Source: Auanema rhodensis (taxonomy: Eukaryota; Animalia; Nematoda). Taken from it: a stretch of DNA of 64,000 nucleotides. The DNA lies in contig OZ059900.1 in assembly GCA_964057225.1 (NCBI GenBank), forward strand, positions 14,570,001 to 14,634,000. The letters are read 5' to 3'. Of the stretch, positions 1 to 64,000 are shown in pieces (position 1 is the first letter of the stretch; each line of letters starts with the position of its first letter). The position numbers were made by a program, and so were the translations under genes. Below the pieces are notes generated by a model. That model made no database searches. It saw only the letters and a program-made list of their open reading frames with translations, and was not told the DNA's origin.

Positions 1-60
1 TAGTGGTGAGTATCCGCGTCTGTCACATGCGAGACCCGGGTTCAATTCCCGGCCGGGGAG
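1..60 (+). tRNA. tRNA-Asp(GTC), 5' end cut by window edge
   Basis: nt 13-72 of the consensus. Confidence 0.9.
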
Positions 61-434
61 AATGTTTTTGTTCTGATTCATCGTTATTGAATGTTATGCT
101 ATTTTTGTTTTCTTAAAAAAGTCGGATAAAAACGATAATTATTAGAAAAAAGATTGTTTTAAACTTTCTGCTTTTTCAAAAGTGATTTGAGCTTGTGTTT
201 TTTTTCTAAATTGTTAAACATTTCTATTTAGTTTAAGTGTTCTATATTAATTACGATGAAAAAAATCGAAACGTCAGCGTTAATCAATTGTTCATTGTAA
301 CACCAAACTTCAATTAGCTCTTTGATTAAAGTAGGCCATAAATCAAGATATGTTAGAGACAGTGTTTCATTTTTCTACTTTAATTCAAACTCACACTCTT
401 AATGAAAGTTTCTAAGTGCAAATTCAATCCTCGG

Positions 435-446
435 TAGTATAGTGGT
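435..446 (+). promoter_or_regulatory. Pol III type-2 A box (representative; present in every unit)
   Basis: TAGTATAGTGGT at tRNA nt 8-19 fits TRGYNNANNNG. Confidence 0.85.
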
Positions 447-477
447 GAGTATCCGCGTCTGTCACATGCGAGACCCG

Positions 478-488
478 GGTTCAATTCC
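478..488 (+). promoter_or_regulatory. Pol III type-2 B box (representative; present in every unit)
   Basis: GGTTCAATTCC fits GWTCRANNC. Confidence 0.9.
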
Positions 489-503
489 CGGCCGGGGAGA
501 ATG

Positions 504-508
504 TTTTT
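504..508 (+). terminator. Pol III oligo-T terminator (representative; T5 in most units, T4 or T8 in variants)
   Basis: AATG-TTTTT immediately after the discriminator base; another T5 about 40 nt downstream. Confidence 0.85.
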
Positions 509-866
509 GTTCTGATTCATCGTTATTGAATGTTATGCTATTTTTGTTTTCTTCAAAAAGTCGGATAAAAACGATAATTATTAGAAAAAAGATTGTTTTA
601 AACTTTCTGTTTTTTCAAAAGTGATTTGAGCTTGTGTTTTTTTTCTAAATTGTTAAACATTTCCATTTAATTTAAATGTTCTATCTCAATTACGATGAAA
701 AAAAATGGAACGTCAGCGTTAATCAATTGTTCATTGTAACACCAAACTTCAATTAGCTCTTTGATTAAAGTAGGCCATAAATCAAGATATGTTAGAGACA
801 GTGTTTCATTTTTCTACTTTAATTCAAACTCACACTCTTAATGAAAGTTTCTAAGTGCAAATTCAA

Positions 867-938
867 TCCTCGGTAGTATAGTGGTGAGTATCCGCGTCTG
901 TCACATGCGAGACCCGGGTTCAATTCCCGGCCGGGGAG
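867..938 (+). tRNA. tRNA-Asp(GTC)
   Basis: consensus copy. Confidence 0.95.
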
Positions 939-1310
939 AATGTTTTTGTTCTGATTCAACGTTATTGAATGTTATGCTATTTTTGTTTTCTTCAAAAAGT
1001 TGGATAAAAAAGATAATTATTAGAAAAAAGATTGTTTTATTTTAAACTTTCTGCTTTTTCAAAAGTGATTTGAGCTTGTGATTTTTTTTTAAATTTTCAA
1101 ACATTTCTATTTAATTTAAGTGTTCTATCTTAATTACGATGAAAAAAATTGATACGTCAGCGTTTATCAATCGTTAATTGTAACACCAAACTTCAATTAG
1201 CTCTTTGAGTAAAGTAGGCCATAAATCAAGATATGTTAGAGACAGTGTTTCATTTTTCTACTTTAATTCAAACTCACACTCTTAATGAAAGTTTCTAAGT
1301 GCAAATTCAA

Positions 1311-1382
1311 TCCTCGGTAGTATAGTGGTGAGTATCCGCGTCTGTCACATGCGAGACCCGGGTTCAATTCCCGGCCGGGGAG
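1311..1382 (+). tRNA. tRNA-Asp(GTC)
   Basis: consensus copy. Confidence 0.95.
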
Positions 1383-1749
1383 AATGTTTTTGTTCTGATT
1401 CATCGTTATTGAATGTTATGCTATTTTTGTTTTCTTAAAAAAGTCGGATAAAAACGATAATTATTAGAAAAAAGATTGTTTTAAACTTTCTGCTTTTTCA
1501 AAAGTGATTTGAGCTTGTGTTTTTTTTCTAAATTGTTAAACATTTCTATTTAGTTTAAGTGTTCTATATTAATTACGATGAAAAAAATCGAAACGTCAGC
1601 GTTAATCAATTGTTCATTGTAACACCAAACTTCAATTAGCTCTTTGATTAAAGTAGGCCATAAATCAAGATATGTTAGAGACAGTGTTTCATTTTTCTAC
1701 TTTAATTCAAACTCACACTCTTAATGAAAGTTTCTAAGTGCAAATTCAA

Positions 1750-1821
1750 TCCTCGGTAGTATAGTGGTGAGTATCCGCGTCTGTCACATGCGAGACCCGG
1801 GTTCAATTCCCGGCCGGGGAG
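1750..1821 (+). tRNA. tRNA-Asp(GTC)
   Basis: consensus copy. Confidence 0.95.
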
Positions 1822-2188
1822 AATGTTTTTGTTCTGATTCATCGTTATTGAATGTTATGCTATTTTTGTTTTCTTCAAAAAGTCGGATAAAAACGATAAT
1901 TATTAGAAAAAAGATTGTTTTAAACTTTCTGTTTTTTCAAAAGTGATTTGAGCTTGTGTTTTTTTTCTAAATTGTTAAACATTTCCATTTAATTTAAATG
2001 TTCTATCTCAATTACGATGAAAAAAAATGGAACGTCAGCGTTAATCAATTGTTCATTGTAACACCAAACTTCAATTAGCTCTTTGATTGAAGTAGGCCAT
2101 GAATCAAGATATGTTAGAGACAGTGTTTCATTTTTCTACTTTAATTCAAACTCACACTCTTAATGAAAGTTTCTAAGTGCAAATTCAA

Positions 2189-2260
2189 TCCTCGGTAGTA
2201 TAGTGGTGAGTATCCGCGTCTGTCACATGCGAGACCCGGGTTCAATTCCCGGCCGGGGAG
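2189..2260 (+). tRNA. tRNA-Asp(GTC)
   Basis: consensus copy. Confidence 0.95.
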
Positions 2261-2627
2261 AATGTTTTTGTTCTGATTCATCGTTATTGAATGTTATGCT
2301 ATTTTTGTTTTCTTAAAAAAGTCGGATAAAAACGATAATTATTAGAAAAAAGATTGTTTTACACTTTCTGCTTTTTCAAAAGTGATTTGAGCTTGTGTTT
2401 TTTTTCTAAATTGTTAAACATTTCTATTTAATTTAAGTGTTCTATATTAATTACGATGAAAAAAATCGAAACGTCAGCATTAATCAATTGTTCATTGTAA
2501 CACCAAACTTCAATTAGCTCTTTGTGTAAAGTAGGCCATAAAACAAGATATGTTAGAGACAGTGTTTCATTTTTCTACTTTAATTCAAACTCACACTCTT
2601 AATGAAAGTTTCTAAGTGCAAATTCAA

Positions 2628-2699
2628 TCCTCGGTAGTATAGTGGTGAGTATCCGCGTCTGTCACATGCGAGACCCGGGTTCAATTCCCGGCCGGGGAG
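2628..2699 (+). tRNA. tRNA-Asp(GTC)
   Basis: consensus copy. Confidence 0.95.
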
Positions 2700-3066
2700 A
2701 ATGTTTTTGTTCTGATTCATCGTTATTGAATGTTATGCTATTTTTGTTTTTTTCCAAAAGTCGGATAAAAAAGATAATTATTAGAAAAAAGGTTGTTTTA
2801 AACTTTCTGTTTTTTCAAAAGTGATTTGAGCTTGTGTTTTTTTTCTAAATTGTTAAACATTTCCATTTAATTTAAATGTTCTATCTCAATTACGATGAAA
2901 AAAATGGAAACGTCAGCGTTAATCAATTGTTCATTGTAACACCAAACTTCAATTAGCTCTTTGAGTAAAGTAGGCCATAAATCAAGATATGTTAGAGACA
3001 GTGTTTCATTTTTCTACTATAATTCAAACTCACACTCTTAATGAAAGTTTCTAAGTGCAAATTCAA

Positions 3067-3138
3067 TCGTCGGTAGTATAGTGGTGAGTATCCGCGTCTG
3101 TCACATGCGAGACCCGGGTTCAATTCCCGGCCGGGGAG
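3067..3138 (+). tRNA. tRNA-Asp(GTC), C3G variant
   Basis: TCGTCGG, acceptor-stem mismatch. Confidence 0.85.
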
Positions 3139-3505
3139 AATGTTTTTGTTCTGATTCATCGTTATTGAATGTTATGCTATTTTTGTTTTCTTCCAAAAGT
3201 CGAATTAAAAAGATAATTATTAGAAAAAAGGTTATTTTAAACTTTCTGTTTTTTCAAAAGTGATTTGAGCTTGTGTTTTTTTTCTAAATTGTTAAACATT
3301 TCCATTTAATTTAAATGTTCTATCTCAATTACGATGAAAAAAAATGGAACGTCAGCGTTAATCAATTGTTCATTGTAACACCAAACTTCAATTAGCTCTT
3401 TGATTGAAGTAGGCCATGAATCAAGATATGTTAGAGACAGTGTTTCATTTTTCTACTTTAATTCAAACTCACACTCTTAATGAAAGTTTCTAAGTGCAAA
3501 TTCAA

Positions 3506-3577
3506 TCCTCGGTAGTATAGTGGTGAGTATCCGCGTCTGTCACATGCGAGACCCGGGTTCAATTCCCGGCCGGGGAG
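3506..3577 (+). tRNA. tRNA-Asp(GTC)
   Basis: consensus copy. Confidence 0.95.
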
Positions 3578-3943
3578 AATGTTTTTGTTCTGATTCATCG
3601 TTATTGAATGTTATGCTATTTTTGTTTTCTTCCAAAAGTCGAATTAAAAAGATAATTATTAGAAAAAAGGTTATTTTAAACTTTCTGTTTTTTCAACAGT
3701 GATTTGAGCTTGTGATATTTTCTAAATTTTTAAACATTTCCATTTAATTTAAGTATTCTATCTCAATTACGATGAAAAAAAATGGAACGTCAGCGTTAAT
3801 CAATTGTTCATTGTAACACCAAACTTCAATTAGCTCTTTGAGTAAAGTAGGCCATAAATCAAGATATGTTAGAGACAGTGTTTCATTTTTCTACTTTAAT
3901 TCAAACTCACACTCTTAATGAAAGTTTCTAAGTGCAAATTCAA

Positions 3944-4015
3944 TCCTCGGTAGTATAGTGGTGAGTATCCGCGTCTGTCACATGCGAGACCCGGGTTCAA
4001 TTCCCGGCCGGGGAG
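3944..4015 (+). tRNA. tRNA-Asp(GTC)
   Basis: consensus copy. Confidence 0.95.
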
Positions 4016-4382
4016 AATGTTTTTGTTCTGATTCATCGTTATTGAATGTTATGCTATTTTTGTTTTCTTCAAAAAGTCGGATAAAAACGATAATTATTAG
4101 AAAAAAGATTGTTTTAAACTTTCTGCTTTTTCAAAAGTGATTTGAGCTTGTGATTTTTTTTTAAATTTTCAAACATTTCTATTTAATTTAAGTGTTCTAT
4201 CTTAATTACGATGAAAAAAATTGATACGTCAGCGTTTATCAATCGTTAATTGTAACACCAAACTTCAATTAGCTCTTTGAGTAAAGTAGGCCATAAATCA
4301 AGATATGTTAGAGACAGTGTTTCATTTTTCTACATTAATTCAAACTCACACTCTTAATGAAAGTTTCTGAGTGCAAATTCAA

Positions 4383-4454
4383 TCCTCGGTAGTATAGTGG
4401 TGAGTATCCGCGTCTGTCACATGCGAGACCCGGGTTCAATTCCCGGCCGGGGAG
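4383..4454 (+). tRNA. tRNA-Asp(GTC)
   Basis: consensus copy. Confidence 0.95.
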
Positions 4455-4820
4455 AATGTTTTTGTTCTGATTCATCGTTATTGAATGTTATGCTATTTTT
4501 GTTTTCTTCAAAAAGTCGGATAAAAACGATAATTATTAGAAAAAAGATTGTTTTAAACTTTCTGCTTTTTCAAAAGTGATTTGAGCTTGTGATTTTTTTT
4601 AAATTCTTAAACATTTCCATTTAATTTAAATGTTCTATCTCAATTACGATGAAAAAAGTTGAAACGTCAGCGTTAATCAATTGTTCATTCTAACACCAAA
4701 CTTCAATTAGCTCTTTGAGTAAAGTAGGCCATAAATCAAGATATGTTAGAGACAGTGTTTCATTTTTCTACTTTAATTCAAACTCACACTCTTAATGAAA
4801 GTTTCTAAGTGCAAATTCAA

Positions 4821-4892
4821 TCCTCGGTAGTATAGTGGTGAGTATCCGCGTCTGTCACATGCGAGACCCGGGTTCAATTCCCGGCCGGGGAG
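4821..4892 (+). tRNA. tRNA-Asp(GTC)
   Basis: consensus copy. Confidence 0.95.
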
Positions 4893-5258
4893 AATGCTTT
4901 TGTTCTGATTCATCATTATTGAATGTTATGCTATTTTTGTTTTCTTCAAAAAGTTGGATAAAGACGATAATTATTAGAAAAAAGATTGTTTTAAACTTTC
5001 TGCTTTTTCAAAAGTGGTTTGAGCTTGTGATTTTTTTTAAATTTTCAAACATTTCTATTTAATTTAAGTGTTCTATCTTAATTACGATGAAAAAAATTGA
5101 TACGTCAGCGTTTATCAATCGTTAATTGTAACACCAAACTTCAATTAGCTCTTTGAAAAAAGTAGGCCATAAATCAAGATATGTTAGAGACAGTGTTTCA
5201 TTTTTCTACTTTAATTCAAACTCACACTCTTAATGAAAGTTTCTAAGTGCAAATTCAA

Positions 5259-5330
5259 TCCTCGGTAGTATAGTGGTGAGTATCCGCGTCTGTCACATGC
5301 GAGACCCGGGTTCAATTCCCGGCCGGGGAG
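5259..5330 (+). tRNA. tRNA-Asp(GTC)
   Basis: consensus copy. Confidence 0.95.
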
Positions 5331-5696
5331 AATGTTTTTGTTCTGATTCATCGTTATTGAATGTTATGCTATTTTTGTTTTCTTCCAAAAGTCGAATTAA
5401 AAAGATAATTATTAGAAAAAAGGTTATTTTAAACTTTCTGTTTTTTCAACAGTGATTTGAGCTTGTGATATTTTCTAAATTTTTAAACATTTCCATTTAA
5501 TTTAAGTATTCTATCTCAATTACGATGAAAAAAAATGGAACGTCAGCGTTAATCAATTGTTCATTGTAACACCAAACTTCAATTAGCTCTTTGAGTAAAG
5601 TAGGCCATAAATCAAGTTATGTTAGAGACAGTGTTTCATTTTTCTACTTTAATTCAAACTCACACTCTTAATGAAAGTTTCTAAGTGCAAATTCAA

Positions 5697-5768
5697 TCCT
5701 CGGTAGTATAGTGGTGAGTATCCGCGTCTGTCACATGCGAGACCCGGGTTCAATTCCCGGCCGGGGAG
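5697..5768 (+). tRNA. tRNA-Asp(GTC)
   Basis: consensus copy. Confidence 0.95.
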
Positions 5769-6134
5769 AATGCTTTTGTTCTGATTCATCATTATTGAAT
5801 GTTATGCTATTTTTGTTTTCTTCAAAAAGTTGGATAAAGACGATAATTATTAGAAAAAAGATTGTTTTAAACTTTCTGCTTTTTCAAAAGTGGTTTGAGC
5901 TTGTGATTTTTTTTAAATTTTCAAACATTTCTATTTAATTTAAGTGTTCTATCTTAATTACGATGAAAAAAATTGATACGTCAGCGTTTATCAATCGTTA
6001 ATTGTAACACCAAACTTCAATTAGCTCTTTGAAAAAAGTAGGCCATAAATCAAGATATGTTAGAGACAGTGTTTCATTTTTCTACTTTAATTCAAACTCA
6101 CACTCTTAATGAAAGTTTCTAAGTGCAAATTCAA

Positions 6135-6206
6135 TCCTCGGTAGTATAGTGGTGAGTATCCGCGTCTGTCACATGCGAGACCCGGGTTCAATTCCCGGCC
6201 GGGGAG
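6135..6206 (+). tRNA. tRNA-Asp(GTC)
   Basis: consensus copy. Confidence 0.95.
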
Positions 6207-6572
6207 AATGTTTTTGTTCTGATTCATCGTTATTGAATGTTATGCTATTTTTGTTTTCTTCAAAAAGTCGGATAAAGACGATAATTATTAGAAAAAAGAT
6301 TGTTTTAAACTTTCTGCTTTTTCAAAAGTGATTTGAGCTTGTGATTTTTTTTAAATTTTCAAACATTTCTATTTAATTTAAGTGTTCTATCTTAATTACG
6401 ATGAAAAAAATTGATACGTCAGCGTTTATCAATCGTTAATTGTAACACCAAACTTCAATTAGCTCTTTGAGTAAAGTAGGCCATAAATCAAGATATGTTA
6501 GAGACAGTGTTTCATTTTTCTACTTTAATTCAAACTCACACTCTTAATGAAAGTTTCTAAGTGCAAATTCAA

Positions 6573-6644
6573 TCCTCGGTAGTATAGTGGTGAGTATCCG
6601 CGTCTGTCACATGCGAGACCCGGGTTCAATTCCCGGCCGGGGAG
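6573..6644 (+). tRNA. tRNA-Asp(GTC)
   Basis: consensus copy. Confidence 0.95.
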
Positions 6645-7011
6645 AATGTTTTTGTTCTGATTCATCGTTATTGAATGTTATGCTATTTTTGTTTTCTTCA
6701 AAAAGTCGGATAAAAACGATAATTATTAGAAAAAAGATTGTTTTAAACTTTCTGCTTTTTCAAAAGTGATTTGAGCTTGTGATTTTTTTTTAAATTTTCA
6801 AACATTTCTATTTAATTTAAGTGTTCTATCTTAATTACGATGAAAAAAATTGATACGTCAGCGTTTATCAATCGTTAATTGTAACACCAAACTTCAATTA
6901 GCTCTTTGAGTAAAGTAGGCCATAAATCAAGATATGTTAGAGACAGTGTTTCATTTTTCTACTTTAATTCAAACTCACACTCTTAATGAAAGTTTCTAAG
7001 TGCAAATTCAA

Positions 7012-7083
7012 TCCTCGGTAGTATAGTGGTGAGTATCCGCGTCTGTCACATGCGAGACCCGGGTTCAATTCCCGGCCGGGGAG
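7012..7083 (+). tRNA. tRNA-Asp(GTC)
   Basis: consensus copy. Confidence 0.95.
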
Positions 7084-7449
7084 AATGTTTTTGTTCTGAT
7101 TCATCGTTATTGAATGTTATGCTATTTTTGTTTTCTTCCAAAAGTCGAATTAAAAAGATAATTATTAGAAAAAAGGTTATTTTAAACTTTCTGTTTTTTC
7201 AACAGTGATTTGAGCTTGTGATATTTTCTAAATTTTTAAACATTTCCATTTAATTTAAGTATTCTATCTCAATTACGATGAAAAAAAATGGAACGTCAGC
7301 GTTAATCAATTGTTCATTGTAACACCAAACTTCAATTAGCTCTTTGAGTAAAGTAGGCCATAAATCAAGATATGTTAGAGACAGTGTTTCATTTTTCTAC
7401 TTTAATTCAAACTCACACTCTTAATGAAAGTTTCTAAGTGCAAATTCAA

Positions 7450-7521
7450 TCCTCGGTAGTATAGTGGTGAGTATCCGCGTCTGTCACATGCGAGACCCGG
7501 GTTCAATTCCCGGCCGGGGAG
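7450..7521 (+). tRNA. tRNA-Asp(GTC)
   Basis: consensus copy. Confidence 0.95.
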
Positions 7522-7887
7522 AATGCTTTTGTTCTGATTCATCATTATTGAATGTTATGCTATTTTTGTTTTCTTCAAAAAGTCGGATAAAGACGATAAT
7601 TATTAGAAAAAAGATTGTTTTAAACTTTCTGTTTTTTCAAAAGTGGTTTGAGCTTGTGATTTTTTTAAAATTTTCAAACATTTCTATTTAATTTAAGTGT
7701 TCTATCTTAATTACGATGAAAAAAATTGATACGTCAGCGTTTATCAATCGTTAATTGTAACACCAAACTTCAATTAGCTCTTTGAGTAAAGTAGGCCATA
7801 AATCAAGATATGTTAGAGACAGTGTTTCATTTTTCTACTATAATTCAAACTCACACTCTTAATGAAAGTTTCTAAGTGCAAATTCAA

Positions 7888-7959
7888 TCGTCGGTAGTAT
7901 AGTGGTGAGTATCCGCGTCTGTCACATGCGAGACCCGGGTTCAATTCCCGGCCGGGGAG
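7888..7959 (+). tRNA. tRNA-Asp(GTC), C3G variant
   Basis: TCGTCGG. Confidence 0.85.
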
Positions 7960-8326
7960 AATGTTTTTGTTCTGATTCATCGTTATTGAATGTTATGCTA
8001 TTTTTGTTTCCTTCAAAAAGTCGGCTAAAAACGATAATTATTAGAAAAAAGATTGTTTTAAACTTTCTGCTTTTTCAAAAGTGATTTGAGCTTGTGTTTT
8101 TTTTCTAAATTGTTAAACATTTCTATTTAATTTAAGTGTTCTATCTTAATTACGATGAAAAAAATTGATACGTCAGCGTTTATCAATCGTTAATTGTAAC
8201 ACCAAACTTCAATTAGCTCTTTGAGTAAAGTAGGCCATAAATCAAGATATGTTAGAGACAGTGTTTCATTTTTCTACTATAATTCAAACTCACACTCTTA
8301 ATGAAAGTTTCTAAGTGCAAATTCAA

Positions 8327-8398
8327 TCGTCGGTAGTATAGTGGTGAGTATCCGCGTCTGTCACATGCGAGACCCGGGTTCAATTCCCGGCCGGGGAG
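8327..8398 (+). tRNA. tRNA-Asp(GTC), C3G variant
   Basis: TCGTCGG. Confidence 0.85.
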
Positions 8399-8764
8399 AA
8401 TGTTTTTGTTCTGATTCATCGTTATTGAATGTTATGCTATTTTTGTTTTCTTCCAAAAGTCGAATTAAAAAGATAATTATTAGAAAAAAGGTTATTTTAA
8501 ACTTTCTGTTTTTTCAACAGTGATTTGAGCTTGTGATATTTTCTAAATTTTTAAACATTTCCATTTAATTTAAATATTCTATCTCAATTACGATGAAAAA
8601 AAATGGAACGTCAGCGTTAATCAATTGTTCATTGTAACACCAAACTTCAATTAGCTCTTTGAGTAAAGTAGGCCATAAATCAAGATATGTTAGAGACAGT
8701 GTTTCATTTTTCTACTTTAATTCAAACTCACACTCTTAATGAAAGTTTCTAAGTGCAAATTCAA

Positions 8765-8836
8765 TCCTCGGTAGTATAGTGGTGAGTATCCGCGTCTGTC
8801 ACATGCGAGACCCGGGTTCAATTCCCGGCCGGGGAG
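8765..8836 (+). tRNA. tRNA-Asp(GTC)
   Basis: consensus copy. Confidence 0.95.
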
Positions 8837-9203
8837 AATGTTTTTGTTCTGATTCATCGTTATTGAATGTTATGCTATTTTTGTTTCCTTCAAAAAGTCG
8901 GCTAAAAACGATAATTATTAGAAAAAAGATTGTTTTAAACTTTCTGCTTTTTCAAAAGTGATTTGAGCTTGTGTTTTTTTTCTAAATTGTTAAACATTTC
9001 TATTTAATTTAAGTGTTCTATCTTAATTACGATGAAAAAAATTGATACGTCAGCGTTTATCAATCGTTAATTGTAACACCAAACTTCAATTAGCTCTTTG
9101 AGTAAAGTAGGCCATAAATCAAGATATGTTAGAGACAGTGTTTCATTTTTCTACTATAATTCAAACTCACACTCTTAATGAAAGTTTCTAAGTGCAAATT
9201 CAA

Positions 9204-9275
9204 TCGTCGGTAGTATAGTGGTGAGTATCCGCGTCTGTCACATGCGAGACCCGGGTTCAATTCCCGGCCGGGGAG
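9204..9275 (+). tRNA. tRNA-Asp(GTC), C3G variant
   Basis: TCGTCGG. Confidence 0.85.
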
Positions 9276-9641
9276 AATGTTTTTGTTCTGATTCATCGTT
9301 ATTGAATGTTATGCTATTTTTGTTTTCTTCCAAAAGTCGAATTAAAAAGATAATTATTAGAAAAAAGGTTATTTTAAACTTTCTGTTTTTTCAAAAGTGA
9401 TTTGAGCTTGTGATATTTTCTAAATTCTTAAACATTTCCATTTAATTTAAGTATTCTATCTCAATTACGATGAAAAAAGTTGAAACGTCAGCGTTAATCA
9501 ATTGTTCATTCTAACACCAAACTTCAATTAGCTCTTTGAGTAAAGTAGGCCATAAATCAAGATATGTTAGAGACAGTGTTTCATTTTTCTACTATAATTC
9601 AAACTCACACTCTTAATGAAAGTTTCTAAGTGCAAATTCAA

Positions 9642-9713
9642 TCGTCGGTAGTATAGTGGTGAGTATCCGCGTCTGTCACATGCGAGACCCGGGTTCAATT
9701 CCCGGCCGGGGAG
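9642..9713 (+). tRNA. tRNA-Asp(GTC), C3G variant
   Basis: TCGTCGG. Confidence 0.85.
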
Positions 9714-10079
9714 AATGTTTTTGTTCTGATTCATCGTTATTGAATGTTATGCTATTTTTGTTTTCTTCCAAAAGTCGAATTAAAAAGATAATTATTAGAA
9801 AAAAGGTTATTTTAAACTTTCTGTTTTTTCAACAGTGATTTGAGCTTGTGATATTTTCTAAATTTTTAAACATTTCCATTTAATTTAAGTATTCTATCTC
9901 AATTACGATGAAAAAAAATGGAACGTCAGCGTTAATCAATTGTTCATTGTAACACCAAACTTCAATTAGCTCTTTGAGTAAAGTAGGCCATAAATCAAGT
10001 TATGTTAGAGACAGTGTTTCATTTTTCTACTTTAATTCAAACTCACACTCTTAATGAAAGTTTCTAAGTGCAAATTCAA

Positions 10080-10151
10080 TCCTCGGTAGTATAGTGGTGA
10101 GTATCCGCGTCTGTCACATGCGAGACCCGGGTTCAATTCCCGGCCGGGGAG
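10080..10151 (+). tRNA. tRNA-Asp(GTC)
   Basis: consensus copy. Confidence 0.95.
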
Positions 10152-10517
10152 AATGCTTTTGTTCTGATTCATCATTATTGAATGTTATGCTATTTTTGTT
10201 TTCTTCAAAAAGTCGGATAAAGACGATAATTATTAGAAAAAAGATTGTTTTAAACTTTCTGTTTTTTCAAAAGTGGTTTGAGCTTGTGATTTTTTTAAAA
10301 TTTTCAAACATTTCTATTTAATTTAAGTGTTCTATCTTAATTACGATGAAAAAAATTGATACGTCAGCGTTTATCAATCGTTAATTGTAACACCAAACTT
10401 CAATTAGCTCTTTGAGTAAAGTAGGCCATAAATCAAGATATGTTAGAGACAGTGTTTCATTTTTCTACTATAATTCAAACTCACACTCTTAATGAAAGTT
10501 TCTAAGTGCAAATTCAA

Positions 10518-10589
10518 TCCTCGGTAGTATAGTGGTGAGTATCCGCGTCTGTCACATGCGAGACCCGGGTTCAATTCCCGGCCGGGGAG
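10518..10589 (+). tRNA. tRNA-Asp(GTC)
   Basis: consensus copy. Confidence 0.95.
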
Positions 10590-10956
10590 AATGTTTTTGT
10601 TCTGATTCATCGTTATTGAATGTTATGCTATTTTTGTTTCCTTCAAAAAGTCGGCTAAAAACGATAATTATTAGAAAAAAGATTGTTTTAAACTTTCTGC
10701 TTTTTCAAAAGTGATTTGAGCTTGTGTTTTTTTTCTAAATTGTTAAACATTTCTATTTAATTTAAGTGTTCTATCTTAATTACGATGAAAAAAATTGATA
10801 CGTCAGCGTTTATCAATCGTTAATTGTAACACCAAACTTCAATTAGCTCTTTGAGTAAAGTAGGCCATAAATCAAGATATGTTAGAGACAGTGTTTCATT
10901 TTTCTACTATAATTCAAACTCACACTCTTAATGAAAGTTTCTAAGTGCAAATTCAA

Positions 10957-11028
10957 TCGTCGGTAGTATAGTGGTGAGTATCCGCGTCTGTCACATGCGA
11001 GACCCGGGTTCAATTCCCGGCCGGGGAG
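10957..11028 (+). tRNA. tRNA-Asp(GTC), C3G variant
   Basis: TCGTCGG. Confidence 0.85.
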
Positions 11029-11394
11029 AATGTTTTTGTTCTGATTCATCGTTATTGAATGTTATGCTATTTTTGTTTTCTTCCAAAAGTCGAATTAAAA
11101 AGATAATTATTAGAAAAAAGGTTATTTTAAACTTTCTGTTTTTTCAAAAGTGATTTGAGCTTGTGATATTTTCTAAATTCTTAAACATTTCCATTTAATT
11201 TAAGTATTCTATCTCAATTACGATGAAAAAAGTTGAAACGTCAGCGTTAATCAATTGTTCATTCTAACACCAAACTTCAATTAGCTCTTTGAGTAAAGTA
11301 GGCCATAAATCAAGATATGTTAGAGACAGTGTTTCATTTTTCTACTATAATTCAAACTCACACTCTTAATGAAAGTTTCTAAGTGCAAATTCAA

Positions 11395-11466
11395 TCGTCG
11401 GTAGTATAGTGGTGAGTATCCGCGTCTGTCACATGCGAGACCCGGGTTCAATTCCCGGCCGGGGAG
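11395..11466 (+). tRNA. tRNA-Asp(GTC), C3G variant
   Basis: TCGTCGG. Confidence 0.85.
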
Positions 11467-11832
11467 AATGTTTTTGTTCTGATTCATCGTTATTGAATGT
11501 TATGCTATTTTTGTTTTCTTCCAAAAGTCGAATTAAAAAGATAATTATTAGAAAAAAGGTTATTTTAAACTTTCTGTTTTTTCAACAGTGATTTGAGCTT
11601 GTGATATTTTCTAAATTTTTAAACATTTCCATTTAATTTAAGTATTCTATCTCAATTACGATGAAAAAAAATGGAACGTCAGCGTTAATCAATTGTTCAT
11701 TGTAACACCAAACTTCAATTAGCTCTTTGAGTAAAGTAGGCCATAAATCAAGATATGTTAGAGACAGTGTTTCATTTTTCTACTTTAATTCAAACTCACA
11801 CTCTTAATGAAAGTTTCTAAGTGCAAATTCAA

Positions 11833-11904
11833 TCCTCGGTAGTATAGTGGTGAGTATCCGCGTCTGTCACATGCGAGACCCGGGTTCAATTCCCGGCCGG
11901 GGAG
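11833..11904 (+). tRNA. tRNA-Asp(GTC)
   Basis: consensus copy. Confidence 0.95.
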
Positions 11905-12271
11905 AATGTTTTTGTTCTGATTCATCGTTATTGAATGTTATGCTATTTTTGTTTTCTTCAAAAAGTCGGCTAAAAACGATAATTATTAGAAAAAAGATTG
12001 TTTTAAACTTTCTGCTTTTTCAAAAGTGATTTGAGCTTGTGTTTTTTTTCTAAATTGTTAAACATTTCTATTTAATTTAAATGTTCTATCTCAATTACGA
12101 TGAAAAAAATTGAAACGTCAGCGTTAATCAATTGTTCATTCTAACACCAAACTTCAATTAGCTCTTTGAGTAAAGTAGGCCATAAATCAAGATATGTTAG
12201 AGACAGTGTTTCATTTTTCTACTTTAATTCAAACTCACACTCTTAATGAAAGTTTCTAAGTGCGAATTCAA

Positions 12272-12343
12272 TCCTCGGTAGTATAGTGGTGAGAATCCGC
12301 GTCTGTCACATGCGAGACCCGGGTTCAATTCCCGGACGGGGAG
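12272..12343 (+). tRNA. tRNA-Asp(GTC), T23A+C65A variant, possible pseudogene
   Basis: D-stem and acceptor-stem mismatches. Confidence 0.75.
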
Positions 12344-12711
12344 AATTTTTTTTGTTCTGATTCATCGTTATTTAATGTTATGCTATTTTTGTTTTTTTCC
12401 AAAAGTCGGATGAAAAAGATAATTATTAGAAAAAGGGCTGTTTTAAACTTTCTGTTTTTTCAAAAGTGATTTGAGCTTGTGTTTTTTTTCTAAATTGTTA
12501 AACATTTCCATTTAATTTAAGTATTCTATCTCAATTACGATGAAAAAAAATGGAACGTCAGCGTTAATCAATTGTTCATTGTAACACCAAACTTCAATTA
12601 GCTCTTTGAGTAAAGTAGGCCATAAATCAAGATATGTTAGAGACAGTGTTTCATTTTTCTACTTTAATTCAAACTCACACTCTTAATGAAAGTTTCTAAG
12701 TGCAAATTCAA

Positions 12712-12783
12712 TCCTCGGTAGTATAGTGGTGAGTATCCGCGTCTGTCACATGCGAGACCCGGGTTCAATTCCCGGCCGGGGAG
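12712..12783 (+). tRNA. tRNA-Asp(GTC)
   Basis: consensus copy. Confidence 0.95.
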
Positions 12784-13149
12784 AATGTTTTTGTTCTGAT
12801 TCATCGTTATTGAATGTTATGCTATTTTTGTTTTCTTCCAAAAGTCGAATTAAAAAGATAATTATTAGAAAAAAGGTTATTTTAAACTTTCTGTTTTTTC
12901 AACAGTGATTTGAGCTTGTGATATTTTCTAAATTGTTAAACATTTCTATTTAATTTAAGTGTTCTATCTTAATTACGATGAAAAAAATTGATACGTCAGC
13001 GTTTATCAATCGTTAATTGTAACACCAAACTTCAATTAGCTCTTTGAGTAAAGTAGGCCATAAATCAAGATATGTTAGAGACAGTGTTTCATTTTTCTAC
13101 TATAATTCAAACTCACACTCTTAATGAAAGTTTCTAAGTGCAAATTCAA

Positions 13150-13221
13150 TCGTCGGTAGTATAGTGGTGAGTATCCGCGTCTGTCACATGCGAGACCCGG
13201 GTTCAATTCCCGGCCGGGGAG
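13150..13221 (+). tRNA. tRNA-Asp(GTC), C3G variant
   Basis: TCGTCGG. Confidence 0.85.
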
Positions 13222-13587
13222 AATGTTTTTGTTCTGATTCATCGTTATTGAATGTTATGCTATTTTTGTTTTCTTCCAAAAGTCGAATTAAAAAGATAAT
13301 TATTAGAAAAAAGGTTATTTTAAACTTTCTGTTTTTTCAAAAGTGATTTGAGCTTGTGATATTTTCTAAATTCTTAAACATTTCCATTTAATTTAAGTAT
13401 TCTATCTCAATTACGATGAAAAAAGTTGAAACGTCAGCGTTAATCAATTGTTCATTCTAACACCAAACTTCAATTAGCTCTTTGAGTAAAGTAGGCCATA
13501 AATCAAGATATGTTAGAGACAGTGTTTCATTTTTCTACTATAATTCAAACTCACACTCTTAATGAAAGTTTCTAAGTGCAAATTCAA

Positions 13588-13659
13588 TCGTCGGTAGTAT
13601 AGTGGTGAGTATCCGCGTCTGTCACATGCGAGACCCGGGTTCAATTCCCGGCCGGGGAG
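13588..13659 (+). tRNA. tRNA-Asp(GTC), C3G variant
   Basis: TCGTCGG. Confidence 0.85.
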
Positions 13660-14025
13660 AATGTTTTTGTTCTGATTCATCGTTATTGAATGTTATGCTA
13701 TTTTTGTTTTCTTCCAAAAGTCGAATTAAAAAGATAATTATTAGAAAAAAGGTTATTTTAAACTTTCTGTTTTTTCAAAAGTGATTTGAGCTTGTGATAT
13801 TTTCTAAATTCTTAAACATTTCCATTTAATTTAAGTATTCTATCTCAATTACGATGAAAAAAGTTGAAACGTCAGCGTTAATCAATTGTTCATTCTAACA
13901 CCAAACTTCAATTAGCTCTTTGAGTAAAGTAGGCCATAAATCAAGATATGTTAGAGACAGTGTTTCATTTTTCTACTATAATTCAAACTCACACTCTTAA
14001 TGAAAGTTTCTAAGTGCAAATTCAA

Positions 14026-14097
14026 TCGTCGGTAGTATAGTGGTGAGTATCCGCGTCTGTCACATGCGAGACCCGGGTTCAATTCCCGGCCGGGGAG
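14026..14097 (+). tRNA. tRNA-Asp(GTC), C3G variant
   Basis: TCGTCGG. Confidence 0.85.
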
Positions 14098-14463
14098 AAT
14101 GTTTTTGTTCTGATTCATCGTTATTGAATGTTATGCTATTTTTGTTTTCTTCCAAAAGTCGAATTAAAAAGATAATTATTAGAAAAAAGGTTATTTTAAA
14201 CTTTCTGTTTTTTCAACAGTGATTTGAGCTTGTGATATTTTCTAAATTTTTAAACATTTCCATTTAATTTAAGTATTCTATCTCAATTACGATGAAAAAA
14301 AATGGAACGTCAGCGTTAATCAATTGTTCATTGTAACACCAAACTTCAATTAGCTCTTTGAGTAAAGTAGGCCATAAATCAAGATATGTTAGAGACAGTG
14401 TTTCATTTTTCTACTTTAATTCAAACTCACACTCTTAATGAAAGTTTCTAAGTGCAAATTCAA

Positions 14464-14535
14464 TCCTCGGTAGTATAGTGGTGAGTATCCGCGTCTGTCA
14501 CATGCGAGACCCGGGTTCAATTCCCGGCCGGGGAG
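14464..14535 (+). tRNA. tRNA-Asp(GTC)
   Basis: consensus copy. Confidence 0.95.
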
Positions 14536-14902
14536 AATGTTTTTGTTCTGATTCATCGTTATTGAATGTTATGCTATTTTTGTTTTCTTCAAAAAGTCGG
14601 CTAAAAACGATAATTATTAGAAAAAAGATTGTTTTAAACTTTCTGCTTTTTCAAAAGTGATTTGAGCTTGTGTTTTTTTTCTAAATTGTTAAACATTTCT
14701 ATTTAATTTAAATGTTCTATCTCAATTACGATGAAAAAAATTGAAACGTCAGCGTTAATCAATTGTTCATTCTAACACCAAACTTCAATTAGCTCTTTGA
14801 GTAAAGTAGGCCATAAATCAAGATATGTTAGAGACAGTGTTTCATTTTTCTACTTTAATTCAAACTCACACTCTTAATGAAAGTTTCTAAGTGCGAATTC
14901 AA

Positions 14903-14974
14903 TCCTCGGTAGTATAGTGGTGAGAATCCGCGTCTGTCACATGCGAGACCCGGGTTCAATTCCCGGACGGGGAG
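14903..14974 (+). tRNA. tRNA-Asp(GTC), T23A+C65A variant, possible pseudogene
   Basis: D-stem and acceptor-stem mismatches. Confidence 0.75.
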
Positions 14975-15342
14975 AATTTTTTTTGTTCTGATTCATCGTT
15001 ATTTAATGTTATGCTATTTTTGTTTTTTTCCAAAAGTCGGATGAAAAAGATAATTATTAGAAAAAGGGCTGTTTTAAACTTTCTGTTTTTTCAAAAGTGA
15101 TTTGAGCTTGTGTTTTTTTTCTAAATTGTTAAACATTTCCATTTATTTTAAATGTTCTATCTCAATTACGATGAAAAAAATTAAAACGTCAGCGTTAATC
15201 AATTGTTCATTCTAACACCAAACTTCAATTAGCTCTTTGAGTAAAGTAGGCCATAAATCAAGATATGTTAGAGACAGTGTTTCATTTTTCTACTTTAATT
15301 CAAACTCACACTCTTAATGAAAGTTTCTAAGTGCAAATTCAA

Positions 15343-15414
15343 TCCTCGGTAGTATAGTGGTGAGTATCCGCGTCTGTCACATGCGAGACCCGGGTTCAAT
15401 TCCCGGCCGGGGAG
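15343..15414 (+). tRNA. tRNA-Asp(GTC)
   Basis: consensus copy. Confidence 0.95.
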
Positions 15415-15780
15415 AATGTTTTTGTTCTGATTCATCGTTATTGAATGTTATGCTATTTTTGTTTTCTTCCAAAAGTCGAATTAAAAAGATAATTATTAGA
15501 AAAAAGGTTATTTTAAACTTTCTGTTTTTTCAACAGTGATTTGAGCTTGTGATATTTTCTAAATTTTTAAACATTTCCATTTAATTTAAGTATTCTATCT
15601 CAATTACGATGAAAAAAAATGGAACGTCAGCGTTAATCAATTGTTCATTGTAACACCAAACTTCAATTAGCTCTTTGAGTAAAGTAGGCCATAAATCAAG
15701 ATATGTTAGAGACAGTGTTTCATTTTTCTACTTTAATTCAAACTCACACTCTTAATGAAAGTTTCTAAGTGCAAATTCAA

Positions 15781-15852
15781 TCCTCGGTAGTATAGTGGTG
15801 AGTATCCGCGTCTGTCACATGCGAGACCCGGGTTCAATTCCCGGCCGGGGAG
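15781..15852 (+). tRNA. tRNA-Asp(GTC)
   Basis: consensus copy. Confidence 0.95.
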
Positions 15853-16218
15853 AATGTTTTTGTTCTGATTCATCGTTATTGAATGTTATGCTATTTTTGT
15901 TTTCTTCAAAAAGTCGGATAAAGACGATAATTATTAGAAAAAAGATTGTTTTAAACTTTCTGCTTTTTCAAAAGTGATTTGAGCTTGTGATTTTTTTTAA
16001 ATTTTCAAACATTTCTATTTAATTTAAGTGTTCTATCTTAATTACGATGAAAAAAATTGATACGTCAGCGTTTATCAATCGTTAATTGTAACACCAAACT
16101 TCAATTAGCTCTTTGAGTAAAGTAGGCCATAAATCAAGATATGTTAGAGACAGTGTTTCATTTTTCTACTTTAATTCAAACTCACACTCTTAATGAAAGT
16201 TTCTAAGTGCAAATTCAA

Positions 16219-16290
16219 TCCTCGGTAGTATAGTGGTGAGTATCCGCGTCTGTCACATGCGAGACCCGGGTTCAATTCCCGGCCGGGGAG
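16219..16290 (+). tRNA. tRNA-Asp(GTC)
   Basis: consensus copy. Confidence 0.95.
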
Positions 16291-16656
16291 AATGTTTTTG
16301 TTCTGATTCATCGTTATTGAATGTTATGCTATTTTTGTTTTCTTCAAAAAGTCGGATAAAGACGATAATTATTAGAAAAAAGATTGTTTTAAACTTTCTG
16401 CTGTTTCAAAAGTGATTTGAGCTTGTGATTTTTTTTAAATTTTCAAACATTTCTATTTAATTTAAGTGTTCTATCTTAATTACGATGAAAAAAATTGATA
16501 CGTCAGCGTTTATCAATCGTTAATTGTAACACCAAACTTCAATTAGCTCTTTGAGTAAAGTAGGCCATAAATCAAGATATGTTAGAGACAGTGTTTCATT
16601 TTTCTACTTTAATTCAAACTCACACTCTTAATGAAAGTTTCTAAGTGCAAATTCAA

Positions 16657-16728
16657 TCCTCGGTAGTATAGTGGTGAGTATCCGCGTCTGTCACATGCGA
16701 GACCCGGGTTCAATTCCCGGCCGGGGAG
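16657..16728 (+). tRNA. tRNA-Asp(GTC)
   Basis: consensus copy. Confidence 0.95.
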
Positions 16729-17094
16729 AATGTTTTTGTTCTGATTCATCGTTATTGAATGTTATGCTATTTTTGTTTTCTTCAAAAAGTCGGATAAAGA
16801 CGATAATTATTAGAAAAAAGATTGTTTTAAACTTTCTGCTGTTTCAAAAGTGATTTGAGCTTGTGATTTTTTTTAAATTTTCAAACATTTCTATTTAATT
16901 TAAGTGTTCTATCTTAATTACGATGAAAAAAATTGATACGTCAGCGTTTATCAATCGTTAATTGTAACACCAAACTTCAATTAGCTCTTTGAGTAAAGTA
17001 GACCATAAATCAAGATATGTTAGAGACAGTGTTTCATTTTTCTACTTTAATTCAAACTCACACTCTTAATGAAAGTTTCTAAGTGCAAATTCAA

Positions 17095-17166
17095 TCCTCG
17101 GTAGTATAGTGGTGAGTATCCGCGTCTGTCACATGCGAGACCCGGGTTCAATTCCCGGCCGGGGAG
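17095..17166 (+). tRNA. tRNA-Asp(GTC)
   Basis: consensus copy. Confidence 0.95.
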
Positions 17167-17532
17167 AATGCTTTTGTTCTGATTCATCATTATTGAATGT
17201 TATGCTATTTTTGTTTTCTTCAAAAAGTCGGATAAAGACGATAATTATTAGAAAAAAGATTGTTTTAAACTTTCTGCTTTTTCAAAAGTGGTTTGAGCTT
17301 GTGATTTTTTTTAAATTTTCAAACATTTCTATTTAATTTAAGTGTTCTATCTTAATTACGATGAAAAAAATTGATACGTCAGCGTTTATCAATCGTTAAT
17401 TGTAACACCAAACTTCAATTAGCTCTTTGAGTAAAGTAGGCCATAAATCAAGATATGTTAGAGACAGTGTTTCATTTTTCTACTTTAATTCAAACTCACA
17501 CTCTTAATGAAAGTTTCTAAGTGCAAATTCAA

Positions 17533-17604
17533 TCCTCGGTAGTATAGTGGTGAGTATCCGCGTCTGTCACATGCGAGACCCGGGTTCAATTCCCGGCCGG
17601 GGAG
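17533..17604 (+). tRNA. tRNA-Asp(GTC)
   Basis: consensus copy. Confidence 0.95.
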
Positions 17605-17970
17605 AATGTTTTTGTTCTGATTCATCGTTATTGAATGTTATGCTATTTTTGTTTTCTTCCAAAAGTCGAATTAAAAAGATAATTATTAGAAAAAAGGTTA
17701 TTTTAAACTTTCTGTTTTTTCAACAGTGATTTGAGCTTGTGATATTTTCTAAATTTTTAAACATTTCCATTTAATTTAAGTATTCTATCTCAATTACGAT
17801 GAAAAAAAATGGAACGTCAGCGTTAATCAATTGTTCATTGTAACACCAAACTTCAATTAGCTCTTTGAGTAAAGTAGGCCATAAATCAAGATATGTTAGA
17901 GACAGTGTTTCATTTTTCTACTTTAATTCAAACTCACACTCTTAATGAAAGTTTCTAAGTGCAAATTCAA

Positions 17971-18042
17971 TCCTCGGTAGTATAGTGGTGAGTATCCGCG
18001 TCTGTCACATGCGAGACCCGGGTTCAATTCCCGGCCGGGGAG
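17971..18042 (+). tRNA. tRNA-Asp(GTC)
   Basis: consensus copy. Confidence 0.95.
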
Positions 18043-18408
18043 AATGCTTTTGTTCTGATTCATCGTTATTGAATGTTATGCTATTTTTGTTTTCTTCAAA
18101 AAGTCGGATAAAGACGATAATTATTAGAAAAAAGATTGTTTTAAACTTTCTGCTTTTTCAAAAGTGATTTGAGCTTGTGATTTTTTTTAAATTTTCAAAC
18201 ATTTCTATTTAATTTAAGTGTTCTATCTTAATTACGATGAAAAAAATTAAAACGTCAGCGTTAATCAATTGTTCATTCTAACACCAAACTTCAATTAGCT
18301 CTTTGAGTAAAGTAGGCCATAAATCAAGATATGTTAGAGACAGTGTTTCATTTTTCTACTTTAATTCAAACTCACACTCTTAATGAAAGTTTCTAAGTGC
18401 AAATTCAA

Positions 18409-18480
18409 TCCTCGGTAGTATAGTGGTGAGTATCCGCGTCTGTCACATGCGAGACCCGGGTTCAATTCCCGGCCGGGGAG
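18409..18480 (+). tRNA. tRNA-Asp(GTC)
   Basis: consensus copy. Confidence 0.95.
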
Positions 18481-18846
18481 AATGTTTTTGTTCTGATTCA
18501 TCGTTATTGAATGTTATGCTATTTTTGTTTTCTTCCAAAAGTCGAATTAAAAAGATAATTATTAGAAAAAAGGTTATTTTAAACTTTCTGTTTTTTCAAC
18601 AGTGATTTGAGCTTGTGATATTTTCTAAATTTTTAAACATTTCCATTTAATTTAAGTATTCTATCTCAATTACGATGAAAAAAAATGGAACGTCAGCGTT
18701 AATCAATTGTTCATTGTAACACCAAACTTCAATTAGCTCTTTGAGTAAAGTAGGCCATAAATCAAGATATGTTAGAGACAGTGTTTCATTTTTCTACTTT
18801 AATTCAAACTCACACTCTTAATGAAAGTTTCTAAGTGCAAATTCAA

Positions 18847-18918
18847 TCCTCGGTAGTATAGTGGTGAGTATCCGCGTCTGTCACATGCGAGACCCGGGTT
18901 CAATTCCCGGCCGGGGAG
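18847..18918 (+). tRNA. tRNA-Asp(GTC)
   Basis: consensus copy. Confidence 0.95.
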
Positions 18919-19284
18919 AATGTTTTTGTTCTGATTCATCGTTATTGAATGTTATGCTATTTTTGTTTTCTTCAAAAAGTCGGATAAAGACGATAATTAT
19001 TAGAAAAAAGATTGTTTTAAACTTTCTGCTTTTTCAAAAGTGATTTGAGCTTGTGATTTTTTTTAAATTTTCAAACATTTCTATTTAATTTAAGTGTTCT
19101 ATCTTAATTACGATGAAAAAAATTGATACGTCAGCGTTTATCAATCGTTAATTGTAACACCAAACTTCAATTAGCTCTTTGAGTAAAGTAGGCCATAAAT
19201 CAAGATATGTTAGAGACAGTGTTTCATTTTTCTACTTTAATTCAAACTCACACTCTTAATGAAAGTTTCTAAGTGCAAATTCAA

Positions 19285-19356
19285 TCCTCGGTAGTATAGT
19301 GGTGAGTATCCGCGTCTGTCACATGCGAGACCCGGGTTCAATTCCCGGCCGGGGAG
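19285..19356 (+). tRNA. tRNA-Asp(GTC)
   Basis: consensus copy. Confidence 0.95.
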
Positions 19357-19722
19357 AATGTTTTTGTTCTGATTCATCGTTATTGAATGTTATGCTATTT
19401 TTGTTTTCTTCAAAAAGTCGGATAAAGACGATAATTATTAGAAAAAAGATTGTTTTAAACTTTCTGCTGTTTCAAAAGTGATTTGAGCTTGTGATTTTTT
19501 TTAAATTTTCAAACATTTCTATTTAATTTAAGTGTTCTATCTTAATTACGATGAAAAAAATTGATACGTCAGCGTTTATCAATCGTTAATTGTAACACCA
19601 AACTTCAATTAGCTCTTTGAGTAAAGTAGGCCATAAATCAAGATATGTTAGAGACAGTGTTTCATTTTTCTACTTTAATTCAAACTCACACTCTTAATGA
19701 AAGTTTCTAAGTGCAAATTCAA

Positions 19723-19794
19723 TCCTCGGTAGTATAGTGGTGAGTATCCGCGTCTGTCACATGCGAGACCCGGGTTCAATTCCCGGCCGGGGAG
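19723..19794 (+). tRNA. tRNA-Asp(GTC)
   Basis: consensus copy. Confidence 0.95.
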
Positions 19795-20160
19795 AATGTT
19801 TTTGTTCTGATTCATCGTTATTGAATGTTATGCTATTTTTGTTTTCTTCAAAAAGTCGGATAAAGACGATAATTATTAGAAAAAAGATTGTTTTAAACTT
19901 TCTGCTGTTTCAAAAGTGATTTGAGCTTGTGATTTTTTTTAAATTTTCAAACATTTCTATTTAATTTAAGTGTTCTATCTTAATTACGATGAAAAAAATT
20001 GATACGTCAGCGTTTATCAATCGTTAATTGTAACACCAAACTTCAATTAGCTCTTTGAGTAAAGTAGACCATAAATCAAGATATGTTAGAGACAGTGTTT
20101 CATTTTTCTACTTTAATTCAAACTCACACTCTTAATGAAAGTTTCTAAGTGCAAATTCAA

Positions 20161-20232
20161 TCCTCGGTAGTATAGTGGTGAGTATCCGCGTCTGTCACAT
20201 GCGAGACCCGGGTTCAATTCCCGGCCGGGGAG
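20161..20232 (+). tRNA. tRNA-Asp(GTC)
   Basis: consensus copy. Confidence 0.95.
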
Positions 20233-20597
20233 AATGTTTTTGTTCTGATTCATCGTTATTGAATGTTATGCTATTTTTGTTTTCTTCAAAAAGTCGGATA
20301 AAAACGATAATTATTAGAAAAAAGATTGTTTTAAACTTTCTGCTTTTTCAAAAGTGATTTGAGCTTGTGATTTTTTTAAATTCTTAAACATTTCCATTTA
20401 ATTTAAATGTTCTATCTCAATTACGATGAAAAAAGTTGAAACGTCAGCGTTAATCAATTGTTCATTCTAACACCAAACTTCAATTAGCTCTTTGAGTAAA
20501 GTAGGCCATAAATCAAGATATGTTAGAGACAGTGTTTCATTTTTCTACTTTAATTCAAACTCACACTCTTAATGAAAGTTTCTAAGTGCAAATTCAA

Positions 20598-20669
20598 TCC
20601 TCGGTAGTATAGTGGTGAGTATCCGCGTCTGTCACATGCGAGACCCGGGTTCAATTCCCGGCCGGGGAG
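20598..20669 (+). tRNA. tRNA-Asp(GTC)
   Basis: consensus copy. Confidence 0.95.
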
Positions 20670-21035
20670 AATGCTTTTGTTCTGATTCATCATTATTGAA
20701 TGTTATGCTATTTTTGTTTTCTTCAAAAAGTCGGATAAAGACGATAATTATTAGAAAAAAGATTGTTTTAAACTTTCTGCTTTTTCAAAAGTGGTTTGAG
20801 CTTGTGATTTTTTTTAAATTTTCAAACATTTCTATTTAATTTAAGTGTTCTATCTTAATTACGATGAAAAAAATTGATACGTCAGCGTTTATCAATCGTT
20901 AATTGTAACACCAAACTTCAATTAGCTCTTTGAGTAAAGTAGGCCATAAATCAAGATATGTTAGAGACAGTGTTTCATTTTTCTACTTTAATTCAAACTC
21001 ACACTCTTAATGAAAGTTTCTAAGTGCAAATTCAA

Positions 21036-21107
21036 TCCTCGGTAGTATAGTGGTGAGTATCCGCGTCTGTCACATGCGAGACCCGGGTTCAATTCCCGGC
21101 CGGGGAG
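21036..21107 (+). tRNA. tRNA-Asp(GTC)
   Basis: consensus copy. Confidence 0.95.
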
Positions 21108-21473
21108 AATGTTTTTGTTCTGATTCATCGTTATTGAATGTTATGCTATTTTTGTTTTCTTCCAAAAGTCGAATTAAAAAGATAATTATTAGAAAAAAGG
21201 TTATTTTAAACTTTCTGTTTTTTCAACAGTGATTTGAGCTTGTGATATTTTCTAAATTTTTAAACATTTCCATTTAATTTAAGTATTCTATCTCAATTAC
21301 GATGAAAAAAAATGGAACGTCAGCGTTAATCAATTGTTCATTGTAACACCAAACTTCAATTAGCTCTTTGAGTAAAGTAGGCCATAAATCAAGATATGTT
21401 AGAGACAGTGTTTCATTTTTCTACTTTAATTCAAACTCACACTCTTAATGAAAGTTTCTAAGTGCAAATTCAA

Positions 21474-21545
21474 TCCTCGGTAGTATAGTGGTGAGTATCC
21501 GCGTCTGTCACATGCGAGACCCGGGTTCAATTCCCGGCCGGGGAG
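21474..21545 (+). tRNA. tRNA-Asp(GTC)
   Basis: consensus copy. Confidence 0.95.
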
Positions 21546-21911
21546 AATGCTTTTGTTCTGATTCATCGTTATTGAATGTTATGCTATTTTTGTTTTCTTC
21601 AAAAAGTCGGATAAAAACGATAATTATTAGAAAAAAGATTGTTTTAAACTTTCTGCTTTTTCAAAAGTGATTTGAGCTTGTGATTTTTTTTAAATTCTTA
21701 AACATTTCCATTTAATTTAAATGTTCTATCTCAATTACGATGAAAAAAATTGAAACGTCAGCGTTAATCAATTGTTCATTCTAACACCAAACTTCAATTA
21801 GCTCTTTGAGTAAAGTAGGCCATAAATCAAGATATGTTAGAGACAGTGTTTCATTTTTCTACTTTAATTCAAACTCACACTCTTAATGAAAGTTTCTAAG
21901 TGCAAATTCAA

Positions 21912-21983
21912 TCCTCGGTAGTATAGTGGTGAGTATCCGCGTCTGTCACATGCGAGACCCGGGTTCAATTCCCGGCCGGGGAG
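21912..21983 (+). tRNA. tRNA-Asp(GTC)
   Basis: consensus copy. Confidence 0.95.
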
Positions 21984-22349
21984 AATGTTTTTGTTCTGAT
22001 TCATCGTTATTGAATGTTATGCTATTTTTGTTTTCTTCAAAAAGTCGGATAAAGACGATAATTATTAGAAAAAAGATTGTTTTAAACTTTCTGTTTTTTC
22101 AAAAGTGGTTTGAGCTTGTGATTTTTTCAAAATTTTCAAACATTTCTATTTAATTCAAGTGTTCTATCTTAATTACGATGAAAAAAATTGATACGTCAGC
22201 GTTTATCAATCGTTAATTGTAACACCAAACTTCAATTAGCTCTTTGAGTAAAGTAGGCCATAAATCAAGATATGTTAGAGACAGTGTTTCATTTTTCTAC
22301 TTTAATTCAAACTCACACTCTTAATGAAAGTTTCTAAGTGCAAATTCAA

Positions 22350-22421
22350 TCCTCGGTAGTATAGTGGTGAGTATCCGCGTCTGTCACATGCGAGACCCGG
22401 GTTCAATTCCCGGCCGGGGAG
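22350..22421 (+). tRNA. tRNA-Asp(GTC)
   Basis: consensus copy. Confidence 0.95.
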
Positions 22422-22787
22422 AATGTTTTTGTTCTGATTCATCGTTATTGAATGTTATGCTATTTTTGTTTTCTTCAAAAAGTCGGATAAAGACGATAAT
22501 TATTAGAAAAAAGATTGTTTTAAACTTTCTGTTTTTTCAAAAGTGGTTTGAGCTTGTGATTTTTTCAAAATTTTCAAACATTTCTATTTAATTCAAGTGT
22601 TCTATCTTAATTACGATGAAAAAAATTGATACGTCAGCGTTTATCAATCGTTAATTGTAACACCAAACTTCAATTAGCTCTTTGAGTAAAGTAGGCCATA
22701 AATCAAGATATGTTAGAGACAGTGTTTCATTTTTCTACTTTAATTCAAACTCACACTCTTAATGAAAGTTTCTAAGTGCAAATTCAA

Positions 22788-22859
22788 TCCTCGGTAGTAT
22801 AGTGGTGAGTATCCGCGTCTGTCACATGCGAGACCCGGGTTCAATTCCCGGCCGGGGAG
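22788..22859 (+). tRNA. tRNA-Asp(GTC)
   Basis: consensus copy. Confidence 0.95.
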
Positions 22860-23226
22860 AATGTTTTTGTTCTGATTCATCGTTATTGAATGTTATGCTA
22901 TTTTTGTTTTCTTCAAAAAGTCGGATAAAAACGATAATTATTAGAAAAAAGATTGTTTTAAACTTTCTGCTTTTTCAAAAGTGATTTGAGCTTGTGATTT
23001 TTTTTTAAATTTTCAAACATTTCTATTTAATTTAAATGTTCTATCTTAATTACGATGAAAAAAATTGATACGTCAGCGTTTATCAATCGTTAATTGTAAC
23101 ACCAAACTTCAATTAGCTCTTTGAGTAAAGTAGGCCATAAATCAAGATATGTTAGAGACAGTGTTTCATTTTTCTACTTTAATTCAAACTCACACTCTTA
23201 ATGAAAGTTTCTAAGTGCAAATTCAA

Positions 23227-23298
23227 TCCTCGGTAGTATAGTGGTGAGTATCCGCGTCTGTCACATGCGAGACCCGGGTTCAATTCCCGGCCGGGGAG
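23227..23298 (+). tRNA. tRNA-Asp(GTC)
   Basis: consensus copy. Confidence 0.95.
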
Positions 23299-23664
23299 AA
23301 TGTTTTTGTTCTGATTCATCGTTATTGAATGTTATGCTATTTTTGTTTTCTTCAAAAAGTCGGATAAAAACGATAATTATTAGAAAAAAGATTGTTATAA
23401 ACTTTCTGCTTTTTCAAAAGTGATTTGAGCTTGTGATTTTTTTTAAATTTTCAAACATTTCTATTTAATTTAAGTGTTCTATCTTAATTACGATGAAAAA
23501 AATTGATACGTCAGCGTTTATCAATCGTTAATTGTAACACCAAACTTCAATTAGCTCTTTGAGTAAAGTAGGCCATAAATCAAGATATGTTAGAGACAGT
23601 GTTTCATTTTTCTACTTTAATTCAAACTCACACTCTTAATGAAAGTTTCTAAGTGCAAATTCAA

Positions 23665-23736
23665 TCCTCGGTAGTATAGTGGTGAGTATCCGCGTCTGTC
23701 ACATGCGAGACCCGGGTTCAATTCCCGGCCGGGGAG
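23665..23736 (+). tRNA. tRNA-Asp(GTC)
   Basis: consensus copy. Confidence 0.95.
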
Positions 23737-24103
23737 AATGTTTTTGTTCTGATTCATCGTTATTGAATGTTATGCTATTTTTGTTTTCTTCAAAAAGTCG
23801 GATAAAAACGATAATTATTAGAAAAAAGATTGTTTTAAACTTTCTGCTTTTTCAAAAGTGATTTGAGCTTGTGATTTTTTTTTAAATTTTCAAACATTTC
23901 TATTTAATTTAAGTGTTCTATCTTAATTACGATGAAAAAAATTGATACGTCAGCGTTTATCAATCGTTAATTGTAACACCAAACTTCAATTAGCTCTTTG
24001 AGTAAAGTAGGCCATAAATCAAGATATGTTAGAGACAGTGTTTCATTTCTCTACTTTAATTCAAACTCACACTCTTAATGAAAGTTTCTAAGTGCAAATT
24101 CAA

Positions 24104-24175
24104 TCCTCGGTAGTATAGTGGTGAGTATCCGCGTCTGTCACATGCGAGACCCGGGTTCAATTCCCGGCCGGGGAG
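24104..24175 (+). tRNA. tRNA-Asp(GTC)
   Basis: consensus copy. Confidence 0.95.
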
Positions 24176-24542
24176 AATGTTTTTGTTCTGATTCATCGTT
24201 ATTGAATGTTATGCTATTTTTGTTTTCTTCAAAAAGTCGGATAAAAACGATAATTATTAGAAAAAAGATTGTTTTAAACTTTCTGCTTTTTCAAAAGTGA
24301 TTTGAGCTTGTGATTTTTTTTTAAATTTTCAAACATTTCTATTTAATTTAAATGTTCTATCTTAATTACGATGAAAAAAATTGATACGTCAGCGTTTATC
24401 AATCGTTAATTGTAACACCAAACTTCAATTAGCTCTTTGAGTAAAGTAGGCCATAAATCAAGATATGTTAGAGACAGTGTTTCATTTTTCTACTTTAATT
24501 CAAACTCACACTCTTAATGAAAGTTTCTAAGTGCAAATTCAA

Positions 24543-24614
24543 TCCTCGGTAGTATAGTGGTGAGTATCCGCGTCTGTCACATGCGAGACCCGGGTTCAAT
24601 TCCCGGCCGGGGAG
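24543..24614 (+). tRNA. tRNA-Asp(GTC)
   Basis: consensus copy. Confidence 0.95.
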
Positions 24615-24980
24615 AATGTTTTTGTTCTGATTCATCGTTATTGAATGTTATGCTATTTTTGTTTTCTTCAAAAAGTCGGATAAAAACGATAATTATTAGA
24701 AAAAAGATTGTTATAAACTTTCTGCTTTTTCAAAAGTGATTTGAGCTTGTGATTTTTTTTAAATTTTCAAACATTTCTATTTAATTTAAGTGTTCTATCT
24801 TAATTACGATGAAAAAAATTGATACGTCAGCGTTTATCAATCGTTAATTGTAACACCAAACTTCAATTAGCTCTTTGAGTAAAGTAGGCCATAAATCAAG
24901 ATATGTTAGAGACAGTGTTTCATTTTTCTACTTTAATTCAAACTCACACTCTTAATGAAAGTTTCTAAGTGCAAATTCAA

Positions 24981-25052
24981 TCCTCGGTAGTATAGTGGTG
25001 AGTATCCGCGTCTGTCACATGCGAGACCCGGGTTCAATTCCCGGCCGGGGAG
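24981..25052 (+). tRNA. tRNA-Asp(GTC)
   Basis: consensus copy. Confidence 0.95.
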
Positions 25053-25419
25053 AATGTTTTTGTTCTGATTCATCGTTATTGAATGTTATGCTATTTTTGT
25101 TTTCTTCAAAAAGTCGGATAAAAACGATAATTATTAGAAAAAAGATTGTTTTAAACTTTCTGCTTTTTCAAAAGTGATTTGAGCTTGTGATTTTTTTTTA
25201 AATTTTCAAACATTTCTATTTAATTTAAGTGTTCTATCTTAATTACGATGAAAAAAATTGATACGTCAGCGTTTATCAATCGTTAATTGTAACACCAAAC
25301 TTCAATTAGCTCTTTGAGTAAAGTAGGCCATAAATCAAGATATGTTAGAGACAGTGTTTCATTTCTCTACTTTAATTCAAACTCACACTCTTAATGAAAG
25401 TTTCTAAGTGCAAATTCAA

Positions 25420-25491
25420 TCCTCGGTAGTATAGTGGTGAGTATCCGCGTCTGTCACATGCGAGACCCGGGTTCAATTCCCGGCCGGGGAG
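25420..25491 (+). tRNA. tRNA-Asp(GTC)
   Basis: consensus copy. Confidence 0.95.
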
Positions 25492-25858
25492 AATGTTTTT
25501 GTTCTGATTCATCGTTATTGAATGTTATGCTATTTTTGTTTTCTTCAAAAAGTCGGATAAAAACGATAATTATTAGAAAAAAGATTGTTTTAAACTTTCT
25601 GCTTTTTCAAAAGTGATTTGAGCTTGTGATTTTTTTTTAAATTTTCAAACATTTCTATTTAATTTAATTGTTCTATCTTAATTACGATGAAAAAAATTGA
25701 TACGTCAGCGTTTATCAATCGTTAATTGTAACACCAAACTTCAATTAGCTCTTTGAGTAAAGTAGGCCATAAATCAAGATATGTTAGAGACAGTGTTTCA
25801 TTTTTCTACTTTAATTCAAACTCACACTCTTAATGAAAGTTTCTAAGTGCAAATTCAA

Positions 25859-25930
25859 TCCTCGGTAGTATAGTGGTGAGTATCCGCGTCTGTCACATGC
25901 GAGACCCGGGTTCAATTCCCGGCCGGGGAG
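25859..25930 (+). tRNA. tRNA-Asp(GTC)
   Basis: consensus copy. Confidence 0.95.
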
Positions 25931-26296
25931 AATGTTTTTGTTCTGATTCATCGTTATTGAATGTTATGCTATTTTTGTTTTCTTCCAAAAGTCGAATTAA
26001 AAAGATAATTATTAGAAAAAAGGTTATTTTAAACTTTCTGTTTTTTCAAAAGTGATTTGAGCTTGTGATATTTTCTAAATTTTGAAACATTTCCATTTAA
26101 TTTAAGTATTCTATCTCAATTACGATGAAAAAAAATGGAACGTCAGCGTTAATCAATTGTTCATTGTAACACCAAACTTCAATTAGCTCTTTGAGTAAAG
26201 TAGGCCATAAATCAAGATATGTTAGAGACAGTGTTTCATTTTTCTACTTTAATTCAAACTCACCCTCTTAATGAAAGTTTCTAAGTGCAAATTCAA

Positions 26297-26368
26297 TCCT
26301 CGGTAGTATAGTGGTGAGTATCCGCGTCTGTCACATGCGAGACCCGGGTTCAATTCCCGGCCGGGGAG
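26297..26368 (+). tRNA. tRNA-Asp(GTC)
   Basis: consensus copy. Confidence 0.95.
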
Positions 26369-26734
26369 AATGTTTTTGTTCTGATTCATCGTTATTGAAT
26401 GTTATGCTATTTTTGTTTTCTTCAAAAAGTCGGATAAAAACGATAATTATTAGAAAAAAGATTGTTTTAAACTTTCTGCTTTTTCAAAAGTGATTTGAGC
26501 TTGTGATTTTTTTTAAATTCTTAAACATTTCCATTTAATTTAAATGTTCTATCTCAATTACGATGAAAAAAATTGAAACGTCAGCGTTAATCAATTGTTC
26601 ATTCTAACACCAAACTTCAATTAGCTCTTTGAGTAAAGTAGGCCATAAATCAAGATATGTTAGAGACAGTGTTTCATTTTTCTACTTTAATTCAAACTCA
26701 CACTCTTAATGAAAGTTTCTAAGTGCAAATTCAA

Positions 26735-26806
26735 TCCTCGGTAGTATAGTGGTGAGTATCCGCGTCTGTCACATGCGAGACCCGGGTTCAATTCCCGGCC
26801 GGGGAG
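26735..26806 (+). tRNA. tRNA-Asp(GTC)
   Basis: consensus copy. Confidence 0.95.
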
Positions 26807-27173
26807 AATGTTTTTGTTCTGATTCATCGTTATTGAATGTTATGCTATTTTTGTTTTCTTCAAAAAGTCGGATAAAAACGATAATTATTAGAAAAAAGAT
26901 TGTTTTAAACTTTCTGCTTTTTCAAAAGTGATTTGAGCTTGTGATTTTTTTTTAAATTTTCAAACATTTCTATTTAATTTAAGTGTTCTATCTTAATTAC
27001 GATGAAAAAAATTGATACGTCAGCGTTTATCAATCGTTAATTGTAACACCAAACTTCAATTAGCTCTTTGAGTAAAGTAGGCCATAAATCAAGATATGTT
27101 AGAGACAGTGTTTCATTTTTCTACTTTAATTCAAACTCACACTCTTAATGAAAGTTTCTAAGTGCAAATTCAA

Positions 27174-27245
27174 TCCTCGGTAGTATAGTGGTGAGTATCC
27201 GCGTCTGTCACATGCGAGACCCGGGTTCAATTCCCGGCCGGGGAG
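27174..27245 (+). tRNA. tRNA-Asp(GTC)
   Basis: consensus copy. Confidence 0.95.
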
Positions 27246-27611
27246 AATGTTTTTGTTCTGATTCATCGTTATTGAATGTTATGCTATTTTTGTTTTCTTC
27301 AAAAAGTCGAATTAAAAAGATAATTATTAGAAAAAAGATTGTTTTAAACTTTCTGCTTTTTCAAAAGTGATTTGAGCTTGTGATTTTTTTTAAATTCTTA
27401 AACATTTCCATTTAATTTAAATGTTCTATCTCAATTACGATGAAAAAAATTGAAACGTCAGCGTTAATCAAATGTTCATTCTAACACCAAACTTCAATTA
27501 GCTCTTTGAGTAAAGTAGGCCATAAATCAAGATATGTTAGAGACAGTGTTTCATTTTTCTACTTTAATTCAAACTCACACTCTTAATGAAAGTTTCTAAG
27601 TGCAAATTCAA

Positions 27612-27683
27612 TCCTCGGTAGTATAGTGGTGAGTATCCGCGTCTGTCACATGCGAGACCCGGGTTCAATTCCCGGCCGGGGAG
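27612..27683 (+). tRNA. tRNA-Asp(GTC)
   Basis: consensus copy. Confidence 0.95.
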
Positions 27684-28050
27684 AATGTTTTTGTTCTGAT
27701 TCATCGTTATTGAATGTTATGCTATTTTTGTTTTCTTCAAAAAGTCGGATAAAAACGATAATTATTAGAAAAAAGATTGTTATAAACTTTCTGCTTTTTC
27801 AAAAGTGATTTGAGCTTGTGTTTTTTTTCTAAATTGTTAAACATTTCTATTTAATTTAAATGTTCTATCTCAATTACGATGAAAAAAATTGAAACGTCAG
27901 CGTTAATCAATTGTTCATTCTAACACCAAACTTCAATTAGCTCTTTGAGTAAAGTAGGCCATAAATCAAGATATGTTAGAGACAGTGTTTCATTTTTCTA
28001 CTTTAATTCAAACTCACACTCTTAATGAAAGTTTCTAAGTGCAAATTCAA

Positions 28051-28122
28051 TCCTCGGTAGTATAGTGGTGAGTATCCGCGTCTGTCACATGCGAGACCCG
28101 GGTTCAATTCCCGGCCGGGGAG
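28051..28122 (+). tRNA. tRNA-Asp(GTC)
   Basis: consensus copy. Confidence 0.95.
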
Positions 28123-28489
28123 AATGTTTTTGTTCTGATTCATCGTTATTTAATGTTATGCTATTTTTGTTTTCTTCAAAAAGTCGGATAAAAACGATAA
28201 TTATTAGAAAAAAGATTGTTTTAAACTTTCTGCTTTTTCAAAAGTGATTTGAGCTTGTGATTTTTTTTTAAATTTTCAAACATTTCTATTTAATTTAAGT
28301 GTTCTATCTTAATTACGATGAAAAAAAATGATACGTCAGCGTTTATCAATCGTTAATTGTAACACCAAACTTCAATTAGCTCTTTGAGTAAAGTAGGCCA
28401 TAAATCAAGATATGTTAGAGACAGTGTTTCATTTTTCTACTTTAATTCAAACTCACACTCTTAATGAAAGTTTCTAAGTGCAAATTCAA

Positions 28490-28561
28490 TCCTCGGTAGT
28501 ATAGTGGTGAGTATCCGCGTCTGTCACATGCGAGACCCGGGTTCAATTCCCGGCCGGGGAG
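28490..28561 (+). tRNA. tRNA-Asp(GTC)
   Basis: consensus copy. Confidence 0.95.
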
Positions 28562-28928
28562 AATGTTTTTGTTCTGATTCATCGTTATTGAATGTTATGC
28601 TATTTTTGTTTTCTTCAAAAAGTCGGATAAAAACGATAATTATTAGAAAAAAGATTGTTTTAAACTTTCTGCTTTTTCAAAAGTGATTTGAGCTTGTGAT
28701 TTTTTTTTAAATTTTCAAACATTTCTATTTAATTTAAGTGTTCTATCTTAATTACGATGAAAAAAATTGATACGTCAGCGTTTATCAATCGTTAATTGTA
28801 ACACCAAACTTCAATTAGCTCTTTGAGTAAAGTAGGCCATAAATCAAGATATGTTAGAGACAGTGTTTCATTTTTCTACTTTAATTCAAACTCACACTCT
28901 TAATGAAAGTTTCTAAGTGCAAATTCAA

Positions 28929-29000
28929 TCCTCGGTAGTATAGTGGTGAGTATCCGCGTCTGTCACATGCGAGACCCGGGTTCAATTCCCGGCCGGGGAG
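28929..29000 (+). tRNA. tRNA-Asp(GTC)
   Basis: consensus copy. Confidence 0.95.
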
Positions 29001-29366
29001 AATGTTTTTGTTCTGATTCATCGTTATTGAATGTTATGCTATTTTTGTTTTCTTCAAAAAGTCGAATTAAAAAGATAATTATTAGAAAAAAGATTGTTTT
29101 AAACTTTCTGCTTTTTCAAAAGTGATTTGAGCTTGTGATTTTTTTTAAATTCTTAAACATTTCCATTTAATTTAAATGTTCTATCTCAATTACGATGAAA
29201 AAAATTGAAACGTCAGCGTTAATCAAATGTTCATTCTAACACCAAACTTCAATTAGCTCTTTGAGTAAAGTAGGCCATAAATCAAGATATGTTAGAGACA
29301 GTGTTTCATTTTTCTACTTTAATTCAAACTCACACTCTTAATGAAAGTTTCTAAGTGCAAATTCAA

Positions 29367-29438
29367 TCCTCGGTAGTATAGTGGTGAGTATCCGCGTCTG
29401 TCACATGCGAGACCCGGGTTCAATTCCCGGCCGGGGAG
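29367..29438 (+). tRNA. tRNA-Asp(GTC)
   Basis: consensus copy. Confidence 0.95.
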
Positions 29439-29805
29439 AATGTTTTTGTTCTGATTCATCGTTATTGAATGTTATGCTATTTTTGTTTTCTTCAAAAAGT
29501 CGGATAAAAACGATAATTATTAGAAAAAAGATTGTTATAAACTTTCTGCTTTTTCAAAAGTGATTTGAGCTTGTGTTTTTTTTCTAAATTGTTAAACATT
29601 TCTATTTAATTTAAATGTTCTATCTCAATTACGATGAAAAAAATTGAAACGTCAGCGTTAATCAATTGTTCATTCTAACACCAAACTTCAATTAGCTCTT
29701 TGAGTAAAGTAGGCCATAAATCAAGATATGTTAGAGACAGTGTTTCATTTTTCTACTTTAATTCAAACTCACACTCTTAATGAAAGTTTCTAAGTGCAAA
29801 TTCAA

Positions 29806-29877
29806 TCCTCGGTAGTATAGTGGTGAGTATCCGCGTCTGTCACATGCGAGACCCGGGTTCAATTCCCGGCCGGGGAG
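29806..29877 (+). tRNA. tRNA-Asp(GTC)
   Basis: consensus copy. Confidence 0.95.
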
Positions 29878-30244
29878 AATGTTTTTGTTCTGATTCATCG
29901 TTATTTAATGTTATGCTATTTTTGTTTTCTTCAAAAAGTCGGATAAAAACGATAATTATTAGAAAAAAGATTGTTTTAAACTTTCTGCTTTTTCAAAAGT
30001 GATTTGAGCTTGTGATTTTTTTTTAAATTTTCAAACATTTCTATTTAATTTAAGTGTTCTATCTTAATTACGATGAAAAAAATTGATACGTCAGCGTTTA
30101 TCAATCGTTAATTGTAACACCAAACTTCAATTAGCTCTTTGAGTAAAGTAGGCCATAAATCAAGATATGTTAGAGACAGTGTTTCATTTTTCTACTTTAA
30201 TTCAAACTCACACTCTTAATGAAAGTTTCTAAGTGCAAATTCAA

Positions 30245-30316
30245 TCCTCGGTAGTATAGTGGTGAGTATCCGCGTCTGTCACATGCGAGACCCGGGTTCA
30301 ATTCCCGGCCGGGGAG
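30245..30316 (+). tRNA. tRNA-Asp(GTC)
   Basis: consensus copy. Confidence 0.95.
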
Positions 30317-30683
30317 AATGTTTTTGTTCTGATTCATCGTTATTGAATGTTATGCTATTTTTGTTTTCTTCAAAAAGTCGGATAAAAACGATAATTATTA
30401 GAAAAAAGATTGTTTTAAACTTTCTGCTTTTTCAAAAGTGATTTGAGCTTGTGATTTTTTTTTAAATTTTCAAACATTTCTATTTAATTTAAGTGTTCTA
30501 TCTTAATTACGATGAAAAAAATTGATACGTCAGCGTTTATCAATCGTTAATTGTAACACCAAACTTCAATTAGCTCTTTGAGTAAAGTAGGCCATAAATC
30601 AAGATATGTTAGAGACAGTGTTTCATTTTTCTACTTTAATTCAAACTCACACTCTTAATGAAAGTTTCTAAGTGCAAATTCAA

Positions 30684-30755
30684 TCCTCGGTAGTATAGTG
30701 GTGAGTATCCGCGTCTGTCACATGCGAGACCCGGGTTCAATTCCCGGCCGGGGAG
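30684..30755 (+). tRNA. tRNA-Asp(GTC)
   Basis: consensus copy. Confidence 0.95.
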
Positions 30756-31122
30756 AATGTTTTTGTTCTGATTCATCGTTATTGAATGTTATGCTATTTT
30801 TGTTTTCTTCAAAAAGTCGGATAAAAACGATAATTATTAGAAAAAAGATTGTTTTAAACTTTCTGCTCTTTCAAAAGTGATTTGAGCTTGTGATTTTTTT
30901 TTAAATTTTCAAACATTTCTATTTAATTTAAGTGTTCTATCTTAATTACGATGAAATAAATTGATACGTCAGCGTTTATCAATCGTTAATTGTAACACCA
31001 AACTTCAATTAGCTCTTTGAGTAAAGTAGGCCATAAATCAAGATATGTTAGAGACAGTGTTTCATTTTTCTACTTTAATTCAAACTCACACTCTTAATGA
31101 AAGTTTCTAAGTGCAAATTCAA

Positions 31123-31194
31123 TCCTCGGTAGTATAGTGGTGAGTATCCGCGTCTGTCACATGCGAGACCCGGGTTCAATTCCCGGCCGGGGAG
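31123..31194 (+). tRNA. tRNA-Asp(GTC)
   Basis: consensus copy. Confidence 0.95.
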
Positions 31195-31560
31195 AATGTT
31201 TTTGTTCTGATTCATCGTTATTGAATGTTATGCTATTTTTGTTTTCTTCCAAAAGTCGAATTAAAAAGATAATTATTAGAAAAAAGATTGTTTTAAACTT
31301 TCTGCTTTTTCAAAAGTGATTTGAGCTTGTGATTTTTTTTAAATTCTTAAACATTTCCATTTAATTTAAATGTTCTATCTCAATTACGATGAAAAAAATT
31401 GAAACGTCAGCGTTAATCAATTGTTCATTGTAACACCAAACTTCAATTAGCTCTTTGAGTAAAGTAGGCCATAAATCAAGATATGTTAGAGACAGTGTTT
31501 CATTTTTCTACTTTAATTCAAACTCACACTCTTAATGAAAGTTTCTAAGTGCAAATTCAA

Positions 31561-31632
31561 TCCTCGGTAGTATAGTGGTGAGTATCCGCGTCTGTCACAT
31601 GCGAGACCCGGGTTCAATTCCCGGCCGGGGAG
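31561..31632 (+). tRNA. tRNA-Asp(GTC)
   Basis: consensus copy. Confidence 0.95.
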
Positions 31633-31998
31633 AATGTTTTTGTTCTGATTCATCGTTATTGAATGTTATGCTATTTTTGTTTTCTTCAAAAAGTCGGATA
31701 AAGACGATAATTATTAGAAAAAAGATTGTTTTAAACTTTCTGTTTTTTCAAAAGTGGTTTGAGCTTGTGATTTTTTCAAAATTTTCAAACATTTCTATTT
31801 AATTCAAGTGTTCTATCTTAATTACGATGAAAAAAATTGATACGTCAGCGTTTATCAATCGTTAATTGTAACACCAAACTTCAATTAGCTCTTTGAGTAA
31901 AGTAGGCCATAAATCAAGATATGTTAGAGACAGTGTTTCATTTTTCTACTTTAATTCAAACTCACACTCTTAATGAAAGTTTCTAAGTGCAAATTCAA

Positions 31999-32070
31999 TC
32001 CGCGGTAGTATAGTGGTGAGTATCCGCGTCTGTCACATGCGAGACCCGGGTTCAATTCCCGGCCGGGGAG
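31999..32070 (+). tRNA. tRNA-Asp(GTC), T4G variant
   Basis: TCCGCGG, acceptor-stem mismatch. Confidence 0.85.
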
Positions 32071-32436
32071 AATGTTTTTGTTCTGATTCATCGTTATTGA
32101 ATGTTATGCTATTTTTGTTTTCTTCAAAAAGTCGGATAAAGACGATAATTATTAGAAAAAAGATTGTTTTAAACTTTCTGTTTTTTCAAAAGTGGTTTGA
32201 GCTTGTGATTTTTTCAAAATTTTCAAACATTTCTATTTAATTCAAGTGTTCTATCTTAATTACGATGAAAAAAATTGATACGTCAGCGTTTATCAATCGT
32301 TAATTGTAACACCAAACTTCAATTAGCTCTTTGAGTAAAGTAGGCCATAAATCAAGATATGTTAGAGACAGTGTTTCATTTTTCTACTTTAATTCAAACT
32401 CACACTCTTAATGAAAGTTTCTAAGTGCAAATTCAA

Positions 32437-32508
32437 TCCTCGGTAGTATAGTGGTGAGTATCCGCGTCTGTCACTTGCGAGACCCGGGTTCAATTCCCGG
32501 CCGGGGAG
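32437..32508 (+). tRNA. tRNA-Asp(GTC), A39T variant
   Basis: GTCACTTGCG, U31-U39 mismatch. Confidence 0.85.
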
Positions 32509-32874
32509 AATGTTTTTGTTCTGATTCATCGTTATTGAATGTTATGCTATTTTTGTTTTCTTCAAAAAGTCGGATAAAGACGATAATTATTAGAAAAAAG
32601 ATTGTTTTAAACTTTCTGTTTTTTCAAAAGTGGTTTGAGCTTGTGATTTTTTCAAAATTTTCAAACATTTCTATTTAATTCAAGTGTTCTATCTTAATTA
32701 CGATGAAAAAAATTGATACGTCAGCGTTTATCAATCGTTAATTGTAACACCAAACTTCAATTAGCTCTTTGAGTAAAGTAGGCCATAAATCAAGATATGT
32801 TAGAGACAGTGTTTCATTTTTCTACTTTAATTCAAACTCACACTCTTAATGAAAGTTTCTAAGTGCAAATTCAA

Positions 32875-32946
32875 TCCTCGGTAGTATAGTGGTGAGTATC
32901 CGCGTCTGTCACATGCGAGACCCGGGTTCAATTCCCGGCCGGGGAG
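32875..32946 (+). tRNA. tRNA-Asp(GTC)
   Basis: consensus copy. Confidence 0.95.
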
Positions 32947-33313
32947 AATGTTTTTGTTCTGATTCATCGTTATTGAATGTTATGCTATTTTTGTTTTCTT
33001 CAAAAAGTCGGATAAAAACGATAATTATTAGAAAAAAGATTGTTTTAAACTTTCTGCTTTTTCAAAAGTGATTTGAGCTTGTGATTTTTTTTTAAATTTT
33101 CAAACATTTCTATTTAATTTAAATGTTCTATCTTAATTACGATGAAAAAAATTGATACGTCAGCGTTTATCAATCGTTAATTGTAACACCAAACTTCAAT
33201 TAGCTCTTTGAGTAAAGTAGGCCATAAATCAAGATATGTTAGAGACAGTGTTTCATTTTTCTACTTTAATTCAAACTCACACTCTTAATGAAAGTTTCTA
33301 AGTGCAAATTCAA

Positions 33314-33385
33314 TCCTCGGTAGTATAGTGGTGAGTATCCGCGTCTGTCACATGCGAGACCCGGGTTCAATTCCCGGCCGGGGAG
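33314..33385 (+). tRNA. tRNA-Asp(GTC)
   Basis: consensus copy. Confidence 0.95.
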
Positions 33386-33751
33386 AATGTTTTTGTTCTG
33401 ATTCATCGTTATTGAATGTTATGCTATTTTTGTTTTCTTCAAAAAGTCGGATAAAAACGATAATTATTAGAAAAAAGATTGTTATAAACTTTCTGCTTTT
33501 TCAAAAGTGATTTGAGCTTGTGATTTTTTTTAAATTTTCAAACATTTCTATTTAATTTAAGTGTTCTATCTTAATTACGATGAAAAAAATTGATACGTCA
33601 GCGTTTATCAATCGTTAATTGTAACACCAAACTTCAATTAGCTCTTTGAGTAAAGTAGGCCATAAATCAAGATATGTTAGAGACAGTGTTTCATTTTTCT
33701 ACTTTAATTCAAACTCACACTCTTAATGAAAGTTTCTAAGTGCAAATTCAA

Positions 33752-33823
33752 TCCTCGGTAGTATAGTGGTGAGTATCCGCGTCTGTCACATGCGAGACCC
33801 GGGTTCAATTCCCGGCCGGGGAG
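33752..33823 (+). tRNA. tRNA-Asp(GTC)
   Basis: consensus copy. Confidence 0.95.
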
Positions 33824-34190
33824 AATGTTTTTGTTCTGATTCATCGTTATTGAATGTTATGCTATTTTTGTTTTCTTCAAAAAGTCGGATAAAAACGATA
33901 ATTATTAGAAAAAAGATTGTTTTAAACTTTCTGCTTTTTCAAAAGTGATTTGAGCTTGTGATTTTTTTTCAAATTTTCAAACATTTCTATTTAATTTAAG
34001 TGTTCTATCTTAATTACGATGAAAAAAATTGATACGTCAGCGTTTATCAATCGTTAATTGTAACACCAAACTTCAATTAGCTCTTTGAGTAAAGTAGGCC
34101 ATAAATCAAGATATGTTAGAGACAGTGTTTCATTTCTCTACTTTAATTCAAACTCACACTCTTAATGAAAGTTTCTAAGTGCAAATTCAA

Positions 34191-34262
34191 TCCTCGGTAG
34201 TATAGTGGTGAGTATCCGCGTCTGTCACATGCGAGACCCGGGTTCAATTCCCGGCCGGGGAG
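34191..34262 (+). tRNA. tRNA-Asp(GTC)
   Basis: consensus copy. Confidence 0.95.
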
Positions 34263-34629
34263 AATGTTTTTGTTCTGATTCATCGTTATTGAATGTTATG
34301 CTATTTTTGTTTTCTTCAAAAAGTCGGATAAAAACGATAATTATTAGAAAAAAGATTGTTTTAAACTTTCTGCTTTTTCAAAAGTGATTTGAGCTTGTGA
34401 TTTTTTTTTAAATTTTCAAACATTTCTATTTAATTTAATTGTTCTATCTTAATTACGATGAAAAAAATTGATACGTCAGCGTTTATCAATCGTTAATTGT
34501 AACACCAAACTTCAATTAGCTCTTTGAGTAAAGTAGGCCATAAATCAAGATATGTTAGAGACAGTGTTTCATTTTTCTACTTTAATTCAAACTCACACTC
34601 TTAATGAAAGTTTCTAAGTGCAAATTCAA

Positions 34630-34701
34630 TCCTCGGTAGTATAGTGGTGAGTATCCGCGTCTGTCACATGCGAGACCCGGGTTCAATTCCCGGCCGGGGA
34701 G
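34630..34701 (+). tRNA. tRNA-Asp(GTC)
   Basis: consensus copy. Confidence 0.95.
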
Positions 34702-35067
34702 AATGTTTTTGTTCTGATTCATCGTTATTGAATGTTATGCTATTTTTGTTTTCTTCCAAAAGTCGAATTAAAAAGATAATTATTAGAAAAAAGGTTATTT
34801 TAAACTTTCTGTTTTTTCAAAAGTGATTTGAGCTTGTGATATTTTCTAAATTTTGAAACATTTCCATTTAATTTAAGTATTCTATCTCAATTACGATGAA
34901 AAAAAATGGAACGTCAGCGTTAATCAATTGTTCATTGTAACACCAAACTTCAATTAGCTCTTTGAGTAAAGTAGGCCATAAATCAAGATATGTTAGAGAC
35001 AGTGTTTCATTTTTCTACTTTAATTCAAACTCACCCTCTTAATGAAAGTTTCTAAGTGCAAATTCAA

Positions 35068-35139
35068 TCCTCGGTAGTATAGTGGTGAGTATCCGCGTCT
35101 GTCACATGCGAGACCCGGGTTCAATTCCCGGCCGGGGAG
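35068..35139 (+). tRNA. tRNA-Asp(GTC)
   Basis: consensus copy. Confidence 0.95.
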
Positions 35140-35505
35140 AATGTTTTTGTTCTGATTCATCGTTATTGAATGTTATGCTATTTTTGTTTTCTTCAAAAAG
35201 TCGGATAAAAACGATAATTATTAGAAAAAAGATTGTTTTAAACTTTCTGCTTTTTCAAAAGTGATTTGAGCTTGTGATTTTTTTTAAATTCTTAAACATT
35301 TCCATTTAATTTAAATGTTCTATCTCAATTACGATGAAAAAAATTGAAACGTCAGCGTTAATCAATTGTTCATTCTAACACCAAACTTCAATTAGCTCTT
35401 TGAGTAAAGTAGGCCATAAATCAAGATATGTTAGAGACAGTGTTTCATTTTTCTACTTTAATTCAAACTCACACTCTTAATGAAAGTTTCTAAGTGCAAA
35501 TTCAA

Positions 35506-35577
35506 TCCTCGGTAGTATAGTGGTGAGTATCCGCGTCTGTCACATGCGAGACCCGGGTTCAATTCCCGGCCGGGGAG
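35506..35577 (+). tRNA. tRNA-Asp(GTC)
   Basis: consensus copy. Confidence 0.95.
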
Positions 35578-35944
35578 AATGTTTTTGTTCTGATTCATCG
35601 TTATTGAATGTTATGCTATTTTTGTTTTCTTCAAAAAGTCGGATAAAAACGATAATTATTAGAAAAAAGATTGTTTTAAACTTTCTGCTTTTTCAAAAGT
35701 GATTTGAGCTTGTGATTTTTTTTTAAATTTTCAAACATTTCTATTTAATTTAAGTGTTCTATCTTAATTACGATGAAAAAAATTGATACGTCAGCGTTTA
35801 TCAATCGTTAATTGTAACACCAAACTTCAATTAGCTCTTTGAGTAAAGTAGGCCATAAATCAAGATATGTTAGAGACAGTGTTTCATTTTTCTACTTTAA
35901 TTCAAACTCACACTCTTAATGAAAGTTTCTAAGTGCAAATTCAA

Positions 35945-36016
35945 TCCTCGGTAGTATAGTGGTGAGTATCCGCGTCTGTCACATGCGAGACCCGGGTTCA
36001 ATTCCCGGCCGGGGAG
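35945..36016 (+). tRNA. tRNA-Asp(GTC)
   Basis: consensus copy. Confidence 0.95.
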
Positions 36017-36382
36017 AATGTTTTTGTTCTGATTCATCGTTATTGAATGTTATGCTATTTTTGTTTTCTTCAAAAAGTCGAATTAAAAAGATAATTATTA
36101 GAAAAAAGATTGTTTTAAACTTTCTGCTTTTTCAAAAGTGATTTGAGCTTGTGATTTTTTTTAAATTCTTAAACATTTCCATTTAATTTAAATGTTCTAT
36201 CTCAATTACGATGAAAAAAATTGAAACGTCAGCGTTAATCAAATGTTCATTCTAACACCAAACTTCAATTAGCTCTTTGAGTAAAGTAGGCCATAAATCA
36301 AGATATGTTAGAGACAGTGTTTCATTTTTCTACTTTAATTCAAACTCACACTCTTAATGAAAGTTTCTAAGTGCAAATTCAA

Positions 36383-36454
36383 TCCTCGGTAGTATAGTGG
36401 TGAGTATCCGCGTCTGTCACATGCGAGACCCGGGTTCAATTCCCGGCCGGGGAG
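36383..36454 (+). tRNA. tRNA-Asp(GTC)
   Basis: consensus copy. Confidence 0.95.
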
Positions 36455-36821
36455 AATGTTTTTGTTCTGATTCATCGTTATTGAATGTTATGCTATTTTT
36501 GTTTTCTTCAAAAAGTCGGATAAAAACGATAATTATTAGAAAAAAGATTGTTATAAACTTTCTGCTTTTTCAAAAGTGATTTGAGCTTGTGTTTTTTTTC
36601 TAAATTGTTAAACATTTCTATTTAATTTAAATGTTCTATCTCAATTACGATGAAAAAAATTGAAACGTCAGCGTTAATCAATTGTTCATTCTAACACCAA
36701 ACTTCAATTAGCTCTTTGAGTAAAGTAGGCCATAAATCAAGATATGTTAGAGACAGTGTTTCATTTTTCTACTTTAATTCAAACTCACACTCTTAATGAA
36801 AGTTTCTAAGTGCAAATTCAA

Positions 36822-36893
36822 TCCTCGGTAGTATAGTGGTGAGTATCCGCGTCTGTCACATGCGAGACCCGGGTTCAATTCCCGGCCGGGGAG
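36822..36893 (+). tRNA. tRNA-Asp(GTC)
   Basis: consensus copy. Confidence 0.95.
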
Positions 36894-37260
36894 AATGTTT
36901 TTGTTCTGATTCATCGTTATTTAATGTTATGCTATTTTTGTTTTCTTCAAAAAGTCGGATAAAAACGATAATTATTAGAAAAAAGATTGTTTTAAACTTT
37001 CTGCTTTTTCAAAAGTGATTTGAGCTTGTGATTTTTTTTTAAATTTTCAAACATTTCTATTTAATTTAAGTGTTCTATCTTAATTACGATGAAAAAAATT
37101 GATACGTCAGCGTTTATCAATCGTTAATTGTAACACCAAACTTCAATTAGCTCTTTGAGTAAAGTAGGCCATAAATCAAGATATGTTAGAGACAGTGTTT
37201 CATTTTTCTACTTTAATTCAAACTCACACTCTTAATGAAAGTTTCTAAGTGCAAATTCAA

Positions 37261-37332
37261 TCCTCGGTAGTATAGTGGTGAGTATCCGCGTCTGTCACAT
37301 GCGAGACCCGGGTTCAATTCCCGGCCGGGGAG
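37261..37332 (+). tRNA. tRNA-Asp(GTC)
   Basis: consensus copy. Confidence 0.95.
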
Positions 37333-37699
37333 AATGTTTTTGTTCTGATTCATCGTTATTGAATGTTATGCTATTTTTGTTTTCTTCAAAAAGTCGGATA
37401 AAAACGATAATTATTAGAAAAAAGATTGTTTTAAACTTTCTGCTTTTTCAAAAGTGATTTGAGCTTGTGATTTTTTTTTAAATTTTCAAACATTTCTATT
37501 TAATTTAAGTGTTCTATCTTAATTACGATGAAAAAAATTGATACGTCAGCGTTTATCAATCGTTAATTGTAACACCAAACTTCAATTAGCTCTTTGAGTA
37601 AAGTAGGCCATAAATCAAGATATGTTAGAGACAGTGTTTCATTTTTCTACTTTAATTCAAACTCACACTCTTAATGAAAGTTTCTAAGTGCAAATTCAA

Positions 37700-37771
37700 T
37701 CCTCGGTAGTATAGTGGTGAGTATCCGCGTCTGTCACATGCGAGACCCGGGTTCAATTCCCGGCCGGGGAG
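37700..37771 (+). tRNA. tRNA-Asp(GTC)
   Basis: consensus copy. Confidence 0.95.
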
Positions 37772-38137
37772 AATGTTTTTGTTCTGATTCATCGTTATTG
37801 AATGTTATGCTATTTTTGTTTTCTTCAAAAAGTCGAATTAAAAAGATAATTATTAGAAAAAAGATTGTTTTAAACTTTCTGCTTTTTCAAAAGTGATTTG
37901 AGCTTGTGATTTTTTTCAAATTCTTAAACATTTCCATTTAATTTAAATGTTCTATCTCAATTACGATGAAAAAAATTGAAACGTCAGCGTTAATCAAATG
38001 TTCATTCTAACACCAAACTTCAATTAGCTCTTTGAGTAAAGTAGGCCATAAATCAAGATATGTTAGAGACAGTGTTTCATTTTTCTACTTTAATTCAAAC
38101 TCACACTCTTAATGAAAGTTTCTAAGTGCAAATTCAA

Positions 38138-38209
38138 TCCTCGGTAGTATAGTGGTGAGTATCCGCGTCTGTCACATGCGAGACCCGGGTTCAATTCCCG
38201 GCCGGGGAG
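38138..38209 (+). tRNA. tRNA-Asp(GTC)
   Basis: consensus copy. Confidence 0.95.
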
Positions 38210-38576
38210 AATGTTTTTGTTCTGATTCATCGTTATTGAATGTTATGCTATTTTTGTTTTCTTCAAAAAGTCGGATAAAAACGATAATTATTAGAAAAAA
38301 GATTGTTATAAACTTTCTGCTTTTTCAAAAGTGATTTGAGCTTGTGTTTTTTTTCTAAATTGTTAAACATTTCTATTTAATTTAAATGTTCTATCTCAAT
38401 TACGATGAAAAAAATTGAAACGTCAGCGTTAATCAATTGTTCATTCTAACACCAAACTTCAATTAGCTCTTTGAGTAAAGTAGGCCATAAATCAAGATAT
38501 GTTAGAGACAGTGTTTCATTTTTCTACTTTAATTCAAACTCACACTCTTAATGAAAGTTTCTAAGTGCAAATTCAA

Positions 38577-38648
38577 TCCTCGGTAGTATAGTGGTGAGTA
38601 TCCGCGTCTGTCACATGCGAGACCCGGGTTCAATTCCCGGCCGGGGAG
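38577..38648 (+). tRNA. tRNA-Asp(GTC)
   Basis: consensus copy. Confidence 0.95.
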
Positions 38649-39015
38649 AATGTTTTTGTTCTGATTCATCGTTATTTAATGTTATGCTATTTTTGTTTTC
38701 TTCAAAAAGTCGGATAAAAACGATAATTATTAGAAAAAAGATTGTTTTAAACTTTCTGCTTTTTCAAAAGTGATTTGAGCTTGTGATTTTTTTTTAAATT
38801 TTCAAACATTTCTATTTAATTTAAGTGTTCTATCTTAATTACGATGAAAAAAATTGATACGTCAGCGTTTATCAATCGTTAATTGTAACACCAAACTTCA
38901 ATTAGCTCTTTGAGTAAAGTAGGCCATAAATCAAGATATGTTAGAGACAGTGTTTCATTTTTCTACTTTAATTCAAACTCACACTCTTAATGAAAGTTTC
39001 TAAGTGCAAATTCAA

Positions 39016-39087
39016 TCCTCGGTAGTATAGTGGTGAGTATCCGCGTCTGTCACATGCGAGACCCGGGTTCAATTCCCGGCCGGGGAG
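39016..39087 (+). tRNA. tRNA-Asp(GTC)
   Basis: consensus copy. Confidence 0.95.
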
Positions 39088-39454
39088 AATGTTTTTGTTC
39101 TGATTCATCGTTATTGAATGTTATGCTATTTTTGTTTTCTTCAAAAAGTCGGATAAAAACGATAATTATTAGAAAAAAGATTGTTTTAAACTTTCTGCTT
39201 TTTCAAAAGTGATTTGAGCTTGTGATTTTTTTTTAAATTTTCAAACATTTCTATTTAATTTAAGTGTTCTATCTTAATTACGATGAAAAAAATTGATACG
39301 TCAGCGTTTATCAATCGTTAATTGTAACACCAAACTTCAATTAGCTCTTTGAGTAAAGTAGGCCATAAATCAAGATATGTTAGAGACAGTGTTTCATTTT
39401 TCTACTTTAATTCAAACTCACACTCTTAATGAAAGTTTCTAAGTGCAAATTCAA

Positions 39455-39526
39455 TCCTCGGTAGTATAGTGGTGAGTATCCGCGTCTGTCACATGCGAGA
39501 CCCGGGTTCAATTCCCGGCCGGGGAG
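39455..39526 (+). tRNA. tRNA-Asp(GTC)
   Basis: consensus copy. Confidence 0.95.
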
Positions 39527-39893
39527 AATGTTTTTGTTCTGATTCATCGTTATTGAATGTTATGCTATTTTTGTTTTCTTCAAAAAGTCGGATAAAAACG
39601 ATAATTATTAGAAAAAAGATTGTTTTAAACTTTCTGCTTTTTCAAAAGTGATTTGAGCTTGTGATTTTTTTTTAAATTTTCAAACATTTCTATTTAATTT
39701 AAGTGTTCTATCTTAATTACGATGAAATAAATTGATACGTCAGCGTTTATCAATCGTTAATTGTAACACCAAACTTCAATTAGCTCTTTGAGTAAAGTAG
39801 GCCATAAATCAAGATATGTTAGAGACAGTGTTTCATTTTTCTACTTTAATTCAAACTCACACTCTTAATGAAAGTTTCTAAGTGCAAATTCAA

Positions 39894-39965
39894 TCCTCGG
39901 TAGTATAGTGGTGAGTATCCGCGTCTGTCACATGCGAGACCCGGGTTCAATTCCCGGCCGGGGAG
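39894..39965 (+). tRNA. tRNA-Asp(GTC)
   Basis: consensus copy. Confidence 0.95.
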
Positions 39966-40331
39966 AATGTTTTTGTTCTGATTCATCGTTATTGAATGTT
40001 ATGCTATTTTTGTTTTCTTCCAAAAGTCGAATTAAAAAGATAATTATTAGAAAAAAGATTGTTTTAAACTTTCTGCTTTTTCAAAAGTGATTTGAGCTTG
40101 TGATTTTTTTTAAATTCTTAAACATTTCCATTTAATTTAAATGTTCTATCTCAATTACGATGAAAAAAATTGAAACGTCAGCGTTAATCAATTGTTCATT
40201 GTAACACCAAACTTCAATTAGCTCTTTGAGTAAAGTAGGCCATAAATCAAGATATGTTAGAGACAGTGTTTCATTTTTCTACTTTAATTCAAACTCACAC
40301 TCTTAATGAAAGTTTCTAAGTGCAAATTCAA

Positions 40332-40403
40332 TCCTCGGTAGTATAGTGGTGAGTATCCGCGTCTGTCACATGCGAGACCCGGGTTCAATTCCCGGCCGGG
40401 GAG
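40332..40403 (+). tRNA. tRNA-Asp(GTC)
   Basis: consensus copy. Confidence 0.95.
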
Positions 40404-40767
40404 AATGTTTTTGTTCTGATTCATCGTTATTGAATGTTATGCTATTTTTGTTTTCTTCAAAAAGTCGGATAAAAACGATAATTATTAGAAAAAAGATTGT
40501 TTCAAACTTTCTGCTTTCAAAAGTGATTTGAGCTTGTGATTTTTTTTAAATTCTTAAACATTTCCATTCAATTTAAATGTTCTATCTCAATTACGATGAA
40601 AAAAATTGAAACGTCAGCGTTAATCAAATGTTCATTCTAACACCAAACTTCAATTAGCTCTTTGAGTAAAGTAGGCCATAAATCAAGATATGTTAGAGAC
40701 AGTGTTTCATTTTTCTACTTTAATTCAAACTCACACTCTTAATGAAAGTTTCTAAGTGCAAATTCAA

Positions 40768-40839
40768 TCCTCGGTAGTATAGTGGTGAGTATCCGCGTCT
40801 GTCACATGCGAGACCCGGGTTCAATTCCCGGCCGGGGAG
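40768..40839 (+). tRNA. tRNA-Asp(GTC)
   Basis: consensus copy. Confidence 0.95.
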
Positions 40840-41206
40840 AATGTTTTTGTTCTGATTCATCGTTATTGAATGTTATGCTATTTTTGTTTTCTTCAAAAAG
40901 TCGGATAAAAACGATAATTATTAGAAAAAAGATTGTTTTAAACTTTCTGCTTTTTCAAAAGTGATTTGAGCTTGTGTTTTTTTTCTAAATTGTTAAACAT
41001 TTCTATTTAATTTAAATGTTCTATCTCAATTACGATGAAAAAAATTGAAACGTCAGCGTTAATCAATTGTTCATTCTAACACCAAACTTCAATTAGCTCT
41101 TTGAGTAAAGTAGGCCATAAATCAAGATATGTTAGAGACAGTGTTTCATTTTTCTACTTTAATTCAAACTCACACTCTTAATGAAAGTTTCTAAGTGCAA
41201 ATTCAA

Positions 41207-41278
41207 TCCTCGGTAGTATAGTGGTGAGTATCCGCGTCTGTCACATGCGAGACCCGGGTTCAATTCCCGGCCGGGGAG
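41207..41278 (+). tRNA. tRNA-Asp(GTC)
   Basis: consensus copy. Confidence 0.95.
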
Positions 41279-41645
41279 AATGTTTTTGTTCTGATTCATC
41301 GTTATTTAATGTTATGCTATTTTTGTTTTCTTCAAAAAGTCGGATAAAAACGATAATTATTAGAAAAAAGATTGTTTTAAACTTTCTGCTTTTTCAAAAG
41401 TGATTTGAGCTTGTGATTTTTTTTTAAATTTTCAAACATTTCTATTTAATTTAAGTGTTCTATCTTAATTACGATGAAAAAAATTGATACGTCAGCGTTT
41501 ATCAATCGTTAATTGTAACACCAAACTTCAATTAGCTCTTTGAGTAAAGTAGGCCATAAATCAAGATATGTTAGAGACAGTGTTTCATTTTTCTACTTTA
41601 ATTCAAACTCACACTCTTAATGAAAGTTTCTAAGTGCAAATTCAA

Positions 41646-41717
41646 TCCTCGGTAGTATAGTGGTGAGTATCCGCGTCTGTCACATGCGAGACCCGGGTTC
41701 AATTCCCGGCCGGGGAG
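41646..41717 (+). tRNA. tRNA-Asp(GTC)
   Basis: consensus copy. Confidence 0.95.
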
Positions 41718-42081
41718 AATGTTTTTGTTCTGATTCATCGTTATTGAATGTTATGCTATTTTTGTTTTCTTCAAAAAGTCGGATAAAAACGATAATTATT
41801 AGAAAAAAGATTGTTTTAAACTTTCTGCTTTCAAAAGTGATTTGAGCTTGTGATTTTTTTTAAATTCTTAAACATTTCCATTTAATTTAAATGTTCTATC
41901 TCAATTACGATGAAAAAAATTGAAACGTCAGCGTTAATCAAATGTTCATTCTAACACCAAACTTCAATTAGCTCTTTGAGTAAAGTAGGCCATAAATCAA
42001 GGTATGTTAGAGACAGTGTTTCATTTTTCTACTTTAATTCAAACTCACACTCTTAATGAAAGTTTCTAAGTGCAAATTCAA

Positions 42082-42153
42082 TCCTCGGTAGTATAGTGGT
42101 GAGTATCCGCGTCTGTCACATGCGAGACCCGGGTTCAATTCCCGGCCGGGGAG
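42082..42153 (+). tRNA. tRNA-Asp(GTC)
   Basis: consensus copy. Confidence 0.95.
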
Positions 42154-42520
42154 AATGTTTTTGTTCTGATTCATCGTTATTGAATGTTATGCTATTTTTG
42201 TTTTCTTCAAAAAGTCGGATAAAAACGATAATTATTAGAAAAAAGATTGTTTTAAACTTTCTGCTTTTTCAAAAGTGATTTGAGCTTGTGATTTTTTTTT
42301 AAATTTTCAAACATTTCTATTTAATTTAAGTGTTCTATCTTAATTACGATGAAAAAAATTGATACGTCAGCGTTTATCAATCGTTAATTGTAACACCAAA
42401 CTTCAATTAGCTCTTTGAGTAAAGTAGGCCATAAATCAAGATATGTTAGAGACAGTGTTTCATTTTTCTACTTTAATTCAAACTCACACTCTTAATGAAA
42501 GTTTCTAAGTGCAAATTCAA

Positions 42521-42592
42521 TCCTCGGTAGTATAGTGGTGAGTATCCGCGTCTGTCACATGCGAGACCCGGGTTCAATTCCCGGCCGGGGAG
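42521..42592 (+). tRNA. tRNA-Asp(GTC)
   Basis: consensus copy. Confidence 0.95.
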
Positions 42593-42958
42593 AATGCTTT
42601 TGTTCTGATTCATCATTATTGAATGTTATGCTATTTTTGTTTTCTTCAAAAAGTCGGATAAAGACGATAATTATTAGAAAAAAGATTGTTTTAAACTTTC
42701 TGCTTTTTCAAAAGTGGTTTGAGCTCGTGATTTTTTTTAAATTTTCAAACATTTCTATTTAATTTAAGTGTTCTATCTTAATTACGATGAAAAAAATTGA
42801 TACGTCAGCGTTTATCAATCGTTAATTGTAACACCAAACTTCAATTAGCTCTTTGAGTAAAGTAGGCCATAAATCAAGATATGTTAGAGACCGTGTTTCA
42901 TTTTTCTACTTTAATTCAAACTCACACTCTTAATGAAAGTTTCTAAGTGCAAATTCAA

Positions 42959-43030
42959 TCCTCGGTAGTATAGTGGTGAGTATCCGCGTCTGTCACATGC
43001 GAGACCCGGGTTCAATTCCCGGCCGGGGAG
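42959..43030 (+). tRNA. tRNA-Asp(GTC)
   Basis: consensus copy. Confidence 0.95.
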
Positions 43031-43396
43031 AATGTTTTTGTTCTGATTCATCGTTATTGAATGTTATGCTATTTTTGTTTTCTTCAAAAAGTCGGATAAA
43101 GACGATAATTATTAGAAAAAAGATTGTTTTAAACTTTCTGCTTTTTCAAAAGTGATTTGAGCTTGTGATTTTTTTTAAATTTTCAAACATTTCTATTTAA
43201 TTTAAGTGTTCTATCTTAATTACGATGAAAAAAATTGATACGTCAGCGTTTATCAATCGTTAATTGTAACACCAAACTTCAATAAACTCTTTGAGTAAAG
43301 TAGGCCATAAATCAAGATATGTTAGAGACAGTGTTTCATTTTTCTACTTTAATTCAAACTCACACTCTTAATGAAAGTTTCTAAGTGCAAATTCAA

Positions 43397-43468
43397 TCCT
43401 CGGTAGTATAGTGGTGAGTATTCGCGTCTGTCACATGCGAGACCCGGGTTCAATTCCCGGCCGGGGAG
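43397..43468 (+). tRNA. tRNA-Asp(GTC), C26T variant
   Basis: GAGTATTCGCG, change at an unpaired position. Confidence 0.9.
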
Positions 43469-43835
43469 AATGTTTTTGTTCTGATTCATCGTTATTGAAT
43501 GTTATGCTATTTTTGTTTTCTTCAAAAAGTCGGATAAAAACGATAATTATTAGAAAAAAGATTGTTTTAAACTTTCTGCTTTTTCAAAAGTGATTTGAGC
43601 TTGTGATTTTTTTTTAAATTTTCAAACATTTCTATTTAATTTAAGTGTTCTATCTTAATTACGATGAAAAAAATTGATACGTCAGCGTTTATCAATCGTT
43701 AATTGTAACACCAAACTTCAATTAGCTCTTTGAGTAAAGTAGGCCATAAATCAAGATATGTTAGAGACAGTGTTTCATTTTTCTACTTTAATTCAAACTC
43801 ACACTCTTAATGAAAGTTTCTAAGTGCAAATTCAA

Positions 43836-43907
43836 TCCTCGGTAGTATAGTGGTGAGTATCCGCGTCTGTCACATGCGAGACCCGGGTTCAATTCCCGGC
43901 CGGGGAG
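43836..43907 (+). tRNA. tRNA-Asp(GTC)
   Basis: consensus copy. Confidence 0.95.
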
Positions 43908-44274
43908 AATGTTTTTGTTCTGATTCATCGTTATTGAATGTTATGCTATTTTTGTTTTCTTCAAAAAGTCGGATAAAAACGATGATTATTAGAAAAAAGA
44001 TTGTTTTAAACTTTCTGCTTTTTCAAAAGTGATTTGAGCTTGTGATTTTTTTTTAAATTTTCAAACATTTCTATTTAATTTAAGTGTTCTATCTTAATTA
44101 CGATGAAAAAAAATGGAACGTCAGCGTTAATCAATTGTTCATTGTAACACCAAACTTCAATTAGCTCTTTGATTAAAGTAGGCCATGAATCAAGATATGT
44201 TAGAGACAGTGTTTCATTTATCTACTTTAATTCAAACTCACACTCTTAATGAAAGTTTCTAAGTGCAAATTCAA

Positions 44275-44346
44275 TCCTCGGTAGTATAGTGGTGAGTATC
44301 CGCGTCTGTCACATGCGAGACCCGGGTTCAATTCCCGGCCGGGGAG
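44275..44346 (+). tRNA. tRNA-Asp(GTC)
   Basis: consensus copy. Confidence 0.95.
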
Positions 44347-44712
44347 AATGTTTTTGTTCTGATTCATCGTTATTGAATGTTATGCTATTTTTGTTTTCTT
44401 CAAAAAGTCGGATAAAAACGATAATTATTAGAAAAAAGATTGTTTTAAACTTTCTGCTTTTTCAAAAGTGATTTGAGCTTGTGATTTTTTTAAAATTTTC
44501 AAACATTTCTATTTAATTTAAGTGTTCTATCTTAATTACGATGAAAAAAATTGATACGTCAGCGTTTATCAATCGTTAATTGTAACACCAAACTTCAATT
44601 AGCTCTTTGAGTAAAGTAGGCCATAAATCAAGATATGTTAGAGACAGTGTTTCATTTTTCTACTTTAATTCAAACTCACACTCTTAATGAAAGTTTCTAA
44701 GTGCAAATTCAA

Positions 44713-44784
44713 TCCTCGGTAGTATAGTGGTGAGTATCCGCGTCTGTCACATGCGAGACCCGGGTTCAATTCCCGGCCGGGGAG
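44713..44784 (+). tRNA. tRNA-Asp(GTC)
   Basis: consensus copy. Confidence 0.95.
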
Positions 44785-45151
44785 AATGTTTTTGTTCTGA
44801 TTCATCGTTATTGAATGTTATGCTATTTTTGTTTTCTTCAAAAAGTCGGATAAAAACGATAATTATTAGAAAAAAGATTGTTTTAAACTTTCTGCTTTTT
44901 CAAAAGTGATTTGAGCTTGTGATTTTTTTTTAAATTTTCAAACATTTCTATTTAATTTAAGTGTTCTATCTTAATTACGATGAAAAAGATTGATACGTCA
45001 GCGTTTATCAATCGTTAATTGTAACACCAAACTTCAATTAGCTCTTTGAGTAAAGTAGGCCATAAATCAAGATATGTTAGAGACAGTGTTTCATTTTTCT
45101 ACTTTAATTCAAACTCACACTCTTAATGAAAGTTTCTAAGTGCAAATTCAA

Positions 45152-45223
45152 TCCTCGGTAGTATAGTGGTGAGTATCCGCGTCTGTCACATGCGAGACCC
45201 GGGTTCAATTCCCGGCCGGGGAG
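45152..45223 (+). tRNA. tRNA-Asp(GTC)
   Basis: consensus copy. Confidence 0.95.
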
Positions 45224-45590
45224 AATGTTTTTGTTCTGATTCATCGTTATTGAATGTTATGCTAATTTTGTTTTCTTCAAAAAGTCGGCTAAAAACGATA
45301 ATTATTAGAAAAAAGATTGTTTTAAACTTTCTGCTTTTTCAAAAGTGATTTGAGCTTGTGATTTTTTTTTAAATTTTCAAACATTTCTATTTAATTTAAG
45401 TGTTCTATCTTAATTACGATGAAAAAAAATGGAACGTCAGCGTTAATCAATTGTTCATTGTAACACCAAACTTCAATTAGCTCTTTGATTAAAGTAGGCC
45501 ATGAATCAAGATATGTTAGAGACAGTGTTTCATTTATCTACTTTAATTCAAACTCACACTCTTAATGAAAGTTTCTAAGTGCAAATTCAA

Positions 45591-45662
45591 TCCTCGGTAG
45601 TATAGTGGTGAGTATCCGCGTCTGTCACATGCGAGACCCGGGTTCAATTCCCGGCCGGGGAG
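45591..45662 (+). tRNA. tRNA-Asp(GTC)
   Basis: consensus copy. Confidence 0.95.
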
Positions 45663-46028
45663 AATGTTTTTGTTCTGATTCATCGTTATTGAATGTTATG
45701 CTATTTTTGTTTTCTTCAAAAAGTCGGATAAAGACGATAATTATTAGAAAAAAGATTGTTTTTAACTTTCTGCTTTTTCAAAAGTGATTTGAGCTTGTGA
45801 TTTTTTTTAAATTCTTAAACATTTCCATTTAATTTAAGTGTTCTATCTTAATTACGATGAAAAAAATTGATACGTCAGCGTTTATCAATCGTTAATTGTA
45901 ACACCAAACTTCAATTAACTCTTTGAGTAAAGTAGGCCATAAATCAAGATATGTTAGAGACAGTGTTTCATTTTTCTACTTTAATTCAAACTCACACTCT
46001 TAATGAAAGTTTCTAAGTGCAAATTCAA

Positions 46029-46100
46029 TCCTCGGTAGTATAGTGGTGAGTATCCGCGTCTGTCACATGCGAGACCCGGGTTCAATTCCCGGCCGGGGAG
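46029..46100 (+). tRNA. tRNA-Asp(GTC)
   Basis: consensus copy. Confidence 0.95.
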
Positions 46101-46467
46101 AATGTTTTTGTTCTGATTCATCGTTATTGAATGTTATGCTATTTTTGTTTTCTTCAAAAAGTCGGATAAAAACGATGATTATTAGAAAAAAGATTGTTTT
46201 AAACTTTCTGCTTTTTCAAAAGTGATTTGAGCTTGTGATTTTTTTTTAAATTTTCAAACATTTCTATTTAATTTAAGTGTTCTATCTTAATTACGATGAA
46301 AAAAAATGGAACGTCAGCGTTAATCAATTGTTCATTGTAACACCAAACTTCAATTAGCTCTTTGAGTAAAGTAGGCCATAAATCAAGATATGTTAGAGAC
46401 AGTGTTTCATTTTTCTACTTTAATTCAAACTCACACTCTTAATGAAAGTTTCTAAGTGCAAATTCAA

Positions 46468-46539
46468 TCCTCGGTAGTATAGTGGTGAGTATCCGCGTCT
46501 GTCACATGCGAGACCCGGGTTCAATTCCCGGCCGGGGAG
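46468..46539 (+). tRNA. tRNA-Asp(GTC)
   Basis: consensus copy. Confidence 0.95.
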
Positions 46540-46905
46540 AATGTTTTTGTTCTGATTCATCGTTATTGAATGTTATGCTATTTTTGTTTTCTTCAAAAAG
46601 TCGGATAAAAACGATAATTATTAGAGAAAAGATTGTTTTAAACTTTCTGTTTTTTCAAAAGTGATTTGAGCTTGTGATTTTTTTAAAATTTTCAAACATT
46701 TCTATTTAATTTAAGTGTTCTATCTTAATTACGATGAAAAAAATTGATACGTCAGCGTTTATCAATCGTTAATTGTAACACCAAACTTCAATTAGCTCTT
46801 TGAGTAAAGTAGGCCATAAATCAAGATATGTTAGAGACAGTGTTTCATTTTTCTACTTTAATTCAAACTCACACTCTTAATGAAAGTTTCTAAGTGCAAA
46901 TTCAA

Positions 46906-46977
46906 TCCTCGGTAGTATAGTGGTGAGTATCCGCGTCTGTCACATGCGAGACCCGGGTTCAATTCCCGGCCGGGGAG
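46906..46977 (+). tRNA. tRNA-Asp(GTC)
   Basis: consensus copy. Confidence 0.95.
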
Positions 46978-47344
46978 AATGTTTTTGTTCTGATTCATCG
47001 TTATTGAATGTTATGATATTTTTGTTTTCTTCAAAAAGTCGGATAAAAACGATAATTATTAGAAAAAAGATTGTTTTAAACTTTCTGCTTTCTCAAAAGT
47101 GATTTGAGCTTGTGATTTTTTTTTAAATTTTCAAACATTTCTATTTAATTTAAGTGTTCTATCTTAATTACGATGAAAAAAATTGATACGTCAGCGTTTA
47201 TCAATCGTTAATTGTAACACCAAACTTCAATTAGCTCTTTGAGTAAAGTAGGCCATAAATCAAGATATGTTAGAGACAGTGTTTCATTTTTCTACTTTAA
47301 TTCAAACTCACACTCTTAATGAAAGTTTCTAAGTGCAAATTCAA

Positions 47345-47416
47345 TCCTCGGTAGTATAGTGGTGAGTATCCGCGTCTGTCACATGCGAGACCCGGGTTCA
47401 ATTCCCGGCCGGGGAG
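47345..47416 (+). tRNA. tRNA-Asp(GTC)
   Basis: consensus copy. Confidence 0.95.
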
Positions 47417-47783
47417 AATGTTTTTGTTCTGATTCATCGTTATTGAATGTTATGCTATTTTTGTTTTCTTCAAAAAGTCGGATAAAAACGATAATTATTA
47501 GAAAAAAGATTGTTTTAAACTTTCTGCTTTTTCAAAAGTGATTTGAGCTTGTGATTTTTTTTTAAATTTTCAAACATTTCTATTTAATTTAAGTGTTCTA
47601 TCTTAATTACGATGAAAAAAAATGGAACGTCAGCGTTAATCAATTGTTCATTGTAACACCAAACTTCAATTAGCTCTTTGATTAAAGTAGGCCATGAATC
47701 AAGATATGTTAGAGACAGTGTTTCATTTATCTACTTTAATTCAAACTCACACTCTTAATGAAAGTTTCTAAGTGCAAATTCAA

Positions 47784-47855
47784 TCCTCGGTAGTATAGTG
47801 GTGAGTATCCGCGTCTGTCACATGCGAGACCCGGGTTCAATTCCCGGCCGGGGAG
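47784..47855 (+). tRNA. tRNA-Asp(GTC)
   Basis: consensus copy. Confidence 0.95.
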
Positions 47856-48221
47856 AATGTTTTTGTTCTGATTCATCGTTATTGAATGTTATGCTATTTT
47901 TGTTTTCTTCAAAAAGTCGGATAAAGACGATAATTATTAGAAAAAAGATTGTTTTTAACTTTCTGCTTTTTCAAAAGTGATTTGAGCTTGTGATTTTTTT
48001 TAAATTCTTAAACATTTCCATTTAATTTAAGTGTTCTATCTTAATTACGATGAAAAAAATTGATACGTCAGCGTTTATCAATCGTTAATTGTAACACCAA
48101 ACTTCAATTAACTCTTTGAGTAAAGTAGGCCATAAATCAAGATATGTTAGAGACAGTGTTTCATTTTTCTACTTTAATTCAAACTCACACTCTTAATGAA
48201 AGTTTCTAAGTGCAAATTCAA

Positions 48222-48293
48222 TCCTCGGTAGTATAGTGGTGAGTATCCGCGTCTGTCACATGCGAGACCCGGGTTCAATTCCCGGCCGGGGAG
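48222..48293 (+). tRNA. tRNA-Asp(GTC)
   Basis: consensus copy. Confidence 0.95.
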
Positions 48294-48659
48294 AACGTTT
48301 TTGTTCTGATTCATCGTTATTGAATGTTATGCTATTTTTGTTTTCTTCAAAAAGTCGGATAAAAACGATAATTATTAGAGAAAAGATTGTTTTAAACTTT
48401 CTGTTTTTTCAAAAGTGATTTGAGCTTGTGATTTTTTTAAAATTTTCAAACATTTCTATTTAATTTAAGTGTTCTATCTTAATTACGATGAAAAAAATTG
48501 ATACGTCAGCGTTTATCAATCGTTAATTGTAACACCAAACTTCAATTAGCTCTTTGAGTAAAGTAGGCCATAAATCAAGATATGTTAGAGACAGTGTTTC
48601 ATTTTTCTACTTTAATTCAAACTCACACTCTTAATGAAAGTTTCTAAGTGCAAATTCAA

Positions 48660-48731
48660 TCCTCGGTAGTATAGTGGTGAGTATCCGCGTCTGTCACATG
48701 CGAGACCCGGGTTCAATTCCCGGCCGGGGAG
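48660..48731 (+). tRNA. tRNA-Asp(GTC)
   Basis: consensus copy. Confidence 0.95.
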
Positions 48732-49098
48732 AATGTTTTTGTTCTGATTCATCGTTATTGAATGTTATGATATTTTTGTTTTCTTCAAAAAGTCGGATAA
48801 AAACGATAATTATTAGAAAAAAGATTGTTTTAAACTTTCTGCTTTCTCAAAAGTGATTTGAGCTTGTGATTTTTTTTTAAATTTTCAAACATTTCTATTT
48901 AATTTAAGTGTTCTATCTTAATTACGATGAAAAAAATTGATACGTCAGCGTTTATCAATCGTTAATTGTAACACCAAACTTCAATTAGCTCTTTGAGTAA
49001 AGTAGGCCATAAATCAAGATATGTTAGAGACAGTGTTTCATTTTTCTACTTTAATTCAAACTCACACTCTTAATGAAAGTTTCTAAGTGCAAATTCAA

Positions 49099-49170
49099 TC
49101 CTCGGTAGTATAGTGGTGAGTATCCGCGTCTGTCACATGCGAGACCCGGGTTCAATTCCCGGCCGGGGAG
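49099..49170 (+). tRNA. tRNA-Asp(GTC)
   Basis: consensus copy. Confidence 0.95.
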
Positions 49171-49537
49171 AATGTTTTTGTTCTGATTCATCGTTATTGA
49201 ATGTTATGCTATTTTTGTTTTCTTCAAAAAGTCGGATAAAAACGATAATTATTAGAAAAAAGATTGTTTTAAACTTTCTGCTTTTTCAAAAGTGATTTGA
49301 GCTTGTGATTTTTTTTTAAATTTTCAAACATTTCTATTTAATTTAAGTGTTCTATCTTAATTACGATGAAAAAAAATGGAACGTCAGCGTTAATCAATTG
49401 TTCATTGTAACACCAAACTTCAATTAGCTCTTTGATTAAAGTAGGCCATGAATCAAGATATGTTAGAGACAGTGTTTCATTTATCTACTTTAATTCAAAC
49501 TCACACTCTTAATGAAAGTTTCTAAGTGCAAATTCAA

Positions 49538-49609
49538 TCCTCGGTAGTATAGTGGTGAGTATCCGCGTCTGTCACATGCGAGACCCGGGTTCAATTCCCG
49601 GCCGGGGAG
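49538..49609 (+). tRNA. tRNA-Asp(GTC)
   Basis: consensus copy. Confidence 0.95.
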
Positions 49610-49976
49610 AATGTTTTTGTTCTGATTCATCGTTATTGAATGTTATGCTATTTTTGTTTTCTTCATAAAGTCGGATAAAAACGACAATTATTAGAAAAAA
49701 GATTGTTTTAAACTTTCTGCTTTTTCAAAAGTGATTTGAGCTTGTGATTTTTTTTTAAATTTTCAAACATTTCTATTTAATTTAAGTGTTCTATCTTAAT
49801 TACGATGAAAAAAATTGATACGTCAGCGTTTATCAATCGTTAATTGTAACACCAAACTTCAATTAGCTCTTTGAGTAAAGTAGGCCATAAATCAAGATAT
49901 GTTAGAGACAGTGTTTCATTTTTCTACTTTAATTCAAACTCACACTCTTAATGAAAGTTTCTGAGTGCAAATTCAA

Positions 49977-50048
49977 TCCTCGGTAGTATAGTGGTGAGTA
50001 TCCGCGTCTGTCACATGCGAGACCCGGGTTCAATTCCCGGCCGGGGAG
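49977..50048 (+). tRNA. tRNA-Asp(GTC)
   Basis: consensus copy. Confidence 0.95.
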
Positions 50049-50420
50049 AATGTTTTTGTTCTGATTCATCGTTATTGAATGTTATGCTATTTTTGTTTTC
50101 TTCCAAAAGTCGGATAAAAAAGATAATTATTAGAAAAAAGGTTGTTTTATTTTAAACTTTCTGTTTTTTCAAAAGTGATTTGAGCTTGTGTTTTTTTTCT
50201 AAATTGTTAAACATTTCCATTTAATTTAAATGTTCTATCTCAATTACGATGAAAAAAAATGGAACGTCAGCGTTAATCAATTGTTCATTGTAACACCAAA
50301 CTTCAATTAGCTCTTTGATTAAAGTAGGCCATAAATCAAGATATGTTAGAGACAGTGTTTCATTTTTCTACTTTAATTCAAACTCACACTCTTAATGAAA
50401 GTTTCCAAGTGCAAATTCAA

Positions 50421-50492
50421 TCCTCGGTAGTATAGTGGTGAGTATCCGCGTCTGTCACATGCGAGACCCGGGTTCAATTCCCGGCCGGGGAG
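50421..50492 (+). tRNA. tRNA-Asp(GTC)
   Basis: consensus copy. Confidence 0.95.
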
Positions 50493-50859
50493 AATGTTTT
50501 TGTTCTGATTCATCGTTATTGAATGTTATGCTATTTTTGTTTTCTTCAAAAAGTCGGATAAAAACGATAATTATTACAAAAAAGATTGTTTTAAACTTTC
50601 TGTTTTTTCAAAAGTGATTTGAGCTTGTGTTTTTTTTCTAAATTGTTAAACATTTCCATTTAATTTAAATGTTCTATCTCAATTACGATGAAAAAAAATG
50701 GAACGTCAGCGTTAATCAATTGTTCATTGTAACACCAAACTTCATTTAGCTCTTTGATTAAAGTAGGCCATGAATCAAGATATGTTAGAGACAGTATTTC
50801 ATTTTTCTACTTTAATTCAAACTCACACTCTTAATGAAAGTTTCTAAGTGCGAATTCAA

Positions 50860-50931
50860 TCCTCGGTAGTATTGTGGTGAGTATCCGCGTCTGTCACATG
50901 CGAGACCCGGGTTCAATTCCCGGCCGGGGAG
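50860..50931 (+). tRNA. tRNA-Asp(GTC), A14T variant
   Basis: GTATTGTGG, conserved A14 lost. Confidence 0.8.
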
Positions 50932-51297
50932 AATGTTTTTGTTCTGATTCATCGTTATTGAATGTTATGCTATTTTTGTTTTCTTCCAAAAGTCGAATTA
51001 AAAAGATAATTATTAGAAAAAAGATTGTTTTAAACTTTCTGCTTTTTCAAAAGTGATTTGAGCTTGTGATTTTTTTTAAATTCTTAAACATTTCCATTTA
51101 ATTTAAATGTTCTATCTCAATTACGATGAAAAAAATTGAAACGTCAGCGTTAATCAAATGTTCATTCTAACACCAAACTTCAATTAGCTCTTTGAGTAAA
51201 GTAGGCCATAAATCAAGATATGTTAGAGACAGTGTTTCATTTTTCTACTTTAATTCAAACTCACACTCTTAATGAAAGTTTCTAAGTGCAAATTCAA

Positions 51298-51369
51298 TCC
51301 TCGGTAGTATAGTGGTGAGTATCCGCGTCTGTCACATGCGAGACCCGGGTTCAATTCCCGGCCGGGGAG
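51298..51369 (+). tRNA. tRNA-Asp(GTC)
   Basis: consensus copy. Confidence 0.95.
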
Positions 51370-51736
51370 AATGTTTTTGTTCTGATTCATCGTTATTGAA
51401 TGTTATGCTATTTTTGTTTTCTTCAAAAAGTCGGATAAAAACGATAATTATTAGAAAAAAGATTGTTTTAAACTTTCTGTTTTTTCAAAAGTGATTTGAG
51501 CTTGTGTTTTTTTTCTAAATTGTTAAACATTTCCATTTAATTTAAATGTTCTATCTCAATTACGATGAAAAAAAATGGAACGTCAGCGTTAATCAATTGT
51601 TCATTGTAACACCAAACTTCATTTAGCTCTTTGATTAAAGTAGGCCATGAATCAAGATATGTTAGAGACAGTATTTCATTTTTCTACTTTAATTCAAACT
51701 CACACTCTTAATGAAAGTTTCTAAGTGCGAATTTAA

Positions 51737-51808
51737 TCCTCGGTAGTATTGTGGTGAGTATCCGCGTCTGTCACATGCGAGACCCGGGTTCAATTCCCGG
51801 CCGGGGAG
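51737..51808 (+). tRNA. tRNA-Asp(GTC), A14T variant
   Basis: GTATTGTGG. Confidence 0.8.
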
Positions 51809-52174
51809 AATGTTTTTGTTCTGATTCATCGTTATTGAATGTTATGCTATTTTTGTTTTCTTCAAAAAGTCGGATAAAAACGATAATTATTAGAAAAAAG
51901 ATTGTTTTAAACTTTCTGCTTTTTCAAAAGTGATTTGAGCTTGTGATTTTTTTAAAATTTTCGAACATTTCTATTTAATTTAAGTGTTCTATCTTAATTA
52001 CGATGAAAAAAATTGATACGTCAGCGTTTATCAATCGTTAATTGTAACACCAAACTTCAATTAGCTCTTTGAGTAAAGTAGGCCATAAATCAAGATATGT
52101 TAGAGACAGTGTTTCATTTTTCTACTTTAATTCAAACTCACACTCTTAATGAAAGTTTCTGAGTGCAAATTCAA

Positions 52175-52246
52175 TCCTCGGTAGTATAGTGGTGAGTATC
52201 CGCGTCTGTCACATGCGAGACCCGGGTTCAATTCCCGGCCGGGGAG
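52175..52246 (+). tRNA. tRNA-Asp(GTC)
   Basis: consensus copy. Confidence 0.95.
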
Positions 52247-52618
52247 AATGTTTTTGTTCTGATTCATCGTTATTGAATGTTATGCTATTTTTGTTTTCTT
52301 CCAAAAGTCGGATAAAAAAGATAATTATTAGAAAAAAGGTTGTTTTATTTTAAACTTTCTGTTTTTTCAAAAGTGATTTGAGCTTGTGTTTTTTTTCTAA
52401 ATTGTTAAACATTTCCATTTAATTTAAATGTTCTATCTAAATTACGATGAAAAAAAATGGAACGTCAGCGTTAATCAATTGTTCATTGTAACACCAAACT
52501 TCAATTAGCTCTTTGATTAAAGTAGGCCATAAATCAAGATATGTTAGAGACAGTGTTTCATTTTTCTACTTTAATTCAAACTCACACTCTTAATGAAAGT
52601 TTCTAAGTGCAAATTCAA

Positions 52619-52690
52619 TCCTCGGTAGTATAGTGGTGAGTATCCGCGTCTGTCACATGCGAGACCCGGGTTCAATTCCCGGCCGGGGAG
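52619..52690 (+). tRNA. tRNA-Asp(GTC)
   Basis: consensus copy. Confidence 0.95.
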
Positions 52691-53057
52691 AATGTTTTTG
52701 TTCTGATTCATCGTTATTGAATGTTATGCTATTTTTGTTTTCTTCAAAAAGTCGGATAAAAACGATAATTATTAGAAAAAAGATTGTTTTAAACTTTCTG
52801 TTTTTTCAAAAGTGATTTGAGCTTGTGTTTTTTTTCTAAATTGTTAAACATTTCCATTTAATTTAAATGTTCTATCTCAATTACGATGAAAAAAAATGGA
52901 ACGTCAGCGTTAATCAATTGTTCATTGTAACACCAAACTTCATTTAGCTCTTTGATTAAAGTAGGCCATGAATCAAGATATGTTAGAGACAGTATTTCAT
53001 TTTTCTACTTTAATTCAAACTCACACTCTTAATGAAAGTTTCTAAGTGCGAATTCAA

Positions 53058-53129
53058 TCCTCGGTAGTATTGTGGTGAGTATCCGCGTCTGTCACATGCG
53101 AGACCCGGGTTCAATTCCCGGCCGGGGAG
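53058..53129 (+). tRNA. tRNA-Asp(GTC), A14T variant
   Basis: GTATTGTGG. Confidence 0.8.
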
Positions 53130-53495
53130 AATGTTTTTGTTCTGATTCATCGTTATTGAATGTTATGCTATTTTTGTTTTCTTCAAAAAGTCGGATAAAA
53201 ACGATAATTATTAGAAAAAAGATTGTTTTAAACTTTCTGCTTTTTCAAAAGTGATTTGAGCTTGTGATTTTTTTAAAATTTTCAAACATTTCTATTTAAT
53301 TTAAGTGTTCTATCTTAATTACGATGAAAAAAATTGATACGTCAGCGTTTATCAATCGTTAATTGTAACACCAAACTTCAATTAGCTCTTTGAGTAAAGT
53401 AGGCCATAAATCAAGATATGTTAGAGACAGTGTTTCATTTTTCTACTTTAATTCAAACTCACACTCTTAATGAAAGTTTCTAAGTGCAAATTCAA

Positions 53496-53567
53496 TCCTC
53501 GGTAGTATAGTGGTGAGTATCCGCGTCTGTCACATGCGAGACCCGGGTTCAATTCCCGGCCGGGGAG
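53496..53567 (+). tRNA. tRNA-Asp(GTC)
   Basis: consensus copy. Confidence 0.95.
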
Positions 53568-53934
53568 AATGTTTTTGTTCTGATTCATCGTTATTGAATG
53601 TTATGCTATTTTTGTTTTCTTCAAAAAGTCGGATAAAAACGATAATTATTAGAAAAAAGATTGTTTTAAACTTTCTGCTTTTTCAAAAGTGATTTGAGCT
53701 TGTGATTTTTTTTTAAATTTTCAAACATTTCTATTTAATTTAAGTGTTCTATCTTAATTACGATGAAAAAAATTGATACGTCAGCGTTTATCAATCGTTA
53801 ATTGTAACACCAAACTTCAATTAGCTCTTTGAGTAAAGTAGGCCATAAATCAAGATATGTTAGAGACAGTGTTTCATTTTTCTACTTTAATTCAAACTCA
53901 CACTCTTAATGAAAGTTTCTGAGTGCAAATTCAA

Positions 53935-54006
53935 TCCTCGGTAGTATAGTGGTGAGTATCCGCGTCTGTCACATGCGAGACCCGGGTTCAATTCCCGGCC
54001 GGGGAG
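53935..54006 (+). tRNA. tRNA-Asp(GTC)
   Basis: consensus copy. Confidence 0.95.
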
Positions 54007-54378
54007 AATGTTTTTGTTCTGATTCATCGTTATTGAATGTTATGTTATTTTTGTTTTCTTCCAAAAGTCGGATAAAAAAGATAATTATTAGAAAAAAGGT
54101 TGTTTTATTTTAAACTTTCTGTTTTTTCAAAAGTGATTTGAGCTTGTGTTTTTTTTCTAAATTGTTAAACATTTCCATTTAATTTAAATGTTCTATCTCA
54201 ATTACGATGAAAAAAAATGGAACGTCAGCGTTAATCAATTGTTCATTGTAACACCAAACTTCAATTAGCTCTTTGATTAAAGTAGGCCATAAATCAAGAT
54301 ATGTTAGAGACAGTGTTTCATTTTTCTACTTTAATTCAAACTCACACTCTTAATGAAAGTTTCTAAGTGCAAATTCAA

Positions 54379-54450
54379 TCCTCGGTAGTATAGTGGTGAG
54401 TATCCGCGTCTGTCACATGCGAGACCCGGGTTCAATTCCCGGCCGGGGAG
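54379..54450 (+). tRNA. tRNA-Asp(GTC)
   Basis: consensus copy. Confidence 0.95.
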
Positions 54451-54817
54451 AATGTTTTTGTTCTGATTCATCGTTATTGAATGTTATGCTATTTTTGTTT
54501 TCTTCAAAAAGTCGGATAAAAACGATAATTATTAGAAAAAAGATTGTTTTAAACTTTCTGTTTTTTCAAAAGTGATTTGAGCTTGTGTTTTTTTTCTAAA
54601 TTGTTGAACATTTCCATTTAATTTAAATGTTCTATCTCAATTACGATGAAAAAAAATGGAACGTCAGCGTTAATCAATTGTTCATTGTAACACCAAACTT
54701 CAATTAGCTCTTTGATTAAAGTAGGCCATGAATCAAGATATGTTAGAGACAGTGTTTCATTTTTCTACTTTAATTCAAACTCACACTCTTAATGAAAGTT
54801 TCTAAGTGCGAATTCAA

Positions 54818-54889
54818 TCCTCGGTAGTATTGTGGTGAGTATCCGCGTCTGTCACATGCGAGACCCGGGTTCAATTCCCGGCCGGGGAG
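54818..54889 (+). tRNA. tRNA-Asp(GTC), A14T variant
   Basis: GTATTGTGG. Confidence 0.8.
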
Positions 54890-55256
54890 AATGTTTTTGT
54901 TCTGATTCATCGTTATTGAATGTTATGCTATTTTTGTTTTCTTCAAAAAGTCGGATAAAAACGATAATTATTAGAAAAAAGATTGTTTTAAACTTTCTGC
55001 TTTTTCAAAAGTGTTTTGAGCTTGTGTTTTTTTTCTAAATTGTTAAACATTTCTATTTAATTTAAGTGTTCTATATTAATTACGATGAAAAAAATTGAAA
55101 CGTCAGCGTTAATCAATTGTTCATTGTAACACCAAACTTCAATTAGCTCTTTGTGTAAAGTAGGCCATAAAACAAGATATGTTAGAGACAGTGTTTCATT
55201 TTTCTACTTTAATTCAAACTCACACTCTTAATGAAAGTTTCTAAGTGCAACTTCAA

Positions 55257-55328
55257 TCCTCGGTAGTATAGTGGTGAGTATCCGCGTCTGTCACATGCGA
55301 GACCCGGGTTCAATTCCCGGCCGGGGAG
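55257..55328 (+). tRNA. tRNA-Asp(GTC)
   Basis: consensus copy. Confidence 0.95.
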
Positions 55329-55700
55329 AATGTTTTTGTTCTGATTCATCGTTATTGAATGTTATGCTATTTTTGTTTTCTTCCAAAAGTCGGATAAAAA
55401 AGATAATTATTAGAAAAAAGGTTGTTTTATTTTAAACTTTCTGTTTTTTCAAAAGTGATTTGAGCTTGTGTTTTTTTTCTAAATTGTTAAACATTTCCAT
55501 TTAATTTAAGTGTTCTATCTTAATTACGATGAAAAAAATTGATACGTCAGCGTTTATCAATCGTTAATTGTAACACCAAACTTCAATTAGCTCTTTGAGT
55601 AAAGTAGGCCATAAATCAAGATATGTTAGAGACAGTGTTTCATTTTTCTACTTTAATTCAAACTCACACTCTTAATGAAAGTTTCTGAGTGCAAATTCAA

Positions 55701-55772
55701 TCCTCGGTAGTATAGTGGTGAGTATCCGCGTCTGTCACATGCGAGACCCGGGTTCAATTCCCGGCCGGGGAG
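55701..55772 (+). tRNA. tRNA-Asp(GTC)
   Basis: consensus copy. Confidence 0.95.
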
Positions 55773-56139
55773 AATGTTTTTGTTCTGATTCATCGTTATT
55801 GAATGTTATGCTATTTTTGTTTTCTTCAAAAAGTCGGATAAAAACGATAATTATTAGAAAAAAGATTGTTTTAAACTTTCTTTTTTTTTAAAAGTGATTT
55901 GAGCTTGTGTTTTTTTTCTAAATTGTTAAACATTTCCATTTAATTTAAATGTTCTATCTCAATTACGATGAAAAAAAATGGAACGTCAGCGTTAATCAAT
56001 TGTTCATTGTAACACCAAACTTCAATTAGCTCTTTGATTAAAGTAGGCCATGAATCAAGATATGTTAGAGACAGTGTTTCATTTTTCTACTTTAATTCAA
56101 ACTCACACTCTTAATGAAAGTTTCTAAGTGCGAATTCAA

Positions 56140-56211
56140 TCCTCGGTAGTATTGTGGTGAGTATCCGCGTCTGTCACATGCAAGACCCGGGTTCAATTCC
56201 CGGCCGGGGAG
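56140..56211 (+). tRNA. tRNA-Asp(GTC), A14T+G43A variant, possible pseudogene
   Basis: A14 lost and C27-A43 mismatch. Confidence 0.75.
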
Positions 56212-56583
56212 AATGTTTTTGTTCTGATTCATCGTTATTGAATGTTATGCTATTTTTGTTTTCTTCCAAAAGTCGGATAAAAAAGATAATTATTAGAAAA
56301 AAGGTTGTTTTATTTTAAACTTTCTGTTTTTTCAAATGTGATTTGAGCTTGTGTTTTTTTTCTAAATTGTTAAACATTTCCATTTAATTTAAATGTTCTA
56401 TCTCAATTACGATGAAAAAAAATGGAACGTCAGCGTTAATCAATTGTTCATTGTAACACCAAACTTCAATTAGCTCTTTGATTAAAGTAGGCCATAAATC
56501 AAGATATGTTAGAGACAGTGTTTCATTTTTCTACTTTAATTCAAACTCACACTCTTAATGAAAGTTTCTAAGTGCAAATTCAA

Positions 56584-56655
56584 TCCTCGGTAGTATAGTG
56601 GTGAGTATCCGCGTCTGTCACATGCGAGACCCGGGTTCAATTCCCGGCCGGGGAG
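56584..56655 (+). tRNA. tRNA-Asp(GTC)
   Basis: consensus copy. Confidence 0.95.
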
Positions 56656-57027
56656 AATGTTTTTGTTCTGATTCATCGTTATTGAATGTTATGCTATTTT
56701 TGTTTTCTTCAAAAAGTCGGATAAAAACGATAATTATTAGAAAAAAGATTGTTTTATTTTAAACTTTCTGCTTTTTCAAAAGTGATTTGAGCTTGTGATT
56801 TTTTTTTAAATTTTCAAACATTTCTATTTAATTTAAGTGTTCTATCTTAATTACGATGAAAAAAAATGGAACGTCAGCGTTAATCAATTGTTCATTGTAA
56901 CACCAAACTTCAATTAGCTCTTTGATTAAAGTAGGCCATGAATTAAGATATGTTAGAGACAGTGTTTCATTTTTCTACTTTAATTCAAACTCACACTCTT
57001 AATGAAAGTTTCTAAGTGCAAATTCAA

Positions 57028-57099
57028 TCCTCGGTAGTATAGTGGTGAGTATCCGCGTCTGTCACATGCGAGACCCGGGTTCAATTCCCGGCCGGGGAG
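57028..57099 (+). tRNA. tRNA-Asp(GTC)
   Basis: consensus copy. Confidence 0.95.
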
Positions 57100-57466
57100 A
57101 ATGTTTTTGTTCTGATTCATCGTTATTGAATGTTATGCTATTTTTGTTTTCTTCAAAAAGTCGGATAAAAACGATAATTATTAGAAAAAAGATTGTTTTA
57201 AACTTTCTGTTTTTTCAAAAGTGATTTGAGCTTGTGATTTTTTTTTAAATTTTCAAACATTTCTATTTAATTTAAATGTTCTGACTCAATTACGATGAAA
57301 AAAATTGAAACGTCAGCGTTAATCAATTGTTCATTGTAACACCAAACTTCAATTAGCTCTTTGTGTAAAGTAGGCCATAAAACAAGATATGTTAGAGACA
57401 GTGTTTCATTTTTCTACTTTAATTCAAACTCACACTCTTAATGAAAGTTTCTAAGTGCAAATTCAA

Positions 57467-57538
57467 TCTTCGGTAGTATAGTGGTGAGTATCCGCGTCTG
57501 TCACATGCGAGACCCGGGTTCAATTCCCGGCCGGGGAG
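57467..57538 (+). tRNA. tRNA-Asp(GTC), C3T variant
   Basis: TCTTCGG, U-G wobble. Confidence 0.9.
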
Positions 57539-57904
57539 AATGTTTTTGTTCTGATTCATCATTATTGAATGTTATGCTATTTTTGTTTTCTTCAAAAAGT
57601 CGGATAAAGACGATAATTATTAGAAAAAAGATTGTTTTAAACTTTCTGCTTTTTCAAAAGTGGTTTGAGCTTGTGATTTTTTTTAAATTTTCAAACATTT
57701 CTATTTAATTTAAGTGTTCTATCTTAATTACGATGAAAAAAATTGATACGTCAACGTTTATCAATCGTTAATTGTAACACCAAACTTCAATTAGCTCTTT
57801 GAGTAAAGTAGGCCATAAATCAAGATATGTTAGAGACAGTGTTTCATTTTTCTACTTTAATTCAAACTCACACTCTTAATGAAAGTTTCTAAGTGCAAAT
57901 TCAA

Positions 57905-57976
57905 TCCTCGGTAGTATAGTGGTGAGTATCCGCGTCTGTCACATGCGAGACCCGGGATCAATTCCCGGCCGGGGAG
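57905..57976 (+). tRNA. tRNA-Asp(GTC), T53A (standard T54A) variant
   Basis: GGGATCAATT. Confidence 0.85.
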
Positions 57977-58341
57977 AATGTTTTTGTTCTGATTCATCGT
58001 TATTGAATGTTATGCTATTTTTGTTTTCTTCAAAAAGTCGGATAAAAACGATAATTATTAGAAAAAAGATTGTTTTAAACTTTCTGCTTTTTCAAAAGTG
58101 ATTTGAGCTTGTGATTTTTTTTAAATTTTCAAACATTTCTATTTAATTTAAGTGTTCTATCTTAATTACGATGAAAAAATTGATACGTCAGCGTTTATCA
58201 ATCGTTAATTGTAACACCAAACTTCAATTAGCTCTTTGAGTAAAGTAGGCCATAAATCAAGATATGTTAGAGACAGTGTTTCATTTTTCTACTTTAATTC
58301 AAACTCACACTCTTAATGAAAGTTTCTAAGTGCAAATTCAA

Positions 58342-58413
58342 TCCTCGGTAGTATAGTGGTGAGTATCCGCGTCTGTCACATGCGAGACCCGGGTTCAATT
58401 CCCGGCCGGGGAG
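58342..58413 (+). tRNA. tRNA-Asp(GTC)
   Basis: consensus copy. Confidence 0.95.
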
Positions 58414-58780
58414 AATGTTTTTGTTCTGATTCATCGTTATTGAATGTTATGCTATTTTTGTTTTCTTCAAAAAGTCGGATAAAAACGATAATTATTAGAA
58501 AAAAGATTGTTTTAAACTTTCTGCTTTTTCAAAAGTGATTTGAGCTTGTGATTTTTTTTTAAATTTTCAAACATTTCTATTTAATTTAAGTGTTCTATCT
58601 TAATTACGATGAAAAAAATTGATACGTCAGCGTTTATCAATCGTTAATTGTAACACCAAACTTCAATTAGCTCTTTGAGTAAAGTAGGCCATAAATCAAG
58701 ATATGTTAGAGACAGTGTTTCATTTTTCTACTTTAATTCAAACTCACACTCTTAATGAAAGTTTCTAAGTGCAAATTCAA

Positions 58781-58852
58781 TCCTCGGTAGTATAGTGGTG
58801 AGTATCCGCGTCTGTCACATGCGAGACCCGGGTTCAATTCCCGGCCGGGGAG
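58781..58852 (+). tRNA. tRNA-Asp(GTC)
   Basis: consensus copy. Confidence 0.95.
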
Positions 58853-59219
58853 AATGTTTTTGTTCTGATTCATCGTTATTGAATGTTATGCTATTTTTGT
58901 TTTCTTCAAAAAGTCGGATAAAGACGATAATTATTAGAAAAAAGATTGTTTTAAACTTTCTGCTTTTTCAAAAGTGATTTGAGCTTGTGATTTTTTTTTA
59001 AATTTTCAAACATTTCTATTTAATTTAAGTGTTCTATCTTAATTACGATGAAAAAAAATGGAACGTCAGCGTTAATCAATTGTTCATTGTAACACCAAAC
59101 TTCAATTAGCTCTTTGATTAAAGTAGGCCATGAATCAAGATATGTTAGAGACAGTGTTTCATTTTTCTACTTTAATTCAAACTCACACTCTTAATGAAAG
59201 TTTCTAAGTGCAAATTCAA

Positions 59220-59291
59220 TCCTCGGTAGTATAGTGGTGAGTATCCGCGTCTGTCACATGCGAGACCCGGGTTCAATTCCCGGCCGGGGAG
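59220..59291 (+). tRNA. tRNA-Asp(GTC)
   Basis: consensus copy. Confidence 0.95.
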
Positions 59292-59658
59292 AATGTTTTT
59301 GTTCTGATTCATCGTTATTGAATGTTATGCTATTTTTGTTTTCTTCAAAAAGTCGGATAAAAACGATAATTATTAGAAAAAAGATTGTTTTAAACTTTCT
59401 GTTTTTTCAAAAGTGATTTGATCTTGTGATTTTTTTTTAAATTTTCAAACATTTCTATTTAATTTAAATGTTCTGACTCAATTACGATGAAAAAAATTGA
59501 AACGTCAGCGTTAATCAATTGTTCATTGTAACACCAAACTTCAATTAGCTCTTTGTGTAAAGTAGGCCATAAAACAAGATATGTTAGAGACAGTGTTTCA
59601 TTTTTCTACTTTAATTCAAACTCACACTCTTAATGAAAGTTTCTAAGTGCAAATTCAA

Positions 59659-59730
59659 TCTTCGGTAGTATAGTGGTGAGTATCCGCGTCTGTCACATGC
59701 GAGACCCGGGTTCAATTCCCGGCCGGGGAG
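59659..59730 (+). tRNA. tRNA-Asp(GTC), C3T variant
   Basis: TCTTCGG. Confidence 0.9.
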
Positions 59731-60096
59731 AATGTTTTTGTTCTGATTCATCATTATTGAATGTTATGCTATTTTTGTTTTCTTCAAAAAGTCGGATAAA
59801 GACGATAATTATTAGAAAAAAGATTGTTTTAAACTTTCTGCTTTTTCAAAAGTGGTTTGAGCTTGTGATTTTTTTTAAATTTTCAAACATTTCTATTTAA
59901 TTTAAGTGTTCTATCTTAATTACGATGAAAAAAATTGATACGTCAACGTTTATCAATCGTTAATTGTAACACCAAACTTCAATTAGCTCTTTGAGTAAAG
60001 TAGGCCATAAATCAAGATATGTTAGAGACAGTGTTTCATTTTTCTACTTTAATTCAAACTCACACTCTTAATGAAAGTTTCTAAGTGCAAATTCAA

Positions 60097-60168
60097 TCCT
60101 CGGTAGTATAGTGGTGAGTATCCGCGTCTGTCACATGCGAGACCCGGGATCAATTCCCGGCCGGGGAG
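60097..60168 (+). tRNA. tRNA-Asp(GTC), T53A (standard T54A) variant
   Basis: GGGATCAATT. Confidence 0.85.
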
Positions 60169-60533
60169 AATGTTTTTGTTCTGATTCATCGTTATTGAAT
60201 GTTATGCTATTTTTGTTTTCTTCAAAAAGTCGGATAAAAACGATAATTATTAGAAAAAAGATTGTTTTAAACTTTCTGCTTTTTCAAAAGTGATTTGAGC
60301 TTGTGATTTTTTTTAAATTTTCAAACATTTCTATTTAATTTAAGTGTTCTATCTTAATTACGATGAAAAAATTGATACGTCAGCGTTTATCAATCGTTAA
60401 TTGTAACACCAAACTTCAATTAGCTCTTTGAGTAAAGTAGGCCATAAATCAAGATATGTTAGAGACAGTGTTTCATTTTTCTACTTTAATTCAAACTCAC
60501 ACTCTTAATGAAAGTTTCTAAGTGCAAATTCAA

Positions 60534-60605
60534 TCCTCGGTAGTATAGTGGTGAGTATCCGCGTCTGTCACATGCGAGACCCGGGTTCAATTCCCGGCCG
60601 GGGAG
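60534..60605 (+). tRNA. tRNA-Asp(GTC)
   Basis: consensus copy. Confidence 0.95.
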
Positions 60606-60972
60606 AATGTTTTTGTTCTGATTCATCGTTATTGAATGTTATGCTATTTTTGTTTTCTTCAAAAAGTCGGATAAAAACGATAATTATTAGAAAAAAGATT
60701 GTTTTAAACTTTCTGCTTTTTCAAAAGTGATTTGAGCTTGTGATTTTTTTTTAAATTTTCAAACATTTCTATTTAATTTAAGTGTTCTATCTTAATTACG
60801 ATGAAAAAAATTGATACGTCAGCGTTTATCAATCGTTAATTGTAACACCAAACTTCAATTAGCTCTTTGAGTAAAGTAGGCCATAAATCAAGATATGTTA
60901 GAGACAGTGTTTCATTTTTCTACTTTAATTCAAACTCACACTCTTAATGAAAGTTTCTAAGTGCAAATTCAA

Positions 60973-61044
60973 TCCTCGGTAGTATAGTGGTGAGTATCCG
61001 CGTCTGTCACATGCGAGACCCGGGTTCAATTCCCGGCCGGGGAG
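60973..61044 (+). tRNA. tRNA-Asp(GTC)
   Basis: consensus copy. Confidence 0.95.
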
Positions 61045-61411
61045 AATGTTTTTGTTCTGATTCATCGTTATTGAATGTTATGCTATTTTTGTTTTCTTCA
61101 AAAAGTCGGATAAAGACGATAATTATTAGAAAAAAGATTGTTTTAAACTTTCTGCTTTTTCAAAAGTGATTTGAGCTTGTGATTTTTTTTTAAATTTTCA
61201 AACATTTCTATTTAATTTAAGTGTTCTATCTTAATTACGATGAAAAAAAATGGAACGTCAGCGTTAATCAATTGTTCATTGTAACACCAAACTTCAATTA
61301 GCTCTTTGATTAAAGTAGGCCATGAATCAAGATATGTTAGAGACAGTGTTTCATTTTTCTACTTTAATTCAAACTCACACTCTTAATGAAAGTTTCTAAG
61401 TGCAAATTCAA

Positions 61412-61483
61412 TCCTCGGTAGTATAGTGGTGAGTATCCGCGTCTGTCACATGCGAGACCCGGGTTCAATTCCCGGCCGGGGAG
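61412..61483 (+). tRNA. tRNA-Asp(GTC)
   Basis: consensus copy. Confidence 0.95.
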
Positions 61484-61850
61484 AATGTTTTTGTTCTGAT
61501 TCATCGTTATTGAATGTTATGCTATTTTTGTTTTCTTCAAAAAGTCGGATAAAAACGATAATTATTAGAAAAAAGATTGTTTTAAACTTTCTGCTTTTTC
61601 AAAAGTGATTTGAGCTTGTGATTTTTTTTTAAATTTTCAAACATTTCTATTTAATTTAAGTGTTCTATCTTAATTACGATGAAAAAAATTGATACGTCAG
61701 CGTTTATCAATCGTTAATTGTAACACCAAACTTCAATTAGCTCTTTGAGTAAAGTAGGCCATAAATCAAGATATGTTAGAGACAGTGTTTCATTTTTCTA
61801 CTTTAATTCAAACTCACACTCTTAATGAAAGTTTCTAAGTGCAAATTCAA

Positions 61851-61922
61851 TCCTCGGTAGTATAGTGGTGAGTATCCGCGTCTGTCACATGCGAGACCCG
61901 GGTTCAATTCCCGGCCGGGGAG
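61851..61922 (+). tRNA. tRNA-Asp(GTC)
   Basis: consensus copy. Confidence 0.95.
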
Positions 61923-62289
61923 AATGTTTTTGTTCTGATTCATCGTTATTGAATGTTATGCTATTTTTGTTTTCTTCAAAAAGTCGGATAAAGACGATAA
62001 TTATTAGAAAAAAGATTGTTTTAAACTTTCTGCTTTTTCAAAAGTGATTTGAGCTTGTGATTTTTTTTAAAATTTTCAAACATTTCTATTTAATTTAAGT
62101 GTTCTATCTTAATTACGATGAAAAAAAATGGAACGTCAGCGTTAATCAATTGTTCATTGTAACACCAAACTTCAATTAGCTCTTTGATTAAAGTAGGCCA
62201 TGAATCAAGATATGTTAGAGACAGTGTTTCATTTTTCTACTTTAATTCAAACTCACACTCTTAATGAAAGTTTCTAAGTGCAAATTCAA

Positions 62290-62361
62290 TCCTCGGTAGT
62301 ATAGTGGTGAGTATCCGCGTCTGTCACATGCGAGACCCGGGTTCAATTCCCGGCCGGGGAG
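62290..62361 (+). tRNA. tRNA-Asp(GTC)
   Basis: consensus copy. Confidence 0.95.
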
Positions 62362-62728
62362 AATGTTTTTGTTCTGATTCATCGTTATTGAATGTTATGC
62401 TATTTTTGTTTTCTTCAAAAAGTCGGATGAAGACGATAATTATTAGAAAAAAGATTGTTTTAAACTTTCTGCTTTTTCAAAAGTGATTTGAGCTTGTGAT
62501 TTTTTTTTAAATTTTCAAACATTTCTATTTAATTTAAGTGTTCTATCTTAATTACGATGAAAAAAAATGGAACGTCAGCGTTAATCAATTGTTCATTGTA
62601 ACACCAAACTTCAATTAGCTCTTTGATTAAAGTAGGCCATGAATCAAGATATGTTAGAGACAGTGTTTCATTTTTCTACTTTAATTCAAACTCACACTCT
62701 TAATGAAAGTTTCTAAGTGCAAATTCAA

Positions 62729-62800
62729 TCCTCGGTAGTATAGTGGTGAGTATCCGCGTCTGTCACATGCGAGACCCGGGTTCAATTCCCGGCCGGGGAG
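62729..62800 (+). tRNA. tRNA-Asp(GTC)
   Basis: consensus copy. Confidence 0.95.
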
Positions 62801-63167
62801 AATGTTTTTGTTCTGATTCATCGTTATTGAATGTTATGCTATTTTTGTTTTCTTCAAAAAGTCGGATAAAGACGATAATTATTAGAAAAAAGATTGTTTT
62901 AAACTTTCTGCTTTTTCAAAAGTGATTTGAGCTTGTGATTTTTTTTTAAATTTTCAAACATTTCTATTTAATTTAAGTGTTCTATCTTAATTACGATGAA
63001 AAAAAATGGAACGTCAGCGTTAATCAATTGTTCATTGTAACACCAAACTTCAATTAGCTCTTTGATTAAAGTAGGCCATGAATCAAGATATGTTAGAGAC
63101 AGTGTTTCATTTTTCTACTTTAATTCAAACTCACACTCTTAATGAAAGTTTCTAAGTGCAAATTCAA

Positions 63168-63239
63168 TCCTCGGTAGTATAGTGGTGAGTATCCGCGTCT
63201 GTCACATGCGAGACCCGGGTTCAATTCCCGGCCGGGGAG
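63168..63239 (+). tRNA. tRNA-Asp(GTC)
   Basis: consensus copy. Confidence 0.95.
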
Positions 63240-63606
63240 AATGTTTTTGTTCTGATTCATCGTTATTGAATGTTATGCTATTTTTGTTTTCTTCAAAAAG
63301 TCGGATGAAGACGATAATTATTAGAAAAAAGATTGTTTTAAACTTTCTGCTTTTTCAAAAGTGATTTGAGCTTGTGATTTTTTTTTAAATTTTCAAACAT
63401 TTCTATTTAATTTAAGTGTTCTATCTTAATTACGATGAAAAAAAATGGAACGTCAGCGTTAATCAATTGTTCATTGTAACACCAAACTTCAATTAGCTCT
63501 TTGATTAAAGTAGGCCATGAATCAAGATATGTTAGAGACAGTGTTTCATTTTTCTACTTTAATTCAAACTCACACTCTTAATGAAAGTTTCTAAGTGCAA
63601 ATTCAA

Positions 63607-63678
63607 TCCTCGGTAGTATAGTGGTGAGTATCCGCGTCTGTCACATGCGAGACCCGGGTTCAATTCCCGGCCGGGGAG
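63607..63678 (+). tRNA. tRNA-Asp(GTC)
   Basis: consensus copy. Confidence 0.95.
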
Positions 63679-64000
63679 AATGTTTTTGTTCTGATTCATC
63701 GTTATTGAATGTTATGCTATTTTTGTTTTCTTCAAAAAGTCGGATAAAAACGATAATTATTAGAAAAAAGATTGTTTTAAACTTTCTGCTTTTTCAAAAG
63801 TGATTTGAGCTTGTGATTTTTTTTTAAATTTTCAAACATTTCTATTTAATTTAAGTGTTCTATCTTAATTACGATGAAAAAAATTGATACGTCAGCGTTT
63901 ATCAATCGTTAATTGTAACACCAAACTTCAATTAGCTCTTTGAGTAAAGTAGGCCATAAATCAAGATATGTTAGAGACAGTGTTTCATTTTTCTACTTTA

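What the first reader, a model, noticed from the sequence alone, without database searches (positions are those of the whole stretch)
1..64000. Single-isoacceptor tRNA mega-array: at least 146 tandem tRNA-Asp(GTC) genes organised like rDNA or satellite DNA
Seen: 146 same-strand copies at ~439 bp spacing and nothing else in 64 kb, open at both ends. Each unit is a complete Pol III transcription unit (A box, B box, terminator) and about 83% match the consensus tRNA. Known: animal tRNA genes are mostly dispersed or in mixed clusters; tandem tRNA arrays exist (Entamoeba tRNA-STR arrays, Xenopus and human 1q23 multi-tRNA repeats, Arabidopsis Pro and Ser-Tyr clusters). Inference: an array of one nematode-type isoacceptor this long probably exceeds ordinary decoding need. 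It may be a dosage amplifier (germline stockpile, Asp-rich proteins), a source of tRNA fragments, a structural TFIIIC/condensin-binding chromosome domain, or a neutral satellite that captured a tRNA. The sequence alone cannot separate these.
Basis: partly seen in the sequence, partly recalled or inferred. Interest (0 to 1): 0.8.

Follow-up and report, generated by a model that had tools for sequence, protein, structure and literature searches.

The report
Germline-only tRNA-Asp gene array, Auanema X
The window is a real, unbroken run of 146 aspartate-tRNA genes, part of about 1,200 copies beside a chromosome-breaking site on the X of the nematode Auanema rhodense, in DNA very probably discarded from body cells. 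A 2026 preprint already reports such arrays, so it is striking but not new.

Summary
The window holds 145 complete and one cut tRNA-Asp(GTC) genes, all on the + strand, in a 438/439-bp unit with nothing else. 121 of the 145 are identical 72-mers.

The genome is the 180.9-Mb germline assembly of Auanema rhodense (bioRxiv 10.64898/2026.08.27.747507). A break coordinate printed in the preprint and its three X-chromosome FISH probes all map as described, so contig 8 is the X.

The window lies in an 864-kb cluster (C8:14,237,374-15,101,2xx) of blocks in both orientations, with about 1,200 copies. The cluster begins directly after six break-site motifs spaced 3.5 kb apart and ends directly against the XT-2 satellite, which the preprint showed by FISH to be eliminated. 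The array is therefore almost certainly germline-restricted. It holds about 92% of the genome's exact tRNA-Asp genes.

New here: fixed differences between blocks fall almost only in the central 186 bp of the spacer (24 of 25). New mutations are spread evenly along the unit, but they rarely become common in the tRNA. This resembles a constrained gene family such as 5S rDNA, though it does not prove expression.

The preprint already reports tandem tRNA arrays in eliminated DNA. This scan had also found other windows of the same cluster.

The parts
1..64000 (+). Uninterrupted tandem array, 145.9 units of 438/439 bp, each with one tRNA-Asp(GTC) gene. It is part of a forward-oriented block that starts at C8:14,568,301 and runs past C8:14,661,000.
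428..499 (+). First complete tRNA-Asp(GTC) gene, used as the example unit. Anticodon at 461-463, A-box-like 11-mer at 435-445, B-box-like 11-mer at 478-488.
500..550 (+). Conserved 51-nt trailer (unit positions 73-123). T5 terminator at 504-508 and a second T-rich run near its end. No fixed difference between blocks.
551..736 (+). Variable central spacer (unit positions 124-309, 23% G+C). It carries 24 of the 25 differences between the consensus sequences of eight blocks.
737..866 (+). Conserved 130-nt leader of the next gene (unit positions 310-439). It has one fixed difference between blocks. The two resolved retrotransposon insertions elsewhere in the cluster fall in this segment.
3067..14097 (+). 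Stretch in which 10 copies carry C3-to-G in the acceptor stem (units 7, 18, 19, 21, 22, 25, 26, 30, 31, 32). This is a pair-breaking variant that has spread locally.
25859..40400 (+). Two copies of a multi-unit pattern: the same order of about 13 unit types, about 20 units apart. This is a segmental duplication inside the array.
49977..57100 (+). Higher-order zone. 444-bp units (5-bp duplication in the spacer) recur every 3-5 units, and 5 copies carry A14-to-T in the tRNA.

Best explanation
The window is the middle of one block of an X-linked family of about 1,200 tRNA-Asp(GTC) genes in Auanema rhodense. The family occupies C8:14.237-15.101 Mb. That is the first DNA distal to the right-hand programmed-elimination break site of the X, and it continues without a break motif into the XT-2 satellite. 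It is therefore present only in the germline and in embryos up to about the 12-cell stage. This is inferred from position; elimination of XT-2 itself was shown by FISH in the preprint.

The array grew and is kept similar by unequal exchange and multi-unit duplication, as satellites are. This is shown by the variant patterns. Mutations arise evenly along the unit. They rarely become common in the tRNA gene, somewhat more often in its flanks, and often in the central 186 bp of the spacer.

My preferred reading, which is inferred, is that the genes are recognised by the Pol III machinery in germ cells and add to the germline and early-embryo tRNA-Asp pool. Units whose gene part changes would then be held back, as in 5S rDNA. 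The array's size itself probably reflects relaxed selection in eliminated DNA, not need.
For: Identity of the genome and chromosome:
- The assembly size is 180,911,798 bp against 180.9 Mb in the preprint.
- The break motif on C6 has its 14th base at 16,502,174, exactly the coordinate printed for chromosome 5.
- Probe XT-1 maps to C8 0.1-3.7 Mb, XR-1 to 7.3-8.65 Mb and XT-2 to 15.2-26.2 Mb.

Position relative to elimination:
- The pattern GTTNAGGCTNAGCC gives 27 hits against 1 for the control. Where it matches, hits lie in positions expected of the preprint's four break sites per autosome (all four on C1, one to three on the others).
- On C8 it hits 6.14 Mb, 10.71 Mb and six sites at 14,217,203-14,234,678 spaced 3,495 bp apart.
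- The array starts at 14,237,374 and abuts XT-2 at about 15,101,200, with no break core there or in the window.

Copy number:
- Family-specific junction words occur 1,120 and 1,164 times, and all listed places are on C8.

Integrity:
- 121 of 145 copies in the window and 206 of 236 copies sampled in other blocks are perfect.
- They are identical to dispersed single copies on C3 and C6.

Constraint:
- 24 of 25 differences between block consensuses lie in unit positions 124-309. There are none in the tRNA plus trailer. My binomial estimate is about 2e-8.
- In 360 units, singleton sites are 10.7% in the gene module against 11.3% in the centre (p = 0.88).
- Sites with variants above 2% are 7.5% against 23.1% (p = 6e-6), and 2 of 72 in the tRNA.
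Against: - There are no expression or occupancy data.
- In the window, the flanks are not significantly more variable than the tRNA. A 130-nt conserved leader is more than an internal-promoter gene is known to need.
- Pair-breaking variants (C3-to-G in 10 copies, A14-to-T in 5) have spread locally.
- The cluster contains inverted blocks and about 38% transposon DNA, as heterochromatic satellites do.
- The preprint finds H3K9me3 on the eliminated material. It argues that repeats accumulate there because selection is weak.
- Uneven variability along a monomer is also seen in satellites with no known function (my own knowledge).
- Elimination of this particular stretch rests on position, not on read depth.
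Confidence: 0.55

Rival explanations
1. A neutral satellite that happens to contain a tRNA gene. The unit was amplified by slippage and unequal exchange in DNA that is discarded from the soma and barely seen by selection. The genes are silent in heterochromatin. The uniform gene-proximal part reflects where gene conversion or exchange is initiated (for example at the tRNA gene as a replication obstacle), not selection for tRNA output.
For: - The preprint's general model is repeat accumulation under weak selection, with H3K9me3 on the eliminated DNA.
- The flanks are conserved about as well as the tRNA.
- Defective variants have spread to 5-10 copies.
- Inverted blocks share an identical gene module. 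Unequal crossing-over cannot produce this, but gene conversion can.
- Young BEL/Pao elements are tolerated inside the array.
Against: - The tRNA has the lowest density of common variants of any part of the unit (2 of 72), although singletons are as frequent there as elsewhere.
- 83-87% of copies remain perfect.
- All Pol III signals are kept in over 90% of copies.
Confidence: 0.33
2. A chromatin or chromosome-behaviour element. An array of about 1,200 TFIIIC-binding sites placed exactly between the break-site cluster and the 11-Mb XT-2 satellite could act as a boundary or condensin-loading domain. Alternatively it could be one of the X-specific repeats that the preprint speculates may mark the X for its unusual meiotic behaviour.
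For: - All listed members of the family are on the X.
- It sits directly between the 3.5-kb repeat carrying break motifs and XT-2.
- A and B boxes are kept in 140 and 144 of 146 copies.
- The preprint speculates that X-specific repeats matter for X segregation.
- tRNA genes are known barrier and condensin sites in yeasts (my own knowledge).
Against: This rests purely on position. Nothing in the sequence distinguishes it from the other readings. The whole tRNA and the flanks are conserved, not just the boxes.
Confidence: 0.1
3. Assembly artefact: a few copies inflated into a long array.
For: None found. Long arrays are in general hard to assemble.
Against: - Units carry distinctive combinations of variants. 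The mean difference between neighbours is 12.7 positions, and only 2 adjacent pairs are identical.
- Blocks have their own consensus spacers.
- The preprint states that HiFi reads mapped uniquely in repeat regions.
Confidence: 0.02

Closest known systems
Tandem ncRNA arrays in germline-restricted DNA of Auanema rhodense (Gonzalez de la Rosa et al., bioRxiv 10.64898/2026.08.27.747507)
   Same: It is the same genome and the same class of feature. The preprint reports arrays of 5S rRNA, 'several transfer RNA loci' and U2 in eliminated DNA, with ncRNA density always under 20% per 10 kb. Here 72 of 439 bp is 16%. It also reports 19,554 tRNA loci.
   Different: The main text names no isoacceptor, unit, copy number or position, and the tables are not held here. 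The location next to the X break-site cluster and the pattern of constraint within the unit are worked out here.
5S rDNA arrays, including Xenopus oocyte-type 5S genes (my own knowledge)
   Same: A Pol III gene with an internal promoter sits in a short tandem unit at thousands of copies. The gene and near flanks are uniform and the distal spacer is variable. The use could be limited to germ cells.
   Different: Here the restriction to germ cells would be achieved by physical loss of the DNA from the soma, not by silencing. Expression is not shown.
Entamoeba tRNA gene arrays (PMC2652664)
   Same: tRNA genes are organised as long head-to-tail arrays that make up a sizeable share of the genome.
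   Different: Entamoeba units hold up to 5 different tRNA genes separated by microsatellite-like short tandem repeats, and contain almost all tRNA genes of the genome. Here there is one isoacceptor per unit and no short tandem repeats, and dispersed copies exist as well.
Arabidopsis chromosome 1 Ser-Tyr-Tyr tRNA array (PMC2886086)
   Same: A tandem tRNA gene array that evolves by local duplication.
   Different: The Arabidopsis array has 27 triplet units (81 genes) in ordinary chromosomal DNA. Here there are about 1,200 single-gene units in eliminated DNA.

Membership tests
Eukaryotic nuclear tRNA-Asp(GTC) gene (Pol III, internal promoter) | Cloverleaf with anticodon GTC that scores as a tRNA | tested here: met
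   ARAGORN finds 145 of 145 as Asp(gtc). Rfam RF00005 scores 55.4 bits against a gathering score of 29, covering model positions 1-71.
Eukaryotic nuclear tRNA-Asp(GTC) gene (Pol III, internal promoter) | A box, B box, downstream T-run, no encoded CCA | tested here: met
   A-box-like 11-mer in 140 copies, B-box-like 11-mer in 144, and T5 at +5 to +9 in 134 of 144 copies. The trailer begins AATG.
Eukaryotic nuclear tRNA-Asp(GTC) gene (Pol III, internal promoter) | Transcribed and processed into a charged tRNA | not testable with these tools
   No RNA or ChIP data are available. The sequence is identical to dispersed copies on C3 and C6.
Satellite-like tandem repeat under concerted evolution | Long head-to-tail array of near-identical units with local variant spread and multi-unit duplications | tested here: met
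Germline-restricted (eliminated) DNA of Auanema rhodense | Lies on the eliminated side of a break site bearing the SFE motif | tested here: met
   Six SFE-like motifs lie at C8:14,217,203-14,234,678. The array runs from 14,237,374 and is continuous with the XT-2 satellite, which FISH showed to be eliminated. There are no further motif hits on C8 distal to 14.235 Mb.
Germline-restricted (eliminated) DNA of Auanema rhodense | Reduced read depth and telomere-capped reads at the boundary | not testable with these tools
   Reads are not available, and the preprint's Tables S2, S4 and S6 are not held.
Entamoeba-type tRNA-STR arrays | Microsatellite-like short tandem repeats between genes; several tRNA species per unit | tested here: not met
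   TRF finds only the 439-bp period, and there is one tRNA per unit.
5S-rDNA-like constrained gene array | Gene part uniform across blocks while the spacer diverges | tested here: met
   Between block consensuses there are 0 differences in 123 bp (tRNA plus trailer), 1 in the 130-bp leader and 24 in the 186-bp central spacer. Common variants are depleted in the gene module, p = 6e-6.

The most novel reading that the evidence does not exclude
The array is a working, germline-only tRNA-Asp supply, or a Pol III/TFIIIC-bound domain, that the worm builds up in germ cells and then physically throws away from the soma. That would be a DNA-elimination counterpart of the Xenopus oocyte-type 5S genes. 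The even spread of new mutations, combined with the failure of gene-module variants to become common, would then be the footprint of selection acting on DNA that never exists in body cells.
Probability: 0.3. Interest if true: 0.7.

Novelty: already known. Interest (0 to 1): 0.35.

Why it matters
The preprint argues that DNA elimination in this worm removes mostly junk and is not used to regulate genes. About 92% of the genome's exact tRNA-Asp genes sit in the eliminated part of the X and show a gene-centred conservation pattern. If these genes are used, elimination would also separate a germline tRNA supply from a somatic one. The array carries private variants (C3-to-G, A14-to-T) that act as natural barcodes, so tRNA sequencing of gonads could settle the question directly. 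If the genes are silent, the array is a clean example of how a gene can seed a satellite where selection is weak.

Tried and rejected
- A DNA search of the window's genome with one whole unit returned nothing usable because there were too many candidates. Exact k-mer patterns were used instead.
- A strict 14+1+14 palindrome scan at the printed chromosome-5 coordinate found nothing convincing. The break motif is only a loose palindrome.
So I could not test whether the conserved flanks are shared with dispersed copies.
- I tested the idea that the BEL/Pao family targets tRNA-Asp genes, which would imply Pol III factors on the array. The two resolved sites lie at -22 to -18 and -62 to -58 upstream of a gene. 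However, 33 of the family's 44 LTR starts lie elsewhere in the genome, and orientation relative to the tRNA differs between the two sites. The idea is left open.
- An Rfam scan of three units at E up to 1 found no second RNA gene in the conserved leader.
- The MFE fold of the tRNA alone is not informative (z = -1.66). The covariance model is the relevant test.
That particular block was not sampled.
Full report
**1. The observation**

ARAGORN tRNA-Asp(gtc) genes, all on the + strand. Window bases 1-59 are the 3' part of one more. TRF reports a single array over 1-64000 with period 439, 145.9 copies and 97% matches.

Spacings are 439 (63 times) and 438 (58 times), with a few of 436-444, so nothing is inserted anywhere. 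121 of the 145 copies are the exact 72-nt consensus. The Rfam tRNA model scores 55.4 bits against a gathering score of 29, over its full length.

Each unit keeps these signals:
- an A-box-like 11-mer (140 copies);
- a B-box-like 11-mer (144 copies);
- a T5 run four bases past the 3' end (134 of 144);
- a second T-rich run about 40 nt further on (139);
- no encoded CCA.

**2. Which genome, which chromosome**

The window is G000:C8:14,570,001-14,634,000 in an assembly of 180,911,798 bp. Earlier notes of this scan named Auanema rhodense and an August 2026 preprint. I checked this in three ways.
- The preprint (bioRxiv 10.64898/2026.08.27.747507) describes a 180.9-Mb germline assembly.
- It prints one break coordinate, chromosome 5 position 16,502,174, with telomere addition between motif positions 14 and 15. 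On contig C6 the core GGCT-N-AGCC has the T of GGCT exactly at 16,502,174.
- Its FISH probe sequences map on C8 as the text describes. XT-1 maps to a 347-bp satellite at 0.1-3.7 Mb. XR-1 maps to a 348-bp satellite at 7.3-8.65 Mb. XT-2 maps to a 342-bp satellite at 15.2-26.2 Mb. A non-repetitive piece lies at the right end.

C8 is therefore the X chromosome of that assembly.

**3. Extent and copy number**

Point samples and 10-kb stretches show the 439-bp family from C8:14,237,374 to about 15,101,200. It is arranged in blocks of both orientations separated by non-array DNA.

The window belongs to a forward block that starts at 14,568,301 and runs past 14,661,000. Two words specific to the family (leader plus tRNA start, and tRNA end plus trailer) occur 1,120 and 1,164 times in the genome. 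Every listed place is on C8.

The exact 72-mer occurs 1,156 times. The listing shows 87 on C3, 1 on C6 and none on C1, C4, C5 or C7. The C3 copies comprise six dispersed genes, arrays of period 727 bp and 1,314 bp, and a few further single copies and a pair at 16.19-16.64 Mb. This leaves about 1,068 on C8 or later contigs.

So the family has roughly 1,200 members, and about 92% of the genome's exact tRNA-Asp genes are in it. The window holds about one eighth of them.

**4. Position relative to programmed DNA elimination**

This gave the half-site GTT-N-AGGCT-N-AGCC. That pattern has 27 hits in the genome against 1 for the reversed control.

Where the pattern matches on the autosomes, the hits lie in positions expected of the preprint's four break sites per autosome; on C1 all four are hit (5.57, 10.91, 13.34 and 18.00 Mb). 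On C8 it hits 6.14 Mb, 10.71 Mb and six sites from 14,217,203 to 14,234,678 spaced exactly 3,495 bp apart.

These six sites lie in a 3.5-kb tandem repeat spanning about 14,213,750-14,237,370 at essentially 100% identity. [quoted passage not shown] The last five of my six span 13,980 bp. The first is then most simply the break site itself.

The tRNA array begins immediately after this repeat. It ends directly against the XT-2 satellite, which the preprint showed by FISH to be lost from somatic nuclei. I found no break core in 14.24-14.29 Mb, in the window, or in 15.06-15.11 Mb. There is no pattern hit anywhere distal to 14.235 Mb on C8.

The array is therefore inside the 12.7-Mb right-hand eliminated arm of the X. 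This is inference from position. Read depth would settle it.

**5. How the array evolves**

Neighbouring units differ at about 12.7 positions, no less than distant ones. Grouping units by similarity shows two things: a run of about 13 unit types repeated about 20 units further on, and 3-5-unit periodicities where the 444-bp variant recurs.

tRNA variants are clustered:
- C3-to-G in 10 copies among units 7-32;
- A14-to-T in 5 copies among units 116-128;
- paired variants five or six units apart.

These are the marks of unequal exchange and segmental duplication. They also show that defective genes can spread locally.

**6. A gene-centred conservation pattern**

I built consensus units for eight blocks across the cluster, in both orientations. 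They differ at 25 columns, 24 substitutions and 1 indel. Of these, 24 lie in unit positions 124-309 and one at position 392. None lies in the tRNA or the 51 nt after it.

If differences fell evenly over 439 bp, at most one of 25 in the 253-bp gene module would have a probability of about 2e-8 (my binomial calculation).

Pooling 360 units gives this distribution of variable sites:

| Variant class | Gene module | Central spacer | p |
|---|---|---|---|
| Singleton sites | 10.7% | 11.3% | 0.88 |
| Rare sites (2 copies up to 2%) | 12.6% | 15.1% | 0.48 |
| Common sites (above 2%) | 7.5% | 23.1% | 6e-6 |

By segment, common-variant sites are 2 of 72 in the tRNA, 11 of 130 in the leader and 6 of 51 in the trailer.

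So mutations arise evenly but do not rise in frequency in and around the gene. This is the pattern of 5S rDNA and other constrained multigene families.

It is not proof of tRNA function, for three reasons. In the window the flanks are not significantly more variable than the tRNA. A 130-nt conserved leader is unexpected for an internal-promoter gene. Gene conversion started at the tRNA gene could also keep the module uniform, even between inverted blocks. No second RNA gene was found in the leader.

**7. What interrupts the array**

All five non-array samples in the cluster lie in long open frames, and two carry integrase domains.

One interruption is fully held. It is an 8,904-bp BEL/Pao element at C8:14,263,062-14,271,965 with the following features:
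- 299-bp LTRs that are 100% identical;
- one open frame of 2,657 codons (Pao peptidase, reverse transcriptase, integrase);
- a 5-bp target duplication at -22 to -18 of a tRNA-Asp gene.

A solo LTR of the same family sits at -62 to -58 of another copy. The element just left of the window belongs to the same family (99.5% identical) and is truncated.

The family has 44 LTR starts in the genome, 11 of them in the cluster. It is therefore not specific to these genes, and I draw no conclusion on targeting.

**8. Reading**

[quoted passage not shown] Its growth by unequal exchange is shown by the variant patterns.

Whether the genes are used is open. I lean towards Pol III-competent genes that are recognised in germ cells and held uniform by constraint or by gene-centred conversion. 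I think the array's size owes more to relaxed selection in eliminated DNA than to need. The neutral-satellite reading remains a strong rival, and a chromatin role is possible.

**9. Novelty**

The preprint already reports 19,554 tRNA loci and tandem arrays of 'several transfer RNA loci' in germline-restricted DNA of this genome. Tandem tRNA arrays are also known from Entamoeba (PMC2652664) and Arabidopsis (PMC2886086). This scan had already examined other windows of the same cluster.

The specific anatomy worked out here is new detail, not a new kind of thing: the isoacceptor, the unit, the roughly 1,200 copies, the placement between the break-site cluster and XT-2, and the constraint pattern.

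Noticed in passing
G000:C8:14,213,750-14,237,370 (loci L097-L099): A 3,495-bp tandem repeat, about 6.75 copies at essentially 100% identity. Each copy carries one break-site (SFE-like) motif. It lies directly between unique X DNA and the tRNA-Asp cluster. Why the break motif itself is tandemly amplified is unexplained.
   Followed up: partly
G000:C8:14,263,062-14,271,965 (L085:3062 to L086:1965): An apparently intact, very young BEL/Pao LTR retrotransposon of 8,904 bp. It has 299-bp LTRs that are 100% identical and a 2,657-codon open frame. Its primer-binding site looks complementary to a tRNA-Gly 3' end. It has a 5-bp target duplication 18-22 nt upstream of a tRNA-Asp gene. The family has 44 LTR starts genome-wide, concentrated on the X and on C5 at 10.8-11.1 Mb.
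   Followed up: partly
L091:342-641 (G000:C8:15,090,342-15,090,641): A solo LTR of the same BEL/Pao family inside the array, with target duplication TGAAA at 58-62 nt upstream of a tRNA-Asp gene. Both resolved insertions fall in the conserved leader.
   Followed up: partly
G000:C3:15.86-16.64 Mb: The same exact tRNA-Asp gene also forms arrays with 727-bp and 1,314-bp periods on another chromosome. Earlier notes describe these as U1 snRNA plus tRNA-Asp units. Whether this region is retained in the soma was not determined.
   Followed up: no
L002, L011, L014 (G000:C8:14.54, 14.70, 14.90 Mb): Other interruptions of the cluster have long open frames that do not match the BEL/Pao family above. One carries integrase domains. 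At least one further retroelement family therefore lives in the cluster.
   Followed up: no
window 500-511 and equivalents: Nine of 144 units have the first terminator weakened from T5 to T4 (AATGCTTTTG). The second T-rich run about 40 nt downstream is kept in 139 units.
   Followed up: no
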